Virus record (IMG/VR): IMGVR_UViG_2874920711_000013 | Coordinates: 1-15,952 of that record | Origin: a virus | Taxonomy: Duplodnaviria > Heunggongvirae > Uroviricota > Caudoviricetes | Length of the DNA stretch: 15,952 nt | Strand: one strand, 5' to 3' | The notes under the pieces: generated by a model | What the model was told of the DNA's origin: nothing | Database searches by the model: none | What the model saw: the letters and a program-made list of their open reading frames with translations, nothing else | In this document: piece by piece, positions 1 through 15,952 of the stretch | Layout of the letters: every line of letters begins with the position of its first letter | Position numbering within the stretch: position 1 is the first letter of the stretch | Translations under genes and position numbers: made by a program

Positions 1-1199
1 TCAGGCCGGCATATACCTCAGCAGACTGATATCCCGCGCGTTTTTCTTCAGCCCCTCCACATTCAGTCCCGCGATGGCCCGGCGGTATACCATCCGGCCG
101 CCACACAGCACGCATTCAAACGGGTCACGACTCAGGAACTGCTTCACCATTTGTGCATAGCACACCTTCGCCACCGGTGCCGGTTTATCCATCCCCAGAG
201 CACGGTACACCTGCGGCAGCTTCTCTCCACACACCCGGTTGGCAAGGAACCCGAAGTACCTCACCATCTTAAAAAACTTCTCCGGGATGTGCTGTTTCAG
301 CCTCGCGACCAGCTCACGCTGTGTCAGCGTTTCCGTCGCCGTTTCTCCCGTTTTGTGGTCCAGGTAACGGAAGCTCAGGCTCGCCCCTCCGTTGTAATGT
401 GCCAGCCGGGAGGCCGCTATCGGCGGCTTCTTCAGATAACGACCCAGGTAGCGCGCCGTATTCCTCCCGCCGGCCGTTTTTTTCGACATGTACACATGCC
501 AGTATTTTCCTCCGGCTTTCAGCACCAGGCTTCTCCTCTGTGATTCCGTCGTGATATGTGACAACGACTCCGGCATCGCCAGCCCTCTGACCACGCTTTC
601 AGAAGCCGTTGCCGCATATTCCACATCCACCGCGAACGCATCGCGTCTTTCAGGAAGCTCAGCTTTTTCCACTGACCATGCTTATTCAGATCTCCACAGG
701 TTACAGACACATGTACATGCGGATGCCAGTTGAGACGACGGCCATACGTGTGGATGGCGCAGAAGATACCGGGTTCCTGCCCCCGTTTCCGGGCGGCATA
801 CAGCAGATTCTCCACCGCCAGACGGCACACGTCATTCAGCAGCCACCGGTTGCTTTCGAACACCGGCCACAGCGTGTCCGGCAGGGTGAAGACCAGGTGT
901 ACCCAGTCGCAGTCAGGAAGACGATTCAGCTGTGTCGCTATCCACAGGTCTGTGGCCTTTTTTCCGCAGGACGGGCAGGCACGGCTGCCGCATGAGTTAG
1001 TGACGTATCTGACGTGGGGGCACTCAGGTTTATCGCAGTTGTATTCCTTCACGCCCAGTATCCGCGTGCCGCAGGCCAGCATTTTGGTGACAGCCTCAAC
1101 CTCGATATCGCGCAGACCGCCCGCATCCAGGAAGGATGTCCAGCACTGGTTGGCCGTGAACAGACGTTTCAGCGGGCGGGGAGTAAAAGCGGACAACAT
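1..1199 (-). pseudogene. IS91-family (HUH-Y2 rolling-circle) transposase, split across two frames (N-part 519..1199, C-part 1..672); C-terminus runs off the window start
   Basis: N-part has a Cys-rich zinc-binding motif (CPHVRYVTNSCGSRACPSCGKK) and the HUH motif (NWHPHVHV). C-part has the YxxxYxxK two-tyrosine motif (ARYLGRYLKKPP). The two frames are reconciled by restoring one base in the C-run at 583-585. Confidence 0.8.
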
Positions 1200-1208
1200 G
1201 AGGACGGA

Positions 1209-1397
1209 TTAACCCCCGGTATCCTGTAGCCGGGTAAGGGCTGCTGTGTCGCCACGGCGCTCCAGGATGGAGGCCGCGACCATCGCAGGTGGTGGGTCCA
1301 TGGGTTTGAGCATCTTCATCCAGTCCCATTCACGTTGTGAGAGCTTCTCAGCACCAACAGAGAGCAGAACGGTATCTATACTTTTGCGGGTCAACAT
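1209..1397 (-). CDS. hypothetical 62-aa protein immediately upstream of the IS91-family transposase
   Basis: ORF from the six-frame track only; no convincing Shine-Dalgarno and no recognisable motif. Confidence 0.25.
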   Translation of the reverse strand: MLTRKSIDTVLLSVGAEKLSQREWDWMKMLKPMDPPPAMVAASILERRGDTAALTRLQDTGG

Positions 1398-1603
1398 AAG
1401 AGGATGAGTCCTTAATAAAACAGGTCCTCAGAGCATACATATTCTGCGGAGCGTGCGGCAACAACAGGACGAACAGGGGCGGTTTTCAATTTGCAGCCGT
1501 CAGGCTGCCGTGGTTCTATCTGATGTAGTTCTTACAGGCTTCAGAGTATAGGGTCAGGAGATATTCTGGAGTATTAATTGGCATTTCCGTGAAAATATCA
1601 CGT

Positions 1604-1665
1604 ATTGATAGCTTTTCATCTTCTGTGATTTGCGGGCAAATCACAGAAGGTAGTTATCTATCAAT
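1604..1665. repeat. 62-bp composite palindrome: ATTGATAG-N8-CTTCTGTGATTTG-CGGG-CAAATCACAGAAG-N8-CTATCAAT
   Basis: Read directly: 13-bp perfect inverted arms (1620-1632 / 1637-1649) around a 4-nt centre, flanked at equal 8-bp spacing by 8-bp inverted arms (1604-1611 / 1658-1665). A second inverted TTGATA/TATCAA pair lies at 1801-1806 / 1828-1833. Confidence 0.8.
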
Positions 1666-1834
1666 AATATATTTATTAATAGGCAATCGCCTGAAAATAC
1701 TCTACTTGAATAATTTCTGGTACTTACCTATTAATAAGTAGTTCATTGATTGGTTTTCACCCAAAATTATTTGGGCCAAATATTTATAGATGTTTTCCGA
1801 TTGATAATAACAAAAAAACGGCAATATCTATCAA

Positions 1835-1872
1835 CAAAAAAAAGCAGATCCCGGTCAATCAGGATCTGCTTT
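1835..1872 (-). terminator. intrinsic terminator downstream of the P4-type integrase (bidirectional hairpin)
   Basis: 8-bp stem GCAGATCC / GGATCTGC (1844-1851 / 1862-1869) with a 10-nt loop. The minus-strand transcript has a U8 tract after the stem (plus-strand A-run 1835-1842). Confidence 0.6.
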
Positions 1873-1903
1873 TCCAGTTTTAATGATTTACGCTATTTCT
1901 GAT

Positions 1904-3165
1904 TCAGGCTGCCTTATGCTGCCGCGCATAAATGTACGGCGCGACATACCCCTCGCGGCACACATCCAGATAATCCGACCACCACTGCATCATGGCCTTT
2001 CTGGCCTCCAGATGCTCTGCTTTATGCACATATGCCGCCCGCACGCTGTTGCGCTCCTGGTGGCTCATTTGCCGCTCCACCGTATCGCGTGACCACAGGT
2101 CCGACTCCACCAGGGCGCTACAGGCCATTGCCCTGAGTCCATGCCCACAGACTTCAGTTTTCGTATCATACCCATCAGACGCAGCGCCCGGTTGGTGGTG
2201 TTTTCACTCATTGGCTTGTACGGATTATGGTCGCCGGGAAACACCAGATCCAGATGGCCGGAAAGCTCCTGTATCTGTTTCAGAATGGCAATCGCCTGGC
2301 GGGAGAGCGGCACGATATGCGGGGTACGCATTTTTGCGCCACGCCCCGAAAACCGTACTTTATCAATTGCCTCGCGGGTGGCGGGAATGGTCCAGATTTT
2401 GTGCCTGAAATCGATCTCGCTCCAGCGGGCGAAACGCAGCTCGCTGGAACGGATAAACAGATGCAGCGTCAGCCCCACCGCCAGCCGGGTTAACTCCCGG
2501 CCCTGCCGGTAGTCGCCAATGCGGCCAAGCAGTTCAGGCAATCGCTCCAGCGGTAAAGCGGGATAGTGATTCTTTACGGGTGAGGCGACAACGCCATCCA
2601 GATGCTGCGCCGGATTGCTTGCGGTCAGTCCCTGCTGAACGGCATAGCGCATGATGTTGCTGAGTTGCTGCCGGGTTCGGGACGCGACTTCCAGGAAGCC
2701 TTTATCCTCAATAATCAGCAGTAAAGCCGTGAAATCCTGCGTTTTAAGCGTGGCAACGGGCAGATGACCAATCGCCGGGAAGATATGGTTTTCCATACTG
2801 GCGAGAATACGGGCGGCATACTCAGCCGACCATTTTTTGTTGGTTTTGTGCCAGGCCAGCGCCACCGCCTTAAAGCACTTTTCAGGGGAGCAGGCTGCTT
2901 TCTCTGCCATGCGCTGCTGCGCCGGGTTGATATTCTGCGCCAGTAACTTACGGATACCGTCGCGCTGCTGCCTGGCTTCTGCCAGTGAGGCCAGCGGATA
3001 TGCGCCAAGACTGACTCTGGATTCTTTTCCGTTGAAACGATATTTGCGATACCAGATGCGTGAACCGCTCGGATTGACGAGCAGATACAGACCGTGAGAG
3101 CCGGAGAGTTTTACCGGACGGGAAGAGGGTTTTAACTTGCGGATTTTAGAATCGTTTAAAGACAT
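1904..3165 (-). pseudogene. P4-type tyrosine integrase (DUF4102 N-terminus plus phage-integrase catalytic domain), interrupted by one frameshift
   Basis: N-terminus MSLNDSKIRKLKP...GLYLLVNPSGSRIWYRKYRF is typical of P4-like integrases; ATG at 3165 with GGAG upstream. The catalytic C-terminus (HGLRAMACSALVES...SHQERNSVRAAYVHKAEHLEARK) is in another frame (1904..2182). The frames are reconciled by one extra base in the C-run at 2171-2173. The gene sits beside the 3' side of tRNA-Asn in the same orientation. Confidence 0.85.
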
Positions 3166-3326
3166 TTGAGGGTCACTCCAGAATCGAACCAAACTGCCCC
3201 CAGATCTGACCACCAAATTATCCCGATGCGGAGAGAAAACTAGATACGCACCGGGAAGGATTTTCACGCTAACTTACTGAATCGTAAACAAATAGAAACG
3301 TACAGATAAGCATGAAAACTTGAATT

Positions 3327-3402
3327 TGGCTCCTCTGACTGGACTCGAACCAGTGACATACGGATTAACAGTCCGCCGTTCTACCGACTGAACTACAGAG
3401 GA
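3327..3402 (-). tRNA. asnT: tRNA-Asn (anticodon GUU)
   Basis: 76-nt sequence on the minus strand, TCCTCTGTAGTTCAGTCGGTAGAACGGCGGACTGTTAATCCGTATGTCACTGGTTCGAGTCCAGTCAGAGGAGCCA, matching the E. coli Asn tRNA with encoded CCA. The asnT name comes from its position next to mtfA. Confidence 0.95.
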
Positions 3403-3420
3403 ATCGTGTGAACGGGGCGC

Positions 3421-3449
3421 ATATTACTTAGCGGTACCTTGTCTGTCAA
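3421..3449 (-). promoter_or_regulatory. sigma70 promoter for tRNA-Asn with GC-rich discriminator
   Basis: On the minus strand: TTGACA (3444-3449), 17-bp spacer, TAATAT (3421-3426), then GCGCCCC before the mature 5' end at 3402. AT-rich UP-like sequence upstream. Confidence 0.55.
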
Positions 3450-3502
3450 CACTAAATTTCATAAGTCATTTCAATTGGTTAATTAATCTGCAAAGTTGTT
3501 AA

Positions 3503-4300
3503 TTAATGAACATTCGTCGCCGAAAACGAGTCTGTATCATTAGCGTGATGCAGTCTCTGCAAAGGATCTTGTTGATAAAATTGGCAGAAACGTTGCCACA
3601 ATGAAGGGAAACGAGGAGCAAAAAGTTCTGGGGCGCTAAAGAAATATTCAGAAAGTACGGCAAAACATTCAGCAGGATCGCTGGCAGCATAAGCATCAAT
3701 GCTCGCCGCATTCTCGCCAACTAATTCGATTTCTTCCTGAATGTTGTTCATTGCAGCATGAAGATCGTGTTCCCAGCCAGCAACCTCACGCAACGGAATA
3801 AAGGGAACTCCGCTGGCGCGATCGCCGTTACGGGTGTCCAGCTTATGAGCGACTTCATGAATAATCAGGTTAAAACCAGAAGCATCAAAAGAATCTTGTA
3901 TATCCAACCAGTTCAAAACGATAGGCCCTTGCTGCCAGCTCTGACCTGACTGAACAATACGTTGGTTATGCACCAGACCGATATCGTCTTCCCATTCATC
4001 ATCGACCACAAATGGCGCAGGATAAATTAAGACTTCATGAAAACCATCCAGCCATTCCAGTCCTAACTCCAGAACGGGTAGGCAAAATAGAAGTGCTATC
4101 CGGCAGCTTCTTAATGAATCCAGTTCAAAGCTCTGTAAAGGAACAAGCCGCTTTTGCTGTAAAAAACGTTCGGCAAGAGTGACTAATTTGCTTTGTTCCT
4201 GTTCCGTCAGACACGTTAAAAGGGGGAACGATAGTGCTTCCTGCCAGGGAAGGGCAGTTTGATGTGCTGATTCTTGTACTTTCCAGGGCCACTTAATCAT
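3503..4300 (-). CDS. mtfA: MtfA (Mlc titration factor A; zinc-dependent peptidase family), 265 aa
   Basis: Protein begins [23 protein letters not shown] and contains the HEVAH zinc-binding motif. It lies between the Asn and Ser tRNA genes, as mtfA does in E. coli K-12. Confidence 0.9.
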
Positions 4301-4393
4301 CGTTTTGCTCGCAAACTCGTCACTTGAACAAAATTGCACGGACAGGGACTGTTAAAATGCCAAATTTCTTGGCATCATGGCAACCATCTGAAC

Positions 4394-4483
4394 GGAGAGA
4401 TGCCGGAGCGGCTGAACGGACCGGTCTCGAAAACCGGAGTGGGGGCAACTCCACCGGGGGTTCAAATCCCCCTCTCTCCGCCA
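4394..4483 (+). tRNA. serU: tRNA-Ser (anticodon CGA), class II tRNA with long variable arm
   Basis: 90-nt sequence GGAGAGATGCCGGAGCGGCTGAACGGACCGGTCTCGAAAACCGG...GGTTCAAATCCCCCTCTCTCCGCCA; anticodon loop CU-CGA-AA. Confidence 0.95.
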
Positions 4484-4528
4484 AAATTCAATCACTTATA
4501 CATCATTAAGTCAGTGACAAAAATCACA

Positions 4529-4559
4529 CTTGGAATTACTTGGAATATTTTCTTGGAAT
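4529..4559. repeat. three direct CTTGGAAT repeats between the serU 3' end and the end of int (candidate integrase arm-type sites)
   Basis: CTTGGAAT at 4529-4536, 4539-4546 and 4552-4559. The last two are a 13-bp tandem repeat inside the final int codons (ENIPRKYSK). Confidence 0.45.
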
Positions 4560-5561
4560 ATTTTCAGGTAACGGGACATCAAGTGTCGGTGAAACTTTAA
4601 CCTTCCTGTCATAGATTAGCACTTGCCCCTCGGTTTTGTGACCAGAGAAAAGTTGCTTATCCCGACTGCTTCCTTCATAGTCTGAAATTCCTTTCGCCTT
4701 CAGATCATGAAAGGTGAAGTCGGTTAAAATACCTGAAATTTTGCCTGCGCGATTTCTTGCTTCTACCCACATTTCGTTAAAGCCTTTGTACATATATCGG
4801 TTGCCGTATTGATTGCTGATTACATAGGCGGATGTTGGTAACTGTTTTGCTTTTTCGATCGCCGCCTGTAATCGTGGACTCCATGCTTTTATCTGTTTTT
4901 TTCCTGTTTTCCCTTGCTGGATAAAGATCCCGTCGTTTCCAATCTGCTCCCATTTCAGCGATAACACATCGGAAACCCTCGCTGCACACAGATAGGCAAT
5001 TTCCATTGCGATAAAAACAGGAAGAGGTGCAACGCTTAATACTGCCTGGTATTCTTTGTCGGTTACATATCGTTCGCGGTTTTTGGCCTTGAATTTACTT
5101 ACACCTGCACATGGGTTAGCCTTCACGTACCCTCGCTCATACCCCCAACTGTAAACGCGGGACATACTGCTTTTTTCATGGTTGGCTTGCGTTTTACTCT
5201 GTTCCCCTCTCTTGTCCATGTATCGACGGATGTGTTCTGGTTTTATGGAATCTGCCGGCACCTTACCGAATACGGCAAGCAACTTTTTTTGATGTTGCAG
5301 ATAATCTTTTTGTGTTCTTGGACTGAGGTCACTGTAATAGGCGCTGGCGAGGAATTTTTCCCACAAGCGACCGAATGTCATTGCACGATCGCGATTATTT
5401 ACAGTTTCCTCATACTTTTTCCATAAAGCAGCTAAACCATCCTTGATGGCGGTTAGTGTTACAGATTCTCTGGATGTTGGTTTCCATACATAACTATATT
5501 TATTTGGGTATACATTTGGAGGTAATTTTTCGTGTTCAGGATTTTTCCTTCGTCTTCCCAT
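4536..5561 (-). CDS. int: prophage integrase, lambda-Int family tyrosine recombinase, 341 aa
   Basis: N-terminus MGRRRKNPEHEKLPPNVY resembles the lambda Int arm-binding domain. Catalytic region carries R (AARVSDV), K (QGKTGKK), H (FTFHDLK), H (SGHKTEG) and Y (VLIYDRK). The gene converges on the serU 3' end and is coupled to the upstream xis (TGATG overlap at 5559-5563). Confidence 0.9.
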   Translation of the reverse strand: MGRRRKNPEHEKLPPNVYPNKYSYVWKPTSRESVTLTAIKDGLAALWKKYEETVNNRDRAMTFGRLWEKFLASAYYSDLSPRTQKDYLQHQKKLLAVFGKVPADSIKPEHIRRYMDKRGEQSKTQANHEKSSMSRVYSWGYERGYVKANPCAGVSKFKAKNRERYVTDKEYQAVLSVAPLPVFIAMEIAYLCAARVSDVLSLKWEQIGNDGIFIQQGKTGKKQIKAWSPRLQAAIEKAKQLPTSAYVISNQYGNRYMYKGFNEMWVEARNRAGKISGILTDFTFHDLKAKGISDYEGSSRDKQLFSGHKTEGQVLIYDRKVKVSPTLDVPLPENIPRKYSK

Positions 5562-5730
5562 CAGATCGCACCAAAATTCGGCTCTACCTCGCGTGGTGGT
5601 AAAGTTTTATTGCAGGTAAATAGATCCCGGCTGACAATCGGTTTGCCACTACGATTGGTATAGAACGGAAGCCCGTTTTCCATTAACCATTTTCGCTGGT
5701 GGCTTGCATATTTGCAGCCCGTTAATATTA
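5561..5730 (-). pseudogene. xis: excisionase (Xis-like winged-helix protein) interrupted by an IS insertion; this is the 3' part, and the first 11 codons lie at 6647..6680
   Basis: Removing the IS (5731..6644) and one TA copy restores a 67-aa ORF MSSLFLTEDELLILTGCKYASHQRKWLMENGLPFYTNRSGKPIVSRDLF..., which fits the excisionase pattern (LTG...W...NG.PF....GKP.V.R). Its stop overlaps the int start. Confidence 0.6.
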
Positions 5731-6644
5731 GGCTGTGTCCCTTAATCATCTGAGCTATAGTAACTGTCTGTTTACACAACATATTGAACTATGGCTCGCT
5801 ACGACCTTCCCGATGAGGCATGGACCATCATCAAGCCCCTGTTACCTCCTGAACCCGCCACACCACGGGCCGGACGCCCATGGGCTGAGCACCGTAAAAT
5901 CATCAATGGCATGTTCTGGGTGTTATGTTCCGGTGCACCATGGCGCGATTTACCCGAACGATATGGGTCATGGAAAACTGTTTATAACCGCTTTAACCGA
6001 TGGTCAAAGTCAGGCGTGATTAATATTATTTTCAACAGGTTGCTTTCGCTACTTGATGCAAACGGCTTTATTGACTGGTCTGCCACCGCGCTGGATGGCA
6101 GTAATATCCGGGCGCTGAAATGTGCCGCCGGTGCTCAAAAAAACATCCCGATATCGACGGAGATAATGGGCTGGGTCGCTCTCGCGGCGGTTTTGGCACC
6201 AAAATCCATCTGGCAACAGACGGAAGTGGCCTCCCGTTAAATATCGTGCTAAGCCCGGACAAGCTCATGAAAGCCAGTTCGCGCAACGACTTCTGGACGG
6301 GATTGGCGTTCAGCGTCAGAACGGCAGCATGAAACGCCGTGGACATGCGGTACTGGCTGATAAAGCGTATTCAGGGCGCGCATTGCGCAACGAGCTGAAA
6401 AATAACGGTATAAAGGCAGTAATCCCCGAAAGTCAAATGAGAAAATGGCATCGGATGGACGTGCACAGCTTGATCGTGATGCGTACTGCAATCGTAATGT
6501 CGTTGAACGGTGCTTTGGGCGGCTGAAAGAATATCGCCGCATCGCCACGCGTTACGACAAAACGGCGAGAAATTACCTGGCGATGGTGAAACTGGGCTGC
6601 ATCCGACTCTTTTATCAACGCTTACGTAATTAAGGGACACAGCC
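5731..6644 (+). mobile_element. IS5-family (IS427-like group) insertion sequence, 914 bp, inserted in xis
   Basis: Perfect 16-bp terminal inverted repeats GGCTGTGTCCCTTAAT (5731-5746; reverse complement at 6629-6644) flanked by a TA direct duplication (5729-5730 and 6645-6646). The transposase begins MARYDLPDEAWTIIKPLLPP. Confidence 0.8.
5791..6633 (+). pseudogene. IS5-family transposase (OrfA/OrfB), reading frame broken at three homopolymer sites
   Basis: Conserved transposase segments lie in four successive frames (5791-6240, 6120-6332, 6329-6526, 6445-6633), including ADKAYSGRALRNELKNNGIKAVIPESQ and ERCFGRLKEYRRIATRYDKTARNYLAMV. Shifts are at the A7 run 6137-6143, CCCGG at 6254-6258 and AAA at 6435-6437; each is -1. 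The A7 site could be a natural programmed frameshift. Confidence 0.75.
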
Positions 6645-6738
6645 TAGCAATTCATCTTCGGTTAAAAATAAGCTGCTCATAGCTATATCTCATAACCGCC
6701 GCTAACTATATACGGTTAGCGGCAATTAGGGTTGAACA

Positions 6739-8010
6739 TTAAAAATCAGCCTGACTCGGGATCAGTTTTTGCCAGATAGCTGAAACGTATTTTGCCTGGT
6801 AACGAGCGTCATCAAGTGCATTATGGCGCTCACCTTCGAATGGAATAGCCGTTCTGGCATCGAAGTCTATGGCTTTCCCCAGCTCAACGATTGTGCGTAC
6901 ATCGCGATCGTTGTAGTAACGCCACGGGCAGGGGATCCCCTGCCGTTCGTATGAACGGCGCAAAATCGTGTTGTCGAAGTTGGCTCCATTTCCCCAGACC
7001 TGAACAAAAAATTCACCGGAGTTTTCGTCGATAAATTCCCGCAATTGTAACAGTGCATCATCTAACGGGATTTCATCGGTCATAATGGCAGATTGCGCTT
7101 CGCGTGATTGCTTAAGCCACCATTTAATGGTGTCCCGATCAATGACTCCGCCAGCAGTTTCCAGATCGATAGTCTTACTAAATTCGGGTCCCATATCTCC
7201 GGTTTGCGGATCGAAAAATATTGCACCTATTGAGATGATCGGGGCATCAGGATTTTTTCCCATGGTTTCAAGGTCGATCATTAGATGGTCACACGTCCTG
7301 CTGGTGGATGTGATTTCGTGATGACCATTCACCGTAATTAAGGGATCTGCCGTCTCGCCAGTTTTACTATCGCTGGCGTGGTCCTGAGCGCTGCCAGCAT
7401 TCTCCTTGTGTGGATGTTCAGCGCCTTCCATTTCCTCCGGATCATTTTCCTGAACTTCAACCTGATTCTCTTCATCGAATGTTTTCTGGTATGTTGCGTC
7501 GTCCATCACCGCGCCACAATCAGGGTAGTTGCCGCCACCGCTCTGACCGCAGGCGGTGCAGACTTTTTCCGGTTCCTGTTGCGCTACTGGTTCGGATTGT
7601 TTCGTTTCTGGCTCGTTTTGTAACGCATTTGGGCTGTTTTGTTCCGCTTTTTGGTCGTTCCGTTCCGATTCATGCTGGTTCTGGTTCACAGAATCGCGAG
7701 TCTGGATCCCCTTGACCCATTTCGGATCATTAGGGTCGCTAATCCCCTCAACAAATTCACCACGCGATACAGCAAGTAACTTATCGGCGTCAGGCTGGCT
7801 GATATTGGCTGCCTGCATAATTTTGTTTACTTCGTCAGCGGTGACTTTTACTTGGTTAGCGGAACTCACCTGCGACTGAGCATCCAGCGACTGCGCGTTC
7901 TGGCAATGTTCAGTTGTATCCGGTTCCATTGTTTCAGTTGTTGCCTGTTCACCTGCCATTGCGTCAGATGGTTGTGGTTTTTCTTCTTCTGTTTCACGCT
8001 CAGTAACCAC
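6739..8010 (-). CDS. prophage exonuclease: DnaQ-like DEDDh 3'-5' exonuclease domain after a long acidic low-complexity region; true 5' end uncertain
   Basis: C-terminal domain has the three DEDDh motifs: [21 protein letters not shown] and [14 protein letters not shown]. The listed start is a GTG with a poor ribosome-binding site. Coding-like sequence continues upstream in another frame (8045..8219) across an A5 run at 8038-8042. Confidence 0.75.
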
Positions 8011-8163
8011 CTCGCGGTTAATTTCTTCCAGGATATCTTTTTCCGGCGTATGCCGGGCAGCTGTGAGAGTTTCCTTGCTGGGTTCTCGTGATCAGTTTCT
8101 GTCAAATAGGCGTTGATATACCCCTGAAGGCGTCCCGGGTAGTGATAAAATTCAGGGGTGCGC

Positions 8164-9177
8164 TTAGGATAAGTGCAAAAATAGCGGCGCGGGAATAGTC
8201 CAGAATACCCGGGTTGCACGAAGTGCTGCGGACCATTCTTTGAACGGACTTTCTTTTTTCAGGACTACTTCTTTTGCGCGACGATAAACGCTGCCCGGAA
8301 TTTCATAAATATTAAAATCCATCGGAAGTGTGGCTGCTGCAATCTCCACATCCAGTGTGTCGAGGGTGTGTACTAAATTCGGATTGCGATCGGTTTTGTT
8401 CCCACCGCCAGCATTAGCACCGGAAGCCGTGCGGGTGATGCGTGAAACACGATTTCCTTTCATCCACTCTTTTGTCAGCAGACCCCGATCAGTGTAGTCA
8501 GCGTCCAGGTATGCTTCGAAAAAAGCAGTTATTAGTCCCAGGTCTGAATTACCAGGATTAGGGAAAACTTTGTCAGTGTCACGAACCAGTTTGTGGAGGT
8601 CGCGAATCTCCAGCGAGTCGAGCAGACTGGTTTTATGCGAAATAGCCAGGGCAGTAACAGCCGGTAGTTCTTCAGCCCGTGCAATGTGTAATGCCTGGAG
8701 TTCGTCGCGTGAAACGTGCGTTACTGGTTTTTCGCTGCCGTGTTGAGCAAGCCAACGAATGGGCAGTTCCTGACCGGAGACAGGTAGAAGCATGCTCTCC
8801 TCAATCTCAGTCATGTCTTCGCCGTTGATGTTGGTATTATCAGTGCTGGCTGATTTGTCCTGAACAGAGGGGGAAGGGCCGATAAATGTCATTGTGATGC
8901 CATCTTTCCCGCCTTTTTCATAGCGGTTGCAGAATTCAGTATCAAACACGCCTTCTGGCGGAAGGTCGTCAACAACGGGCAAATTGACGCGGACGGGTTT
9001 TTTAAAGTCGTCTTCATCATAATCGTTGTCATCCATTGCGGTAATGCAGCGGGAGATTGCAACAGATAATTTTTTTGCTGTAGTCCAGTAAAAACCACCT
9101 TTAATTCCTAGGCGTTTTCTTACTTTGACATTTTTTGCTTCGCAATATAGTGCAAATTCTTCTTTATCAGTGCTCAT
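8164..9177 (-). CDS. prophage protein of unknown function, 337 aa; possibly the N-terminal part of a larger exonuclease protein
   Basis: Long ORF with ATG at 9177. It occupies the ydfE-like position after ydfD in a Qin-type gene order. It is in the same frame as the exonuclease ORF. Confidence 0.6.
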
Positions 9178-9270
9178 TATTGATAAACCTCATCACAGAT
9201 TTAAGGGTGAACAAATCTCTGCCATTGCTGACATATAAGAATGAAACTGGATATTTATTACGGTGCTGTT

Positions 9271-9462
9271 TTAAAATCCTGCCGGGATTTCGTTATTATC
9301 CTGGTGAATAACTTTATCGACCGGATAACAGTTGCCTGGAATTTTCTGTTCGGTTGCTGCTGCCATACATTCCTGCATTGTTCTGTGAACACTGACTGCA
9401 ATATCAACTGGCTCTCCGGAAACAAGAAAAACCGTCAGAATAAGTGCAAATACTGGATTCAT
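9271..9462 (-). CDS. ydfD: YdfD-like small membrane/lysis protein, 63 aa
   Basis: MNPVFALILTVFLVSGEP... with a hydrophobic N-terminal segment. Its start overlaps the dicB stop (TCAT at 9459-9462). Length and position match Qin-prophage ydfD. Confidence 0.7.
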   Translation of the reverse strand: MNPVFALILTVFLVSGEPVDIAVSVHRTMQECMAAATEQKIPGNCYPVDKVIHQDNNEIPAGF

Positions 9463-9647
9463 TGTGCACATCCTTTTGGCATCAGACGTAAACGGGCCAG
9501 CATTGAAACAATGCATACTTTATTTAATAACTCCCGTTCGTGTTTTCTTTTGTTAATGGCCTCTTCAGTAAATACAGGATTACTGATAGTGACACCAATT
9601 TCAAAACAACCTTCAGACGTATTAACGTTTGGTAATAACGTTTTCAT
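9459..9647 (-). CDS. dicB: DicB cell-division inhibitor, 62 aa
   Basis: MKTLLPNVNTSEGCFEIGVTISNPVFTEEAINKRKHERELLNKVCIVSMLARLRLMPKGCAQ. GAGGG ribosome-binding site 8 nt upstream of the ATG at 9647. It lies directly downstream of DicF. Confidence 0.85.
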   Translation of the reverse strand: MKTLLPNVNTSEGCFEIGVTISNPVFTEEAINKRKHERELLNKVCIVSMLARLRLMPKGCAQ

Positions 9648-9820
9648 TATCGCGCCCTCAACAATGAGTTTTGTGATGCGGTGCCTGGTGCCTCCAGGTG
9701 ACGTTAACCAGTTAACAATTAACGCCGGATACAGAGAATCCACCCATAACACTGTTTTTGGTTTTAACTGTTCCGCGTGCGCTTAGCCGCATTCACCGCA
9801 TCACAAAATTCACTTTAAAA

Positions 9821-9873
9821 AGGGCGGCAGAGCAGTCACGGAGTAAAACTGATACCGCCAAACGTCACCAGAA
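9821..9873 (-). ncRNA. dicF: DicF small regulatory RNA (Hfq-dependent antisense RNA, ftsZ inhibitor)
   Basis: Minus-strand sequence TTTCTGGTGACGTTTGGCGGTATCAGTTTTACTCCGTGACTGCTCTGCCGCCC followed by a T-run (9816-9820). The terminator hairpin is GGCGG...CCGCC. Identification is from my recollection of the DicF sequence. Confidence 0.8.
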
Positions 9874-10215
9874 AATTGATAACAGAGGGCGTTGCAGCGG
9901 GGTTGTCACTTAAGCGTATGGTCAACCTGACAACCCGGTGTCCTCAACGGGGGAAGGAATAACCCCGCCATACTTACCGCCGCGCCATTTCGCGGATTGC
10001 CACAACCGGAAGCGCACGGTCGACGAAAATTTAACGACAGGCTATCTATGAACCAGCTACCTCGCCGTGCGCTTTCGCGTTATGGTCTGACTTTTCAGGG
10101 AAATATCCTTTCAGTAAACTGTCAGTGCCGGATGCTCACCCGTGTCCGGCGCACGCACTCCACCTCACCCGTGGAGAACTCCTTAATTACTAACCTTAGC
10201 TTTGTTGATTAGCTA

Positions 10216-10434
10216 CTAACGCGGGTATGTAATCATTCTGGCAATGCTTAATGCCGCTGCTTTTTCCAGATTGGTGATATCCTGCTCCAGAGCGGACAGA
10301 TTTTCAGCCTGCTTAGCCCTGGCTTCATTAGCCCATTTCAGATCCTGCGCTGCATTAATTTTCTGGCGCATCCACTCATAAAGTTCATCATCGGTATAGT
10401 CTGGCGCGATGATGACGGGTTCTCGTTTCTGCAC
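10216..10434 (-). CDS. ydfC: YdfC-like prophage protein, 72 aa (GTG start)
   Basis: GTG start at 10434 preceded by GAGGA 6 nt upstream. Size and position match Qin-prophage ydfC. Confidence 0.7.
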   Translation of the reverse strand: MQKREPVIIAPDYTDDELYEWMRQKINAAQDLKWANEARAKQAENLSALEQDITNLEKAAALSIARMITYPR

Positions 10435-10463
10435 GCTGATTCCTCGCGGTGCTGTTTCGCTTA

Positions 10464-10592
10464 TCAGCCGTTAGATTTTGCCGAACTGGAAAGCGCCTGT
10501 TTAAATTCGCTGAAGCTGAGAGCTTCTTCGCCTTCGGCAAGGCCTTCGAAGTATTCTTCGTAAGCCTTTTCCATGATTGTGTCGAAATCCAT
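10464..10592 (-). CDS. ydfB: YdfB-like small acidic protein, 42 aa (shorter than the 60-aa cutoff of the ORF track)
   Basis: Found by hand: ATG at 10592 with AGGTGG 7 nt upstream, encoding MDFDTIMEKAYEEYFEGLAEGEEALSFSEFKQALSSSAKSNG. It is tightly packed after ydfA (stop 10594-10596). Confidence 0.65.
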   Translation of the reverse strand: MDFDTIMEKAYEEYFEGLAEGEEALSFSEFKQALSSSAKSNG

Positions 10593-10593
10593 A

Positions 10594-10749
10594 TCACCCA
10601 CCTGAATTTCTTTCCAGCCAGCGACGCGCTCCAGATTCGGTTTTAAACGTTTTGCTTTTGGTATACGTCATTGCGGTGAAGGTGCCGTCCTGGTTGGGAA
10701 ACACGCCGTACACCAGAGATTCGTTGTTGCCAAGATCGATAGTATCCAT
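10594..10749 (-). CDS. ydfA: YdfA-like small protein, 51 aa
   Basis: ATG at 10749 with GAGG 7 nt upstream, encoding MDTIDLGNNESLVYGVFPNQDGTFTAMTYTKSKTFKTESGARRWLERNSGG. The longer track ORF (to 10872) reads into the IS66 end and is not native. Confidence 0.7.
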   Translation of the reverse strand: MDTIDLGNNESLVYGVFPNQDGTFTAMTYTKSKTFKTESGARRWLERNSGG

Positions 10750-10893
10750 GCTGACCTCATTTCCCCTTAACGCCGGGGTAGCGGAACAAAAACCTGCTGC
10801 ATAGTTATTAAGTAAGCGCCCCATCAGCGACGTCTTGTGAAAATTGTCCTGTCTGGCAACAATCGCGCCCATCTATATTGATGGACACGAACG

Positions 10894-11568
10894 ATGAATT
10901 CCCAGACAACAAAAGATATTCCCTGCTTCCGTTCTTATTTGCCTGATGCCCTGCGTTTAAGATTTGAAGATAAACTGACCATCCGGGCCATCGCTCAGCG
11001 TCTGGGTCTCAGTCATTCCACAATACATACGCTTTTTCAGCGATTTCTTGCATCCGGTATCGCATGGCCATTGCCCGATTCAGTTTCATTCGCTCAACTT
11101 GACGCCATCCTTTATGCCAACAGAAAGAAGGAATTAACAGAGCCTCAAATCAGAGAAGGCTCATGGCGAAAAGAACGGCGAACCAGCTATAGCCGTGAAT
11201 TTAAGGCCCGTCTGGCTAAGCAGGCGTTACAGCCTGGGGCTGTTGTTGCCCGGATCGCCAGAGAACACGATATCAATGATAACCTGCTGTTTAAATGGAA
11301 AAGCCAGTACGAGGACGGCTTACTGAGCGATGATGACATACAGGAATGCATGCCTGTCCCGGTGGCACTGACTGATACGCCGGAGCCGACCAGACCAGTT
11401 ACAAATCCCTTCTGGCGTAACAAGCATGATGAGCGCCCTGAGGGGGCTCCCGGAAACGTCCCACGGTGCGAGCTGCATCTTAAATCAGGTGTGGTAAAAC
11501 TGTTTGACCCTCTCACTCCGGAACTGTTACGGGCGCTAATCCGCGAAATGAAAGGGGGTATCCGATGA
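10894..11568 (+). CDS. IS66-family accessory protein OrfA (helix-turn-helix), 224 aa
   Basis: C-terminal half (RRTSYSREFKARLAKQALQPGAVVARIAREHDINDNLLFKWKSQYEDG) matches the IS66/IS3-type OrfA pattern. ATGA overlap with the next gene at 11565-11568. Confidence 0.7.
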   Translation: MNSQTTKDIPCFRSYLPDALRLRFEDKLTIRAIAQRLGLSHSTIHTLFQRFLASGIAWPLPDSVSFAQLDAILYANRKKELTEPQIREGSWRKERRTSYSREFKARLAKQALQPGAVVARIAREHDINDNLLFKWKSQYEDGLLSDDDIQECMPVPVALTDTPEPTRPVTNPFWRNKHDERPEGAPGNVPRCELHLKSGVVKLFDPLTPELLRALIREMKGGIR

Positions 11569-11912
11569 TAACGCTGCCGACCGGTACCAGAATCTGGATC
11601 ATCGCTGGCATCACAGATATGCGTTGTGGCTTCAATGGCCTGGCTTCGAAGGTGCAGAACACGCTGAAAGATGACCCGTTCTCCGGGCATATCTTCGTCT
11701 TCCGGGGCCGCAGTGGCAAAATGGTGAAAATACTGTGGGCCGATCGTGACGGGTTATGCCTGTTCGCCAAACGCCTGGAACGGGGCCGCTTCGTCTGGCC
11801 GGTGACCCGGGAAGGGAAAGTGCACCTGACGCCAGCTCAGTTATCCATGCTACTGGAGGGGATCGCGTGGCAACATCCCAAACGGACAGAACGGCCTGGC
11901 ATCCGGATATAA
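11565..11912 (+). CDS. IS66-family TnpB (Orf2), 115 aa
   Basis: MITLPTGTRIWIIAGITDMRCGFNGLASKVQ...KMVKILWADRDGLCLFAKRLERGRFVWP is the characteristic IS66 Orf2 sequence. Confidence 0.85.
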   Translation: MITLPTGTRIWIIAGITDMRCGFNGLASKVQNTLKDDPFSGHIFVFRGRSGKMVKILWADRDGLCLFAKRLERGRFVWPVTREGKVHLTPAQLSMLLEGIAWQHPKRTERPGIRI

Positions 11913-11931
11913 CCCGTGATAAAACAAGGGA

Positions 11932-13487
11932 ATGAACAATGAACTCCCCGATGATATTGAGCTGCTTAAAGCCATGTTGCGTAAGCAACAGAGTCGGCTT
12001 CGACAGTATGCCTGTCAGGTCGCGGGCTATGAGCAGGAAATTGAACGGCTGAAAGCGCAACTCGACAGGTTGCGTCGTATGTTGTTCGGCCAGAGTTCAG
12101 AGAAAAAGCGTCATAAGCTTGAAAATCAGATCCGACAGGCAGAAAAACGACTGTCGGAACTGGAAAACCGGCTGAACACAGCCAGAAATCTTCTGGAAGA
12201 TGCATCGTCAGTCACAGATTCACCTGACACCAGTCCCCCGTCAGAAAACCCGATCGCCAGTAAGCCTGAATCCCCGGGAGACACATCGCCTTCTGCCTGC
12301 TGAAACCAGTTGCCCGGCCTGTGGAGGTGTTCTGAAAGAAATGGGGAAACAATCTCAGAGCAACTGGATATCATTAATACCGCCTTTAAAGTTATCGAAA
12401 CCATACGTCCCAAACTGGCCTGTAGCCGGTGTGATGTCATCGTTCAGGCACCACTTCCCCTAAACCGATCGAACGCGGTTATGCCAGTGCAGGGTTACTT
12501 GCACGGATCCTGGTCAGCAAATATATGGAACATATCCCTTTATATCGCCAGTCAGAAATATACGCGCGACAGGGCGTGGAGCTGAGCCGTAATACCATGG
12601 TGCGCTGGGTATCAGAAATGGCAGACAAACTCCGTCCTCTGTATATAGCGCTGAATGACTATGTTCTGGAGGCAGGAAAGGTGCACGCAGATGACACTCC
12701 GGTGAAAGTACTGGCCCCGGGGAACGGAAAGACGAAAACGGGTCGTCTGTGGGTATACGTCAGGGATGATCGTAATGCGGGTTCATCCCTGCCGGCAGCC
12801 GTCTGGTTCGCGTATTCGGCAGATCGCAAAGGAGAACATCCGCAGCTCCACCTGGCAAAGTATCAGGGCGTACTGCAGGCTGATGCCTATGCAGGTTATA
12901 ACGTACTGTACGAAACGGGCCGGGTGAAGGAAGCCGGGTGCCTGGCCCACGCCCGCCGAAAAATCCATGACGAGGATGTGCGCCGTCCGACAGAAATGAC
13001 TCAGGAAGCGCTCAGACGGATAGCAGAGTTATACGACATAGAAGCGGAGATACGTGGCAGTCCGGCAGAGGAACGGCTTGCAGTCAGAAAAGCCAGAAGC
13101 GTCCAGTTGATGCAGTCGTTGTACGACTGGATACAGTTGCAGAGGAAAACGCTGTCGAAATATGCGGAGATGGCGAAGGCGTTCGACTATATCCTGAATC
13201 ACTGGAATGCGCTGAACGAGTTCTGTCGTGACGGCTGGGTGGAAATAGACAACAACATCGGTGAAAACGCGTTACGATCGGTGGCGGTTGGAAGAAAAAA
13301 TTATCTCTTTTTCGGCTCAGACAAGGGAGGAGAAAGTGCGGCGATCATCTACAGTCTGCTGGTCACCTGCAAACAGAACGAAGTGGAGCCGGAGGACTGG
13401 TTGCGCGAAGTGATCGAGAAGCTCAATGACTGGCCGTCGAACCAAGTGCATGAACTGCTGCCCTGGAACTTCTCGTCTGTAAAATAA
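11932..13487 (+). pseudogene. IS66-family transposase TnpC, broken by four single-base frameshifts
   Basis: N-terminal coiled coil (11932-12303), CxxC segment LPAETSCPACGG (frame of 12200-12463), SEQLDII...[16 protein letters not shown] (frame of 12310-12585) and the DDE domain LYRQSEIY...HADDTPV...[10 protein letters not shown] (12525-13487) lie in different frames. Shift sites are GGG 12276-12278, CC/TT near 12289-12292, GGGG 12343-12346 and CCCC 12457-12460. Confidence 0.85.
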
Positions 13488-13639
13488 TCCTTACGCTACG
13501 TACTTCTCGGGGCGCTTACGTTATTAAAGTTGAACCCTGCCGTCATGTTCTTACGCCTCGGGCTGGCTACTTAACCCCTGACCACTGCCTGGTAACTCGA
13601 AGTATTGCCCTGCATTCTGTGGGCGGGGTGGGTGGCAGG

Positions 13640-13690
13640 CATATAATGTACTTTGCGTTCATTGTTGTAAAGTACTTTTAGTACATTTTG
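13640..13690 (-). promoter_or_regulatory. candidate leftward early promoter (pL-like) with flanking operator half-sites
   Basis: On the minus strand: -35 TTTACA (13666-13671), 17-bp spacer, -10 CATTAT (13643-13648). The heptamer ATGTACT or its complement occurs at 13647-13653 and 13680-13686, with palindromic AGTACT at 13671-13676. Confidence 0.4.
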
Positions 13691-13761
13691 TGTGTAAAAA
13701 AATGAGATGGGATAAAGTGAAGCACAAACCCGGAGGAAGGCGCTACCGGATTTATGCTGGT

Positions 13762-14181
13762 TTAAGAGGCTTTTTGTTTTTTCTTTCGTGCTAACTCTTC
13801 GTAAATTGCATTGTACTTCTGTTTTTTCTCTTCAAGAGTTTTTAAAAGTTCATCTGTCTCACTGTCAGGGAGCTCGTCCAGAAGGTCAATGATGATTTTT
13901 TGTCTTGGATTTAACTCCTGATAGAAACGTACCTGTCCACTTTCTTCTGTATCCTCTCCCAAAAGATAGGTTGGTGTTGTTCCTATTAGTGTTGCTAATT
14001 CCCTTAATTTCTCCCGGCGAGGAATTGTTTCGCCATTAAACCATTTGCTAACCGCTTTTGGTGTTAATTTCATTCGACGGGCAATTTCTGCCTGCCTTCC
14101 ATGTTGTTCATAACCAGCGTTTTCACAGGCTAGCGCAAGCCTACTGGCGAACTCTTTACGCGCTTTATCTTCATGAACCAT
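13762..14181 (-). CDS. dicA: prophage repressor, DicA/RacR-like (N-terminal XRE-type helix-turn-helix, no peptidase domain), 139 aa
   Basis: Helix-turn-helix region FASRLALACENAGYEQHGRQAEIARRMKLTPKAVSKWFNGETIP with a charged C-terminal tail. It is divergent from the Cro-like gene and, once IS66 is removed, lies directly upstream of ydfA-ydfB-ydfC-dicF-dicB. The dicA name is by synteny only. Confidence 0.75.
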   Translation of the reverse strand: MVHEDKARKEFASRLALACENAGYEQHGRQAEIARRMKLTPKAVSKWFNGETIPRREKLRELATLIGTTPTYLLGEDTEESGQVRFYQELNPRQKIIIDLLDELPDSETDELLKTLEEKKQKYNAIYEELARKKKQKAS

Positions 14182-14260
14182 AAGTTCAATGATATTCGCT
14201 CTTGAATGTACTGTCAGTTCTGTTATAGCATGTACTCAAAGTTCACATTGTGAGGGTGAT
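14182..14260. promoter_or_regulatory. divergent immunity control region (back-to-back pRM-like and pR-like promoters with operators)
   Basis: Leftward: -35 CTGACA (14212-14217), 17-bp spacer, -10 TATCAT (14189-14194), 7 nt before the repressor ATG, implying a leaderless transcript. Rightward: -35 TTGAAT (14202-14207), -10 near 14224-14229, GAGGGTG ribosome-binding site at 14253-14259. ATGTACT heptamers at 14206-14212 and 14230-14236. Confidence 0.5.
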
Positions 14261-14515
14261 ATGAACCAGAAAACACTTGAAGATGTAATCAAAACTGTTC
14301 GCGTTGCTGTTGTGGCCGACGTTTGTGGTGTCAGCCAAAGAGCAATCTATAAATGGATGGATAACGGAAAATTGCCTCGCACAGAATATACCGGCGAAAC
14401 AAATTACGCTGAAAAAATCGCTCTTGCATCAAACGGATTATTTTCTGCCGATGCAATTTTAACTATTGGCAGGAATAAAACTACTACGAAAAAGCTGATG
14501 GGAGTTGATTCATGA
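14261..14515 (+). CDS. Cro-like / YdaS-like helix-turn-helix protein, 84 aa
   Basis: ATG at 14261 with ribosome-binding site; helix-turn-helix segment VADVCGVSQRAIYKWMDNGKLP. Divergent from the repressor and translationally coupled to the next gene (ATGA at 14512-14515). Confidence 0.7.
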   Translation: MNQKTLEDVIKTVRVAVVADVCGVSQRAIYKWMDNGKLPRTEYTGETNYAEKIALASNGLFSADAILTIGRNKTTTKKLMGVDS

Positions 14516-14838
14516 AAATCAAGCATGAACACATCCGCATGGCGATGAATGCCTGGGCGCATCCGGACGGCGAAAAAGTACCGGCTGCGAAAATTACCAA
14601 AGCGTATTTCGAGCTGGGAATGACGTTCCCGGAACTGTATGACGACAGCCATCCGGAAGCCCTGGCTCGCAATACTCAGAAAATTTTCCGCTGGGTGGAG
14701 AAAGACACCCCTGATGCGGTTAAAAAAATTCAGGCGTTGTTACCAGCTATCGAAAAAGCAATGCCACCTCTGCTGGTGGCCCGAATGCGCAGTCATAGCT
14801 CAGCCTATTTTCGGGAACTAAATAGCTGCGCGGAATAG
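14512..14838 (+). CDS. YdaT-like protein, 108 aa
   Basis: N-terminus MKIKHEHI matches what I recall of Rac-prophage YdaT. The stop codon TAG (14836-14838) lies 2 bp before the IS630 left end. Confidence 0.6.
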   Translation: MKIKHEHIRMAMNAWAHPDGEKVPAAKITKAYFELGMTFPELYDDSHPEALARNTQKIFRWVEKDTPDAVKKIQALLPAIEKAMPPLLVARMRSHSSAYFRELNSCAE

Positions 14839-14840
14839 TA

Positions 14841-15952
14841 GATCACTTTGAGGGAACTTAGCCCGGATTGTGCGATCTGATCAATCGCCAAATCAAAACA
14901 AATCACCAACCGGACTGAGCAATGCCGATCATAGCACCAATTTCCCGTGACGAACGACGCCTGATGCAGAAAGCCATCCATAAAACACACGATAAAAATT
15001 ATGCCCGCAGACTGACTGCCATGCTGATGCTGCACCGGGCGACCGTGTCAGCGACGTTGCCAGAACGCTCTGCTGCGCCCGTTCCTCTGTTGGACGCTGG
15101 ATTAACTGGTTCACGCAGTCGGGTGTTGAGGGACTGAAATCATTACCTGCCGGGCGTGCCCGTCGCTGGCCGTTTGAGCATATCTGCACACTGTTACGTG
15201 AGCTGGTAAAACATTCTCCCGGCGACTTTGGCTACCAGCGTTCACGCTGGAGTACAGAACTGCTGGCAATAAAAATCAATGAGATAACCGGTTGCCAGTT
15301 AAATGCCGGAACCGTTCGCCGCTGGTTGCCGTCTGCGGGGATTGTGTGGCGAAGGGCTGCGCCAACTCTGCGTATCCGTGACCCGTATAAAGATGAAAAG
15401 ATGGCAGCAATCCATAAAGCACTGGACGAATGCAGCGCAGAGCATCCGGTCTTTTATGAAGATGAAGTGGATATCCATCTTCATCCCAAAATCGGTGCGG
15501 ACTGGCAACTGCGCGGACAGCAAAAACGGGTGGTCACGCCGGGACAGAATGAAAAATATTATCTGGCCGGAGCGCTGCACAGCGGGACAGGTAAAGTCAG
15601 CTATGTGGGCGGCAACAGCAAAAGTTCGGCGCTGTTCATCAGCCTGCTGAAGCGGCTTAAAGCGACATACCGTCGGGCGAAAACCATCACGCTGATCGTG
15701 GACAACTACATTATCCACAAAAGCCGGGAAACACAGAGCTGGCTGAAGGAGAACCCGAAGTTCAGGGTCATTTATCAGCCGGTTTACTCGCCATGGGTGA
15801 ATCATGTTGAACGGCTATGGCAGGCACTTCACGACACAATAACGCGTAATCATCAGTGCCGCTCAATGTGGCAACTGTTGAAAAAAGTTCGCCATTTTAT
15901 GGAAACCGTCAGCCCATTCCCCGGAGGCAAACATGGACTGGCAAAAGTGTAG
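14841..15952 (+). mobile_element. IS630 (Tc1/mariner-like insertion sequence), partial; right end beyond the window
   Basis: The transposase matches my recollection of IS630 (MPIIAPISRDERRLMQKAIHKTHDKNYARRLTAML...HGLAKV). The left boundary is estimated (within about 5 bp) from the TA dinucleotide at 14839-14840. Confidence 0.8.
14922..15952 (+). pseudogene. IS630 transposase with a single-base frameshift
   Basis: N-terminal 40 aa are in one frame and the rest (..ELVKHSPGDFGYQRSRWSTELL...MPSAGIVWRRAAP...) in the -1 frame. Restoring one G in the GGG run at 15037-15039 gives a continuous reading frame. Confidence 0.85.

Follow-up and report, generated by a model that had tools for sequence, protein, structure and literature searches.

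Single-base losses in G and C homopolymers split genes in an IS-rich Shigella prophage region and very probably reflect consensus errors of one assembly

Results

Organization of the window and comparison set

The window, by which we mean the whole stretch of 15,952 nucleotides analyzed here, corresponds to GenBank CP026824.1 (GCA_002949875.1), a Shigella dysenteriae-type chromosome, with 100% identity over 14,300 bp. It contains an IS91-family element, a P4-type integrase gene, copies of ISSfl7, ISSfl3 and IS630, and a prophage exonuclease gene, together with the intact genes mtfA, lambdoid int, and cI (Table 1). Deficits were called by alignment of the window to close relatives, using as comparators independent assemblies that have identical IS insertions at identical sites. 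Relatives of this kind are S. dysenteriae E670/74 (CP027027), UYIS01000021, AFFZ01000066, and six short drafts; the site-by-site comparison employed L010, L011, and L012, drafts L013–L018, and L043–L045 (L045 being a draft).

Table 1. Features of the window and positions of the frame breaks and single-base deficits.
Feature	Position	Strand	Remarks
IS91-family element	1–1516	-	window begins at transposase stop codon
C4 to C3, IS91-family transposase	583–585	-	CCCC in all relatives
G4 to G3, non-coding AT-rich spacer between IS91 and P4-type integrase	1773–1775	.	GGGG in L010, L012, L014, L015
P4-type integrase gene	1904–3165	-	420 aa, cut to 366 aa by loss at 2171–2173
C4 to C3, P4-type integrase	2171–2173	-	CCCC in nine independent assemblies
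ISSfl7 (IS5 family)	5727–6647	+	between xis-like gene and exonuclease
A7 tract with slippery heptamer A_AAA_AAC (6138–6144), annotated programmed -1 frameshift site of ISSfl7	6137–6143	+	not a defect
C4 to C3, ISSfl7 orfB	6254–6256	+	CCCC in RMDEC364, FDAARGOS_943, and syntenic copies of L010, L011, L012
C5 to C4, ISSfl7 orfB	6424–6427	+	alignment to intact copies and relatives
Prophage exonuclease gene	6739–9177	-	813 aa
G4 to G3, prophage exonuclease	8080–8082	-	alignment to relatives
G5 to G4, exonuclease	8155–8158	-	GGGGG in syntenic L010, L011; GGGTG in more distant E. coli
G4 to G3, exonuclease	8211–8213	-	alignment to relatives
ISSfl3 (IS66 family: tnpA, tnpB, split tnpC), 44-bp-deletion variant	10812–13519	+	
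44-bp deletion junction, ISSfl3 tnpC	12262–12279	+	between 9-bp direct repeats TCCCCGGGA; one repeat copy left, 12271–12279
G5 to G4, ISSfl3 tnpC, start codon region of 382-aa ORF (ATGGGGG)	12343–12346	+	relatives
C5 to C4, ISSfl3 tnpC	12457–12460	+	relatives
G4 to G3, non-coding, between ISSfl3 and cI-like repressor	13621–13623	.	GGGG in MLI114, L011, L043, L044, draft L045
IS630	14830–15952	+	inserted after ydaT-like gene; window stops at transposase stop codon
IS630 transposase	14922–15952	+	343 aa, truncated to 71 aa by loss at 15037–15039
G4 to G3, IS630 transposase	15037–15039	+	GGGG in orthologous copy of two relatives; least certain site

Single-base deficits in the window

Alignment to the relatives reveals 12 one-base deletions and no one-base insertions, confirming that the frame breaks described in an earlier note on this DNA are present in the deposited sequence. 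All 12 fall in runs of G or C having a true length of 4 or 5; ten break genes and two are intergenic. Wherever a comparator spans one of the sites, its run is the longer one, and the comparators are mutually concordant at every G/C run. Among runs of at least 4, 12 of 69 G/C runs are shortened versus none of 223 A/T runs (Fisher p = 1.4e-8), with 8 of the 51 G/C runs whose true length is 4 and 4 of the 18 whose true length is 5 being affected. The A7, A8, and T7 tracts of the window are not shortened, and all 26 A/T runs of 6–8 are intact, indicating that the longest runs are not preferentially affected, contrary to run-length-driven slip-strand mutability. Relative to E670/74, 10 one-base indels and 8 substitutions are found over 12.6 kb, with only ∼2 substitutions in 11 kb outside IS91. 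When the 12 bases are put back, every ORF is reopened at its reference length.

The positions given in the earlier note agree with the alignment in part: those at 583–585, 2171–2173, ∼6254, and 15037–15039, and two of its four sites in the IS66 element, are recovered, and the rest are not. A break assigned to 6435–6437 in ISSfl7 is located at 6424–6427, and the runs at 8038–8042 and 8254–8259 are unchanged relative to the relatives, the true exonuclease losses (at 8080, 8155, and 8211) lying around codons 322–366 of 813 and not at the edge of the gene. Neither are the breaks confined to IS, integrase, and exonuclease genes as had been proposed, since two sites are intergenic and yeeO, cbl, and the mlrA region outside the window are also affected. 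The single-copy genes mtfA, lambda-type int, and the repressor are intact, as the note had stated, but they simply have few susceptible runs (2, 3, and, for cI, 0), and the single-copy genes yeeO and cbl are split elsewhere.

Frame breaks of other kinds in ISSfl7 and ISSfl3

Two frame breaks in the window are, as judged from the sequence comparisons, to be regarded as genuine biology, namely a programmed -1 frameshift in ISSfl7 and the 44-bp deletion of a multi-copy ISSfl3 variant. The A7 tract of ISSfl7 had been counted as a defect. Its slippery heptamer is in the orfA frame, and orfB overlaps in the -1 phase; no indel is found in the tract relative to intact ISSfl7 copies, and the RefSeq annotation of the intact copies of RMDEC364 and FDAARGOS_943 joins the two parts of the CDS under the remark 'programmed frameshift'. 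In the motif, the -1 overlap, and the annotation, the site agrees with programmed -1 ribosomal frameshifting in insertion sequences (IS1-type A_AAA_AAC motif). No significant RNA structure is detected downstream of the slippery site, the fold of 6145–6215 having a minimum free energy of -21.5 kcal/mol (z = -0.40 relative to shuffled sequences). Reading orfA with a -1 shift and two restored C bases yields a transposase of 281 aa. Programmed frameshifting accounts for just one of the sites that the earlier reader had listed.

The break at 12276 in the IS66 element, previously taken for a homopolymer loss, is a deletion of 44 bp between direct repeats. It splits TnpC into ORFs of 123 and 382 aa, with the break just after 12270. 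The deletion does not occur in the intact ISSfl3 copies of FDAARGOS_943 and is common to the syntenic copies of L010 and L011 and to many others; entries for the 123-aa product occur in 127 collection blocks. This ISSfl3 copy resembles non-autonomous IS derivatives with internal deletions, in that the deletion variant is present in many copies and in several Shigella genomes beside intact copies of 533 aa.

Broken and intact gene products in other assemblies

Protein counts refer to exact matches, and the frameshift products tested are those of the integrase (366 aa), exonuclease (337 aa), IS91 (226 aa), YeeO (217 aa), TnpC (320 aa), and Cbl (125 aa). Intact integrase, exonuclease, IS91, YeeO, and TnpC products are found on 5 to 61 other contigs, many of them short-read Logan assemblies. 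The IS91 transposase (399 aa) is split into ORFs of 226 and 191 aa and is reopened to 399 aa by restoring one C; the 226-aa product is confined to the source contig, whereas 6 contigs have the intact form. The 366-aa integrase product is likewise limited to one contig, that of the source, compared with 23 for the intact 420-aa form, including Logan contigs, and restoring one base restores the ORF.

In the exonuclease gene the three losses amount to a net loss of 3 bases, so that the frame is regained. A ribosome would meet the break at 8211–8213 first, giving a product of 337 aa, which is found on the source contig only, whereas the intact 813-aa form is found on 17 contigs, including Logan contigs; putting back the three bases yields an open ORF of 813 aa. 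The C-terminal ORF of 406 aa is found on one other contig only, where it is clipped by the contig end. The 320-aa TnpC product caused by the loss at 12343–12346 is again restricted to the source contig, the 382-aa form being present on 61. That loss recurs in another ISSfl3 copy within the source genome, from which the loss at 12457–12460 is absent; the latter difference is best read as copy-to-copy scatter and not as an inherited pattern.

Similar lesions elsewhere in the source genome

Lesions of this type in the same assembly also split yeeO, cbl, and a second P4-type integrase gene beyond the window, and the mlrA region just outside the window has three further G-run losses. The YeeO (217 aa) and Cbl (125 aa) frameshift products are found on the source contig only, and intact YeeO on 5 contigs. 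A second locus of 20 kb, compared with AMJQ01000141, has 19 one-base G/C deletions, no one-base insertions, and ∼9 substitutions; the genes split here include those for capsid, scaffold, terminase, portal, and ParM, and nearly every gene of the P2 prophage is affected. In the same genome rtcB is broken into three ORFs and a porin gene into two, the losses outside the window occurring at ∼1 per kb. The subset of runs that is shortened varies among copies of one IS, both for ISSfl3 and for IS630, in which sites other than 15037–15039 are shortened in 4, 3, and 1 of nine copies. A 151-aa Cbl product resulting from the same type of lesion, outside the window, is present on 26 contigs, including Logan contigs, and for this reason not all G/C-run contractions of the source genome need be errors.

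Discussion

Origin of the deficits

The pattern of deficits, their confinement to one assembly, and their spread across the genome are demonstrated here. The losses are one-directional, limited to G/C runs, unseen in independent assemblies, and blind to gene function and copy number, with IS630 as a partial exception to their not being seen elsewhere. The one-base frame breaks are very probably consensus errors of the single deposited assembly CP026824.1, due to under-calling of G and C throughout the genome, so that the earlier suggestion of sequencing or assembly error is strongly supported. Under this explanation the consensus would drop one base from G or C homopolymers with a true length of 4–5, occasionally 3, at a rate of about 0.75–1 per kb across the whole genome irrespective of what the DNA encodes, and the apparent breakage of a gene would scale with the number of susceptible runs in it. 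The more specific proposal of unpolished repeat copies is not supported, as 6 of 30 G/C runs of at least 4 are shortened in IS DNA and 6 of 39 in non-IS DNA (Fisher p = 0.75), and intergenic DNA and single-copy genes are hit. If the losses are consensus errors, the broken genes of the window would almost all be artefacts and would provide no evidence of gene decay.

We infer a platform of PacBio-type long reads without short-read polishing, both from the published error signature and from the accession series of CP026824.1, which we take to fit such data. In homopolymers of G or C, the consensus built from PacBio data 'tends to miss a G or C', leading to shifted reading frames (PMC4849082), and in one 3-Mb genome 561 homopolymer deletions were left after three rounds of Quiver (PMC4888979). 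The window resembles these errors (CLR, HGAP/Quiver-type) in being deletion-only and G/C-specific, in affecting short runs, in having ORFs split genome-wide, and in that the errors are gone in short-read or independent assemblies (PMC4849082, PMC4888979). The rate in the source, ∼1 per kb, is nevertheless far above 561 per 3 Mb (PMC4888979), suggestive of low coverage or a complete lack of polishing.

Pseudogenes and IS elements do accumulate in Shigella genomes, and genuine slip-strand decay, the alternative raised in the earlier note, would attribute the losses to real, strain-specific mutations inactivating genes of mobile elements and prophages that a reductively evolving genome can dispense with. 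The real 44-bp deletion in tnpC and the cbl frameshift seen on 26 contigs are in its favor, and the window has in common with Shigella reductive evolution an IS-rich chromosome and real IS insertions into a prophage. It differs, however, in that the one-base lesions are absent from relatives having these IS insertions and that intergenic DNA and the single-copy housekeeping genes yeeO and cbl are affected at the same rate; with rtcB also broken, the losses are not limited to dispensable genes, and ∼1 loss per kb would disrupt about one gene in two. The losses are specific to this assembly, whereas the syntenic IS91, ISSfl7, ISSfl3, and IS630 copies of relatives keep full-length runs. Moreover, only deletions, only G/C, and only runs of 4–5 are involved, with A7 and A8 tracts unchanged, the losses vary between copies of one IS, and one-base indels outnumber substitutions. 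At the testable sites no identical frameshifts are found in independent isolates, barring a weak and ambiguous IS630 signal, and we regard slip-strand decay as very unlikely. Nor do the lesions behave as inherited pseudogenes would, since relatives that have the element in question at the identical position lack them. Real homopolymer frameshifts in a mismatch-repair-deficient hypermutator are also conceivable in principle, since loss of mismatch repair raises the number of one-base indels in homopolymers. Such strains, however, exhibit gains as well as losses, a steep dependence on run length that includes A/T runs, and many transitions, whereas here there are no insertions, none of 223 A/T runs is changed, and only the ∼2 substitutions outside IS91 separate 11 kb of the window from E670/74, making this explanation extremely improbable.

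The IS630 site

Among the IS copies of the source genome, the differing loss subsets of ISSfl3 and IS630 argue for error, and the presence of the IS630 loss at 15037–15039 in all nine copies retrieved argues against it. In a mixed case, most contractions would be artefactual, while the G4 to G3 contraction in IS630 would be a true allele, inherited within a defective IS630 lineage and spread through the source chromosome by trans-mobilization or gene conversion. Corroboration from outside the assembly exists for this site only and is weak. The contraction is found in 9 of 9 retrieved source copies, in which other G/C sites are shortened in 1–4 of 9, and exceeds by far the mean rate of ∼17% per run, although the sample is biased, 8 of the 9 copies having been found by querying with the frameshift product. 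An identical 71-aa product is present in drafts of S. sonnei 53G and 4822-66. Products shifted in the same way comprise one of 84 aa annotated in an NCTC S. dysenteriae assembly and a 60-aa variant found on 58 contigs, some of them from Logan and ENA; the plasmid IS630 copy of the neighboring accession CP026822.1 retains G4 yet shows another G/C loss. Against this, the exact 71-aa product comes from NCBI assemblies only and is absent from the short-read assemblies of Logan and ENA, and the 121-bp IS630 allele has no exact match among 167 plasmid records. We therefore consider a heritable IS630 allele unlikely, though with an appreciable chance of being correct. In both E670/74 and the NCTC strain (L044), the orthologous IS630 copy occupying this insertion site retains G4 and a coding sequence for 343 aa, the NCTC copy being without substitution relative to the window.

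Window layout and one-base deficits

The window is an IS-rich segment of a Shigella-type chromosome, and its positions 1-14300 are 100% identical to GenBank CP026824.1 (GCA_002949875.1; 4.97-Mb chromosome, hereafter the source). Among complete E. coli genomes no syntenic counterpart of the whole window was found; the best hit covers 58%. Syntenic comparators were found by an exact-protein look-up of MtfA, and the same IS elements are present at the same sites in S. dysenteriae E670/74 (CP027027.1), UYIS01000021.1, AFFZ01000066.1, and six short draft contigs. Indels were listed from BLAST alignments of the window with these relatives and with reference IS copies.

Features of the window and positions at which one base is missing (run length in relatives, then in the window)
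Feature	Position	Strand	Run length	Remark
IS91-family element	1-1516	-
Deficit, IS91 transposase	583-585		C4 to C3
Deficit, intergenic	1773-1775		G4 to G3
P4-type integrase	1904-3165	-		adjoins tRNA-Asn 3327-3402
Deficit, P4-type integrase	2171-2173		C4 to C3
mtfA	3503-4300
tRNA-Ser	4394-4483			integration point of lambdoid prophage remnant
Lambdoid int	4536-5561			prophage remnant, also with xis-like gene
ISSfl7 (IS5 family)	5727-6647			inserted in prophage
Deficit, ISSfl7	6254-6256		C4 to C3
Deficit, ISSfl7	6424-6427		C5 to C4
Prophage exonuclease	6739-9177
Deficit, exonuclease	8080-8082		G4 to G3
Deficit, exonuclease	8155-8158		G5 to G4
Deficit, exonuclease	8211-8213		G4 to G3
dicB and ydfABC region; cI-, cro-, ydaT-like genes				rest of lambdoid prophage remnant
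ISSfl3 (IS66 family)	10812-13519			inserted in prophage
Deficit, ISSfl3 tnpC	12343-12346		G5 to G4
Deficit, ISSfl3 tnpC	12457-12460		C5 to C4
Deficit, intergenic	13621-13623		G4 to G3
IS630	14830-15952			inserted in prophage
Deficit, IS630	15037-15039		G4 to G3

Relative to the IS references and syntenic relatives, the window is one base short at 12 places and has an extra base at none. When the 12 bases are put back, all ORFs are open at reference length (IS91 transposase, 399 aa; integrase, 420 aa; exonuclease, 813 aa; TnpC, 382 aa; IS630 transposase, 343 aa; ISSfl7 transposase, 281 aa). Alignment to relatives confirms at ten coding sites the claim of the earlier note that the frame breaks are one-base homopolymer losses, although two further sites are intergenic and the breaks are not limited to IS, integrase, and exonuclease genes as it had proposed. 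One of its ISSfl7 losses is real but was placed ∼10 bp away. No change is found at 8038-8042 or 8254-8259, where exonuclease losses had been suggested; the three actual losses lie mid-gene and sum to 3 bases, so that the reading frame is regained downstream. Viewed from distant E. coli, the lesion at 8155-8158 resembles a non-homopolymer loss of T, but the syntenic relatives show a G5 to G4 contraction.

Base specificity and spread in the source

When runs are grouped by corrected length, a base is missing from 8 of 51 G/C runs of 4 and from 4 of 18 G/C runs of 5, whereas all 223 A/T runs of at least 4 keep their length, among them eight 7-base tracts and one 8-base tract (Fisher p = 1.4e-8). 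Platforms with base-independent homopolymer miscalls should affect A7 and A8 tracts as well. The proposal that the losses are assembly errors is supported, but their confinement to repeat copies is not, as shortened runs are no more frequent in IS DNA (6/30) than in other DNA (6/39; p = 0.75). The intact genes that the earlier note set against the mobile ones have few susceptible runs, 2 in mtfA, 3 in the lambdoid int, and 0 in the cI-like gene, and at ∼17% per run their escape is expected by chance.

Outside the window, the same record shows C4 to C3 or G5 to G4 losses in yeeO, at two sites in cbl, and in another P4-type integrase, as well as a cluster of three further G-run losses in the mlrA region, and the source rtcB and porin genes are in three and two pieces, respectively. 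Aligned to AMJQ01000141.1, a 20-kb P2-like prophage locus lacks one G/C base at 19 sites, has a one-base insertion at none, and differs by ∼9 substitutions; its genes for capsid, scaffold, terminase, portal, and ParM are all split. The loss density is about 0.75-1 per kb in roughly 56 kb examined, and by extrapolation to 4.97 Mb the source appears to contain several thousand false one-base deletions. The ParM-like gene of the P2-like locus (L020 8525-8547) also carries, compared with AMJQ01000141.1, a tandem duplication of 23 bp, which, unlike the one-base losses, is probably a real difference.

Frameshift products in other assemblies

The truncated integrase (366 aa), exonuclease (337 aa), IS91 (226 aa), YeeO (217 aa), TnpC (320 aa), and Cbl (125 aa) products occur on the source contig only. 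Otherwise identical intact proteins are found on 23 contigs for the integrase, 17 for the exonuclease, 6 for IS91, 5 for YeeO, and 61 for TnpC, many of these contigs being from Logan short-read assemblies and from named Shigella dysenteriae. The search for identical frameshifts in independent isolates, which the earlier note regarded as evidence against an artefact, returned these products from the source alone, with IS630 ambiguous. A 406-aa exonuclease C-terminal ORF on a second contig is not a shared frameshift, as the ORF ends at the contig end. The two ISSfl3 copies of the source have one of six losses in common, and at other G/C sites the source IS630 copies show losses in 4/9, 3/9, and 1/9; because the subsets differ between copies of the same IS, the losses look like scattered error rather than inheritance.

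A separate case is a 151-aa Cbl product (L009 18403-18858, a source locus; cbl lies ∼4 kb left of the window), which arises from a C4 to C3 contraction and is present on 26 contigs, including Logan assemblies. This frameshift may be genuine and a lineage marker, and for this reason read-level confirmation is needed site by site.

Origin of the one-base losses

The one-base breaks are an assembly artefact, and the pattern is best accounted for by an assembly consensus that systematically drops one base in short G/C homopolymers. The accession series of CP026824.1 is, we assume, PacBio-only. PacBio consensus is prone to omit G or C within G/C homopolymers, causing reading-frame shifts (PMC4849082), and in a 3-Mb genome 561 homopolymer deletions were left after three Quiver rounds (PMC4888979). 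The G/C one-base omission in the window corresponds to this published signature of long-read consensus.

Slip-strand decay of mobile-element genes, the alternative raised previously, and a mismatch-repair hypermutator would both yield real contractions, but both are rejected on the base specificity, direction, and density of the losses, their non-sharing, and the low substitution count. The window differs from E670/74 by 10 one-base indels and 8 substitutions, 6 of the 8 being inside IS91, and no G/C run differs among the three main relatives. Moreover, several thousand frameshifts would break about half of the genes, a load that we infer to be implausible in a living isolate. Of the 8 substitutions, five fall within 155 bp (537-691) around the IS91 frameshift site, a cluster that points to gene conversion among copies of IS91 or to a local problem in the consensus.

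The result concerns data quality and is a warning about a GenBank record, without biological novelty. Pseudogene counts, gene-loss inference, and protein prediction from CP026824.1 would be badly inflated, and the uses affected include studies of Shigella reductive evolution and IS activity.

The IS630 site

Each of the nine IS630 copies retrieved from the source carries the G4 to G3 contraction at 15037-15039, but the sample is biased, since eight were found by searching with the frameshift product. Two S. sonnei drafts (AKNE01000008, ADUU01000051) carry it too. Related IS630 products that have this shift are known from other assemblies, and one of them is on 58 contigs, including Logan and ENA assemblies. 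The exact 71-aa product was not reported from Logan or ENA assemblies, and no exact match to the allele was found among 167 plasmid records. At the same insertion site, the orthologous IS630 of E670/74 and of the NCTC strain reads GGGG and encodes 343 aa, and the NCTC copy has no substitutions relative to the window. Taken together, it is unlikely that the contraction is real at this position. The wider reading, in which a minority of contractions are real, the IS630 G4 to G3 allele marks a genuine frameshifted lineage, and the split-TnpC ISSfl3 may still be mobile, draws on the presence of the allele in every retrieved source copy and its recurrence on other IS630 backgrounds, and we regard it as quite improbable. 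If true, trans-mobilisation or G-run slippage would have let a frameshifted IS630 lineage spread although its transposase is truncated.

Other Shigella drafts have a separate one-base deletion two bases further on (GGGGCGACC to GGGGCACC), which gives a second 71-aa product, and the region may be a mutational or an error hot spot. The IS630 copy of L041 (CP026822.1, a S. dysenteriae 96-3162 plasmid of neighbouring accession, GenBank-only, with 3 features in the plasmid table) has a CCC to CC loss, and several other CP0267xx-CP0268xx plasmid records have an IS630 match without an annotated feature. The same defect may be present in other assemblies of the CP026822.1 batch.

Genuine frame breaks and other features

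Genuine biology in the window is of known kinds only: the ISSfl7 programmed frameshift, an internally deleted ISSfl3, and IS insertions in the prophage. The A7 tract at 6137-6143, previously listed as a loss, is identical in intact ISSfl7 copies and contains the heptamer A_AAA_AAC in the orfA frame. RefSeq annotates the transposase of intact copies as a joined CDS with "programmed frameshift", and the ISSfl7 transposase is made by programmed -1 frameshifting on this heptamer, which is of the same type as that of IS1. No significant structure is predicted in the 71 nt downstream of the slippery site (z = -0.40).

The first tnpC break, also previously attributed to a homopolymer, is a 44-bp deletion between 9-bp direct repeats (TCCCCGGGA; junction 12262-12279) that splits TnpC into ORFs of 123 and 382 aa. 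The deletion is common to the syntenic ISSfl3 copies of the relatives and to many others (the 123-aa product is in 127 blocks of the collection), and several Shigella genomes have deleted copies, on their chromosomes and on invasion plasmids, beside intact 533-aa copies. The deleted ISSfl3 is a real multi-copy IS variant; its many copies imply that spread followed the deletion, presumably by mobilisation in trans. When one base is added by eye to the nearest homopolymer, lesions can be misplaced, and a programmed frameshift or a genuine deletion of 44 bp can pass for an error. The tnpA of some relatives' ISSfl3 copies contains an 8-bp duplication, CATACAGG.

In L012 (AFFZ01000066.1), the right end of ISSfl7 (window 6646) abuts the left flank of IS630 (14818), so that ∼8.2 kb of prophage (6647-14817) is either deleted or lost through a draft mis-join. 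The P4-type integrase is only ∼88% identical to the integrase preceding ybtS in E. coli MLI114, and beside it lie ∼390 bp of AT-rich DNA (1517-1903) and then IS91, so that its island cargo is absent or replaced. The lambdoid integrase (4512-5561) is an open 341-aa ORF in the window and all relatives; its orthologue in E. coli D3 and MLI114 is labelled "frameshifted" in RefSeq with a CDS 24 nt longer, and the integrase C-terminus may be ancestrally damaged.

What the first reader, a model, noticed from the sequence alone, without database searches (positions are those of the whole stretch)
1604..1833. 62-bp two-tier palindrome and paired TTGATA half-sites in an AT-rich non-coding block between the P4-type integrase and the IS91-family element
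The nested, equally spaced inverted repeat (8-bp outer arms, 13-bp inner arms, CGGG centre) is too regular to be chance. It could be a binding site for a dimeric regulator with two recognition elements, a DNA or RNA hairpin, or the hairpin-bearing end of the adjacent rolling-circle IS91-family element. It lies upstream of that transposase, where such an end would be expected. No ORF of 60 aa or more covers the ~500-bp block; the few I translated by hand were about 20-30 aa and unconvincing.
Basis: seen in the sequence. Interest (0 to 1): 0.5.

Follow-up and report, generated by a model that had tools for sequence, protein, structure and literature searches.

The report
Island palindromic repeat unit, not IS91
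The 62-bp palindrome is real, but it is not an end of the neighbouring IS91-type element: it is the best-preserved copy of an undescribed family of 64-bp hairpin-forming repeat units that sit between a relaxase-like recombinase gene and the integrase gene in small tRNA-inserted mobilizable islands, here left behind as a relic.

Summary
The nested palindrome at 1604-1665 is confirmed and is far beyond chance. The IS91 reading is refuted. The IS ends at 1516, 88 bp away, and other copies of the IS lack the palindrome. The palindrome also occurs in 481 E. coli genomes next to a tRNA-linked integrase with no IS present.

It is one of three tandem 63-64-bp modules in the window (1603-1666, 1674-1736, 1744-1806).

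In intact relatives these modules lie only in the gap between a 294-aa PF12834+PF12835 tyrosine recombinase and the convergent integrase. PF12835 is the signature used for the SGI1 relaxase MpsA. All modules share the recombinase's orientation.

The inner helix covaries strongly: 13 of 15 pairs change on both sides. The outer arms are a conserved 10-bp motif, not a helix. Orthologous modules are more conserved than synonymous sites.

No Rfam family or paper searched describes them.

Best reading: DNA-level hairpin or cruciform modules with a flanking protein-recognition motif, belonging to the island's mobilization side. The main rival is an RNA terminator or 3'-UTR hairpin.

In this window both the integrase and the IS transposase are frameshifted, so the unit is a relic.

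The parts
1603..1666 (+). Module c: the 64-bp palindromic unit that is the finding. End motifs TATTGATAG / CTATCAATA, T-rich sub-terminal stretches, 13-bp inner arms 1620-1632 / 1637-1649, loop CGGG.
   Evidence: Covariance-model hit of 74.0 bits on + against 50.4 on -. Orthologues in L001-L005, L090 and L093.
1572..1602 (+). Partial left part of a module-d-like unit (TATTAATTGGCATTTCCGTGAAAATATCACG), directly abutting module c.
   Evidence: Direct repeats D1/D3 with 1674-1699. The same arrangement is duplicated in L001 at 8836-8959.
1674..1736 (+). Module d: a 63-bp unit with intact end motifs (TATTAATAGG / CCTATTAATA) and a decayed inner palindrome.
   Evidence: (I1). Model hit of 37.7-38.8 bits.
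1744..1806 (+). Module e: a 63-bp unit whose palindrome has decayed (fold z about -1.5).
   Evidence: Model hit of 58.1 bits. Orthologues with perfect palindromes in L003, L006, L017, L019, L044 and L092.
1826..1835 (+).
   Evidence: D2. Conserved as CCTTTCAATA / CCTCTCAATA in relatives.
1840..1873 (.). Bidirectional terminator-like hairpin (AAAAGCAGATCC ... GGATCTGCTTTT) directly 3' of the integrase. It has a strong T-run on the - strand.
   Evidence: (I5). Identity of 92-100% between genera.
1517..1905 (.). Surviving integrase-proximal remnant of the island's recombinase-integrase intergenic region. The rest, including the recombinase gene, lies beyond or was lost at the IS insertion.
1..1516 (-). 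IS91-family element. It holds the transposase (frameshifted by a 1-nt deletion near 583), a 62-aa ORF at 1209-1397, its own terminal hairpin GCAGCC-GTCA-GGCTGC at 1493-1508, and its end ...GGTTC at 1516.
1904..3165 (-). P4-type integrase pseudogene, frameshifted near 2143-2173.
3327..3402 (-). tRNA-Asn (GTT), the integration site of the island.

Best explanation
Shown. The palindrome is module c, the best-preserved of three tandem 63-64-bp palindromic units that are native to the genomic island, not to the IS. This module family occurs only in the non-coding gap between two convergent genes of small tRNA-integrated islands. One gene is a 294-aa tyrosine-recombinase-fold protein (Pfam PF12834 + PF12835). 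The other is the island integrase.

Each unit has four parts:
- a conserved 10-bp end motif, TATTnATnGG;
- a T-rich stretch;
- a central perfect palindrome, whose sequence is free but whose complementarity is kept;
- a second T-rich stretch followed by the inverted end motif.

Inferred. The units act at the DNA level as hairpin or cruciform elements. This could be on supercoiled duplex DNA, or on the single strand that exists during conjugative transfer. A protein of the island's mobilization side recognises the flanking end motifs, so recognition is structure-plus-motif, as at integron attC sites or relaxase hairpins.

The 294-aa protein belongs to the Pfam family that one published classifier uses as the signature of MpsA, the SGI1 tyrosine-recombinase-type relaxase (MOB_M). 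The island is therefore most likely an integrative mobilizable element.

In this window the IS insertion has cut off the recombinase side and the integrase is frameshifted. The unit is therefore an inactive relic.

Sub-probabilities:
- native island module and not an IS91 end: about 0.95;
- under selection in intact islands: about 0.7;
- DNA-level structure rather than RNA: about 0.5;
- a role in mobilization or recombination specifically: about 0.3.
For: IS boundary and independence from the IS:
- The IS boundary lies at 1516 in three contexts.
- The similarity search splits into an IS-only part and an island-only part.
- 481 of 5426 E. coli genomes carry 1517-1905. It is always chromosomal and always beside a tyrosine recombinase.

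Architecture:
- The order recombinase -> gap <- integrase <- tRNA is seen in E. coli, Salmonella, Atlantibacter, Entomohabitans, Kluyvera, Citrobacter and others.
- The recombinase matches PF12834 + PF12835.

Module census:
- 43 distinct module sequences were collected, 33 of 64 bp and 10 of 63 bp, in tandem with 6-7-bp spacers.
- In 907 kb searched with a covariance model, every hit with E<0.01 lies in that gap. The recombinase-sense strand scores 20-35 bits higher than the other strand.
- In 2.9 million viral contigs the only true modules are again in this context.

Structure:
- Inner helix: 91.5% of cells are paired and 13 of 15 pairs change on both sides. The covariation score is 0.459, against 0.167 in shuffles (0 of 500 reach it) and 0.08-0.14 in the slid controls.
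- Relative to the window copy, the L090 orthologue has three adjacent compensatory pairs.
- Outer arms: only 77.6% of cells are paired, with no covariation. They behave as a motif, not a helix.

Constraint: orthologous modules are 84-98% identical where third codon positions of the adjacent gene are 70-80% identical.

DNA rather than RNA:
- Of 15 internal stem mismatches only 2 are G.T and 3 are A.C.
- Double changes include transversion pairs.
- One module (L003/L004 4242-4305) has been symmetrised into a perfect 31-bp-arm palindrome, a template-switch signature.

Link to the mobilization side: the modules and terminator travel with the recombinase when the integrase is a different one (32-35% identity, at tRNA-Lys and tRNA-Asp).

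Literature:
- PF12835 is the signature used for SGI1 MpsA (PMC10484663).
- MOB_M relaxases are often annotated as integrases, and 96% lie near an integrase (preprint 10.64898/2026.01.13.699239).
- oriTs of SGI1-type islands (MpsA relaxase) are stem-loop arrays whose structure is conserved despite sequence divergence (PMC8409611; PMC6414798).
- Intact islands also carry the Rfam motif STAXI, which Rfam's text suggests may act as single-stranded DNA (PMC12370729).
Against: - No experiment or transcript data were available, so hairpin or cruciform formation and protein binding are inferred only.
- The modules are absent from many close relatives whose gap is only 190-260 bp (L010, L015, L018, L042, L060, L144-149). 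They are therefore not essential to the island's basic functions.
- In characterised MOB_M systems the oriT lies upstream of the relaxase gene, not downstream.
- On the recombinase-sense strand each hairpin is followed by a T-rich tract. In Salmonella-type islands the first module starts 26-27 nt after the stop codon. Both fit an RNA terminator.
- The wobble test rests on only 15 mismatches.
- Membership of the 294-aa protein in MOB_M rests on a shared Pfam family.
Confidence: 0.45

Rival explanations
1. RNA-level element. The modules are hairpins in the 3' untranslated region of the recombinase mRNA. They would act as weak factor-independent terminators, as 3'-end stabilisers, or as insulators between the convergent recombinase and integrase transcripts, much as REP/BIME units do.
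For: - All modules lie in the sense orientation of the recombinase.
- On that strand only, each hairpin is followed by (G/C)TTTCCT, and the terminator scan flags the modules.
- In Salmonella-type islands the first module begins 26-27 nt after the stop codon.
- Stems covary and loops vary.
- RNA folding energy is -28 kcal/mol, z about -8.
- SGI1's mobilization module is known to need a small RNA (PMC9299015).
Against: - Stems are A/U-rich and the U-tract is short and interrupted.
- There is almost no G.U: 2 of 15 internal mismatches, and 9 of 375 helix cells.
- The conserved 10-bp end motifs and the fixed 64-bp length are not explained.
- In E. coli-type islands the modules lie 850-1200 nt beyond the stop codon.
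- A strong bidirectional terminator already closes the gap.
Confidence: 0.3
2. Function-less local palindromic minisatellite. The units spread by tandem duplication and unequal crossing-over. Their arms are kept complementary by intrastrand template switching (quasipalindrome correction), without selection.
For: - Whole units are gained and lost exactly at unit boundaries.
- Collapsed units that have lost the palindrome occur in L043 and L052.
- One unit is symmetrised to perfect 31-bp arms.
- Loop sequences are inverted between orthologues (GGGG versus CCCC/TCCC).
- The units are absent from many relatives.
- Modules d and e are decayed in pseudogenised E. coli islands.
Against: - Orthologous modules are clearly more conserved (84-98%) than third codon positions of the neighbouring gene (70-80%) and than the adjacent repeat region (75-90%). 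Arm-to-arm conversion alone does not lower the substitution rate (reasoning).
- End motifs, T-rich asymmetry and the 63-64-bp length are kept across genera.
Confidence: 0.15
3. Terminal hairpin (terIS-type end) of the adjacent IS91-family rolling-circle element.
For: It lies upstream of the transposase and is a hairpin; this is position only.
Against: - The IS sequence ends at 1516 in three unrelated insertion sites, and the flanks diverge immediately after GGTTC.
- Hundreds of IS copies match only 1402-1516.
- The palindrome is present in 481 genomes without the IS at that place.
- The IS has its own small terminal hairpin at 1493-1508.
Confidence: 0.01
4. Classical double-stranded operator. 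One dimeric regulator reads both the outer and the inner inverted repeats sequence-specifically.
For: - The window copy has perfect two-tier symmetry.
- A Ner/SfsB-like HTH gene belongs to intact islands.
- The outer motif is conserved.
Against: - The inner palindrome is a different sequence in every module type, although all share the end motifs.
- The outer half-sites are 55 bp apart centre to centre.
- The region lies between the 3' ends of convergent genes, not at a promoter. Promoter-like sites are not above the shuffled expectation.
Confidence: 0.07

Closest known systems
Integron attC sites (folded single-strand substrates of the tyrosine recombinase IntI)
   Same: Short conserved inverted end motifs bracket a central palindrome of free sequence but conserved complementarity. 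An unpaired spacer lies between the end box and the inner stem. The length is similar (attC 57-141 bp). Sites occur in arrays and have strand-specific asymmetry, and a tyrosine-recombinase-fold gene lies next door (features of attC from my own knowledge).
   Different: No gene cassettes lie between the units, only 6-7-bp spacers. The end motif is TATTnATnGG, not RYYYAAC/GTTRRRY. The outer arms do not pair consistently. The neighbouring enzyme is a PF12835 protein, not IntI, and no attI is present. Recombination at these units is untested.
oriT stem-loop arrays of MOB_M (tyrosine-recombinase-type) relaxases: SGI1 MpsA/oriT, pIGRK MobK/oriT
   Same: An inverted-repeat-rich non-coding region lies next to a tyrosine-recombinase-fold mobilization gene. 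In SGI1 relatives the oriT stem-loop structure is conserved despite sequence divergence (PMC8409611). The pIGRK oriT combines inverted repeats, direct repeats and a G-rich tract in AT-rich DNA (PMC8152469). The gap studied here likewise has a conserved G-run core and direct repeats.
   Different: Known oriTs lie upstream of the relaxase gene; these modules lie downstream. The SGI1 oriT is GC-rich whereas these modules are 25-35% G+C. The modules are absent from many family members. No nic site is known, and no sequence similarity was found to plasmids.
REP/BIME extragenic palindromic units
   Same: Palindromic units clustered in tandem in extragenic DNA between convergent genes. An effect on transcript 3' ends is possible (REP features from my own knowledge).
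   Different: They are not dispersed through the genome. They are confined to one intergenic region of one island family. The unit is 64 bp with its own end motif. There is no associated RAYT transposase.
STAXI (RF01728) and EFASI (RF02957) motifs
   Same: Conserved structured nucleic-acid motifs of the same islands, defined by association with 'XerDC-type integrase' genes. STAXI is suspected to act as single-stranded DNA (Rfam text quoted in PMC12370729). Both are found upstream of the 294-aa recombinase gene in intact relatives.
   Different: Place (upstream rather than downstream), sequence and structure all differ. The modules match neither model, nor any other Rfam family, even at E up to 10.
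IS91-family element ends (oriIS/terIS)
   Same: A hairpin close to the upstream side of an IS91-family transposase gene.
   Different: It lies outside the element by 88 bp, is absent from other copies, and is present without the IS.

Membership tests
IS91-family terminal sequence | The sequence lies within the DNA shared by independent copies of the element. | tested here: not met
   Copies in three unrelated sites share sequence only up to window 1516. Hundreds of copies match only 1402-1516.
IS91-family terminal sequence | It co-occurs with the IS91-like transposase in other genomes. | tested here: not met
   481 E. coli genomes carry 1517-1905 beside an integrase and without the IS. No complete genome in the collection has this junction.
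Integron attC | Conserved R''/R' boxes (RYYYAAC ... GTTRRRY) at the ends. | tested here: not met
   The ends are TATTnATnGG ... CCnATnAATA.
Integron attC | Sites separated by gene cassettes, with an IntI integrase and an attI site. | tested here: not met
   Units are 6-7 bp apart. The neighbouring proteins are PF12834+PF12835 and a P4-type integrase.
Integron attC | A variable central region with conserved complementarity (folded hairpin). | tested here: met
   13 of 15 inner pairs change on both sides and 91.5% of cells are paired.
Integron attC | Recombined as a folded single strand by the tyrosine recombinase. | not testable with these tools
   This needs recombination or binding assays.
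REP/BIME | Hundreds of copies dispersed in extragenic regions of the chromosome. | tested here: not met
   Every copy lies next to the island recombinase/integrase, with 1-4 places per genome. The model census finds none elsewhere in 907 kb.
Any Rfam 15 family (including STAXI, EFASI, C4, isrK) | The covariance model scores at or above the gathering threshold. | tested here: not met
   There is no hit on 1400-1950 of the window. At E up to 10 in L001, and E up to 1 in L019, only chance microRNA/snoRNA hits appear in the gap.
Intrinsic (factor-independent) terminator | A stable hairpin followed directly by a T/U-rich tract on the transcribed strand. | tested here: inconclusive
   The consensus scan flags the modules on the + strand. 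However, the stems are A/T-rich and the tract is short and interrupted (GCTTTCCT; in the window AGTTATCT). No transcript data are available.
oriT of a MOB_M relaxase | It lies next to a MOB_M (tyrosine-recombinase-type) relaxase gene. | tested here: inconclusive
   The neighbouring gene in intact islands is PF12835 (E 6.7e-60), the signature used for MpsA (PMC10484663). The MOB_M profile and the MpsA/MobK sequences could not be compared directly.
oriT of a MOB_M relaxase | It lies in the first large intergenic region upstream of the relaxase gene. | tested here: not met
   The modules lie downstream. The upstream region holds STAXI, EFASI and a separate covarying 20-bp-arm hairpin.
oriT of a MOB_M relaxase | It is required in cis for mobilization and contains a nic site. 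| not testable with these tools
   This needs mating assays and nick mapping.
Tyrosine-recombinase core site (dif/lox type) | Two inverted binding elements of about 10-13 bp around a 6-8-bp central region. | tested here: inconclusive
   Junctions between adjacent modules have this geometry (for example CTATCAATA-ATATATT-TATTAATAGG at window 1658-1683). They show no similarity to the dif XerD arm, and solitary modules lack a partner. Cleavage is untested.

The most novel reading that the evidence does not exclude
The 64-bp modules are structure-specific folded-DNA sites. They would combine a conserved end box, an unpaired T-rich spacer and a free-sequence hairpin. The island's PF12835 tyrosine-recombinase-type relaxase, or a partner protein, would read them on the single strand produced during conjugative transfer. 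They could serve as priming, termination or recombination signals. That would be an attC-like hairpin array outside integrons and a new cis element of the MOB_M class of mobilizable islands, which remains little studied.
Probability: 0.15. Interest if true: 0.75.

Novelty: new variant of a known kind. Interest (0 to 1): 0.4.

Why it matters
For this window the result is mostly corrective. The palindrome says nothing about how the IS91-type element moves. It marks the stump of a small Asn-tRNA island whose integrase is frameshifted and whose mobilization half was cut off by the IS.

More generally, the unit belongs to a repeat family that is covarying, fixed in length, strand-asymmetric and apparently under selection. 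It sits beside a tyrosine-recombinase-fold gene of the family now being recognised as the commonest chromosomal relaxase type (MOB_M). The cis elements of that class are almost unknown.

If the modules prove to be folded-DNA or protein-recognition sites, they would give a handle on how such minimal islands are processed. If they are only RNA terminators or a neutral minisatellite, they are an ordinary curiosity.

Tried and rejected
- IS91 end: rejected.
- Known RNA family: none found at Rfam gathering or permissive thresholds, in the window, in L001 or in L019.
- Small protein or type I toxin: there is no ORF of 60 aa or more. The short ORFs through the palindrome are mirror artefacts and differ between the duplicated copies.
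- Integrase arm-type sites or att site: the module end motif is absent near the tRNA/att ends. In Salmonella L006 the 20-bp direct repeat that delimits a 5.5-kb island lies elsewhere.
- CTGG(C/T)GCAG repeats as an element-wide polar motif: inside genes they are simply Leu-Ala/Val-Gln codons in the sense strand. Only the non-coding copies are real repeats.
- Promoter reading of TTGATA as a -35 box: promoter-like sites are not above the shuffled expectation and are not conserved.
- CRP, FNR, IHF, DnaA-box and dif similarity: judged by eye against consensus sequences from memory. The spacing or key positions do not fit. Only a few modules contain a good DnaA-box-like TTATCCAC(A/C), in L020 and L021.
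- Similarity of the left end to the R388 nic region: not shared by other modules, so treated as chance.
- Plasmid or phage homologues of the gap: none, apart from a mis-labelled Salmonella chromosomal fragment.
- OX345322 'plasmid' as a possible circular form: it is only a linear draft contig.
- Direct comparison with MpsA/MobK: pIGRK is not in the collection, the preprint has no supplement text, there is no PDB relative, and the homologue names are uninformative.
- EARL/ROD21 island paper: it says nothing about this region.
Full report
1. THE OBSERVATION

The window reads, from 1603: TATTGATAG CTTTTCAT CTTCTGTGATTTG CGGG CAAATCACAGAAG GTAGTTAT CTATCAATA.
- 8-bp outer arms at 1604-1611 / 1658-1665;
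- 8-nt unpaired stretches on each side;
- 13-bp inner arms at 1620-1632 / 1637-1649;
- a CGGG loop.

The repeat finder returns the same feature (I2). Either strand folds into the nested hairpin:
- As DNA: -16.2 / -16.6 kcal/mol, z about -9.
- As RNA: -28.1 / -26.4 kcal/mol, z about -8 to -9.
- None of 200 shuffles folds as well.

No dinucleotide shuffle of the whole window (200) reaches a 13-bp perfect arm. One of 2000 shuffles of the AT-rich block does, and none gives the nested outer arm. The block has no ORF of 60 aa or more.

2. IT IS NOT PART OF THE IS91-FAMILY ELEMENT

A similarity search with 1400-1905 against 5426 complete E. coli genomes splits cleanly.
- Query positions 3-117 (window 1402-1516) match hundreds of plasmid and chromosomal places.
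- Query positions 118-506 (window 1517-1905) match a different set of chromosomal places, next to a tyrosine recombinase.
- No record holds both parts.

Three IS copies in unrelated sites share the sequence up to ...GCAGCCG(T/C)CAGGCTGCCGTGGTTC and diverge immediately afterwards. The sites are a plasmid, the chromosome near mdtL, and a second plasmid.

The element therefore ends at window 1516, 88 bp from the palindrome. It has its own small terminal hairpin at 1493-1508.

The island part alone (1517-1905) is found in 481 genomes at 737 places. All are chromosomal, beside a tyrosine recombinase, and carry no IS.

In this window the transposase carries a 1-nt deletion near position 583. The integrase is frameshifted near 2143-2173.

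3. WHAT THE SURROUNDING DNA IS

Island layout. In E. coli ATCC 8739 and other genomes the sequence continues leftwards into a 0.7-1.4-kb unannotated region. That region ends at a 294-aa gene annotated 'integrase domain-containing protein'. This gene converges on the P4-type integrase that sits next to tRNA-Asn.

The 294-aa protein.
- It matches Pfam PF12834 (E 1.5e-39) and PF12835 (E 6.7e-60).
- In my reading of the alignment it keeps the tyrosine-recombinase catalytic residues.

Distribution.
- A scan of one genome per species returned 80 loci in Enterobacterales, often several per genome.
- At least 20 of them show the same layout: recombinase -> gap <- integrase.
- In Salmonella serovar India a 20-bp direct repeat of the tRNA 3' end delimits a compact 5.5-kb island.

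Related motifs. Intact relatives carry known Rfam motifs upstream of the recombinase gene:
- EFASI, directly upstream;
- STAXI, a few hundred bp further upstream;
- isrK and C4, upstream of a 153-aa ORF and a Ner/SfsB-like HTH gene.

What the protein family is known for.
- PF12835 is the signature that one published classifier uses for MpsA, the atypical tyrosine-recombinase-type relaxase of SGI1 (PMC10484663).
- MpsA, MobK of pIGRK and TcpM of pCW3 are the three described members of the MOB_M class (PMC6414798, PMC8152469).
- A 2026 preprint reports that MOB_M relaxases are the commonest relaxases in chromosomes. It also reports that they are often annotated as integrases and that 96% lie near an integrase.

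On this basis I infer that the island is a small integrative mobilizable element. I could not compare the protein directly with MpsA or MobK, or with the published profile.

4. THE PALINDROME IS ONE UNIT OF A MODULE FAMILY

Contents of the gap. The gap always holds three things:
- a conserved purine-rich core with several G-runs (...TAAGGGTAACAGCGCCAGACCGGAAARGGCCAAAGGGC...);
- several CTGG(C/T)GCAG repeats;
- a bidirectional terminator-like hairpin directly 3' of the integrase, which is window 1840-1873.

One sub-lineage (Escherichia, Salmonella, Atlantibacter, Entomohabitans, Buttiauxella, some Citrobacter) has in addition tandem units of 63-64 bp separated by 6-7 bp.

Anatomy of a unit, in order:
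- the end motif TATT[GCA]AT[AC]GG;
- a T-rich stretch (GTTTTC);
- a central palindrome with 12-17-bp arms and a 0-4-nt loop;
- a second T-rich stretch (G/C TTTCC);
- the inverted end motif CC[TG][AC]T[TC]AATA.

I collected 43 distinct module sequences, 33 of 64 bp and 10 of 63 bp.

Modules in the window. The window holds three units:
- module c (1603-1666), which is the finding;
- module d (1674-1736);
- module e (1744-1806).

It also holds a partial d-like left end (1572-1602) and a solitary end motif (1826-1835). TATCAA' pair is the right end of module e plus that solitary motif.

Census with a covariance model. The model was built from 25 modules and searched over 907 kb of loci.
- Every hit with E<0.01 lies in the recombinase-integrase gap.
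- The score on the recombinase-sense strand is 20-35 bits higher than on the other strand.
- The window hits score 74, 58 and 38 bits.

In 2.9 million viral contigs the only genuine modules lie again in this context. No similar DNA exists in the phage collection. In the plasmid collection the only match is a mis-labelled Salmonella fragment.

5. WHAT IS CONSERVED, AND HOW

The inner helix.
- It is a different sequence in each module type. Examples are CTTCTGTGATTTG, ACCCCAAATTATTTG, TACAAAAAATTTTG, GAAAAAATTTCTAC and CCTGATGATATTTGA.
- It nevertheless stays complementary: 91.5% of cells are paired and 13 of 15 pairs show changes on both sides.
- The covariation score is 0.459, against 0.167 for shuffles (0 of 500 reach it) and 0.08-0.14 for the slid controls.
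- The orthologue of module c in an island at tRNA-Lys (L090) differs from the window copy by three adjacent compensatory pairs.

The outer arms. These are perfectly complementary in the window copy, but they are not a conserved helix.
- Only 77.6% of cells pair.
- Positions 5, 8 and 10 usually mismatch.
- There is no covariation.
They behave as two inverted copies of a degenerate 10-bp motif.

The T-rich sub-terminal stretches. These lie on the same strand at both ends, so the unit is asymmetric.

Constraint. Across six loci from Salmonella, Atlantibacter, Entomohabitans and E. coli MS20657:
- orthologous modules are 84-98% identical;
- third codon positions of the adjacent recombinase gene are 70-80% identical;
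- the neighbouring repeat region is 75-90% identical.
This points to constraint in intact islands.

Instability.
- Whole units are gained and lost at unit boundaries.
- Some units have lost their palindrome (L043, L052).
- One unit has been converted into a perfect 31-bp-arm palindrome (L003/L004).
- Loop sequences are inverted between orthologues.
These are signatures of slippage and intrastrand template switching.

Distribution. Many close relatives have a gap of only 190-260 bp with no modules. The modules are therefore accessory.

The modules and the terminator accompany the recombinase when the integrase is a different one. That integrase is only 32-35% identical and the islands sit at tRNA-Lys and tRNA-Asp. 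The modules therefore belong to the mobilization side of the island.

6. MECHANISM

Two readings fit most of the data.

(a) DNA level: hairpin or cruciform modules whose end motifs are read by a protein. In favour:
- pairing is almost exclusively Watson-Crick;
- among 15 internal mismatches only 2 are G.T and 3 are A.C;
- double changes include transversion pairs;
- the end motif is conserved at fixed spacing;
- junctions between modules have the 10-7-10 geometry of tyrosine-recombinase core sites;
- the element probably passes through a single-stranded stage and already carries a motif suspected to act as single-stranded DNA (STAXI).

(b) RNA level: hairpins in the recombinase 3' UTR acting as weak terminators or stabilisers. 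In favour:
- all units are in the sense orientation;
- the T-rich tract follows the hairpin on that strand only;
- the terminator scan flags them;
- in Salmonella-type islands the first unit starts 26-27 nt after the stop codon.

Against (b):
- the stems are A/U-rich;
- the U-tract is interrupted;
- the end motifs and the fixed length are unexplained;
- there is no wobble signature.

A third reading, a neutral minisatellite, is weakened by the conservation excess. I favour (a) at about 0.45-0.5, (b) at about 0.3, and the neutral reading at about 0.15. None of this can be settled without transcript mapping and binding or mobilization assays.

7. COMPARISON WITH WHAT IS KNOWN

The closest analogues in how the unit may work are:
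- integron attC sites;
- relaxase or oriT stem-loops;
- REP/BIME units.

The unit fails the defining features of each as a family member:
- it has different end boxes, no cassettes and no IntI;
- it lies downstream rather than upstream of the relaxase-like gene;
- it is not dispersed through the genome.

It matches no Rfam family. None of the papers I searched describes it. I therefore class it as a new variant of a known kind: a structured non-coding repeat associated with the recombination/mobilization module of a mobile island.

8. VERDICT

- Observation: confirmed.
- IS91 interpretation: refuted.
- Hairpin interpretation: supported for the inner palindrome only.

In this window the unit is a relic of a decayed island. 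Interest is moderate (0.4). The window copy itself is inert. The family it belongs to, however, is an undescribed, covarying and constrained cis element of a class of mobilizable islands that remains little studied.

Noticed in passing
window 1-1199 (- strand), near 583: The IS91-family transposase gene has a 1-nt deletion relative to an intact 400-aa copy (L088, 94% identical). It therefore reads as two overlapping ORFs (1-672, 519-1199) and is a pseudogene.
   Followed up: yes
window 1493-1516: The true end of the IS91-family element has its own small hairpin, GCAGCC-GTCA-GGCTGC, followed by CGTGGTTC. The element ends on GTTC in all three contexts examined.
   Followed up: partly
window 1904-3165 (- strand), near 2143-2173: The P4-type integrase next to tRNA-Asn is frameshifted. 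The same gene is a pseudogene (internal stop or frameshift) in many E. coli copies of the island, but it is intact in O145, MS20657 and Salmonella.
   Followed up: partly
L002 1621-1664; L003 1328-1371; L005 945-989; L009 3748-3790; L012 4077-4119; L015 3370-3413; L056/L063 3867-3911, and others: About 0.7-1.2 kb upstream of the 294-aa recombinase gene lies a perfect hairpin with 20-21-bp arms. Its base is conserved (TCTCCCG...CGGGAGA in many copies) and its interior is wholly variable. It is followed by the conserved sequence AGACAAGCG(A/C)AGCGCG(G/T)CAG. This is a hairpin-plus-flank arrangement like a relaxase nick region, and a candidate oriT. It is not present in the window.
   Followed up: partly
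L006 3207-3333 and 3555-3684; L019/L020 4766-4895; L010, L015, L002, L090: Intact islands carry the Rfam motifs STAXI and EFASI just upstream of the 294-aa recombinase gene. They also carry isrK plus C4 (P4/P1-type immunity RNAs) upstream of a 153-aa ORF and a Ner/SfsB-like HTH gene. The 'integrase' in the names of STAXI and EFASI is thus probably this PF12835, MpsA-like protein.
   Followed up: partly
L010 5879-6028; L006 4990-5139; L001 8572-8721, and 12 other loci: The gap has a strongly conserved purine-rich core with four or five G-runs (...GGGTAAAGGG..TAAGGGTAACAGCGCCAGACCGGAAARGGCCAAAGGGC...). It is flanked by CTGG(C/T)GCAG repeats in direct and inverted orientation. It is more conserved between genera than synonymous sites. 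It may be a G-quadruplex-type element like the G-rich tract essential in the pIGRK oriT. It is lost from the window.
   Followed up: partly
L003 4242-4305 and L004 4415-4478: One module has become a perfect palindrome with 31-bp arms. Even the normally asymmetric T-rich stretches are symmetrised. This is a clear template-switch (quasipalindrome correction) event.
   Followed up: no
L150-L159 3796-5885; L008 6138-6420: The slot downstream of the recombinase gene can carry cargo. Some E. coli islands hold a reverse transcriptase plus AAA_21 ATPase pair (defence-system-like). A Serratia island holds an ORF of about 95 aa.
   Followed up: no
L006 1377 and 6893 (also 7563): In Salmonella serovar India a 20-bp direct repeat, AATTTGGCTCCTCTGACTGG, delimits a 5.5-kb island. 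A third copy and a second PF12834-type gene on the other side of the tRNA suggest tandem or neighbouring islands.
   Followed up: no
window 1500-1509 and 1904-1913: An exact 10-bp repeat, TCAGGCTGCC, lies at the IS end and at the integrase stop-codon region. It is probably chance.
   Followed up: no
window 3503-4339, 4394-4483, 9822-9873: Beyond the tRNA-Asn lie a 278-aa ORF at the position where relatives (L003-L005) annotate mtfA (not tested in the window), tRNA-Ser(CGA) and a lambdoid-type prophage segment with a DicF RNA (76.7 bits). The window therefore corresponds to the asnT-mtfA-serU region of E. coli.
   Followed up: no

Follow-up and report, generated by a model that had tools for sequence, protein, structure and literature searches.

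The window analysed here, that is the whole stretch of 15,952 nucleotides, comes from GenBank record CP026824.1, of a lineage in which the proteins bear the name Shigella dysenteriae. Towards its left end ARAGORN called two tRNA genes, asnT and serU, with a gap of 991 bp in which the core gene mtfA is the sole gene, the product of mtfA being matched by the NCBIfam MtfA equivalog (E=6e-162, 537 bits). The spacing of about 1 kb given in the original prediction, with only mtfA between the two tRNA genes, is thus confirmed. A P4-type integrase gene lies 3' of tRNA-Asn and a lambda-type integrase gene converges on the 3' end of tRNA-Ser, as had been stated; both family assignments are right, and BLASTP finds no similarity between the two proteins. 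The features of this part of the window are:

1904..3165, minus strand: P4-type tyrosine integrase of the asnT island, 420 aa after restoration of a base missing at about 2170
3322..3342, no strand assigned: asnT att identity block GAATTTGGCTCCTCTGACTGG, made up of the final 16 nt of the tRNA and the 5 nt that follow it, the junction between island and chromosome
3327..3402, minus strand: asnT, tRNA-Asn(GTT), called by ARAGORN and identical to K-12 asnT
3503..4300 (or 4339), minus strand: mtfA, core gene with a Peptidase_M90 domain, about 99% identical to K-12
4394..4483, plus strand: serU, tRNA-Ser(CGA), called by ARAGORN
4536..5561, minus strand: tyrosine integrase of lambda type, intact with 341 aa, belonging to the serU prophage

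Each of the two tRNA genes is a genuine site of integration. The asnT-mtfA-serU locus of K-12, which had been proposed as the empty reference, is indeed empty, and it ceases to be homologous to the window precisely where the two tRNA genes end on their 3' side, for asnT at the att block; in Escherichia coli strain 190, which has the same two integrases, both sites are full and both elements complete, and all four states of asnT/serU occupancy are present among 5,426 complete E. coli genomes.

The repaired asnT integrase has the Pfam domains Arm-DNA-bind_3 (N-terminal, E=7e-23), Phage_int_M (central, E=4e-25) and Phage_integrase (C-terminal and catalytic, E=6e-17) and aligns with P4 Int across 414 aa at 50% identity (E=7e-150). 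The integrases of P4 and of the Yersinia high-pathogenicity island (HPI) share this domain architecture, likewise target a tRNA 3' end and have their core about 150 bp upstream of int; the asnT att block precedes the integrase start by about 157 bp, and the annotated P4 core precedes int by 152 bp. The target of P4 is leuX, and the asnT island is of neither the P4 nor the HPI type.

As written in the window, the frame of the asnT integrase is broken by a one-base deletion at about 2170, a point that the original prediction had overlooked. One base is missing there from a run of four C on the plus strand (a G run on the coding strand), ahead of the HGLR motif and the catalytic Tyr, and the orthologous gene of E. 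coli strains 190 and 1-62, which has an internal stop, is listed there as a pseudogene; both observations would suit a true pseudogene inactivated by this frameshift. However, restoring a single homopolymer base yields a complete protein of 420 aa that is matched exactly on 23 contigs, including the chromosome of the sister assembly CP027027.1, and comparison of the source with two sister assemblies revealed at least 15 single-base deletions, all of them in G or C runs and with the run always shorter in the source. In the sister assemblies the genes for the exonuclease, the IS66, IS630 and IS91 transposases, yeeO and cbl are unbroken; in the source the same type of error splits every one of them. 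Under-called C runs account for the IS91 frameshift at 582 (the transposase is intact in the sister assemblies, with 399 aa) and for the breaks at 6253 and 6423 in the DUF4096/DDE_Tnp_1 insertion sequence, under-called G runs at 8079, 8154 and 8210 account for the split of the exonuclease, and the split of tnpC in the IS66 element goes back to under-calls at 12342 and 12456. Because the sister assemblies encode an intact protein and the deletions are confined to G and C runs, the frameshift in the asnT integrase is almost certainly an assembly error, and the pseudogene reading, which is now improbable, was dropped after this comparison. Other findings from the window that rest on "pseudogenes" should be discounted, since their frameshifts are homopolymer errors.

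Beyond the integrase gene, what is left of the asnT island in the window corresponds to the earlier description, namely AT-rich DNA and an IS91-family element, as judged from domains and DNA identity:

1..1517, minus strand: IS91-family insertion sequence with Zn_Tnp_IS91 and Y2_Tnp domains, extending about 169 bp past the left edge of the window
1518..1903, no strand assigned: AT-rich DNA past the integrase gene, left over from the asnT island, GC about 0.38-0.44

The IS91 element is 94-99% identical at the DNA level to annotated IS91 copies, and the matches end at 1516-1520. Other E. coli genomes have asnT islands with which the AT-rich remnant is collinear, at 96-98%, from position 1517; in strain 190 the asnT island measures 10.7 kb, and the 3' end of asnT recurs at its far end as a 21-nt repeat with one mismatch. 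In the source genome, IS91 is followed directly by yeeN, and yeeJ-yeeL-shiA-amn and the remainder of the asnT island are absent, a layout common to the two sister assemblies. Of the two fates that had been suggested for the cargo of the island, loss is the one that stands and a position further left is not, because IS91 abuts the amn-yeeN spacer.

The element at serU is a prophage, of which the following features were recognised:

4422..4483, plus strand: serU att identity block of 62 nt, which starts at the anticodon stem and runs through CCA, supplied by the phage on comparison with attR of strain 190
4529..4559, plus strand: three direct CTTGGAAT repeats (at 4529, 4539 and 4552), candidate arm-type (P'-arm) sites overlapping the 3' end of the integrase gene
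5561..5782, minus strand: DUF4224 excisionase-like gene (Pfam DUF4224; PHROG excisionase families, E=1e-15), its stop overlapping the integrase start
5791..6633, plus strand: insertion sequence (transposase of DUF4096 plus DDE_Tnp_1) that separates xis from the exonuclease gene; the transposase is intact, with 281 aa, in one sister assembly (L019)
6739..9177, minus strand: prophage exonuclease with a RecE-like N-terminal part and an Rv2179c-like 3'-5' exonuclease (Pfam and PHROG matches), apparently split in the window
9271..10872, minus strand: early-left genes DUF1482, dicB, ydfC-like, ydfB-like and DUF1391, from the gene list of the source locus (L017)
10894..13487, plus strand: IS66-family element (tnpA, tnpB and tnpC; HTH_Tnp_1, TnpB_IS66 and DDE_Tnp_IS66 domains) within the prophage
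13762..14838, no strand assigned: immunity region (HTH_3 and PHROG repressor matches)
13762-14181, minus strand: cI-like repressor of the immunity region
14261-14515, plus strand: cro-like gene of the immunity region
14512-14838, plus strand: ydaT-like gene, cut short, with only the N-terminal half of YdaT_toxin
14922..15952, plus strand: IS630-family transposase gene (DDE_3 domain; intact, with 343 aa, in sister assemblies), marking the truncation of the prophage

Residues 1-313 of the serU integrase align with residues 1-338 of lambda Int, including the N-terminal arm-binding part (PDB 1z1b, E=8e-13), an end-to-end alignment at 22-23% identity that upholds its designation as lambda-type; identity to the integrases of ST64B and ZF40 is 59% and 50% respectively, and 7,251 blocks of the collection contain precisely this protein. 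The catalytic residues R195, K218, H285, H308 and Y317 are conserved and the second Arg is replaced by Lys (HDLK); Lys also occupies the position of lambda Arg311 in ST64B and ZF40, compared with Arg in KS5 and in lambda itself. Owing to this Lys, we infer the activity of the window copy from its relatives, and on that footing it is probably active: the lambdoid prophage Sp14/CP-933U of E. coli O157:H7, about 43.7 kb in length and situated between yodB and tRNA-Ser(CGA) (PMC8190617), has an int-xis module that is about 97% identical in DNA to that of the window and has been shown to excise and circularise in vivo (PMC2669165). Sp14 also has the same ExoVIII-type recombination gene as the window prophage (PMC2669165), but it is of full length and still circularises, whereas the window prophage amounts to an early region of about 10 kb. 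In the temperate Salmonella phage ST64B and the Pectobacterium phage ZF40, the xis gene lies upstream as it does in the window module, although their hosts and the sequences of their tRNA segments and arm repeats differ from those of the serU element.

The octamer CTTGGAAT occurs in three copies in the whole window, all of them at 4529-4559, and in strain 190 in only five copies over 78.6 kb, of which attL has three and the P arm at attR the other two. These repeats are candidate arm-type binding sites of the serU integrase, a role suggested by their distribution, and in the lambda record an Int-binding site is likewise annotated across the 3' end of int. The exonuclease is intact (813 aa) in the sister assemblies and in other E. 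coli, and the early-left genes have the same order in strain 190. Similarity to other prophages stops at about 14820, and to the right of IS630 the source genome continues with ycgX, bluR, IS4, bluF, ariR and pdeG. The serU prophage of the source is a stump, an early region of about 10 kb with three IS elements inside it and ended by IS630.

In the window, the serU att block includes G4441 and C4452, which form a compensatory pair in the variable arm of the tRNA; K-12 has A/T at these positions. The serU prophage of strain 190, of about 43 kb, has at its two ends a 62-nt repeat of the 3' part of serU; its attR is exactly the same 62-nt segment with the K-12 A/T alleles, and the tRNA at attL has G/C. 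The G/C alleles were found in 13 of 14 other occupied loci examined, in addition to the window itself. The single exception (L007) is occupied yet has the A/T alleles, so that allele and occupancy are strongly, though not absolutely, linked. Across the 5,426 complete E. coli genomes the G/C tRNA was found in 1,179 and the serU integrase in 1,096, so the phage-type tRNA-Ser(CGA) is present in about 22% of them, and phage ST64B has a homologous 62-nt tRNA-Ser segment beside int.

Distal copies of the tRNA 3' ends, which the original prediction had proposed as a means of delimiting the elements, exist for both elements in strain 190, but none was found in the source within reach. Within the window the 3' ends of asnT and serU are not repeated elsewhere, in the flanks of the source the asn matches are the complete asnW, asnU and asnV genes only, and the 9 kb past the window contain no further fragment of serU. 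Both elements in the source are stumps without a surviving distal repeat in the approximately 8 kb searched on the left and 9 kb on the right; the late half of the prophage and attR may lie elsewhere in CP026824.1, beyond these flanks.

An important consideration is whether two elements 1 kb apart could constitute a single composite island, cooperating or co-mobilised and including mtfA, given that 490 of the complete E. coli genomes have both integrases. The serU integrase was present in 1,096 of the 5,426 genomes and a P4-like integrase at an asn tRNA in 2,443, the latter count taking in any asn tRNA gene and not asnT alone. Joint occurrence (9%) is the product of the single frequencies, 490 genomes against 493 expected under independence, a test that is rough because the genomes are phylogenetically related. 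Furthermore, the integrases are unrelated in sequence, the cores differ (a 21-nt 3' end as against a 62-nt block from the anticodon stem), and each element is found alone and with many different partners: genomes with the same serU integrase carry the HPI, an RHS island, other islands or nothing at asnT, and the cargo is variable at both sites. A composite island is accordingly very unlikely. The records ON470580 and ON470583 were considered as free phage with the same integrase and rejected; both are predicted prophages whose sequences take in mtfA and tRNAs of the host, so that neither attests a free phage. That the asnT element is itself the HPI, the classic occupant of asnT, which uses the same site and the same integrase family and is common there among genomes with the same serU integrase (L006, L008, L011 and L013), can be dismissed almost outright, for the integrase is just 70% identical to that of the HPI in protein and about 73% in DNA, the DNA past it matches a different island of about 10.7 kb with an RHS gene, and in the source no ybt/irp/fyuA yersiniabactin genes follow it, IS91 and then yeeN standing there instead.

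The reading preferred here, with a probability of roughly 0.9, is that two unrelated integrative elements entered neighbouring tRNA genes independently of one another and were later truncated to stumps by IS elements. Each would have come with a tyrosine integrase of its own and recombined at a separate attachment site. The P4-type integrase would have recombined a core of about 21 nt, consisting of the last 16 nt of asnT and 5 nt downstream, placing the island after asnT, and the lambda-type integrase, acting with Xis and arm-type sites, would have recombined in the anticodon stem-loop of serU; the exact crossover positions are inferred. The phage brought 62 nt that take the place of the 3' part of the tRNA, and as a result the serU gene stays whole. 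Subsequently IS91 would have replaced the distal asnT island along with yeeJ-amn, and IS630 would have joined the early region of the prophage to the distant chromosomal ycgX-bluR locus, the IS elements being the probable cause of the deletions. What remains is two integrase-bearing stumps without distal att sites, presumably unable to excise as units, and the proximity of the sites would reflect only that two tRNA genes happen to lie 1 kb apart.

The description of the locus as a double hotspot is sound in that both sites are used, but it had been published before (PMC7545054, PMC8190617), and joint occupancy is what chance would predict. In the uropathogenic strains 536 and CFT073, PAI-serU lies beside PAI-asnT (HPI) at a distance of about 1.6 kb, the same two tRNA genes being occupied, each by its own island (PMC7545054). 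The cargo differs, comprising the TcpC island and yersiniabactin in those strains and the stumps of a lambdoid prophage and a non-HPI island in the window. Double occupation of asnT and serU is a well-known and common arrangement in E. coli and Shigella and the finding, although correct, is an ordinary one; both genes are textbook sites for islands and prophages, and their joint occupation, being already published, carries little biological weight. There is one aspect that could have gone unrecognised, a functional consequence either of the Lys at the second catalytic Arg in the clade of the serU integrase (the Sp14/CP-933U type, ST64B and ZF40) or of the rewritten tRNA-Ser(CGA), in which an A-U pair of the variable arm becomes G-C. 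This is doubtful, but if true the Lys variant might mean a tuned, weaker recombinase and the 62-nt replacement an altered tRNA. The locus nevertheless offers a clean example in which two att architectures can be compared next to each other, and it illustrates the fossilising effect of IS elements on both integrated elements of a Shigella-type genome.

Two tRNA genes, asnT and serU, lie 991 bp apart in the window and each is accompanied by a tyrosine integrase of its own.

Features of the asnT-serU locus (window coordinates, with strand where assigned)
1-1517, IS91-family element
1518-1903, AT-rich DNA
1904-3165, minus strand, asnT integrase frame, located beyond the asnT 3' end (Arm-DNA-bind_3, Phage_int_M and Phage_integrase domains)
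3327-3402, minus strand, tRNA-Asn(GTT), asnT (ARAGORN)
3503-4300, mtfA
4394-4483, plus strand, tRNA-Ser(CGA), serU (ARAGORN)
4536-5561, minus strand, serU integrase, 341 aa, converging on the serU 3' end
5561-5782, DUF4224 excisionase-like gene overlapping the start of the serU integrase

The coordinates and description in the original prediction agree with the ARAGORN calls, the domain matches and the extents of the IS91-family element and AT-rich DNA, and mtfA is indeed the only gene between the tRNAs. The arrangement is confirmed as an observation, and its interpretation as a double integration hotspot is supported. The labels "P4-type" and "lambda-type" are both justified. With one base restored, the asnT integrase shares 50% identity with Int of satellite phage P4 (414 aa, E=7e-150) and 70% with the integrase encoded by the Yersinia high-pathogenicity island (HPI; sequence from an E. 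coli locus), whereas residues 1-313 of the serU integrase align to residues 1-338 of lambda Int (PDB 1z1b, E=8e-13), including the N-terminal arm-binding part; BLASTP detected no similarity between the two. In the HxxR box of the serU integrase, the residue matching lambda R311, which is the second catalytic Arg in tyrosine recombinases, is Lys (K288; FHDLKAKG). Lys also occupies this position in the integrases of Salmonella phage ST64B, whose record itself notes similarity to the CP-933U integrase, and ZF40 (59% and 50% identical to the serU integrase), but Arg is retained in Burkholderia phage KS5 and lambda; this substitution in the clade is a small point that may deserve note.

As written, the asnT integrase frame is interrupted near 2170, ahead of both the HGLR box and the catalytic Tyr, and further genes in the window look split. 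When the source genome, CP026824.1, was compared with two sister assemblies, CP027027.1 and AFFZ01000066.1, the single-base differences were all of one kind, the source being short of one base in a G/C run (at 582, 1772, 2170, 6253, 6423, 8079, 8154, 8210, 12342, 12456, 13620 and 15036, with more outside the window). Intact in the sisters are the asnT integrase (420 aa), the IS91 transposase (399 aa), the exonuclease (813 aa), the IS630 transposase (343 aa), yeeO and cbl. The repaired integrase sequence has exact copies on 23 contigs, and the truncated product occurs on one contig alone, CP026824.1. Relative to the sisters, CP026824.1 is systematically short of one base in G/C homopolymer runs, and the frameshifts seen in the prophage exonuclease, the asnT integrase and the transposases of the IS91, IS66, IS630 and IS5-like elements are almost certainly false. 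The asnT integrase was thus rejected as a pseudogene, and the "pseudogenes" of the window are not to be believed. Just past the stop codon of the asnT integrase, at 1838-1876, a GC-rich hairpin (GCAGATCC...GGATCTGC) between A and T runs resembles a bidirectional terminator.

K-12 serU-mtfA-asnT aligns collinearly to the window, in the opposite orientation, at ~99% identity, and homology breaks at both tRNA 3' ends: it reaches as far as the serU CCA and, at the other tRNA, extends 5 nt past the asnT 3' end. Direct repeats of the tRNA 3' ends, proposed as element boundaries, were found for both elements in E. coli strain 190 (CP020520), in which both integrases are present (97.7% identity) and both elements are complete. 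Besides the integrase, its asnT island of 10.7 kb carries an RHS gene and a second integrase-like gene; a perfect copy of TTGGCTCCTCTGACTGG closes the island 311 bp short of yeeJ, and with flanking bases the repeat is 21 nt (GAAT[T/C]TGGCTCCTCTGACTGG). The serU element, a lambdoid prophage of ~43 kb, has at its far end, before yodB, a 62-nt copy of the 3' part of serU, from the anticodon stem (CGGTCTCGAAAACCGG...) through CCA.

Both elements are stumps in the source genome, the serU prophage being truncated as well as the asnT island. CP026824.1 (GCA_002949875.1) contains the whole window as an exact match. Exact proteins of this lineage carry the name Shigella dysenteriae, which accounts for the finding that, among 5,426 E. 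coli genomes, all complete, none covered 80% of the window. To the left, IS91 abuts K-12 coordinate 2,056,523 in the amn-yeeN spacer (L015, the locus left of the window, 11650-13335 and 13336 onward), and the rest of the asnT island is therefore absent together with yeeJ, yeeL, shiA and amn (K-12 2,044,630-2,056,522), a core genome loss of ~11.9 kb. Of the two fates suggested for the asnT cargo, loss is borne out and a position further left is not; apart from complete asn tRNA genes, no extra asn 3'-end copies were found in the ~8 kb left of the window. A GAAC tetranucleotide adjoins both IS91 ends (L015). Beyond IS91 the order is yeeN, asnW, yeeO, asnU, cbl, nac, asnV, and a third tRNA/integrase pair is formed by asnV and a second P4-type integrase (L015 19068-20580; L029 13305-14567), which with its flanking AT-rich DNA shares 93% identity with window 1517-3426; this integrase is absent from CP027027.1, where ldtA directly follows asnV.

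To the right, an IS630 copy marks the end of the prophage early region, which comprises the exonuclease, dicB, the repressor, a cro-like gene and a truncated ydaT; beyond the IS630 lie ycgX, bluR, IS4, bluF, IS3, ariR and pdeG (window 14838-15952; L017, the locus right of the window, 11447-20327), a locus that adjoins the e14 prophage in K-12. This junction implies a large rearrangement, and no serU fragment was found within 9 kb right of the window. The truncated layout is common to both sister assemblies and is therefore not a misassembly. Within the early region is an IS66-family element (10894-13487), in which CP027027.1 has a second IS66 copy nested (L018 3618-8975). An IS with a DUF4096 and DDE_Tnp_1 transposase (5791-6633), between xis and the exonuclease gene, is missing from E. 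coli prophages with the same serU integrase.

The joint arrangement is already known and common. PAI-serU (22 kb, TcpC) directly adjoins PAI-asnT (HPI) in UPEC strains 536 and CFT073, according to a review table (PMC7545054). Sakai prophage Sp14, of ~43.7 kb, sits between yodB and tRNA-Ser(cga) (PMC8190617); its integrase is apparently intact and its excised circle was detected at a low level after mitomycin C (PMC2669165). Among the 5,426 E. coli genomes, the serU integrase adjoins serU in 1,096 (20%), a P4-like integrase of the asnT-integrase family adjoins an asn tRNA gene in 2,443 (45%), and both flank mtfA in 490 (9%). Independence would give 493 (1,096 x 2,443 / 5,426), so that the counts give no hint of coupling, in a rough test that is uncorrected for phylogeny and in which the asn count spans any asn tRNA gene. 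Contents at asnT vary among genomes with identical serU integrase (HPI, RHS island, other islands or nothing), and in one E. coli draft genome (L010 15205-21018) the DNA past asnT has secretin and Zot-like genes, suggestive of a filamentous-phage-like element there or close by.

The identity block at asnT spans the 3'-terminal 16 nt of the tRNA and 5 nt downstream, and precedes the integrase start by ~157 bp; in P4, the annotated 20-bp core precedes int by 152 bp. At serU, all three copies of the octamer CTTGGAAT in the window fall within 4529-4559, overlapping the int 3' end; 78.6 kb of strain 190 contains five, three of them at attL and the other two in the attR P arm. The arm-type sites of lambda have the same 2+3 pattern, and the lambda record likewise annotates an Int-binding site over the int 3' end; from their placement these repeats are candidate arm-type sites of the serU integrase.

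Two bases of the serU variable arm differ from K-12, which has A and T where the window has G4441 and C4452, a compensatory change from an A-U to a G-C pair. Strain 190 has G/C in its complete tRNA (attL) and A/T in the partial copy (attR), so that the phage provides the 3' 62 nt of tRNA-Ser and the crossover must fall within the first 19 nt of this block, the anticodon stem-loop. In ST64B a homologous 62-nt tRNA-Ser segment begins at exactly the same tRNA position, ~115 nt from the int stop codon. Besides the window, 14 occupied loci were readable: 13 have the G/C alleles, like the window, and one (L007, a metagenome scaffold) has A/T. In all, 1,179 of the 5,426 genomes have the G/C tRNA-Ser, with 1,096 having the serU-adjacent integrase. 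The G-C version of the tRNA-Ser(CGA) variable arm arrives with the prophage, and integration that rewrites this arm by a compensatory pair is a small point, but one that may deserve note.

Follow-up and report, generated by a model that had tools for sequence, protein, structure and literature searches.

Candidate arm-type integrase sites spanning the 3' end of int in the serU-integrating prophage family of Escherichia coli

In phage lambda, the N-terminal domain of Int binds arm-type sites, IHF bends the DNA, and Int bridges the arm and core sites (PMC4880445). We read the positions of the lambda sites from the sequence of NC_001416 (27480-27900). P1 (acaggtcactaat) is in direct orientation and P2 (catagtgactg) is inverted; the core follows, and then P'1 to P'3, all direct and spaced by 10 and 12 bp. 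The stop codon of lambda int lies inside P'3. The RefSeq lambda feature "int 4" (27814-27854) was not relied on, as it shows no coincidence with matches to the P' consensus. In the IntS/TorI system of KplE1 (CPS-53), the TorI sites are located on the int-proximal arm of attL and overlap int regulatory DNA (PMC2951348).

The prophage at serU in E. coli O157 is Sp14 (PMC8190617). Asadulghani et al. judged the Sp14 integrase to be intact (PMC2669165). After mitomycin C treatment of O157 Sakai, PCR spanning the attP junction detected circularised Sp14 at a low level (PMC2669165), which shows the system to be functional in at least one host. No description of the att anatomy of Sp14 was found in the published work consulted.

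The DNA analysed here, referred to as the window, is a 15,952-bp stretch of viral DNA (IMGVR_UViG_2874920711_000013:1-15952). The repeats described below belong to a family of lambdoid prophages that integrate at serU and of which Sp14 of E. coli O157 is a member. Sp14 in E. coli O157:H7 Sakai is likewise integrated at serU, and O157 genomes carry the int-attL module seen in the window (PMC8190617); the prophage in the window is a mosaic, IS-disrupted relative of Sp14 and not Sp14 itself. The attachment region is of an ordinary kind, its map being new for a prophage family that is very common in E. coli, and it contains the following features.

4394..4483, plus strand: tRNA-Ser(CGA), serU (ARAGORN), the attB target rebuilt in attL, with a bacterial 5' part and a phage-derived 3' part
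4421..4437, no strand: core/crossover region, the anticodon stem-loop CCGGT-CTCGAAA-ACCGG, with presumed exact cleavage positions
4486..4498, plus strand: candidate IHF site H', ATTCAATCACTTA, a 12/13 match to WATCAANNNNTTR, between the core and the P' sites
4529..4536, plus strand: P'1, candidate arm-type site CTTGGAAT, core-proximal, non-coding except for its last base, which is common to the int stop codon
4539..4548 (8-mer 4539-4546), plus strand: P'2, candidate arm-type site CTTGGAATAT, corresponding to Y-S-K, the final int codons on the minus strand
4552..4561 (8-mer 4552-4559), plus strand: P'3, distal candidate arm-type site CTTGGAATAT, corresponding to N-I-P(R) of int on the minus strand
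4539..4564, plus strand: two perfect 13-bp tandem units (CTTGGAATATTTT), slippage-prone (Tandem Repeats Finder)
4536..5561, minus strand: int, encoding a lambda-family heterobivalent tyrosine integrase of 341 aa (Pfam, HMMER, Foldseek)
5561..5731, minus strand: xis-like gene (DUF4224; Pfam), overlapping the int start, with its 5' end replaced by an IS insertion

The earlier note had described a triple direct repeat that overlaps the stop and last codons of the integrase gene, and the repeat was recovered at exactly the same positions. The sequence at 4525-4568 reads ...cacaCTTGGAATtaCTTGGAATattttCTTGGAATattttcagg... and contains all three copies of CTTGGAAT found in the 15,952-bp window when both strands were scanned; the copies start at 4529, 4539 and 4552 and are all on the plus strand. 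The number expected in the window is 0.63, and three or more copies occurred anywhere in 5 of 200 shuffled sequences. Tandem Repeats Finder called a perfect 13-bp unit (CTTGGAATATTTT), repeated 2.1 times, at 4539-4565, and also a 10-bp register at 4528-4546. Among control 150-bp windows from related loci, only 2 of 2889 had at least three exact copies of a 7-mer at 9-14 bp spacing. The array is located 46-76 bp beyond tRNA-Ser(CGA)/serU, with a distance of 10 bp between P'1 and P'2 and of 13 bp between P'2 and P'3. The int open reading frame (341 aa, minus strand) ends in ...PLPENIPRKYSK*. The site at 4539 spans the codons for K and S and two bases of that for Y, and the site at 4552 spans the codons for I and P and two bases of that for R. 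The stop codon is the complement of 4536-4538, between P'2 and P'1, and has one base in common with the site at 4529. We propose that the three CTTGGAAT repeats are very probably the P'1, P'2 and P'3 arm-type sites of a lambda-like attachment site.

The target gene can be assigned to serU because the empty site in K-12 shows the synteny mtfA, tRNA-Ser, yodB. Alignment of the window with K-12 is identical through the tRNA, and the sequences are unrelated beyond the CCA end. Within the tRNA the two differ at 4441 and 4452, paired positions of the variable arm at which the window has G..C for A..T, a compensatory change. With the phage-derived G..C pair the fold of the tRNA is maintained, and ARAGORN recognises the gene as intact. 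In E. coli FDAARGOS_536, a second copy of the 3' part of the tRNA is found 46.7 kb away, at attR. This copy runs from GGTCTCGAAAACC in the anticodon stem-loop to CCA and carries the K-12 bases A..T; the part of the tRNA carried by attP therefore extends from the anticodon stem-loop as far as the 3' end. The match of attR to the tRNA begins at about 4420 and phage-type bases are present from 4441, which places strand exchange between about 4420 and 4441. The crossover would most simply lie in the 7-nt anticodon loop (4426-4432), a candidate overlap region flanked by the dyad CCGGT/ACCGG, and the stem arms of the dyad are candidate core-type sites. In the lambda convention, the side contained in the window is attL (B-O-P').

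In strain War, the P arm breaks directly after GGTCTCGAAA, consistent with a crossover in the anticodon loop. Directly beyond GGTCTCGAAA, the P arm of this strain (locus L092) continues into a copy of the sequence usually located ahead of the P arm, and the junction suggests an aberrant Int-mediated event inside the anticodon loop. The serU site often holds tandem elements. In FDAARGOS_536 (L004, 1-3011), a second island follows attR, and the H' position of that island matches the IHF consensus perfectly; FORC064 (L105, 860-1180) contains a natural P-O-P' junction between two tandem prophages. The window itself has a second integrative element at a neighbouring asn tRNA gene, where a 400-aa P4-type integrase (2065-3402; Arm-DNA-bind_3, Phage_int_M and Phage_integrase) adjoins tRNA-Asn(GTT) at 3327-3402; related records at the asn tRNA locus contain yersiniabactin-island genes.

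The attR of the window prophage lies outside the window, and the P arm was read from other genomes with the same int-attL module. The attL-int segment of FDAARGOS_536 has one mismatch to the window in 1403 nt (99.9% identity). Its 49.9-kb locus contains five copies of CTTGGAAT, with about two expected: three are at attL, and two are inside the prophage next to attR. The proximal P-arm copy is inverted and lies 47-54 bp from the attR anticodon position, and the distal copy is direct, oriented as the P' sites are, at 112-119 bp. Thus, the 8-mer that the earlier note had asked to be sought near the other prophage end is present there, in a near-identical module, as two copies 47-119 bp from the attR core. 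The P arm was found in 1018 E. coli genomes, compared with 1090 that have int. In diverged P arms with 85-88% identity, from O145 and O170:H18 strains, both 8-mers and their flanks are invariant. Homology in these arms starts about 10 bp outside the distal site and continues to the core, and the distal site therefore marks the outer edge of the functional arm. At the P-O-P' junction of FORC064, all four to five arm sites are contiguous. A nucleotide search of phage collections gave no intact attP for the exact module of the window; the two matches are prophage extracts with host flanks.

Candidate IHF sites were found on both sides of the core. The exact IHF consensus WATCAANNNNTTR occurs four times in the 50-kb FDAARGOS_536 locus. 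Two of these matches are in the P arm, one in the stretch that separates its two motifs and the other in the stretch from the proximal motif to the core, and a third exact match, AATCAATCACTTA, is at the H' position of the neighbouring tandem element. In relatives of the window, the H' candidate keeps the consensus positions and varies at the N positions (taagtgNttgaat). H1, H2 and H' are candidate IHF sites by consensus match. In the FDAARGOS_536 P arm (L004, 3085-3160), an extended direct repeat of 11 bp, TTGATTTTTCG, is common to both IHF consensus sites and might be, or overlap, a binding site of the Xis-like protein. The resulting att map, with its core, five arm sites and three IHF candidates, tells which ~270 bp to clone for integration vectors and excision assays.

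The integrase itself resembles lambda Int over its full length. Pfam identified PF00589 Phage_integrase (E = 3e-11), Phage_int_M and SAM-like domains, and the region of H308 and Y317 is conserved. HMMER aligned the protein with full-length lambda Int from residue 1 of both (MGRRR..LPPNxY; E = 8e-13), and a profile of 22 sequences against lambda Int gave E = 1.7e-16, again from residue 1. A Foldseek search with the AlphaFold model returned full-length lambda Int chains as top matches, with alignments of 336-367 columns. The Pfam family of the lambda arm-binding domain, Arm-DNA-bind_1, scored 13 bits, below its cutoff of 22. The AlphaFold model has two strands followed by a helix at residues 22-58, with a pLDDT of ~50-60 for the N-terminal ~60 residues; given this low confidence, the model adds little beyond the sequence alignment. 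On the basis of the alignments, the N-terminal domain appears homologous to the arm-binding residues 1-64 of lambda Int. Across the family, the class of motif goes with the sequence of the N-terminal strands of Int. Identity in the N-terminal domain predicted motif sharing with an AUC of 0.78, compared with 0.72 for the rest of the protein, a modest signal that is confounded by phylogeny. The rapidly changing motifs provide a natural data set for co-evolution of arm-site specificity and the Int N-terminal domain.

Upstream of int, the DUF4224 gene has homologues annotated as excisionase in ST64B and mEp390. Identity of the protein encoded in the window with the native one (67 aa) begins only at about residue 12, and colinearity with FDAARGOS_536 breaks at position 5731. 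Relative to FDAARGOS_536, an insertion of ~913 bp at 5732-6644, with an IS4/5-type transposase open reading frame (5791-6240, DUF4096), takes the place of the region upstream of the xis-like gene (5561-5782, minus strand) and of its first ~11 codons. The directionality factor is probably disabled in this window. Because the xis-like gene is disrupted by the IS and the prophage is degraded, the arm sites in the window may be unused relics. The prophage is an IS-ridden mosaic. An exonuclease VIII-type gene (region 6739-9177) appears to be split into an open reading frame with an Rv2179c-like domain (6739-8010) and another with an Exonuc_VIII domain (8164-9177), and an IS66-family element (HTH_Tnp_1, DDE_Tnp_IS66) is present at 10894-13487. 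When the whole window was searched against complete RefSeq E. coli genomes, none contained at least 80% of it.

With these components, assembly could proceed as it does for lambda. The small N-terminal domain of Int would bind the three P' sites and the two P-arm sites, and the core, formed by the anticodon stem-loop of tRNA-Ser(CGA), would be bound and cleaved by the C-terminal domains. At H1, H2 and H', bends of the IHF type would fold the arms back, so that one Int protomer could bridge an arm site and a core site. Such an intasome would form for integration (attP x attB) and, together with the DUF4224 Xis-like protein, would serve excision (attL x attR). Int binding of the arm sites, the division of the sites between integration and excision, and the involvement of IHF are what we infer for this element.

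The suggestion that the repeats mirror the P' arm of lambda is supported by the complete arrangement, as the order and orientations of P1, H1, P2, H2, core, H' and P'1-3 are shared with lambda. Both have five arm sites, three direct ones in P' and a distal direct plus a proximal inverted one in the P arm; in both, IHF consensus sites separate arm sites from the core, and the integrases are homologous over their full length. The P' spacing is about one helical turn in both (10 and 13 bp in the serU element, 10 and 12 bp in lambda), and the outermost P' site touches the end of int in both, lambda P'3 overlapping the int stop codon. In the serU element the overlap goes further than in lambda, with two sites fully inside int sense codons. 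The motif also differs, being CTTGGAATAT in the serU element and (C/A)AGTCACTAT in lambda. The core of the serU element is a tRNA anticodon stem-loop, whereas that of lambda is an intergenic 15-bp core, and the P' sites are therefore ~100-130 bp from the crossover, compared with ~55-85 bp in lambda. The P arm is shorter (~120 bp versus ~150 bp), and the directionality factor is a DUF4224 protein, unlike in lambda. The arm and IHF sites of the serU element are candidates defined by sequence.

Closer counterparts, with integrases 48-59% identical to the Int of the window, are found in Salmonella phage ST64B, Citrobacter phage Chris1 and coliphage mEp390. These phages have the same integrase family, tRNA integration and a DUF4224 or excisionase gene upstream of int, and each attP has three to four direct repeats next to int, a tRNA core, and one inverted proximal plus one direct distal copy. 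Each uses its own motif, TTTTCTCA in ST64B, TATACCAA in Chris1 and ATGGCGAA in mEp390. The P' sites of ST64B and mEp390 are wholly past the stop codon, whereas the first site of Chris1 overlaps the last int codons and the stop. No report of an experimental characterisation of the att sites of these three phages was found in the literature searched. KplE1 offers a different parallel, as its arm-type and directionality-factor sites in attL overlap functional parts of the int region (PMC2951348). In both KplE1 and the serU element, recombination sites and gene features therefore constrain each other; in KplE1 the overlap involves the intS promoter, the 5' end and autoregulation, whereas in the serU element it involves the 3' coding end and the stop codon.

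The int module was found in 1090 of 5426 complete E. coli genomes, about one in five, among them O157:H7 and further lineages that produce Shiga toxin. No variation in the P' region was seen in six other sequences with 94-100% overall identity (five E. coli genomes, plus two prophage records). More distant integrases, at 64-89% identity, all end in NIPxxYSK*. At the DNA level these relatives have AAT ATT CCA, two variable codons, and TAT TCC AAG TAA TTCCAAG, the final copy being TTCCAAG(TGTGA) just past the stop codon or a one-base variant of it. AAT ATT CCA (P'3) is DNA-invariant in 7 of 7 relatives, with neighbouring codons varying, and TAT TCC AAG (P'2) is equally invariant in all seven. 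The motif codons thus show zero synonymous changes among relatives at 64-89% identity, and the flanking codons and the two-codon spacer vary freely. Two loci (L009 and L010) were counted as family members only, with a 100% match at the protein level and DNA that is 89% identical to the window over 3.8 kb.

One DNA word is kept in two reading frames (NIP and YSK) and once more outside the open reading frame, which points to a constraint on DNA and not on the peptide. The earlier note had proposed that the last codons (ENIPRKYSK) are constrained by both protein and DNA-site function. The DNA part of this proposal holds up well: a DNA-level constraint on the last int codons is strongly supported by the frozen synonymous sites and by the use of two frames. 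The protein part does not, and a protein-level constraint on ENIPRKYSK looks weak; the C-terminal tails of Int in the family vary freely in length and sequence, and natural slippage variants have quite different tails. P'2 and P'3 are inside the last nine codons, with the stop codon between P'2 and P'1, so that conservation of NIPxxYSK* would be mainly a shadow of DNA-site conservation. The map thereby explains this conserved peptide end.

A wider survey covered 80 loci from other species, with 76 unique int 3' ends. Two to four repeats were present at the int 3' end in 56 of the 76 relatives (74%), and at least three in 23 of 76 (7-mer, 9-14 bp spacing); control windows had at least two repeats in 173 of 2889 cases (6%) and at least three at a frequency of 0.07%. 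Spacing across the family is nearly always 13 and then 10-11 bp. The motifs are lineage-specific and include ATATTCTAAG, ATATACCAAG, ATATTAGGAA, ATATTATGAA, ATATAGTGAA, ATCTTCGGA and AATGGCGAA, among others. The array extends into the stop or sense codons in 24 of the 56 loci, and the coding copy there matches the non-coding copies of its own genome; TCT appears with ATATTCTAAG and ACC with ATATACCAAG. Among relatives, then, either CTTGGAAT or a lineage-specific replacement keeps the position and spacing, which answers the question raised at the outset about conservation of the motif. The family geometry (13 then 10-11 bp, with distal direct and proximal inverted P sites) amounts to a simple rule for annotating arm sites of uncharacterised integrases.

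Other explanations of the array have to be weighed against Int arm-type sites. The repeats could be sites for an accessory protein, either the DUF4224 Xis-like directionality factor or a host protein, that controls directionality or int expression. Directionality factors do bind short direct repeats in att arms, KplE1 TorI being an example (PMC2951348), but the motif here is present on both arms, as three copies on one and one inverted plus one direct copy on the other, which is the pattern of lambda Int arm sites, whereas in lambda the Xis sites, also direct repeats, are found on one arm only (PMC4880445). The motif also tracks the N-terminal region of Int across the family, and some members use ATAGTGAA, which is close to the lambda arm-site ATAGTGAC in the int sense. 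We regard an accessory-protein role as very unlikely. Conservation might instead reflect a function of the C-terminal Int peptide (NIPxxYSK), such as that of a trans-acting regulatory tail, or a signal for int transcription or translation, with the DNA repeats as a by-product. The ...KYSK end is indeed common to many integrases at ~60-89% identity, and the tail of lambda Int has a modulatory role that would suit the idea. Against a peptide function, the 8-mer is read in two frames and its third copy is non-coding, synonymous sites are frozen within the motif only, and in many relatives the repeats are wholly past the stop codon, Int ending soon after ...SPTLD. A scan of window positions 4300-4800 found no promoter-like or terminator-like signal, which removes the promoter and terminator readings. 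Conservation for the sake of the peptide or of an expression signal is therefore scarcely credible.

It is just as improbable, bordering on the implausible, that the repeat is a functionless, tolerated 13-bp microduplication at the int end and that the attR copies are coincidental. Positions 4539-4564 do form a perfect 13-bp tandem duplication, and the number of units ranges from 1 to 4 among E. coli genomes, recurring on different flank haplotypes. Yet relatives at 64-89% identity keep three sites spaced by 13 and 10 bp with imperfect units that are unable to slip, and their motif codons are without synonymous change. All other copies in 50 kb are less than 120 bp from the attR core, diverged P arms preserve them unchanged, and the same architecture is found with other motifs in 74% of relatives. 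Slippage has a bearing on the arm-type sites all the same. Because the 13-bp duplication slips, the fact that P'2 and P'3 are perfectly identical is due in part to recent duplication or conversion, and not to selection alone.

Variation in array length was revealed by searching E. coli genomes with the query minus one 13-bp unit, which recovered forms with 1-4 units. The unit is not a multiple of 3 and lies inside the open reading frame, and each step of one unit changes the C-terminus of Int.

FORC064 and EC20017429: two CTTGGAAT sites, Int of 345 aa ending in ...ENIPSNSKCDFCH
window type: three CTTGGAAT sites, Int of 341 aa ending in ...ENIPRKYSK
O157:H7 EC4115 and related strains: four CTTGGAAT sites, Int of 359 aa
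Z1323HEC0355: five CTTGGAAT sites, Int of 358 aa

The 345-aa form thus terminates in ...PSNSKCDFCH and the 341-aa form in ...PRKYSK. The four-site form occurs on two flank haplotypes, and three- and four-site forms are both found within O157:H7; slippage is therefore recurrent. Judged from search identity bands and not from a count, ~93% of genomes would carry the three-site (two-unit) form. PGAP annotates the two-, four- and five-site forms as intact and flags the three-site form as "frameshifted"; the pseudogene it assigns to the common 341-aa int extends to window position 4511, as seen in four RefSeq E. coli loci (L004, L005, L006 and L007). Since relatives at 64-89% identity share the three-site, 341-aa arrangement, the flag most likely arises as an artefact from the choice of reference protein. 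We rejected the reading of int as broken that the PGAP flag implies, the 341-aa end being the conserved state in these relatives. The flag on the common form of the integrase is probably wrong, and the number of genomes with this artefact may be of the order of 1000.

The C-terminal tail of lambda Int modulates the activity of the enzyme and its catalysis. It is conceivable, if unlikely, that the 13-bp unit works as a slippage switch, in which gain or loss of a unit changes both the arm-site number and the Int tail and thereby tunes or locks excision and integration in a heritable but reversible way. This coupling of site number to the Int C-terminus is the only part of the locus in which a surprise might be found. 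The copy-number variants form a natural allelic series for relating arm-site number and Int tail to prophage stability.

Short tandem repeats are also present elsewhere in the window. A 24-bp unit is repeated twice, with an 80% match, at 13644-13691, just 3' of a Cro/HTH_3-like open reading frame (13762-14181, minus strand), and could be operator DNA. Another 13-bp unit is repeated 1.9 times at 9619-9643.

What the first reader, a model, noticed from the sequence alone, without database searches (positions are those of the whole stretch)
5561..6680. xis is split after codon 11 by an IS5-family element with a clean TA target duplication
The insertion boundaries are exact (16-bp inverted repeats and TA duplication), and removing the IS restores a complete 67-aa excisionase that is translationally coupled to int. 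This is a recent, precisely datable inactivation event that prevents excision.
Basis: seen in the sequence. Interest (0 to 1): 0.45.

Follow-up and report, generated by a model that had tools for sequence, protein, structure and literature searches.

The report
Known IS element splits prophage xis
A catalogued Shigella insertion sequence (ISSfl7, IS5 family) has jumped into the small putative excisionase gene next to the integrase of a prophage remnant that is already broken; this is ordinary genome decay.

Summary
Window 5731-6644 is a copy of ISSfl7/ISSfl1 (IS5 family). It has perfect 16-bp terminal inverted repeats and TA on both sides. Many E. coli genomes carry the same prophage with an empty site, a single TA, and an intact 67-aa gene whose stop overlaps the integrase ATG.

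The interpretation needs four corrections.
1. The 67-aa protein is Pfam DUF4224. It is called "excisionase" only by PHROG annotation, by its conserved position upstream of integrases, and by a weak MerR/Xis-like winged-helix fold match. No member I found has been tested.
2. "Prevents excision" is moot. An IS630 truncates the prophage 8 kb further on and joins it to the unrelated core genes ycgX-bluR. The window contains no attR.
3. The event is not datable from this sequence. The same insertion occurs in at least two other assemblies, one of them probably S. dysenteriae E670/74.
4. The window's IS is 914 bp with a broken transposase only because of two 1-bp deletions in C runs. The sister assembly has the normal 916-bp element. 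Three similar deletions break the neighbouring exonuclease gene. These are most likely assembly errors.

This is ordinary IS-driven decay and of low interest.

The parts
5731..6644 (+). ISSfl7 (= ISSfl1) insertion sequence, IS5 family. It is 914 bp in this assembly and 916 bp in the three other complete copies measured. The transposase reads on the + strand, opposite to xis and int.
   Evidence: Other copies at 99-99.7% identity. Alignment to a RefSeq copy annotated 'IS5 family transposase, programmed frameshift'. NF033580 at 319 bits. Pfam DUF4096 plus DDE_Tnp_1.
5731..5746 (+). Left terminal inverted repeat, GGCTGTGTCCCTTAAT.
6629..6644 (-). Right terminal inverted repeat, a perfect complement of the left one.
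5729..5730 (.). Left copy of the duplicated TA target. The target context is T-TA-G.
   Evidence: The empty site in SCU-105 has one TA. Flank spacing is 2559 bp.
6645..6646 (.). Right copy of the duplicated TA target.
5791..6240 (+). ISSfl7 orfA (149 aa). The A7 slippery run at 6143-6149 is the site of the annotated -1 programmed frameshift, which gives the 281-aa OrfAB.
6250..6427 (+). Stretch of the transposase gene with two 1-bp deletions in C runs (just after window positions 6253 and 6423). They break OrfAB in this assembly only.
   Evidence: Both are absent from the same insertion in L018.
6645..6680 (-). 5' fragment of xis (DUF4224): start codon plus codons 1-12. It now reads into the IS and stops after 16 aa (MSSLFLTEDELLGCVP*).
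5561..5730 (-). 3' fragment of xis: codons 12-67 and the stop. It is in frame with ATGs inside the IS at 5782 and 5749, which gives 73-aa and 62-aa fusion ORFs.
   Evidence: The fusion still matches DUF4224 at profile positions 10-43. The 62-aa form is a called gene in two other assemblies.
4536..5561 (-). Intact tyrosine integrase (341 aa). Its ATG overlaps the xis stop by 1 nt.
   Evidence: Pfam Phage_integrase. The exact sequence is on at least 1000 contigs. It has 1 aa difference from SCU-105.
4394..4483 (+). tRNA-Ser(CGA), the integration site (attL side) of the prophage.
   Evidence: Same arrangement in SCU-105 and in phage vB_EcoS-689R5.

Best explanation
A copy of the IS5-family element ISSfl7 transposed into the TA of a TTAG site at codon 12 of the small DUF4224 gene. 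That gene lies immediately upstream of the integrase of a lambdoid prophage integrated at tRNA-Ser(CGA) next to mtfA, and overlaps the integrase start by 1 nt. The insertion duplicated the TA.

**Consequences for the gene.** The promoter-proximal start codon and the first 11-12 codons are now 916 bp away from the rest. The lost residues include the family-invariant Leu6 and the nearly invariant Glu10, that is, strand beta1 and the first turn of helix 1 in the predicted winged helix. The gene is therefore most likely a null allele.

**Likely function.** The gene product is probably the prophage's recombination directionality factor. This rests on inference from gene position, PHROG annotation and fold.

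**Context.** The host belongs to an IS-laden Shigella-type lineage. The same 11-kb prophage stub also carries an IS66-family element and an IS630, and the IS630 joins it to unrelated chromosomal genes. The xis hit is thus one lesion among several in an element that has already lost its right half. It is not the event that immobilised the prophage.

**Shown:** the IS identity, its boundaries, the TA duplication, the empty site, and the shared insertion in sister genomes.
**Inferred:** loss of Xis function, the RDF role, any polar effect on int, and the order of events.
For: - IS ends, TA flanks and reconstruction.
- Other ISSfl7 copies.
- IS5-family transposase.
- Empty sites at 99.9% identity with a single TA and an annotated 67-aa DUF4224 gene overlapping int.
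- The junction is real: it is identical in CP027027.1 (L018) and in a short-read contig (L019).
- Conserved residues L6 and E10 are lost. Model topology is beta-alpha-alpha-beta-beta.
- RDF inference: PHROG 1266 'excisionase' at 3e-21.
- RDF inference: the DUF4224 gene lies directly upstream of the integrase in E. coli, Pectobacterium ZF40, Stenotrophomonas BUCT708 and Burkholderia phiBtTUL1a. It is two small ORFs away in a Vibrio phage.
- Prophage decay: IS66-family element at 10812-13519 with an 8-bp duplication. IS630 from 14822, followed by ycgX-bluR.
Against: - I found no experimentally tested DUF4224 member.
- There is no sequence or profile link to lambda Xis or to any PDB entry.
- One DUF4224 gene (L009) has no integrase within 1.7 kb.
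- The 62- and 73-aa fusion ORFs keep residues 12-67 and still score 44.8 bits against DUF4224, so residual activity is not excluded.
- Only 21 kb of the source genome was visible. An attR elsewhere, and the order of the IS events, could not be checked.
Confidence: 0.85

Rival explanations
1. The insertion is an assembly artefact: an IS copy wrongly placed in a long-read assembly that is visibly error-prone.
For: The source assembly CP026824.1 has many split transposase genes. It also shows five 1-bp homopolymer deletions in 6.2 kb relative to a sister genome.
Against: The identical junction, with the same TA flanks, is present in the independent complete assembly CP027027.1. It is also in a short-read contig that runs 70 bp into the IS at 100% identity. 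Homopolymer errors do not create a 914-bp insertion with a target duplication.
Confidence: 0.01
2. The IS copy is old and decayed, because its transposase carries two extra frameshifts. On this reading the event is ancient rather than recent.
For: The window copy is 914 bp. Its OrfAB is broken at about 6253 and about 6423.
Against: The same insertion in L018 is 916 bp with an intact 281-aa OrfAB. It differs from the window only at those two C runs. All five indels between the two assemblies are deletions in C or G runs of 4-5 bases, which is the signature of consensus errors. The frameshifted 337-aa exonuclease fragment exists on only one contig in the whole protein collection. The xis fragments carry no substitutions.
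Confidence: 0.07
3. The 67-aa DUF4224 protein is not an excisionase. It would be another small DNA-binding or regulatory protein of the early-left operon, so the insertion says nothing about excision.
For: The family is a Pfam DUF and has no NCBIfam model. It shows no detectable homology to lambda Xis or to PDB excisionases. Its pI is 7.8, whereas, from my own knowledge, most RDFs are clearly basic. Its closest structural neighbours, BldC and RacA, are not RDFs. L009 has a DUF4224 gene with no integrase nearby.
Against: The gene sits immediately 5' of the tyrosine integrase on the same strand in the five distant hosts sampled. Three PHROG families that match it are labelled excisionase. P2 Cox, Tn916 Xis, Pukovnik Xis and TorI are among the structural hits.
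Confidence: 0.15
4. The insertion leaves function intact. A fusion protein starting at an ATG inside the IS end (62 or 73 aa) keeps residues 12-67 and ends at the same stop that overlaps the int ATG. This would preserve both Xis activity and coupling to int.
For: The fusion ORFs are in frame. The fusion still scores above the DUF4224 cut-off, at 44.8 bits against 22. The 62-aa form is called as a gene in two assemblies.
Against: The fusion lacks invariant L6 and nearly invariant E10, and with them beta1 and the start of helix 1. No outward promoter-like site was found, and no convincing Shine-Dalgarno sequence lies before either ATG.
Confidence: 0.07

Closest known systems
ISSfl7 / ISSfl1 (IS5 family). 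From my own knowledge of ISfinder's grouping, not checked here, it belongs to the short elements with two ORFs, a -1 frameshift and a TA target, i.e. the IS427-type group.
   Same: 99.0-99.7% nucleotide identity over the full length in the 11 full-length best E. coli hits, and at least 99% in 134 of 176 plasmid records. Same 16-bp ends, the same A7 frameshift site, and TA flanks in a T-TA-G context, as in the CFSAN029787 copy.
   Different: The copy is 914 bp instead of 916 bp in this assembly, because of two C-run deletions that are probably sequencing errors. It has one substitution (Arg to Cys codon) relative to the CFSAN029787 copy. That substitution is shared with the sister assembly.
IS-mediated pseudogenisation of prophage and chromosomal genes in Shigella, for example ISSfl7 in fimD of S. 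boydii (PMC4374849).
   Same: The same element and the same mode of gene inactivation, in an IS-dense genome. The window itself carries ISSfl7, an IS66-family element, IS630 and IS91 fragments.
   Different: Only the target gene differs.
Winged-helix recombination directionality factors: lambda Xis, Tn916 Xis, mycobacteriophage Pukovnik Xis, KplE1 TorI and P2 Cox.
   Same: A small protein encoded directly upstream of its integrase. The predicted topology is beta-alpha-alpha-beta-beta, a MerR/Xis-like winged helix. These proteins appear among the best structural matches.
   Different: No detectable sequence or profile similarity. The structural scores are weak. The pI is near neutral. No member has been tested for function.
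XisR (YdaQ) of the E. coli K-12 Rac prophage, an excisionase that has been shown experimentally (PMC4632033).
   Same: A 71-aa protein encoded next to the integrase of a cryptic lambdoid prophage, in the order int-xis-...-exonuclease.
   Different: The sequence is unrelated. My initial recollection that XisR is a DUF4224 protein was wrong.

Membership tests
IS5-family insertion sequence (ISSfl7) | Near-identical full-length copies at other loci or replicons. | tested here: met
   50 E. coli records and 176 plasmid records match. The 11 full-length best E. coli hits are 99.0-99.7% identical over the whole element.
IS5-family insertion sequence (ISSfl7) | DDE transposase of the IS5 type. | tested here: met
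   NF033580 transpos_IS5_3 at 319 bits (cut-off 110). Pfam DUF4096 plus DDE_Tnp_1. The test used the OrfAB conceptual translation, which is intact in the sister copy.
IS5-family insertion sequence (ISSfl7) | Terminal inverted repeats at the exact ends of the inserted DNA. | tested here: met
   16 of 16 bases match in the repeats. The ends coincide with the break in homology to the empty site.
IS5-family insertion sequence (ISSfl7) | Short target-site duplication (TA). | tested here: met
   One TA in the empty site and two in the occupied site. The copy in L001 also has TA flanks. The plasmid copy L020 lacks the left TA.
IS5-family insertion sequence (ISSfl7) | -1 programmed frameshift joining orfA and orfB. 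| tested here: inconclusive
   An A7 run sits at 6143-6149. A conceptual -1 shift gives a 281-aa product that covers the whole NF033580 profile. RefSeq annotates a 'programmed frameshift'. Frameshifting itself cannot be tested here.
Excisionase / recombination directionality factor | Small gene adjacent to, and co-oriented with, the cognate integrase. | tested here: met
   A 1-nt overlap with int here and in SCU-105. A gap of 2-4 nt in ZF40, BUCT708 and phiBtTUL1a, and a nearby position in Vaitephage. Exception: L009.
Excisionase / recombination directionality factor | Winged-helix (MerR/Xis-like) DNA-binding fold. | tested here: inconclusive
Excisionase / recombination directionality factor | Sequence membership in a family that contains a characterised excisionase. 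| tested here: not met
   Pfam DUF4224 only. PHROG 'excisionase' labels are annotations. No PDB or lambda Xis similarity. The three papers that mention DUF4224 mention it only once or twice each, and none has it in title or abstract.
Excisionase / recombination directionality factor | Binds att arms and stimulates Int-mediated excision. | not testable with these tools
   Needs EMSA and excision assays.

The most novel reading that the evidence does not exclude
The same 204-bp gene has been hit independently in two Shigella lineages. ISSfl7 sits at the TA of TTAG in the S. dysenteriae-type genomes. IS630 sits 7 bp away, at the TA of GTTAAT, in S. boydii. The most novel reading not excluded is convergent selection to knock out the directionality factor and so lock in the serU prophage stub with its dicB/ydf cargo. 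The alternative is chance in IS-saturated genomes. A by-product would be that DUF4224 becomes a tractable, so far untested RDF family.
Probability: 0.08. Interest if true: 0.35.

Novelty: already known. Interest (0 to 1): 0.08.

Why it matters
It matters little beyond annotation.

- It gives a clean, lineage-specific marker: ISSfl7 at xis codon 12 of the serU prophage remnant. The marker could help type or bracket a Shigella dysenteriae-like clade.
- It shows that the apparent frameshifts in this assembly, in the IS transposase and the exonuclease, should not be read as biology.
- It flags DUF4224 as a probable excisionase family that has not been tested experimentally.

Tried and rejected
- **K-12 XisR as a tested DUF4224 member.** I expected this from memory. 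The XisR sequence is unrelated, so the idea was dropped.
- **Exact-junction scans.** Scans of genome contigs (one genome per GTDB species) and of metagenome contigs found no match. The look-up of the 73-aa fusion ORF also found nothing. The 62-aa form did find the sister genomes.
- **Naming the source organism.** A paper search for the accession found nothing. Neighbouring plasmid accessions CP026823, CP026825 and CP026826 are not in PLSDB. Only the accession CP026824.1 is established. The Shigella assignment is an inference from IS content and from the sister assembly.
- **'Old, decayed IS copy'.** I first read the two extra frameshifts in the transposase this way. I rejected it after comparison with L018.
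- **P0008 as a third independent IS hit.** It looked like one but is a mosaic or deletion junction next to a DNA methylase gene.
- **Promoter and terminator scan across the IS.** It gave nothing above chance.
- **The search for related loci with the DUF4224 alignment.** The synteny survey therefore rests on a handful of phage records.
Full report
**1. What is in the sequence**

The 16-mer GGCTGTGTCCCTTAAT occurs exactly twice in the window, at 5731-5746 (+) and 6629-6644 (-). Shuffled sequence expects 0.01 matches. TA lies immediately outside both ends, at 5729-5730 and 6645-6646.

On the minus strand an ATG at 6680 opens MSSLFLTEDELL, which then runs into the element. Deleting 5731-6646 restores a 67-codon ORF. 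Its TGA stop (5563-5561) shares its last base with the ATG of a 341-aa tyrosine integrase at 4536-5561. The break falls after base 1 of codon 12. The duplicated TA is bases 2-3 of that CTA codon.

**2. The inserted DNA is a known IS**

The 914 bp match ISSfl7 (annotated ISSfl1 in pCP301). The 11 full-length best E. coli hits are 99.0-99.7% identical over the whole element. Of the 176 plasmid records with a match, 134 are at least 99% identical, and 130 of the 176 are from Shigella.

RefSeq annotates these copies as 'IS5 family transposase, programmed frameshift'. The conceptual OrfAB (281 aa, with a -1 shift at the A7 run 6143-6149) scores 319 bits on NCBIfam NF033580, cut-off 110. It has the Pfam domains DUF4096 and DDE_Tnp_1.

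ISSfl7 has been reported to interrupt fimD in S. boydii (PMC4374849).

**3. The empty site exists**

With the IS removed, int, xis and the exonuclease gene match more than 50 E. coli chromosomes at >=99% identity. In the 30 best records listed, the two flanks lie 2559-2560 bp apart, against an expected 3475-916 = 2559.

In E. coli SCU-105 the site reads CGTTAATAT-TA-GCAATTC with one TA. The 67-aa gene is annotated there as WP_000096344.1, 'DUF4224 domain-containing protein', and overlaps int. The reconstructed protein is identical to it. int plus xis differ from SCU-105 at 1 of 1229 bases.

The prophage sits at tRNA-Ser(CGA) beside mtfA. An induced phage record, vB_EcoS-689R5, has the same int-xis-exonuclease arrangement.

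**4. The insertion is real and shared**

The window is part of GenBank CP026824.1. A look-up of the 62-aa fusion ORF found the same junction in two further assemblies:
- CP027027.1. The next accession, NZ_CP027028.1, is a plasmid of S. dysenteriae E670/74. Calling CP027027.1 that strain's chromosome is an inference from this.
- The short-read contig JAAOUC010000222.1.

Both are identical to the window at the junction. Misassembly is thereby excluded. The insertion is a lineage marker, not a private event.

**5. Sequence-quality caveat**

In this window the IS transposase is broken twice beyond the programmed frameshift, and the neighbouring 813-aa exonuclease gene is split into 6739-8010 and 8164-9177.

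Over 6.2 kb the window differs from CP027027.1 by one substitution and five 1-bp deletions. The deletions are C4 to C3, C5 to C4, G4 to G3, G5 to G4 and G4 to G3, at about 6253, 6423, 8079, 8154 and 8210. In CP027027.1 the IS is 916 bp with an intact OrfAB, and the exonuclease is 813 aa.

In the surrounding 21 kb of the source genome, the IS4, IS91, IS66 and IS630 transposase genes are all called as split or shortened fragments. The 337-aa exonuclease fragment occurs on a single contig in the whole collection.

The simplest reading is homopolymer consensus error in this assembly. The IS copy should be regarded as intact.

**6. Is the gene 'xis'?**

Evidence against a firm call:
- Pfam places it in DUF4224 at 1.9e-15, and NCBIfam has no model for it.
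- No solved structure matches by sequence or by a profile of 41 diverse homologues.
- hhalign against lambda Xis gives 0.5% probability.
- The experimentally shown Rac excisionase XisR is unrelated.
- The pI is 7.8.
- One metagenomic DUF4224 gene lies in an early-gene cluster with no integrase within 1.7 kb.

Evidence for:
- Three PHROG families labelled 'excisionase' match, the best at 3e-21.
- The gene lies directly upstream of the integrase in E. coli, Pectobacterium ZF40 (annotated excisionase), Stenotrophomonas BUCT708 and Burkholderia phiBtTUL1a. It lies close to the integrase in a Vibrio phage.
- In L012 it lies upstream of an integrase gene that appears to be interrupted by an IS21-type element. 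That reading is my inference from the gene calls.
- An AlphaFold2 model of the 82%-identical intact homologue P0002 has mean pLDDT 75, with 81-88 over residues 11-50, and beta-alpha-alpha-beta-beta topology.

I conclude that it is probably the directionality factor (about 0.8). This rests on position and fold, not on experiment.

**7. Consequence of the insertion**

The upstream fragment now encodes a 16-aa peptide. The downstream 56 codons are in frame with two ATGs inside the IS, giving 73-aa and 62-aa fusion ORFs that end at the native stop.

The fusions lack Leu6 (invariant in 41 homologues) and Glu10 (at least 90% conserved). In the model these lie in beta1 and the first turn of helix 1. 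No outward promoter-like site and no convincing ribosome-binding site precedes either ATG.

Loss of function is therefore likely but not shown. int itself is intact. Whether its translation depended on coupling to xis is inference.

**8. Why 'prevents excision' is moot**

Comparison with SCU-105 shows two more IS elements in the same 11-kb prophage stub:
- An IS66-family element at 10812-13519, with IR GTAAGCGCCCC and the 8-bp duplication GTTATTAA.
- A full-length IS630 starting at 14822 inside ydaT.

Beyond the IS630 the chromosome continues with ycgX-bluR. These core genes are present in 5039 of 5426 E. coli genomes. From my own knowledge, in K-12 they lie far from mtfA and serU.

No repeat of the attL core occurs in the window. 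The replication, late and attR parts of the prophage are therefore no longer contiguous. Excision would fail with or without Xis. The order of these events cannot be read from 21 kb.

**9. Recency**

The data are consistent with a young insertion:
- No substitutions in either xis fragment.
- 1 substitution in 1229 bp against an E. coli allele.
- The IS differs by 1 base from a chromosomal E. coli copy.

'Precisely datable' is not justified. Dating needs the distribution of the junction on a phylogeny.

**10. An independent hit**

In three S. boydii assemblies an IS630 sits in the same gene 7 bp away, at the TA of GTTAAT. The int gene there is further broken by IS3-family elements.

The window alone carries three complete ISs in its 11-kb prophage stub, and both elements insert at TA sites. 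Chance is therefore the default explanation. Selection for locking in the remnant is possible but unsupported.

**11. Verdict**

This is a correctly observed, textbook IS insertion of a catalogued element into a prophage accessory gene, in an IS-saturated genome of a Shigella-type lineage. It is already present in public assemblies. Interest is low.

Noticed in passing
window about 6253, 6423, 8079, 8154, 8210: Five 1-bp deletions, all in C or G runs of 4-5 bases, relative to the sister assembly CP027027.1. They break the ISSfl7 transposase and split the 813-aa exonuclease gene (6739-9177, minus strand) into 423-aa and 337-aa ORFs. They are most likely homopolymer consensus errors of the assembly, not real pseudogenes.
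   Followed up: yes
window 10812-13519: An IS66-family element of 2708 bp, with three ORFs, terminal repeat GTAAGCGCCCC and the 8-bp target duplication GTTATTAA. It is inserted between ydfA and the cI-like repressor gene of the prophage. Its transposase is also called as split ORFs (123 aa plus 320 aa).
   Followed up: partly
window 14822-15952 (continues to L007 3207): A full-length IS630 inserted in ydaT. On its far side the chromosome continues with the core genes ycgX-bluR-(IS4)-bluF instead of the rest of the prophage. The prophage is therefore truncated or rearranged at this IS.
   Followed up: partly
window 1-3402: A second integrative element lies next to tRNA-Asn (3327-3402, minus strand). 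It has a P4-type integrase with an Arm-DNA-bind_3 domain at 2065-3267 (minus strand) and split IS91-family (Y2 transposase) ORFs at 1-1199. In E. coli SCU-105 the large Ig-like adhesin gene occupies this position.
   Followed up: no
L004-L006 (S. boydii assemblies GCA_031665775.1, GCA_031665605.1, GCA_031665565.1), locus positions 4889-6039: An independent IS630 insertion in the same DUF4224/xis gene, 7 bp from the ISSfl7 site. It produces a 67-aa fusion protein (P0001) that is annotated as a normal DUF4224 protein. The adjacent int gene is broken up by IS3-family elements.
   Followed up: partly
window 13634-14500: The immunity region (cI-like gene 13762-14181 on the minus strand, cro-like gene 14261-14515 on the plus strand) has no nucleotide match to the otherwise 99.5-99.9% identical SCU-105 prophage. 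ydaT matches at only 93%. This is a different immunity module, i.e. a mosaic.
   Followed up: no
L020 (S. dysenteriae E670/74 plasmid NZ_CP027028.1), locus positions 201-1116: This ISSfl7 copy has CA instead of TA on its left flank, so it lacks a target duplication. That may be a trace of recombination between IS copies.
   Followed up: no
L009 2984-3196; L021 2755-3003: Not every DUF4224 gene abuts an integrase. In L009 it lies among small early genes next to an Acb2/Tad1-like gene. In L021 the C-terminal half of this xis is fused to unrelated sequence downstream of a DNA methylase gene. That is a mosaic junction, not an IS.
   Followed up: partly

Follow-up and report, generated by a model that had tools for sequence, protein, structure and literature searches.

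The window, which is the whole stretch of 15,952 nucleotides that was analysed, is part of CP026824.1 (GCA_002949875.1). This host chromosome is IS-ridden and of Shigella type. The operon in the window comprises, in order, ydfA, ydfB, ydfC, the DicF RNA, dicB, ydfD, an exonuclease gene, an inserted IS, a DUF4224 gene and int (Table 1). The same order of dicB and ydfD occurs in L001 and L002. The region between ydfD and the inserted IS is probably one gene, which belongs to a Qin-like defective lambdoid prophage and is located beside tRNA-Ser and mtfA. The initial annotation of this DNA had reported no Bet, RecT or Erf gene in the operon, and no RecT, Bet or Erf domain was found there. A match to PF03837 is likewise absent from the operon, in which the exonuclease gene is followed by the DUF4224 and integrase genes.

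Table 1. Features of the exonuclease locus and of its surroundings, in coordinates of the window
Feature	Position	Strand	Remarks
tRNA-Ser attachment region	4394-4483		Beyond the integrase
DUF4224 protein (5561-5782) and tyrosine integrase (4536-5561)	4536..5782	(-)	Downstream
IS5-family element (ISSfl7-like)	5732..6644	(+)	Inserted beyond the exonuclease stop codon, before the DUF4224/integrase genes
Private deletions in the IS5-family (ISSfl7-like) copy	6253, 6423		Copy has one substitution
Disrupted exonuclease gene, whole	6739..9177	(-)	Corresponds to an uninterrupted prophage 'exonuclease' gene of 2442 bp and 813 codons (WP_139496770.1)
DEDDh 3'-5' exonuclease domain, PF16473, Rv2179c-like	6772..7287	(-)	Pfam E 4e-68
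Remaining RecE-like non-catalytic region, an acidic low-complexity linker	7333..8083	(-)	To residue ~616, intact numbering
Four-Cys motif, third Cys replaced by Tyr	7516..7560	(-)	C552Y at base 7526; G560D nearby at 7502
A5 run	8038..8042	(-)	Length as in intact genes; not a break point
Deletion 3	8080..8083, at ~8083	(-)	C4 to C3; GAACCCCAGC to GAACCCAGC; back to the start-codon frame
Deletion 2	8157..8158, at ~8158	(-)	Intact CACACCC, here CACCCC; second frame shift
Deletion 1	8211..8214, at ~8214	(-)	C4 in intact genes, C3 here; CAACCCCGGG to CAACCCGGG
Start-frame segment, residues 1-321	8215..9177	(-)	Contains the PF06630 match (residues 57-189, ~8611-9009)
A6 run	8254..8259	(-)	Length as in intact genes; frame unbroken at this site
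ydfD (DUF1482, ~9271-9462) and dicB (~9459-9647)	9271..9647	(-)	Upstream, same early-left operon
Private deletions in the ISSfl3 copy	12342, 12456		Segment has one substitution
Private deletion in a 1301-bp stretch	13620		Stretch without substitution relative to E. coli DETEC-E601

As written, the exonuclease gene consists of two open reading frames on the minus strand. The N-terminal one (9177-8164) encodes 337 aa. The C-terminal one (8010-6739) encodes 423 aa from a GTG codon, or 406 aa from the ATG at 7959. That both share one frame, and that another frame is open across the interval between them, had been noted initially and is the case; the interval was given as about 190 bp and measures 153 bp (8011-8163). 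From the record as it stands the fusion protein would not be makeable, and only the 337-aa N-terminal fragment would be produced.

In other genomes the two parts form one gene. A place covering at least 80% of 6739-9177 was found by megablast in 1236 of 5426 complete E. coli genomes. In this collection the best matches reach 99.7% identity over 2442 bases, each being annotated as a single CDS, 'exonuclease' or '3'-5' exonuclease'. E. coli SCU-105 (WP_139496770.1, 813 aa) and phage vB_EcoS-640R1 each carry one single gene, and in both of these intact loci dicB-ydfD lies upstream and DUF4224 or xis with int lies downstream. The initial annotation had proposed a single exonuclease of about 810 aa broken by indels and had named, as the finding that would speak against it, homologues consisting of two separate genes. 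Intact 813-codon genes are common at the 99.7% level, the homologues are single genes, and in none of the intact relatives compared does a stop followed by a restart separate the two parts. Judged from these alignments, the two open reading frames belong to one and the same gene, whose family is very common in E. coli prophages, already annotated and uncharacterised. The description as an unknown N-terminal protein with a separate exonuclease is wrong. The proper annotation is a single frameshifted gene or, after a check of the homopolymers, an intact one.

A base-by-base alignment with the SCU-105 gene showed eight differences, namely five substitutions (D17V, R338L, one silent change, C552Y and G560D) and three missing bases. 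The first deletion shifts the frame after Thr321, and the start frame then runs to a TAA at 8164-8166. All three frames are used in turn: residues 1-321 are read in the start frame, about 19 in the second, about 25 in the third, and the rest again in the start frame. The breaks had been placed initially at two A-run indels. They are three one-base deletions at the G/C-rich sites 8214, 8158 and 8083. In the third-frame peptide of 28 residues proposed to bridge the interval, the first 14 residues, up to ...DHENP, are right and the last 14 are out of frame.

The 337-aa product, first described as unknown, is the beginning of a RecE N-terminal region. It matches PF06630 (Exonuc_VIII) with an E value of 7.6e-37 (Pfam), and residues 58-616 of the intact protein are 46% identical to residues 50-616 of RecE from Rac-SA53 (1048 aa), in an alignment that takes in the motif CxACGQxGGGNCPDC. 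The NCBIfam RecE model NF007259 is matched over positions 1-603 of 877, with 945 bits, below its cut-off of 1269. By homology, residues 1-616 of the intact protein are the non-catalytic N-terminal region of RecE. The AlphaFold model of residues 1-322 is locally confident (mean pLDDT 83), and no informative structural neighbour was found for it. The N-terminal part is thus modelled as a confidently folding module, followed by an acidic linker that bears the four-Cys motif. This motif, first read as C-x2-C-x9-C, is C-x2-C-x10-C in the window and C-x2-C-x7-C-x2-C in relatives, with the third Cys being Tyr here. All four Cys are kept in every variant seen except the Shigella Tyr allele. C552Y is a real substitution because it is common to the Shigella contigs L005, L010 and L011; L005 also confirms G560D.

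Relatives of the N-terminal region number 173 among 1.84 billion representatives. Among the 75 that are at least 450 aa long, a RecE-type C-terminus is present in 21 and a DEDDh domain in 15 (phmmer), RecT in three more and PF12684 in one (Pfam). The remaining long representatives have no recognisable C-terminal domain, and some of these may be partial.

The C-terminal domain had been described as a DEDDh, DnaQ-like nuclease and not of the lambda Exo/RecE type, which is borne out by its match to PF16473 and by the alignment of the catalytic residues. The match spans residues 632-803 and scores 228-229 bits, compared with a gathering cut-off of 27 (Pfam). By sequence, the domain has relatives of solved structure only in 8KEL and 8KEN, both of them T4 DexA (227 aa, E 1.8e-6). 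The catalytic residues D636, E638, D736, H786 and D791 (intact numbering) align with DexA D7, E9, D119, H190 and D195. In PADLOC-DB 2.0, the intact protein has no defence-family match, and the C-terminal open reading frame has a weak generic CRISPR-associated DEDDh match (E 5.8e-6).

The question that follows is whether the three deletions are present in the bacterium. The changes private to the window in this gene are the three deletions, G>T at 8166 and G>A at 8100, all of them within 8083-8215 (133 bp). The probability that three uniformly placed events fall this close together (131 of 2439 bp) is p = 0.008. Gene conversion of a patch by a paralogue was considered as the origin of the 133-bp cluster and rejected, as no donor-like sequence was found in 5426 E. 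coli genomes. The 337-aa product occurs in the protein collection on the CP026824.1 contig only. The 221-bp stretch concerned is present in 1141 E. coli genomes, not one of which has any of the deletions (best identity 97.8%), and exact DNA patterns containing the deletions gave no match in the genome and metagenome collections.

Two short contigs, L010 from Shigella boydii and L011 from S. flexneri, carry the same Y552/D560 allele. From 8057 downwards they match the window without a difference, L010 as far as 7167 and L011 as far as 7094 (965 bp). Both are in frame through all three deletion sites and have G at 8166 and 8100, as in E. coli. The 406-aa C-terminal product was found on one other contig, L005, in which an IS cuts the gene at a position equivalent to ~8007, so that the three deletion sites are not readable there. 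By exact-sequence look-up in the protein collection, neither an intact twin of the window's allele nor the repaired 813-aa protein, nor any of five variants of the latter with subsets of the substitutions, was found.

Outside the gene, the window holds five further private one-base deletions, every one of them contracting a G/C run. They lie in two IS copies and in a stretch otherwise without substitutions (Table 1). Over the 11.5 kb that could be aligned at no less than 99% identity, 7 of 49 G/C runs (length of at least 4) are contracted, as against 0 of 168 A/T runs (Fisher p = 2e-5), even though 19 of these A/T runs are six or seven bases long. No private insertion was found in the 11.5 kb compared. 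Replication slippage is expected at long A/T runs first, and residual homopolymer deletions are typical of long-read-only assemblies. CP026824.1 may be one of a series of historical Shigella genomes sequenced by PacBio alone. Active Shigella IS elements do not look like the IS copies here, each of which has two frameshifts and hardly any substitution. Contractions of G/C runs without those of A/T runs, together with IS copies that are twice frameshifted, therefore read as a systematic consensus error. The three deletions are most likely consensus errors of the assembly, to which a probability of roughly 0.7 can be given, and the strain probably has an uninterrupted gene with the C552Y allele.

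The alternative that survives best is a true pseudogene, in which the three deletions and two substitutions are real and reflect the degeneration of a defective prophage in a genome of Shigella type. The 337-aa N-terminal fragment would then be the only product that could be made, the DEDDh part having no obvious ribosome-binding site of its own. Shigella genomes are rich in true pseudogenes. This prophage is decaying, as indicated by its IS insertions and by a ydaT of 108 aa compared with 141 aa in relatives, and the allele, which is seen in three independent assemblies, was already without one conserved Cys of the four-Cys motif. In a further assembly (L005) an IS interrupts the gene, and a separate frameshift allele, P0038, exists in other strains. 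Deletions of one base in G/C runs can also arise biologically. Because the prophage is decaying and the gene is inactivated in other ways in other strains, a true pseudogene stays a live alternative. Against it, however, all five private changes lie inside the 133 bp, outside which the gene does not differ from related alleles, and the deletions are common to no other assembly. In addition, the loss of one base in a G/C run is seen again and again in unrelated sequence that is otherwise nearly identical, with two events per IS copy, and there is neither a gain of a base nor a change in an A/T run. Such recurrence across the window indicates a systematic technical cause, and a true pseudogene is accordingly considered unlikely, although it carries most of the weight that consensus error leaves.

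Two truly separate genes, or programmed frameshifting across the gap, are highly improbable. The record as written does contain two open reading frames of 337 and 406-423 aa in the same frame; however, such an arrangement is found in no homologue, close relatives being single uninterrupted genes. Programmed frameshifting would need three successive shifts, and it was rejected because the shift sites are conserved nowhere. The least credible of all is the initial model, in which one gene is broken by an indel in each of the two A runs (A6, 8254-8259; A5, 8038-8042). The reading path that it proposes is open in the window, and the positions of the runs were given correctly. However, both runs equal those of intact genes base for base in the alignments and the deletions lie elsewhere, so the junction peptides reconstructed from this model are wrong and match the protein of no intact homologue. 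A shift at the A6 run does occur in other strains, in the allele P0038 (358 aa).

The finding matters mainly for annotation, and the break is probably technical. One-base deletions in G/C runs are also a warning that other 'pseudogenes' in this assembly may be technical too.

The function of the gene has to be considered for the intact form. Its 813-aa product consists of RecE-type residues 1-616, followed at ~632-803 by the DEDDh domain in place of the PD-(D/E)XK 5'-3' nuclease of RecE. It is predicted to be a metal-dependent 3'-5' DNA exonuclease, with polarity and substrate deduced from homology. On the same basis, the RecE-type N-terminal module may place or regulate the nuclease. Expression would be from the early-left operon, early after induction. 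The enzyme would presumably trim or destroy DNA ends, and would not take part in annealing of the Red/RecET type or provide 3' tails for it. Candidate biological roles are the exclusion of other phages, scavenging and end processing. A literature search on the Qin/ydfE exonuclease, or on Rv2179c-type domains in prophages, returned nothing, and the fusion of a RecE N-terminal region to a DEDDh domain is unstudied although the family is very common in E. coli prophages. A stand-alone relative of the nuclease domain has been reported to act against T4, which makes the intact gene, and not this copy, a reasonable candidate for testing. More speculatively, and doubtful at present, the RecE N-terminal region might be a portable module for varied DNA-processing domains, and the Qin-type fusion an anti-phage or end-scavenging nuclease that is targeted or controlled by this module, instead of a recombination enzyme.

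Among known systems, the C-terminal domain has its best solved relative in T4 DexA, a 3'-5' DNA exonuclease (T4 record annotation; PMC12153337) that is ~33% identical to it and has all five DEDDh residues in common with it. Unlike the domain in the window, DexA is itself free-standing, with 227 aa and extra loops. The tryptophan W152 of DexA corresponds to Tyr in the window's protein ('PWRYYNDRD'). The D169 loop is an insertion specific to DexA, and no acidic residue aligns with it here, in a part where the alignment is unreliable.

DexA and its stand-alone E. coli homologue EcD are reported to digest 5hmC DNA, and EcD to protect against T4 (PMC12153337, 2025). The Trp equivalent to DexA W152 was reported to be necessary for 5hmC recognition (PMC12153337). 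The comparison with EcD/HREX was made through a 189-aa protein (MIDTET...) in viral contigs that is found by the forward primer of PMC12153337, and not through the EcD sequence itself; this protein aligns along the whole domain. A DEDDh fold of the PF16473 family is shared, but EcD is a stand-alone protein of ~190 aa, whereas here the domain is fused behind ~620 RecE-like residues. The EcD-like 189-aa protein keeps the Trp, whereas the window's protein has Tyr. The change of Trp to Tyr, and a D169 loop without clear counterpart, argue for regarding the window's protein, as far as its sequence can tell, as a relative of EcD and not as a demonstrated member of that type of defence.

The Red system of lambda and RecET occupy the same genomic position in the lambdoid early-left operon. 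In contrast to them, the locus described here has neither an SSAP gene (Bet, RecT or Erf) nor a 5'-3' exonuclease, and therefore it cannot work as an exonuclease-annealase pair. Another parallel is the RecE of Rac, which has the same place in the early-left operon, between genes of the kil/dicB type and xis/int. PF06630, positions 1-603 of NF007259 and the CxxC...CxxC motif are shared with it. In Rac-SA53 recT comes directly after recE, whereas recT is lacking here. The PD-(D/E)XK nuclease (PF12684-like) at the C-terminus of the Rac-SA53 RecE is absent from the window's protein and is replaced by the DEDDh domain. Full-length RecE improves linear-linear recombination (PMC11611040). By its domain homologies, the protein of the Qin-like prophage is the non-catalytic part of RecE joined to a different nuclease.

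Besides the one-base deletions that break the exonuclease gene, five further private one-base deletions have been found in the window, at 6253, 6423, 12342, 12456 and 13620. All five are contractions of G/C runs, located either within copies of insertion sequences (IS) or in an intergenic stretch that shows no other difference, and they suggest a systematic homopolymer error in the assembly of the window. Many false pseudogenes in this assembly may be due to such an error. The split of the IS91-family transposase into two overlapping ORFs may be another frameshift of this kind.

Other inactivated alleles of the exonuclease gene have been identified. In contig L005:1-130 of GCA_902502095.1, which carries the Y552/D560 allele (substitutions C552Y and G560D), the gene is interrupted at the equivalent of window ~8007 by a sequence that resembles the end of an IS. 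The exonuclease gene was thus inactivated independently in this assembly. A different frameshift allele from other strains is represented by the 358-aa protein P0038 (20 members in Logan assemblies), in which the frame shifts at the counterpart of the window's A6 run at 8254-8259, within a peptide of which 18 residues were recorded (not shown). The initial annotation had suspected a shift at this A6 run in the window itself; it is absent there, though present in the P0038 allele. Relatives of the RecE N-terminal region (P0153-P0302; alignments A3 and A4) carry varied C-terminal domains, and three representatives have a RecT domain within the same polypeptide.

Features of the window outside the exonuclease gene
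Feature	Position	Strand	Remarks
IS91-family transposase, split	1-672, 519-1199		two overlapping ORFs; beyond mtfA and tRNA-Asn
Second integrase, P4-type	2065-3165		beyond mtfA and tRNA-Asn
tRNA-Asn	3327-3402		the P4-type integrase and the IS91-family transposase lie beyond it and mtfA
DicF antisense RNA	9822-9873	-	Rfam RF00039, 76.7 bits; between ydfC and dicB
ISSfl3 (IS66-family) copy	10812-13519		insertion at the prophage's ydfA end
ydaT-like ORF	14512-14838		108 aa vs 141 aa in relatives
DDE_3 (IS630-type) transposase ORF	15326-15952		window end, after the ydaT-like ORF

In the ISSfl3 copy, tnpC is split into ORFs of 123 aa and 320 aa. Compared with an intact copy, ~35-45 bp are missing near 12271-12279, where 9 bases are shared by both alignment blocks; this is in addition to the one-base deletions at 12342 and 12456. 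At the ydaT end, homology to E. coli stops at 14820. At 10659, the comparator E. coli SCU-105 (L001:5428-5584) has an extra base, T5 versus T4 in the window; its ydfA is annotated as frameshifted, whereas the DUF1391 domain is complete in the window. The DicF match confirms that the early region is of the Qin/dicB type.

What the first reader, a model, noticed from the sequence alone, without database searches (positions are those of the whole stretch)
9271..10749. Cell-division and lysis cargo (ydfA-ydfB-ydfC-DicF-dicB-ydfD) is intact in an otherwise crippled prophage
All six small elements have undisturbed reading frames, start codons and ribosome-binding sites, while the mobility functions are disrupted. 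The 42-aa ydfB was recovered by hand because it is below the ORF-track cutoff. Retention of this module argues for selection on the cargo.
Basis: partly seen in the sequence, partly recalled or inferred. Interest (0 to 1): 0.4.

Follow-up and report, generated by a model that had tools for sequence, protein, structure and literature searches.

The report
Known dicBF operon, cut from promoter
This is the well-known dicBF cell-division and lysis operon of a Qin-like prophage remnant: all its genes are intact, but an insertion sequence separates them from their promoter, and nothing here shows that selection preserved them.

Summary
On the minus strand at 9271-10749 lie full-length ydfA, ydfB, ydfC, DicF, dicB and ydfD. 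The proteins are 89-100% identical to E. coli K-12 and DicF is identical at all 53 bases.

"Intact" is true only for the coding sequence. A 2708-bp ISSfl3 element (10812-13519, with an 8-bp target duplication) sits 55-62 nt upstream of the ydfA start. It lies between ydfA and the only good promoter candidate, a pL-type promoter with operator repeats at 13643-13671, next to an intact DicA-like repressor gene. In K-12 the whole operon, including DicF, comes from one promoter upstream of ydfA. The module here is therefore probably weakly expressed or silent; this is inferred, not measured.

The selection argument is not supported:
- The six elements make up only about 14% of the surviving prophage DNA, so three to six disruptive events miss them by chance 40-64% of the time.
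- Across 89 other loci, dN/dS of the module genes (0.13-0.35) matches that of neighbouring genes (0.05-0.30).
- Among six assemblies that share the insertion, the module varies about as little as int and xis.
- Deposited temperate phage genomes carry the module too.

The idea that dicBF is kept for host benefit was already published. Ordinary, already known.

The parts
10594..10749 (-). ydfA (51 aa, DUF1391), first gene of the operon
   Evidence: 49/51 aa identical to K-12 YdfA. Pfam PF07151 at 99.4 bits.
10464..10592 (-). ydfB (42 aa)
   Evidence: 42/42 aa identical to K-12 YdfB. Annotated as ydfB in identical E. coli copies.
10216..10434 (-). ydfC (72 aa, GTG start)
   Evidence: 218/219 nt identical to K-12. 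The only difference is GTG instead of ATG at the start.
9822..9874 (-). DicF small RNA
   Evidence: Rfam RF00039 at 76.7 bits, E = 9e-16, full model. 53/53 identical to K-12 dicF.
9459..9647 (-). dicB (62 aa), cell-division inhibitor
   Evidence: 59/62 aa identical to K-12. Pfam PF05358 at 132 bits and NCBIfam NF049927 at 130.7 bits against a cutoff of 100.
9271..9462 (-). ydfD (63 aa, DUF1482), lysis protein in K-12
   Evidence: 56/63 aa identical to K-12. Pfam PF07358 at 87.9 bits. The function comes from PMC8835842.
10750..10811 (-). Last 62 nt of the native operon leader, including the ydfA ribosome-binding site, still attached to ydfA
   Evidence: Identity to E. coli L001/L002 ends at 10811. 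The last ~40 nt also align to K-12.
10812..13519 (+). ISSfl3 (IS66 family) inserted in the leader. Its tnpA/tnpB/tnpC genes are on the + strand, antisense to the operon. It is flanked by the 8-bp direct repeats GTTATTAA at 10804-10811 and 13520-13527.
   Evidence: 99.5-99.8% identical to annotated ISSfl3 copies. NCBIfam IS66 TnpA at 284 bits and IS66 transposase at 350 bits. The junctions and duplication were read directly. tnpC is split into 123 + 320 aa.
13528..13642 (-). Upstream part of the native leader, now 2.7 kb away from ydfA
   Evidence: Collinear with the uninterrupted E. coli locus L002.
13643..13671 (-). Predicted pL-type promoter of the operon (TTTACA-17-CATTAT), overlapped by AGTACAT operator-like repeats at 13646-13652 and 13680-13686
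   Evidence: It is the only consensus match pointing at the operon on the minus strand between 9100 and 14188. All four AGTACAT heptamers in the window lie here or in the repressor/cro intergenic region. Its position is equivalent to K-12 dicBp (PMC10448788). Predicted, not mapped.
13762..14181 (-). DicA-like immunity repressor (139 aa, HTH_3, no peptidase domain), open reading frame
   Evidence: Pfam HTH_3. NCBIfam DicA subfamily at 56.8 bits, below the cutoff of 101. Identical gene in L002.
14261..14515 (+). cro-like gene, divergent from the repressor
   Evidence: Corresponds to the L002 helix-turn-helix regulator. Weak HTH matches.
14512..14838 (+). ydaT-family gene truncated by IS630 (IS630 runs from about 14818 to the end of the window)
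   Evidence: Similarity to L002 ends at 14820. The IS630 match is 99.7%.
6739..9180 (-). Exonuclease gene (Exonuc_VIII plus Rv2179c-like domains; 813 aa in relatives), interrupted here by three 1-bp deletions
   Evidence: ORFs of 337 and 423 aa.
5731..6644 (.). IS5-family element (ISSfl7-like) inserted in the 5' part of the xis-like DUF4224 gene
   Evidence: 99.7% identical to annotated IS5-family/ISSfl7 copies. Inverted repeats GGCTGTGTCCCTTAAT were read directly.
4536..5561 (-). Prophage integrase ORF (341 aa, open) next to the tRNA-Ser attachment site (4394-4483)
   Evidence: Pfam Phage_integrase. tRNA-Ser found. The same length is seen in 28 other loci. RefSeq flags near-identical E. coli copies as frameshifted.

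Best explanation
The region is the dicBF operon (ydfA-ydfB-ydfC-dicF-dicB-ydfD). It is the early-left, pL-type operon of a Qin-like lambdoid prophage integrated at tRNA-Ser beside mtfA. The host is an IS-rich lineage; Shigella or enteroinvasive E. coli is inferred from the IS content and was not verified. The source is NCBI CP026824.1.

From work in K-12:
- DicF pairs with ftsZ and other mRNAs.
- DicB redirects MinC to the septum and blocks entry of some phages.
- YdfD causes lysis by blocking IspG.
- A DicA-type repressor keeps the operon off.

In this window the coding sequences are unchanged. However, a 2.7-kb ISSfl3 element, oriented antisense to the operon, has transposed into the transcribed leader between the pL-type promoter/operators and ydfA. 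All six products depend on that one upstream promoter. Any transcript must now cross 2.7 kb of untranslated antisense IS RNA. The module is therefore most likely poorly expressed or silent. This step is inferred, not shown.

The clean reading frames are best explained by three things: the small target size, the recent origin of the DNA (100% identical to copies in E. coli), and the purifying selection that acts on these genes in circulating phages. Host selection for the cargo in this lineage is not needed to explain them.
For: Identity of the module. The same gene order is annotated in E. coli and K-12.

IS insertion:
- Collinearity with uninterrupted E. coli loci breaks at 10811/13520, with an 8-bp duplication.
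- The insert is ISSfl3.

Promoter:
- The only minus-strand consensus promoter pointing at the operon is at 13671-13643.
- No promoter was found between 9100 and 13640. A laxer scan of the last 650 nt found only one 8/12 match, about 520 nt upstream.
- Operator-like heptamers occur only at the two regulatory regions.
- The K-12 promoter lies about 77 nt or more upstream of the ATG, which is also beyond the insertion point.
- The K-12 operon has a single promoter, and DicF is processed from the polycistronic RNA (PMC10448788).

Age of the insertion: the junction is absent from 5426 complete E. coli genomes. It is shared by six NCBI assemblies in two subclades.

No special constraint on the module:
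- dN/dS is 0.13-0.35 for module genes, against 0.05 for int, 0.13 for xis, 0.30 for exo and 0.08 for ydaT.
- Within the six assemblies there are 0/934 variable coding sites, 2/697 module noncoding sites, 9/2442 in exo, and 2 events in 1289 bp of int+xis.

The module is ordinary phage equipment: 60 deposited phage genomes carry it, 5 of them nearly whole at 96-98% identity.
Against: - No expression data exist for this strain.
- Read-through from the promoter across the IS, or a weak promoter inside the IS, cannot be excluded by sequence alone.
- The promoter itself is predicted, not mapped.
- The module coding sequence has zero changes in all six assemblies, while the adjacent exonuclease gene has 9 substitutions and two independent disruptions. 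The chance of no change in 934 bp under one uniform rate is about 0.08-0.10 (my calculation).
- The module is present at >=80% coverage in 2484 of 5426 E. coli genomes, against 1237 for the neighbouring exonuclease block.
Confidence: 0.7

Rival explanations
1. One reading: the host keeps the dicBF module intact because its products are useful (DicB-mediated phage exclusion, DicF regulation of division and metabolism), while the rest of the prophage decays neutrally.
For: Published benefits of DicB and DicF, and the published hypothesis of retention (PMC6832061; PMC5069750). Zero coding changes in the module across six assemblies, against two independent exonuclease disruptions. The module is about twice as prevalent as the exonuclease block in E. 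coli genomes. K-12 Qin shows the same pattern of an intact module beside ydfE and intQ pseudogenes.
Against: The operon is cut from its promoter in this lineage. dN/dS is no lower than in neighbouring genes. int and xis are as invariant as the module. The small target makes a clean escape likely by chance (P about 0.4-0.64). The module is standard in active phages. ydfABC are absent or replaced in many dicB loci.
Confidence: 0.15
2. Adaptive silencing: the ISSfl3 insertion was favoured because it disarms a toxic operon. The lineage can then tolerate loss or failure of the repressor, and the genes persist only as unexpressed passengers.
For: The operon is toxic when derepressed (PMC10448788 and PMC5069750). 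The insertion is shared by two subclades. In one of them (L092, L095) the DNA beyond the IS is a holin/antiterminator segment rather than the repressor and promoter, yet the module is still intact.
Against: IS expansion in such lineages is usually attributed to drift. A single insertion cannot distinguish selection from chance. The repressor gene is still open in this window.
Confidence: 0.12
3. The operon is still expressed despite the IS. This could occur by read-through from the pL-type promoter across ISSfl3, or from an unrecognised promoter inside the IS or at its left end. In that case the module remains functional with altered regulation.
For: Only one weak intrinsic-terminator-like site lies on the minus strand inside the IS (10990-10976). 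An in-frame ATG at 10872 inside the IS extends the ydfA ORF to 92 aa.
Against: No consensus promoter faces the operon between 9100 and 13640. Long untranslated antisense RNA is a typical substrate for Rho-dependent termination (established knowledge, not tested here).
Confidence: 0.2

Closest known systems
dicBF operon of the Qin cryptic prophage, E. coli K-12 (ydfABC-dicF-dicB-ydfDE under dicBp, repressed by DicA)
   Same: Same gene order and content. The proteins are 89-100% identical and DicF is identical. The operon likewise sits beside a DicA/DicC-type immunity region in a defective lambdoid prophage.
   Different: The integration site differs: tRNA-Ser/mtfA here, ynfP-rspB in K-12. The immunity type differs: the repressor matches the DicA model only below its cutoff, and the operators are AGTACAT-type. 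ydfC starts with GTG. Most importantly, a 2.7-kb ISSfl3 sits between the promoter and ydfA.
The same prophage at tRNA-Ser/mtfA in commensal and pathogenic E. coli (for example strains MLI114 and 1-62)
   Same: 99.7% identical from xis to ydfA, and 100% identical across the module.
   Different: Those copies have an uninterrupted leader and no IS elements. The window also lacks everything beyond ydaT.
Early-left (pL) operon host-division inhibitors of lambdoid phages, such as lambda kil (cited in PMC3961180) and the dicB modules of mEp460, Tritos and Stx-converting phages
   Same: Small toxic proteins or RNA transcribed leftward from a repressor-controlled promoter. The module is present in 60 deposited phage genomes.
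   Different: Those copies sit in phage genomes deposited as complete and are expressed on induction. Here the phage is a stump of about 10 kb, and the operon is detached from its promoter.

Membership tests
dicBF operon (Qin type) | Gene order ydfA-ydfB-ydfC-dicF-dicB-ydfD on one strand | tested here: met
   The same order is annotated in K-12 and other E. coli.
dicBF operon (Qin type) | DicF RNA matching Rfam RF00039 above the gathering score | tested here: met
   76.7 bits against 48, with the full-length model. 53/53 identical to K-12.
dicBF operon (Qin type) | DicB protein matching PF05358 and NF049927 above the curated cutoffs | tested here: met
   132.1 bits (cutoff 27) and 130.7 bits (cutoff 100).
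dicBF operon (Qin type) | YdfA (DUF1391) and YdfD (DUF1482) full length | tested here: met
   99.4 and 87.9 bits, with full profile coverage.
dicBF operon (Qin type) | A single repressor-controlled promoter directly upstream of ydfA driving the whole polycistronic RNA | tested here: not met
   The predicted promoter and operators at 13643-13686 are separated from ydfA by the 2708-bp ISSfl3. The requirement comes from PMC10448788. The genes belong to the family, but the transcription unit is not intact.
dicBF operon (Qin type) | DicF pairs with ftsZ mRNA; DicB inhibits division through MinC; YdfD lyses cells | not testable with these tools
   The targets are not in the window, and there is no expression or phenotype data. 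Inferred from sequence identity to the K-12 products and the literature.
ISSfl3 (IS66 family) | tnpA-tnpB-tnpC genes, terminal inverted repeats starting GTAAGCG, and an 8-bp target duplication | tested here: met
   The repeats and the GTTATTAA duplication were read.
ISSfl3 (IS66 family) | Full-length transposase TnpC (about 533 aa) | tested here: not met
   TnpC is split into 123 and 320 aa. The copy is about 36 bp shorter than the one in L092.
Lambdoid immunity region | Divergent repressor and cro genes, with repeated operators at both the pR and pL sides | tested here: met
   The repressor (13762-14181, minus strand) and cro (14261-14515, plus strand) are divergent. AGTACAT repeats occur only at 13646-13686 and 14206-14236. 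Binding was not tested.

The most novel reading that the evidence does not exclude
The ISSfl3 insertion in the dicBF leader was not a neutral accident. It may have been a fixed, adaptive rewiring step in a Shigella/EIEC lineage. One version is a silencer that let the lineage lose the prophage repressor without dying. The other is a new source of repressor-independent transcription of DicF and DicB.
Probability: 0.12. Interest if true: 0.35.

Novelty: already known. Interest (0 to 1): 0.12.

Why it matters
It matters little beyond annotation. The genes, their functions, their regulation and the retention-by-selection hypothesis are all published for E. coli.

The useful correction is that open reading frames do not make an operon intact. 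Here an IS has uncoupled a toxic prophage operon from its only known promoter, so gene-presence calls for DicF and dicB in this lineage may overstate function.

Two further points bear on the selection argument. The module is now seen in deposited temperate phage genomes. Its dN/dS also matches that of neighbouring phage genes. Both weaken the inference that conservation reflects host benefit.

Tried and rejected
- **Source organism.** Searching the literature for the source accessions (CP026824, CP026875, CP027027, AERN, UYIS) found nothing. The organism name is therefore inferred only from IS content.
- **Species-representative genomes.** The scan gave only six dicB loci. Two of them (L005, L006) carry frameshifts in several module genes at once. 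I read these as likely low-quality assemblies, did not verify that, and did not count them as decay.
- **Automatic "broken" calls.** My first automatic classification marked 12 ydfA and 7 ydfB copies as broken. On inspection most are intact alleles with a different C-terminus, or junctions where ydfC is replaced. I did not use those counts as pseudogene rates.
- **Outward promoter in the IS.** I looked for one at the IS left end and for a hybrid -35/-10 at the junction. None reached 9/12, and the best was 8/12 about 520 nt upstream.
- **Promoter inside the 62-nt leader.** I considered that the true promoter might lie there. I rejected this because the K-12 promoter and the predicted local one both lie further upstream.
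- **Wrong coordinates.** The first attempt at the cro coordinates was off by one base.

Full report
**What is there**

The window is a lambdoid prophage stump integrated at tRNA-Ser(cga) (4394-4483), beside mtfA and tRNA-Asn. All genes of the finding are on the minus strand.
- Translation and comparison with E. coli K-12 MG1655 Qin give ydfA 10594-10749 (49/51 aa identical) and ydfB 10464-10592 (42/42).
- ydfC 10216-10434 differs from K-12 only in having a GTG start instead of ATG.
- dicB is at 9459-9647 (59/62) and ydfD at 9271-9462 (56/63).
- Rfam places DicF at 9822-9873 with 76.7 bits against a gathering score of 48. The 53-nt K-12 DicF is matched 53/53.
- Pfam and NCBIfam confirm DUF1391, DicB and DUF1482 above their cutoffs.

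**The surroundings**

No complete E. coli genome holds the window as a whole. Comparison with two E. coli genomes that carry the same prophage (L001, L002) splits the window into native DNA and three insertions.
- An IS5-family (ISSfl7-like) element at 5731-6644 sits inside the xis-like DUF4224 gene.
- ISSfl3 (IS66 family) is at 10812-13519, flanked by the 8-bp duplication GTTATTAA.
- IS630 starts at about 14818 and truncates ydaT.

The 813-aa exonuclease gene (6739-9180) carries three 1-bp deletions. An exact-protein look-up identifies the source as NCBI CP026824.1. It also shows that IS630 is followed by a DUF1398 gene and then host mlrA. No replication, lysis or structural genes lie beyond ydaT within the 21-kb locus read. 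"Crippled prophage" is correct, although the 341-aa integrase ORF is open.

**The key correction**

ISSfl3 lies 55-62 nt upstream of the ydfA ATG.
- In the uninterrupted E. coli locus, 297 bp separate the repressor gene from ydfA.
- In that spacer the only consensus promoter pointing at the operon is TTTACA-17-CATTAT, at window 13671-13643.
- The promoter is overlapped by AGTACAT repeats. All four copies of that heptamer in the 15.9-kb window lie here or in the repressor/cro intergenic region. That is the pattern expected of OL and OR operators.
- The K-12 counterpart (TTGACC-17-TAATCT) ends 77 nt upstream of its ATG, and homology between the two leaders covers only the last ~40 nt.

On either model the IS sits between the promoter and ydfA. 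Its transposase genes are on the plus strand, antisense to the operon. No promoter match faces the operon between 9100 and 13640. A laxer scan of the last 650 nt gave one 8/12 match about 520 nt upstream.

In K-12, Ragunathan et al. showed three relevant things (PMC10448788):
- The operon is transcribed from dicBp upstream of ydfA.
- No internal promoter was found.

So all six elements here depend on transcription crossing 2.7 kb of antisense IS. Reduced or absent expression is the likely outcome. That is my inference from established polarity of long untranslated RNA; it is not measured.

**History of the insertion**

The IS/ydfA junction is absent from all 5426 complete E. coli genomes. Six NCBI assemblies share it and fall into two subclades. 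In one subclade (L092, L095) the DNA beyond the IS right end is a holin/antiterminator segment rather than the promoter and repressor, so the module there is fully severed. The insertion therefore predates the split of these lineages, and the reading frames have stayed open since.

**Is the clean state more than chance?**

*Target size.* The six elements total 934 bp of about 6.7 kb of surviving native prophage DNA in the window (14%).
- With three secure disruptive events (the three IS insertions), the chance that none hits them is 0.86^3, or 0.64.
- Counting the three exonuclease deletions as well gives 0.40.
- If the unit is taken as promoter-to-ydfD, one of the three IS elements did hit it.

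*Variation among the six sister assemblies.*

| Region | Length (bp) | Variable sites or events |
|---|---|---|
| Module coding | 934 | 0 |
| Module noncoding | 697 | 2 |
| Exonuclease gene | 2442 | 9 substitutions, a nonsense mutation in one subclade, and the window-private deletions |
| int + xis | 1289 | 2 events |

- Under one uniform rate, the chance of zero changes in 934 bp is about 0.08-0.10.
- Leaving out the exonuclease gene, it is about 0.2-0.3.

The module is thus as quiet as int and xis. Only the exonuclease gene stands out.

*The three window-private deletions.* All lie in G/C homopolymer runs. Three sister assemblies have an open 813-aa gene and the other two have only a nonsense mutation. 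The deletions may therefore be sequencing errors.

**Population view**

I fetched 86 further dicB loci and scored 89 loci in all.
- Pooled dN/dS over unique alleles is 0.13 (ydfA), 0.26 (ydfB), 0.35 (ydfC), 0.20 (dicB) and 0.26 (ydfD).
- For the neighbours it is 0.05 (int), 0.13 (xis), 0.30 (exo), 0.29 (cro) and 0.08 (ydaT).

Everything is under purifying selection and the module is not special. dicB and ydfD always travel together (dicB is ascertained by the search). DicF is present in most loci. ydfABC are missing or replaced in a sizeable minority. Most automatic "broken" calls were allelic variants.

The module block is present at >=80% coverage in 2484 of 5426 E. coli genomes, against 1237 for the exonuclease block. 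It also occurs in 60 deposited phage genomes, five nearly whole at 96-98% identity, including induced coliphages and Stx-converting phages. It is therefore ordinary early-left equipment of circulating lambdoid phages. That alone explains sequence conservation and recently acquired intact copies.

**What it does**

These functions come from the literature and were not tested here.
- DicF represses ftsZ, xylR, pykA and manX mRNAs (PMC5069750; PMC10448788).
- DicB sends MinC to the septum and blocks phages that inject through ManYZ (PMC6832061).
- YdfD is a lysis protein that inhibits IspG (PMC8835842).
- A DicA-type repressor keeps the operon off. The repressor gene here is open. It matches the DicA model below its cutoff and lacks a cleavage domain.

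**Comparison and verdict**

The genes are members of the Qin-type dicBF operon by every sequence criterion. The one defining feature not met is the contiguous promoter. The retention-by-benefit idea was stated by Balasubramanian et al. 2016 and supported by later work from the same group. Nothing here is new in kind.

The finding is a correct identification with an over-reading. The frames are intact and the transcription unit is not. The data neither require nor clearly show selection on the cargo in this lineage.

Noticed in passing
window 8079-8083, 8157-8158, 8210-8214: The three frameshifting 1-bp deletions in the exonuclease gene all fall in G/C homopolymer runs and sum to -3. They are private to this assembly: three sister assemblies have an open 813-aa gene and two have only a nonsense mutation. 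They may be sequencing errors rather than real decay.
   Followed up: partly
window 10812-13519: This ISSfl3 copy is itself defective. tnpC is split into 123- and 320-aa ORFs, and the copy is about 36 bp shorter than the one at the same site in L092. In L093 a second ISSfl3 is nested inside it.
   Followed up: partly
window 10594-10872 (-): The public gene call for ydfA in this assembly is a 92-aa ORF that starts at an ATG inside the IS left end. This is probably a longest-ORF artefact, but it served as an exact-match handle for finding sister genomes with the same junction.
   Followed up: yes
L092 1-3312 and L095: In a sister subclade, the DNA beyond the ISSfl3 right end is a Q-antiterminator/TolA-like/holin segment on the same strand as the module, instead of the repressor and promoter. 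This points to an IS-mediated rearrangement that leaves the module downstream of late-gene DNA.
   Followed up: partly
window 10432-10434: ydfC starts with GTG here and in the identical E. coli copies, but with ATG in K-12. This is the only nucleotide difference in that gene.
   Followed up: no
window 1-3402: A P4-type integrase (2065-3267, minus strand) lies next to tRNA-Asn (3327-3402). In E. coli MLI114 this integrase heads the yersiniabactin island. Here it is followed by split IS91-family transposase fragments (1-1199), which suggests the island was lost or replaced.
   Followed up: no
phage records H78-H92: The dicBF module is now present in 60 deposited phage genomes (for example vB_EcoS-689R5, Tritos, mEp460 and Stx2-converting phages). 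A 2016 paper reported that phage databases had no DicB or DicF hits.
   Followed up: partly
L005 and L006 (genome contigs): Two species-representative assemblies (E. coli ECGI0523 and Shigella flexneri SFBU0723) show multiple frameshifts across ydfA, ydfB, ydfC and ydfD at once. This looks like indel-rich assembly error rather than biology.
   Followed up: no
window 13646-13686 and 14206-14236: All four AGTACAT heptamers in the window lie in the two regulatory regions flanking the repressor gene (expected 1.1 by chance). They are candidate operator half-sites of this immunity type.
   Followed up: partly

Follow-up and report, generated by a model that had tools for sequence, protein, structure and literature searches.

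A defective ISSfl3 element in a prophage leader probably cuts an intact dicB operon off from its sole known promoter

We examined a window of 15,952 nucleotides (the whole stretch of DNA that was analysed) bearing a lambdoid prophage inserted at a tRNA-Ser gene next to mtfA. The minus strand of this prophage carries an operon for a toxic cell-division inhibitor, of the dicBF type known from the cryptic Qin prophage of E. coli K-12, whose members are listed here in the order of transcription:

10594–10749, minus strand: ydfA, 51 aa, intact, the first annotated gene of the operon, identical to YdfA of E. coli MLI114
10464–10592, minus strand: ydfB, 42 aa, intact
10216–10434, minus strand: ydfC, 72 aa, intact
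9822–9873, minus strand: dicF small RNA (Rfam RF00039, 76.7 bits against a gathering score of 48)
9459–9647, minus strand: dicB, 62 aa, intact, 59 of 62 residues identical to K-12 DicB
9271–9462, minus strand: ydfD-like gene, 63 aa, DUF1482, intact

The Qin-type gene set and order (ydfA-ydfB-ydfC-dicF-dicB-ydfD) are both present, and homology to K-12 Qin, which breaks off 38 bp upstream of the ydfA ATG, runs at 96.7% DNA identity from there onward. The dicF RNA equals that of K-12 over all 52 nt, and positions 9271–10811 show zero differences from E. coli MLI114. At the gathering threshold Rfam returned DicF and two tRNAs and nothing else. A neighbouring exonuclease gene bears three frameshifts, against zero differences in the operon, a disparity without statistical weight.

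Upstream of ydfA lies a known Shigella insertion element, which comprises the following features together with the repeats that border it:

10804–10811, no strand: left copy of the target-site duplication, octamer GTTATTAA
10812–10822, no strand: core of the left terminal inverted repeat, GTAAGCGCCCC
10812–13519, plus strand: ISSfl3 (IS66 family), 2708 bp, a defective copy of a 2754-bp element, delimited by alignment and shared termini
10894–11568, plus strand: tnpA, 224 aa, intact (NF038385, 283.8 bits against a cut-off of 150)
11565–11912, plus strand: tnpB, 115 aa, intact (NF033819, 125.6 bits against a cut-off of 50)
11932–13487, plus strand: tnpC transposase pseudogene (NF033517, 350.3 bits for the C-terminal piece against a cut-off of 180)
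13509–13519, no strand: core of the right terminal inverted repeat, GGGGCGCTTAC
13520–13527, no strand: right copy of the target-site duplication, octamer GTTATTAA

A preliminary description had placed this element in the IS66 family, and all three tnp genes indeed score above the curated NCBIfam cut-offs. IS66-family ends begin GTAAGCG, and IS679, reportedly treated by Han et al. in 2001 and Gourbeyre et al. in 2010, is one such element. The window copy shares with ISSfl3 and IS679 the tnpA-tnpB-tnpC order, the overlap of the tnpB start with the tnpA stop in ATGA (11565–11568), the GTAAGCG termini and an 8-bp duplication, and over its full length it is 99.5–99.8% identical to copies that NCBI annotates as 'IS66-like element ISSfl3 family'. 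Literature searches on ISSfl3 and on the genomes that carry the junction returned nothing relevant. The window copy falls 46 bp short of the intact 2754-bp element, and three lesions break its transposase gene. We read these lesions from an alignment with an intact ISSfl3 copy in E. coli FDAARGOS_943 (L002), an independent copy with identical termini and its own 8-bp duplication (GGGAAGTC). Relative to the intact 533-aa gene, tnpC has lost 44 bp after 12270 and single bases at 12342 and 12456, splitting the frame into pieces of 123, 87, 91 and 320 aa. With no intact DDE transposase TnpC in this copy, the element is a defective, non-autonomous family member that moves only with TnpC supplied by another copy.

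Both octamers directly adjoin the IS termini, which match each other as inverted repeats at 11 of 11 positions, with a looser likeness further inward; the chance of matching one specified 8-mer is about 1 in 65,536. We reconstructed the empty site by joining 600 bp of left flank, one octamer copy and the right flank. This sequence gave a one-piece, full-span match to E. coli chromosomes at 99.8% identity, and at least 80% of it was covered in 134 E. coli genomes. In two E. coli prophages, those of PCN061 (L001, 11593–11600) and MLI114 (L003, 10940–10947), the two window flanks overlap by exactly 8 bp, and the octamer was therefore single before the insertion. The repeat had been proposed to be a duplication, with the uninterrupted repressor-ydfA junction as the comparison to make; these E. 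coli junctions match and carry the octamer once, confirming that the ISSfl3 insertion is real and that the 8-bp repeat arose by target duplication. The geometry given beforehand was likewise accurate. With the ydfA ATG at 10749, the distance to the IS end is 62 nt, or 54 nt without the duplication (about 55 bp had been claimed), and removal of the IS leaves 296 bp between the repressor stop codon and the ydfA ATG (about 300 bp had been claimed).

On the far side of the element, where the preliminary description had placed the promoter and its operators, we found a promoter-like site and two operator-like repeats, along with the genes expected to control them:

13528–13633, minus strand: conserved 5′ leader block, still joined to the promoter and now parted from ydfA
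13643–13671, minus strand: candidate pL-like leftward early promoter, TTTACA-17-CATTAT, from a promoter scan
13648–13660 and 13672–13684, no strand: two operator-like sites, GTACT-N4-GTWC, 24 bp apart, overlapping the promoter
13762–14181, minus strand: prophage repressor, 139 aa, helix-turn-helix (HTH), intact, identical to the E. coli MLI114 protein
14208–14220 and 14232–14244, no strand: second operator-like pair, 24 bp apart, between the repressor and cro-like genes
14261–14515, plus strand: cro-like HTH regulator, 84 aa, divergent from the repressor

The candidate promoter matches the consensus at 9 of 12 positions and is supported by its position; transcription from it would begin near 13636, leaving about 117 nt to the IS. 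The promoters that go with four other immunity types (e.g. TTGACA-17-TATAGT) end equally far from the same leader. The motif GTACT-N4-GTWC has six matches in the window against 0.08 expected, a ratio to be read with the fact that the pattern was derived from these very sites, and four of the six form two pairs, each spaced by the same 24 bp. A repressor gene and a cro-like gene in divergent orientation, with one motif at both the rightward and the leftward promoter, make up a lambdoid immunity layout; the leftward promoter is putatively under repressor control through these operator-like sites. As in K-12 Qin, the repressor gene lies directly upstream of the operon and the promoter lies between repressor and ydfA. 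The immunity region, however, differs from that of Qin, which is controlled by DicA and DicC. We rejected an identification of the window repressor as DicA (NF007257, 56.8 bits against a cut-off of 101); it is a distant relative, and its operators differ from the K-12 Oc sequence, TTGTTAGTCATAACTAACAA (PMC3441716). Repression by DicA at dicBp does not apply to this locus, where the arrangement is analogous but heteroimmune. The window also differs from Qin in its attachment site, in its interrupted leader and in its intergenic region, which without the IS measures 296 bp and contains the leader block, whereas the 166-bp region of Qin lacks it.

The leader block is found downstream of heteroimmune repressors, including those of Rac-type prophages, and of the E. 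coli genomes that gave any match (3699), some matched in the leader alone, over roughly the first 106 bp of the query. A ~105-nt leader common to heteroimmune Rac- and Qin-like prophages pins the start of early-leftward transcripts and, although a by-product here, may be of more use than the IS finding. Its folding stability showed no excess over shuffled sequences (z = +1.1). An alifold alignment gave a covariation term of +0.76 with only 2 compensatory pairs, several pairs breaking in the most divergent copy, and a search of 13400–14300 against Rfam at E-values up to 1 gave no match. We rejected, as unsupported, the idea that the leader acts as a put- or nut-like antitermination RNA.

The element is not simply placed between promoter and gene: it interrupts a short upstream reading frame in the transcribed leader. 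Its genes are on the plus strand and the dicB operon is on the minus strand, which upholds the earlier statement that leftward transcription crosses the IS antisense. Classical polar insertions of this kind are those of IS1 and IS2 in the leaders of gal and lac. By analogy with these, where the IS also lies between promoter and first gene in an untranslated orientation, Rho-dependent polarity would be expected here, the difference being that the target is a toxic prophage operon and not a metabolic one. In K-12, the sole promoter found for the dicBF operon is dicBp, upstream of ydfA (PMC10448788), and although K-12 Qin is heteroimmune to this prophage, the insertion most likely cuts an intact operon off from its only known promoter.

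We propose that transposition carried ISSfl3 into the transcribed leader of the leftward early operon, duplicating GTTATTAA, and that 2.7 kb of antisense, untranslated IS sequence would since have parted the promoter and operators from ydfABC-dicF-dicB-ydfD. Most transcripts initiated at the promoter would stop within the IS, where the untranslated RNA would be subject to Rho-dependent polarity. Past the point of entry into the IS, the antisense RNA has a C/G ratio of 1.6–1.8 over ~400 nt; being untranslated and C-rich, it appears suited to Rho termination. As summarised in PMC5793797 from Cardinale 2008 and Peters 2012, Rho and NusG silence both antisense RNA and toxic genes of prophages. The Rac kilR region offers a parallel, an early-leftward prophage operon for a cell-division inhibitor that carries the same conserved leader block and is silenced by termination as well as by repressor (PMC5793797). 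Silencing in Rac operates without an IS, whereas the element in the window would add 2.7 kb of termination-prone sequence. We therefore consider it likely that the leader insertion leaves the toxic dicF/dicB module largely silent, uncoupled from the repressor/cro switch and deaf to its state.

Termination across the element would rest on the putative action of Rho, so partial read-through is possible. Along the antisense path we found a single weak intrinsic-terminator-like hairpin (10990–10976), and the whole scan was no richer in such hairpins than shuffled sequence. If RNA polymerase crossed the IS in useful amounts, dicF and dicB would stay under repressor control behind a leader longer by 2.7 kb, with reduced output. 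The lack of a convincing intrinsic terminator on this strand would permit such crossing, and the conserved 105-nt leader stays with the promoter and would be transcribed ahead of the IS, where any antitermination role of the block would still act. However, that leader has neither an Rfam match nor excess folding stability nor convincing covariation, the stretch from promoter to operon contains no N-like or Q-like gene, and Rho typically acts on long antisense RNA that is C-rich and untranslated (PMC5793797). We judge persistent read-through to be unlikely.

For the preferred reading, a largely silent operon, the insertion would most simply count among the many IS expansions of a Shigella prophage in decay, with an effect that was neutral or, because a toxic operon was disarmed, mildly beneficial. 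A more adaptive version holds that the insertion was selected as a safety catch, uncoupling an intact dicF/dicB module from a functional bistable repressor/cro switch and placing it under Rho/NusG gating while the module itself was kept. In K-12, dicBp turns on spontaneously in ~1% of cells and is toxic when dicBF is present (PMC10448788). Under selection the cost of such spontaneous induction would be gone and the module would be retained for a different role, such as DicB-mediated exclusion of ManXYZ-dependent phages. Were uncoupling shown to be selected or recurrent, it would exemplify a way in which bacteria tame toxic genes of prophage origin. Such selection would agree with an operon that has zero differences beside an exonuclease gene that has three frameshifts, a contrast again without statistical weight, and we hold it to be quite improbable. 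The insertion, routine and probably polar, lies in a prophage remnant; it is an ordinary event for an IS-riddled Shigella genome and of small significance beyond the locus itself. It nevertheless provides a clean, datable case in which Shigella IS expansion dismantles a prophage regulatory circuit with both parts intact.

Outward promoters are known to arise from IS elements of several families, and the preliminary description had offered such a promoter as an alternative. If one faced outward at the left IS end, or a hybrid one had formed there, it would drive ydfA-dicF-dicB constitutively, free of the repressor. The operon is intact in all six carriers of the junction and survives in one of them (L006) despite unrelated DNA at the right IS end, as it might if transcription came from within the element. 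Operon integrity could hint at continued use, but divergence (~0.3%) is too low for this to be informative. The alternative found no support in our scans, also with thresholds relaxed: between 10740 and 11150 (the last 340 nt of the element on the antisense path, with the junction) no outward sigma-70-like site reached 8 of 12 matches, a general scan gave the same outcome, and no extended −10 motif faced outward at the left IS end. Constitutive expression of DicB or DicF is moreover toxic in K-12 (PMC10448788). Such a promoter is, in our estimate, very improbable, and a largely silent operon remains the preferred reading.

The junction, found through its chimeric 92-aa ORF, is carried by six assemblies, and the only organism name returned for the carriers was Shigella boydii. 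We found nothing to favour reading the junction as an error of assembly, or the octamer pair as a coincidence next to the remnant of some unrelated IS; both readings are already refuted by the presence of the junction in six independent assemblies (three on contigs >1 Mb), by exact ends and an 8-bp duplication that agree with the independent ISSfl3 copy, and by an empty site found in more than 100 E. coli genomes. No record spanned the junction in any of 5426 complete E. coli genomes, a collection of E. coli assemblies in which the search gave no Shigella record. An exact-match scan of species-representative genomes with the left junction (39 nt) gave zero matches, which is uninformative because that set holds one genome per species, presumably with no separate representative for Shigella. 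The insertion probably occurred in an ancestor of several Shigella strains; the IS copy would afterwards have lost its own transposase gene and become a substrate for further rearrangement. The prophage remnant bears three other IS elements. In L006 the unrelated DNA at the right IS end encodes a holin and TolA-domain genes, and in another carrier (L007) a second ISSfl3 is nested in the first.

The separation of a leftward early promoter from the dicB operon by an insertion element was examined by rebuilding the empty site (left flank, one octamer and right flank) and matching it against E. coli chromosomes. The element and its borders are laid out as follows:

10804-10811: left copy of the target octamer GTTATTAA, directly adjoining the IS end
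10812-13519, + strand: IS66-family ISSfl3 copy, 2708 bp, bounded by inverted ends
10812-10822: left IS end GTAAGCGCCCC, abutting the left octamer
10894-11568, + strand: tnpA (NF038385, 283.8 bits, cut-off 150)
11565-11912, + strand: tnpB (NF033819, 125.6 bits, cut-off 50), its start overlapping the end of tnpA in ATGA
11932-13487, + strand: tnpC, fragmented; its C-terminal piece (320 aa) matches the IS66 transposase model at 350 bits (cut-off 180)
13509-13519: right IS end GGGGCGCTTAC, exact inverse of the left end
13520-13527: right copy of the octamer GTTATTAA, directly adjoining the IS end

The rebuilt site was matched in one piece at 99.8% identity, and at least 134 genomes covered at least 80% of it. 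In the prophages of E. coli PCN061 and MLI114 the window flanks map next to each other, overlapping by exactly 8 bases, so that the octamer is single in both empty sites, as expected of the 8-bp duplication proposed in the preliminary description; the refuting outcome named there, a repeat that is no duplication, did not arise. The same termini bound an unrelated ISSfl3 copy, which is flanked by an 8-bp duplication of its own, GGGAAGTC. By these comparisons, ISSfl3 at 10812-13519 is a true insertion, the octamer having been duplicated from a single target. The proposed IS66-family assignment is borne out by the above-cut-off profile matches for all three tnp genes and by 99.5-99.8% identity between the 2708-bp element and copies annotated by NCBI as 'IS66-like element ISSfl3'; the E. 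coli strains with these copies also list IS600, IS630 and ISSfl7, insertion sequences typical of Shigella. Aligned with an intact 2754-bp ISSfl3, the window copy shows three deletions, one of 44 bp after 12270 and two of 1 bp at 12342 and 12456, all within tnpC. Because of these deletions, the window ISSfl3 is a defective copy, unable to make its own transposase.

The insertion created a chimeric ORF of 92 aa, which runs out of the IS end into ydfA (10594-10872, - strand). This exact protein is recorded in six assemblies, with Shigella boydii ATCC 9905 the sole organism name returned, and the window is 100% identical to CP026824.1; no junction-spanning record was found among the 5426 complete E. 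coli genomes searched. Carriers share the left junction and differ rightward of it, as three of them illustrate:

L008: simple insertion, as in the window
L006 (1270-1345): 44 bp of tnpC retained; unrelated phage DNA (holin, TolA-domain genes) abutting a variant right IS end
L007 (2190-2270): resident tnpC interrupted by a further ISSfl3, itself intact (equivalent of window 12637)

Since a common left junction is combined with different right sides, the insertion is judged to predate the divergence of the carrier strains, with an originally intact element that later decayed and seeded rearrangements. The variant right end and unrelated phage DNA of L006 indicate later recombination between IS copies.

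Both sides of the element retain the genes expected of the interrupted locus:

9271-9462, - strand: ydfD-like gene, intact
9459-9647, - strand: dicB, intact
9822-9873, - strand: dicF, intact (Rfam, 76.7 bits versus 48)
10216-10434, - strand: ydfC, intact
10464-10592, - strand: ydfB, intact
10594-10749, - strand: ydfA, intact
13528-13633, - strand: leader block CCACCCACCCCGCCCACAGAATGCAGGGCAATACTTCGAGTTACCAGGCAGTGGTCAGGGGTTAAGTAGCCAGCCCGAGGCGTAAGAACATGACGGCAGGG, ~105 nt, directly downstream of the pL-like promoter
13671-13643, - strand: pL-like promoter candidate TTTACA-17-CATTAT, from a promoter scan
13762-14181, - strand: HTH repressor, 139 aa, intact
14261-14515, + strand: cro-like gene, divergent from the repressor

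From 9271 to 10811 there are zero nucleotide differences from the uninterrupted MLI114 prophage. Every structural detail of the preliminary description was confirmed: the IS, placed just upstream of ydfA, ends 62 nt before its ATG; the repressor-to-ydfA span of ~300 bp expected without the IS measures 296 bp from stop codon to ATG; and the IS genes lie on the + strand, antisense to the leftward transcript. The early promoter and operators said to lie across the IS from the operon correspond to the pL-like site and two GTACT-N4-GTWC copies that overlap it at a 24-bp spacing. Another such pair, equally spaced, is found in the interval separating the repressor from the cro-like gene. Six matches occur in the window versus 0.08 expected, a descriptive count and no test, the pattern having been derived from these sites. 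Prophages with four other repressor types (RacR, LexA-family, another 139-aa protein, DicA-like) carry their own promoters, including TTGACA-17-TATAGT, TTGACT-17-TAAACT and TTTACT-17-TATCCT, equally far from the common downstream block, and this shared position independently supports the pL-like site. Given both lines of evidence, the leftward transcript most likely begins near 13636. It would run 117 nt to the right IS end, cross 2708 nt antisense and emerge 62 nt short of the ydfA ATG.

The immunity arrangement is by sequence analogous to the DicA system of the K-12 Qin prophage but heteroimmune: homology to Qin begins only 38 bp upstream of ydfA, the repressor scores below the DicA cut-off, and the K-12 Oc site differs from the window operator motif. 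A promoter-like CTGACA-17-TATCAT (14189-14217, - strand, 10/12 matches) overlaps an operator-like site at 14208-14220 and stops 7 nt short of the repressor ATG (14181); repressor mRNA from this candidate would be leaderless or nearly so, like the lambda cI mRNA from pRM. A perfect TATAAT (13642-13647, + strand) within the pL/operator region faces the repressor 3' end without an acceptable -35 or TG extension. In the right flank, three of the four differences from MLI114 (1 bp deleted at 13620, substitutions at 13636 and 13640) lie close together, in a 21-bp stretch shortly after the pL-like -10, 13636 being polymorphic among E. coli too; in L008, with positions noted at the equivalents of 13675 and 13573, an operator half-site is altered instead, from GTAC to GTGC. 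These changes may reflect decay of a disconnected promoter or chance, the numbers being too small to separate the two.

In K-12, the only promoter detected for dicBF lies upstream of ydfA, and processing of its long transcript yields DicF; the promoter fires spontaneously in ~1% of cells, and cells firing with an intact operon formed no colonies (PMC10448788). By analogy with this single promoter, 2.7 kb between promoter and operon should stop most expression, and the operon is probably substantially uncoupled from the pL-like promoter. Meaningful read-through across the IS, at least in part, would be helped by an antisense path with a single weak terminator-like hairpin, the whole terminator scan being no better than chance, but is unlikely in view of an antisense RNA that is untranslated and has a C/G ratio of 1.6-1.8 over the first ~400 nt inside the IS, C-rich RNA being preferred by Rho. 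An outward IS promoter driving the operon, the alternative offered in the preliminary description, is very improbable, as a scan that recovered the pL-like site as positive control showed no outward-facing sigma-70-like site, even with the threshold lowered to 8/12 matches, within the final 340 nt of the IS or spanning its junction. Together with the known silencing of prophage toxic genes and antisense transcripts by Rho and NusG (PMC5793797), the missing outward promoter and the untranslated, C-rich RNA favor substantial uncoupling. It is improbable that selection favored the insertion as a safety catch on a toxin module that is otherwise intact.

ISSfl3 is inserted inside the predicted transcribed leader. 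Many E. coli genomes of other immunity types give matches limited to the leader block, and the block is present in 12-15 deposited temperate phages, behind at least five repressor types (RacR, LexA-family, two 139-aa HTH proteins, DicA-like); it is absent from K-12 Qin. Of the first 22 nt of the block, 13 are C and 2 are G, and it gave no Rfam match, excess stability or convincing covariation. Candidate roles are a Rho entry site, a recombination linker or a small-ORF start. A conserved Shine-Dalgarno and ATG (GAGGCGTAAGAACATG; ATG at 13553-13551, - strand) open a short upstream ORF, which in Rac-type and LexA-type relatives is closed by the TAA of GGCGTTAAGGGG, 18-20 codons on; in prophages of the window type, 1 nt of difference brings this ORF into the ydfA frame (predicted product ~78 aa; some annotators call a 77-aa product). 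Two variable positions in codons 3-4 are both synonymous (GCA/GCG, GGG/GGA), and the ISSfl3 target octamer forms codons 7-9 of this putative frame. An E. coli-type leader block (76% identity) also occurs in phage vB_Apl-pPE4 (PP818812.1, 5092-7636), with a DicA-like repressor, a YdaT-family gene and a Kil gene; its deposited host, Actinobacillus pleuropneumoniae, is unexpected for this module.

Besides ISSfl3, the 16-kb window carries three further IS elements or remnants:

1-1199: IS91-family transposase pseudogene, split into two ORFs
~5730-6645: ISSfl7 (IS5 family), between a DUF4224 excisionase-like gene and the exonuclease gene; its flanks overlap by 3 bp in the empty site
14818-15952: IS630, which truncates the YdaT-family gene

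Beyond IS630 the source contig continues with genes for an MlrA-like regulator and a DUF1398 protein; it lacks there the replication genes found after the YdaT-family gene in intact relatives. The locus is what remains of a prophage decaying in a Shigella genome rich in IS elements, and the ISSfl3 insertion is one ordinary event among many, involving an already known element and, in polar IS insertion, a classical mechanism. The RecE-like exonuclease gene (6739-9177, - strand), intact and encoding 813 aa in MLI114, has here lost single bases at 8079, 8157 and 8210, which breaks it into two ORFs; the adjoining dicB operon has no differences, and the exonuclease gene is intact in carriers L007, L008 and L010.

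Follow-up and report, generated by a model that had tools for sequence, protein, structure and literature searches.

Predicted HK022/933W-family operators on both sides of a DicA-type repressor gene in a lambdoid prophage remnant

Introduction

The stretch of DNA analysed here (the window; 15,952 bp, to which all coordinates refer) contains a small repressor gene with copies of the heptamer ATGTACT on both sides, and a promoter-like sequence directly before its start codon. The locus raises two questions: do the repeats mark the operators of a repressor-controlled genetic switch, and does the repressor mRNA lack a leader, as does that of lambda cI, the classical leaderless repressor mRNA? We consider it very probable that a lambdoid prophage (Qin/Rac-like, Tritos-type) has its immunity switch here, with predicted repressor operators on both sides of a repressor gene that is likely leaderless. 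Judged by their sequence, the sites are new members of the HK022/933W operator family, attached here to a short repressor of the DicA type. An earlier note on this DNA had read the repeats as OL and OR operators; that reading is supported by (i) the match to the operators of HK75 and 933W, (ii) the homology of the encoded proteins, (iii) the retention of the dyads in relatives, and (iv) their replacement by other dyads in heteroimmune phages. A full-text literature search returned no relevant paper tying ATGTACT to an operator and a repressor.

Results

The repeated heptamer is half of a 17 bp dyad

An exhaustive two-strand scan of the window finds ATGTACT at 13646 (+), 13680 (−), 14206 (+) and 14230 (+), and nowhere else. 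The count given in the earlier note (four copies within 600 bp, with no others noticed in the window) is thus exact, all copies lying within 13646–14236. By itself, a count of four is only mildly unusual: whole-window shuffles contain 1.18 copies on average, and 6 of 200 reach at least four. The clustering, on the other hand, is not chance-like, with a probability of ~2e-4 that four random positions in the window fall within 591 bp. The earlier note had proposed a genome-wide count as a check, and enrichment is indeed seen in phage Tritos, whose copy of the module is 98.9% identical: the complete Tritos genome (46.4 kb) contains seven copies, four in the module and three in the other 45.7 kb. 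Against this background, the Poisson probability of at least four copies in 600 bp is ~1e-7.

The heptamer is the outer half of a 17 bp dyad, ATGWACT-N3-AGTWCAT, and every copy has its symmetric partner 3 bp away. When up to three mismatches are allowed, the dyad gives 11 strand-hits in the window (1.49 expected; matched in 0 of 200 shuffles), 10 of which lie within 13646–14246. No other repeated dyad common to both intergenic regions was found. The heptamer noticed earlier is a real repeat, and the true unit is the dyad; a fifth site and the kinship with the HK022/933W family had been overlooked.

Five candidate operators and three predicted promoters

The repressor gene occupies 13762..14181 on the − strand. 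Downstream of it, a promoter scan places a pL-like promoter, the analogue of dicBp, at 13643..13671 (− strand; −35 TTTACA at 13671..13666, 17 bp spacer, −10 CATTAT at 13648..13643), in a position homologous to that of the annotated HK75 pL. Two dyads lie over this leftward promoter, as expected of the HK022/933W type. The first, O_L1 (13646..13662, ATGTACTTTGCGTTCAT; score 19.9 with a position weight matrix, PWM), overlaps the −10 element and aligns with HK75 oL1 within a conserved island. The second, O_L2 (13670..13686, AAGTACTTTTAGTACAT; PWM 20.8), lies 24 bp from O_L1 and aligns with HK75 oL2; its promoter-proximal half overlaps, by a touch, the −35 element, and the block GTACTTTACA at this site is unchanged across six lineages.

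Upstream of the repressor gene are two promoter-like sequences on opposite strands. The pRM-like promoter (14189..14217, − strand; −35 CTGACA at 14217..14212, 17 bp spacer, −10 TATCAT at 14194..14189) matches the consensus at 10 of 12 positions and is the best on the − strand in the promoter scan. The PR-like promoter of the cro-like gene (14202..14229, + strand; −35 TTGAAT at 14202–14207, 16 bp spacer, TGt plus TATAGC at 14224–14229) agrees only weakly with the consensus (4/6 and 4/6), falls under the scan threshold and was read from the sequence; its position is homologous to that of the annotated HK75 pR. O_R2 (14206..14222, ATGTACTGTCAGTTCTG; PWM 18.3) lies between the PR −35 and −10 elements, at −41 from the repressor ATG like HK75 oR2, and contains the pRM −35. 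O_R1 (14230..14246, ATGTACTCAAAGTTCAC; PWM 20.1) covers the expected PR start, at −65 like HK75 oR1. The two are 24 bp apart, and as a pair they span the cro-like promoter. Since O_R2 is centred at about −33 of pRM and holds its −35, activation or repression of pRM by repressor bound there cannot simply be read across from lambda.

The earlier note had placed each heptamer on a promoter element. This holds for the copies at 13646 (pL −10) and 14206 (PR −35, also touching the pRM −35), but not for the remaining two: at 14230 the heptamer is immediately adjacent to the PR −10 and spans the expected PR start, and at 13680 it is found upstream of the pL −35, at a distance of 9 nt.

The fifth site, O_R3 (14173..14189, − strand, TTGAACTTATGGTTCAT), is weaker, with a PWM score of 13.2, and lies over both the start codon of the repressor gene and the expected pRM start; it had gone unnoticed because the exact heptamer is absent there. 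The matrix was built from the four strong sites only, O_R3 being left out. Even so, O_R3 takes fifth place in the window and again in the complete Tritos genome, and its score is reached nowhere in 58.5 kb of background. Its 15 bp core is identical to that of HK75 oR3. Conservation at this site could partly reflect coding or promoter constraint, because it overlaps the Met-Val-His codons and the pRM discriminator.

Together, the window OR sites stand at −65, −41 and −8 relative to the repressor ATG, with 24 bp between the first two, 32–33 bp between the second and third, and the third on the start codon: the layout of HK022 and 933W. All five are symmetric sites of 15–17 bp whose halves each contain G-(A/T)-A-C at the core. 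Only two OL sites score in the window, and no HK022-like O_FR site scoring at least 9 is found downstream of cro.

The repressor has an HK022-type DNA-binding domain and a DicA-like tail

The repressor (139 aa; Pfam HTH_3) consists of a helix-turn-helix domain (approximately residues 1–75) followed by a DicA-like helical tail, and is 100% identical to the CI protein of phage Tritos. Its DNA-binding part resembles HK75 CI (47% identity over the first 100 residues, E 2e-31), and the recognition helices of the two proteins, TPKAVSKWFNGE in the window and TPKAISKWFNGE in HK75, are nearly identical. Residues 1–73 are 51% identical to the 933W repressor. From about residue 85, the tail aligns with that of K-12 DicA, to which the protein as a whole is 29% identical over 112 aa including the tail (BLASTP, E 5e-15). 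In the alignment, the S24 part is missing and a tail of ~40 aa stands in its place; likewise, Pfam reports HTH families only, and no S24 self-cleavage domain is found in the repressor. An HTH_3 domain with a short helical tail (LPxSE...EEL motif) in a protein of ~135–140 aa is the form of the DicA/PaaR2 short repressors. A sequence search of the PDB yields no close relative of known structure; the HTH domains of the P22 C2 and 434 repressors are the only matches, and weak ones.

The divergent cro-like gene (14261..14515, + strand) encodes 84 aa behind the Shine-Dalgarno sequence GAGGGTGA, and PGAP calls the same start in relatives. Its product and HK75 Cro share 56% identity (E 4e-31), such that both regulators of the window are homologous to CI and Cro of the HK022 type. 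At the cro/ydaT junction (14505..14522) lies a box for YdaT, the cII analogue (TTGATTCATGAAAATCAA), with the exact arrangement TTGATT-N6-AATCAA; the ydaT-like gene itself (14512..14838, + strand; Pfam YdaT_toxin) follows.

Behind the repressor gene, 4 nt past its stop codon, is a stable RNA hairpin (13721..13758, − strand; −19.2 kcal/mol, z = −4.1). The nearest T-run is ~20 nt off rather than adjacent, and no canonical intrinsic terminator is found on the − strand between the repressor gene and pL. The hairpin is possibly a 3' end or a stabiliser, and not a canonical terminator.

The dyads are kept in relatives and exchanged in heteroimmune phages

The relatives compared include Salmonella short forms that have HigBA as cargo, together with Raoultella and metagenome forms of the S24 type. 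Although their DNA-binding domains are only 62–72% identical to that of the window repressor, they keep dyads at −65 and −41 from the ATG. They also keep the OL pair, with its 24 bp spacing, beyond any cargo that follows the repressor gene. The region of OL and pL stands out as a conserved island of ~45 bp amid unalignable flanks. Two S24-type relatives, L010 and L011, share the DNA-binding domain and have other neighbouring genes, and keep the dyads at −65/−41. Across 28 distinct sites (56 half-sites) from eight lineages, the core G, A and C never vary (56/56 half-sites) and the base between G and A is A or T, while the central bases of the dyad vary freely.

The heteroimmune phages vB_EcoS-640R1 and vB_EcoS-689R5 provide the complementary case. 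Their flanks are 96–99% identical to the window; homology breaks at 13630–13633 of the window, only 12 bp from O_L1, and resumes at 14506. That the breaks flank the region in this way indicates that OL, the repressor gene, OR and cro form a single exchangeable immunity module. The ATGWACT dyad is absent from both phages (best PWM score 8.8). At the two corresponding locations, one phage has its own dyads of the form TGTTTT...AAAACA, and the other has dyads of the form AATCTAAA...TTAGATT.

The prophage of the window, with its DicA-tailed short repressor, is found in ~410 of 5,426 complete E. coli genomes, and relatives occur in Salmonella. The HK022-type DNA-binding domain is joined to two unrelated C-terminal modules: to an S24 domain in Raoultella, Klebsiella and HK022, and to a DicA-type tail in the window prophage and the Salmonella relatives.

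The repressor mRNA is likely leaderless

The earlier note had described a pRM-like −10 element located 7 nt before the repressor ATG. Reading the hexamers and gap back from the sequence gives the same result: TATCAT, with CTGACA 17 bp upstream, is followed by 7 nt (TGAACTT) and then the ATG (14181..14179). The gap is 7 nt in seven of the lineages examined and in 933W, and 8 nt in HK75. A −10 placed 7–8 nt from the ATG is too close to leave space for a Shine-Dalgarno sequence, and the repressor ATG is preceded by none in the window or in any of the eight lineages. A −10 hexamer 6–8 nt upstream of a start codon that lacks a Shine-Dalgarno sequence is the arrangement of the leaderless class. Given the distance from −10 to ATG, the repressor mRNA is likely leaderless, starting at the A of the ATG (the eighth nucleotide after the −10) or one base earlier. 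The N-terminus encoded from this ATG, MVH or MVQ, is kept in repressor homologues, including HK75 CI and 933W CI. There is precedent in prophage CP-933P, where the 5' end of the paaR2 transcript maps to the start codon by 5'RACE and the leaderless mRNA is translated (PMC8630535).

The switch in the window is a remnant

In the window, both regulatory genes (repressor and cro-like) are intact, as are the five sites. Both flanks have been altered by insertion sequences. On the left, ISSfl3 (IS66 family; 10812..13519, + strand) is bordered by an 8 bp target duplication, GTTATTAA, at 10804–10811 and 13520–13527, and is inserted downstream of pL, ~116 bp from its predicted start. The exact junction between ISSfl3 and the prophage has no match among GTDB representative genomes; the IS content may point to Shigella or enteroinvasive E. 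coli. The pL of intact relatives is directed at DUF1391-...-dicF-dicB-ydfD, as expected of DicA/PaaR2-type systems; in the window, DicF lies at 9822–9873 and ISSfl3 cuts the dicF-dicB operon off from pL. On the right, an IS630 element begins at ~14818 and ydaT homology with relatives stops at 14820, leaving 108 aa compared with 141 aa in relatives. The switch in the window is thus a remnant, with pL uncoupled from dicF/dicB by ISSfl3 and ydaT cut short by IS630. The IS-bracketed module may control nothing beyond its own expression.

Discussion

A model of the switch

In the proposed mechanism, a dimer of the 139 aa repressor would bind the 17 bp dyads, reading the G-W-A-C core in each half-site. 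Bound at O_L1 and O_L2, it would cover the leftward promoter, the presumed driver of DUF1391-...-dicF-dicB-ydfD in intact relatives; bound at O_R2 and O_R1, it would cover the cro-like promoter. Occupation of the four strong sites would then turn both lytic-side promoters off, and O_R3 would shut off repressor synthesis when repressor levels are high or when the Cro-like protein binds. We infer repressor binding, cooperativity, the order in which the sites are filled and the 5' end of the mRNA, together with a possible OL–OR loop. HK022 CI binds cooperatively to adjacent operators and loops OL to OR (PMC8053113); because the C-terminal domain of the window repressor differs, these properties are not simply transferable. 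With a DicA-like tail and no S24 domain, induction would be expected to proceed through an antirepressor or a flip to Cro rather than through RecA-stimulated self-cleavage. Induction of DicA-type switches is independent of RecA cleavage, and occurs via an antirepressor or a bistable flip (PMC10448788); by analogy, the window switch would be induced along the same route.

Alternative readings

Could the heptamers be a chance cluster in AT-rich intergenic DNA, or mere promoter elements without any role in repressor binding? The intergenic DNA is AT-rich, the motif overlaps or abuts promoter hexamers, and a few whole-window shuffles (6/200) do reach four copies. Against this stand four copies packed into 591 bp (P ~2e-4, or ~1e-7 by Poisson against the Tritos background), each with a symmetric partner at 3 bp, and GWAC cores that stay invariant across eight lineages while the centres vary. 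The same sites are, moreover, annotated as operators in HK75 and 933W, and heteroimmune phages that share the flanks have other dyads in their place. We regard a chance origin as extremely improbable. It is also very unlikely, if a little less so, that the dyads serve mainly Cro or another protein while the 139 aa HTH protein recognises a different sequence. The Cro-like protein, being 56% identical to HK75 Cro, is expected on the same DNA, and the C-terminal half of the repressor is DicA-like and not HK022-like; the recognition helix, however, is nearly that of HK75 CI, the dyads persist at −65/−41 beside the S24-type repressors despite their other neighbours, and the two intergenic regions share no second repeated dyad.

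A further alternative accepts the operators and concerns the transcript: the repressor mRNA could start upstream, at a YdaT-activated pRE-like promoter around 14505–14522 or elsewhere, or translation could use a different start codon. The exact YdaT box is present in the window, and a second promoter dependent on cII or YdaT also feeds the repressor gene in lambda and CP-933P (PMC9986795). A pRE transcript would accompany the leaderless one rather than replace it, and since ydaT is truncated, the pRE-type route is probably dead in the window genome. Against an upstream start stand the best − strand promoter (10/12), which ends 7 nt before the ATG, and the conservation in eight lineages of the −10 and its distance to the ATG, with no Shine-Dalgarno sequence in any; against another start codon stands the MVH/MVQ N-terminus conserved in homologues. 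On balance we judge this alternative unlikely, and retain the reading of an immunity switch with operators on both sides and a probably leaderless repressor mRNA.

Significance

Operators, promoters and a likely HK022-like specificity can now be assigned to an immunity module that occurs commonly among prophages of E. coli and Shigella, is also present in the viable phage Tritos, and in intact prophages controls the toxic dicF-dicB operon. The module is a clean natural case in which the C-terminal (induction/oligomerisation) module of a repressor is swapped while the DNA-binding domain and the operator layout remain fixed. If the short form binds cooperatively and with HK022 specificity, it would provide SOS-independent immunity against phages with HK022-type immunity, and the remnant between the IS elements could have been kept as a domesticated gene for superinfection immunity; we put this forward tentatively, as a possibility that is rather doubtful. 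For specialists in phage switches, the result is a useful annotation of an ordinary member of a known family, and holds no surprise.

Comparison with known systems

Among characterized systems, the Qin prophage pair DicA-DicC of K-12 resembles the window in its repressor, a 135 aa HTH protein with the same type of C-terminal tail (PMC10448788, PMC3441716). DicA likewise controls dicBp of the ydfA-dicF-dicB operon from operators that flank the repressor gene (PMC10448788, PMC3441716). In contrast, DicC is not a Cro of the HK022 type, and the DicA operator sequence differs because the DicA DNA-binding domain belongs to another, P22 C2-like lineage.

Prophage CP-933P of E. coli O157:H7 also has a short, S24-less repressor (PaaR2, the CI analogue), with a divergent cro-like ydaS gene followed by ydaT, the cII gene (PMC8630535, PMC9986795). 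It shares OR and OL operator sets and a pL analogue with the window, and TTGATT-N6-AATCAA has been footprinted at the same place, the cro/ydaT junction (PMC9986795). The two differ in that PaaR2 is followed by the toxin-antitoxin pair paaA2-parE2, which the window lacks, and in the operators: the PaaR2 palindrome has the consensus GTTTAGTAA (PMC8630535), against ATGWACT-N3-AGTWCAT here. An assignment of the window sites to the GTTTAGTAA palindromes was rejected on sequence, and the window dyad does not have DicA/PaaR2 operator specificity.

Phage 933W is closer in its operators. Its half-sites start with CG where those of the window start with TG, its recognition helix reads SSKGVSKW against TPKAVSKW, and its CI has an S24 domain; otherwise, its site is likewise rotationally symmetric and built around G-(A/T)-A-C. 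Mutagenesis shows that positions 2–5 of the 933W site (G, A/T, A, C) set repressor affinity (PMC3317979). The layout is the same too: OR sites lie at −64/−40, the annotated oR3 starts at −7, on the ATG, and 7 nt separate the end of the annotated pM from the start codon of cI.

The nearest match is HK022/HK75, for which we used the GenBank annotation of HK75 together with PMC8053113. The immunity region consists of CI, Cro, oR1–3 and oL1–3 (Carlson & Little 1993, as cited in PMC8053113), and the HK75 operators, annotated as similar to those of HK022, are TGAACTTATGGTTCA (oR1 and oR3), GGAACTGATAGTACA (oR2), TGTACTACTGGTACTT (oL2) and TGAACTTTAGGTAC (oL1). Differences lie in the repressor, where the window has a DicA-like tail instead of the S24 autocleavage/oligomerisation domain; in the sites, with only two scoring OL sites and no O_FR-like site after cro in the window; and in the downstream genes, which are cII and nun in HK022/HK75 and of the ydaT and dicF-dicB type in the window. 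Shared with the window are the operator core TGWAC-N5-GTWCA, the placement of the OR sites relative to the cI ATG (oR1 at −65, oR2 at −41, and oR3 at −8, over the start codon itself), an OL pair 24 bp apart, and the pL −35 TTTACA.

Insertion sequences around the immunity module

The repressor/cro cassette is intact, and is bracketed by two insertion sequences: ISSfl3 and IS630. Judged by these elements, the DNA may come from Shigella or from enteroinvasive E. coli. ISSfl3 (IS66 family), together with its 8 bp target duplication (GTTATTAA), occupies positions 10804–13527, between the leftward pL-like promoter and the DUF1391/dicF/dicB operon; its tnpC reading frame is in two pieces (11932–12303 and 12525–13487). 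The insertion leaves the toxic cell-division inhibitors disconnected from both their promoter and their operator. Despite the separation from pL, the dicBF operon is still present in the window: a full-length DicF sRNA is found on the minus strand at 9822–9873 (Rfam RF00039, 76.7 bits), adjoined by homologues of dicB and ydfD.

Additional sequence features beside the repressor gene

Two further features lie on the pL side of the repressor gene. The first is a stable minus-strand hairpin (13721–13758; −19.2 kcal/mol, z = −4.1) that begins 4 nt past the repressor stop codon. It is not a canonical terminator; a T7 run lies ~20 nt beyond it. The hairpin may fix where the repressor mRNA ends ahead of pL, or stabilize that 3' end. 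The second is a perfect plus-strand TATAAT at the outer edge of operator O_L1 (13642–13647), for which no recognizable −35 element or TG extension was found. If active, it would generate antisense reading into the repressor gene; it probably reflects no more than the palindromic sequence surrounding the pL −10 element.

Operator-like dyads beyond the immunity module

In the relative carrying the same module, phage Tritos, the top-scoring match to the 17 bp operator dyad outside the immunity module is GTGTTCTTAAAGTTCGT (positions 24286–24302, score 12.8). It sits in the interval that separates the integrase gene from a small regulator gene, and may have arisen by chance. Separately, S24-type repressor relatives on two metagenome contigs (L010 and L011, at about 2436–2509) retain dyads at −65 and −41 from the repressor ATG. 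These relatives face an antiterminator-Q and lysis cassette rather than a cro-like gene, which is not where operators of this set are usually located.

Possible mosaicism or rearrangement in the left part of the prophage

A recE/exonuclease VIII homologue (6739–9177) is split into two ORFs, 6739–8010 and 8164–9177. Homology to Tritos is broken across window positions 7851–9172 (Tritos 27629–28985), while another relative (L005) is collinear with the window from 8303 onwards. The recE region appears to be mosaic or rearranged. Further left, two minus-strand tyrosine-integrase genes (2065–3267 and 4536–5561) flank an M90 metallopeptidase gene (3503–4339), an arrangement suggesting that two integrated elements meet at the left end of the prophage.

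A YdaT recognition sequence at the cro/ydaT boundary

On the other side of the module, a copy of IS630 (14818–15952; 99.7% identity to the annotated element) cuts the ydaT-like gene short, leaving 108 aa compared with 141 aa in relatives. An exact copy of the recognition sequence for YdaT, a cII analogue (TTGATT-N6-AATCAA), remains at 14505–14522, spanning the cro stop and ydaT start. The box coincides with position 14506, where homology to the heteroimmune phages picks up again. In the E. coli O157:H7 prophage CP-933P, the YdaT footprint lies at the equivalent location.
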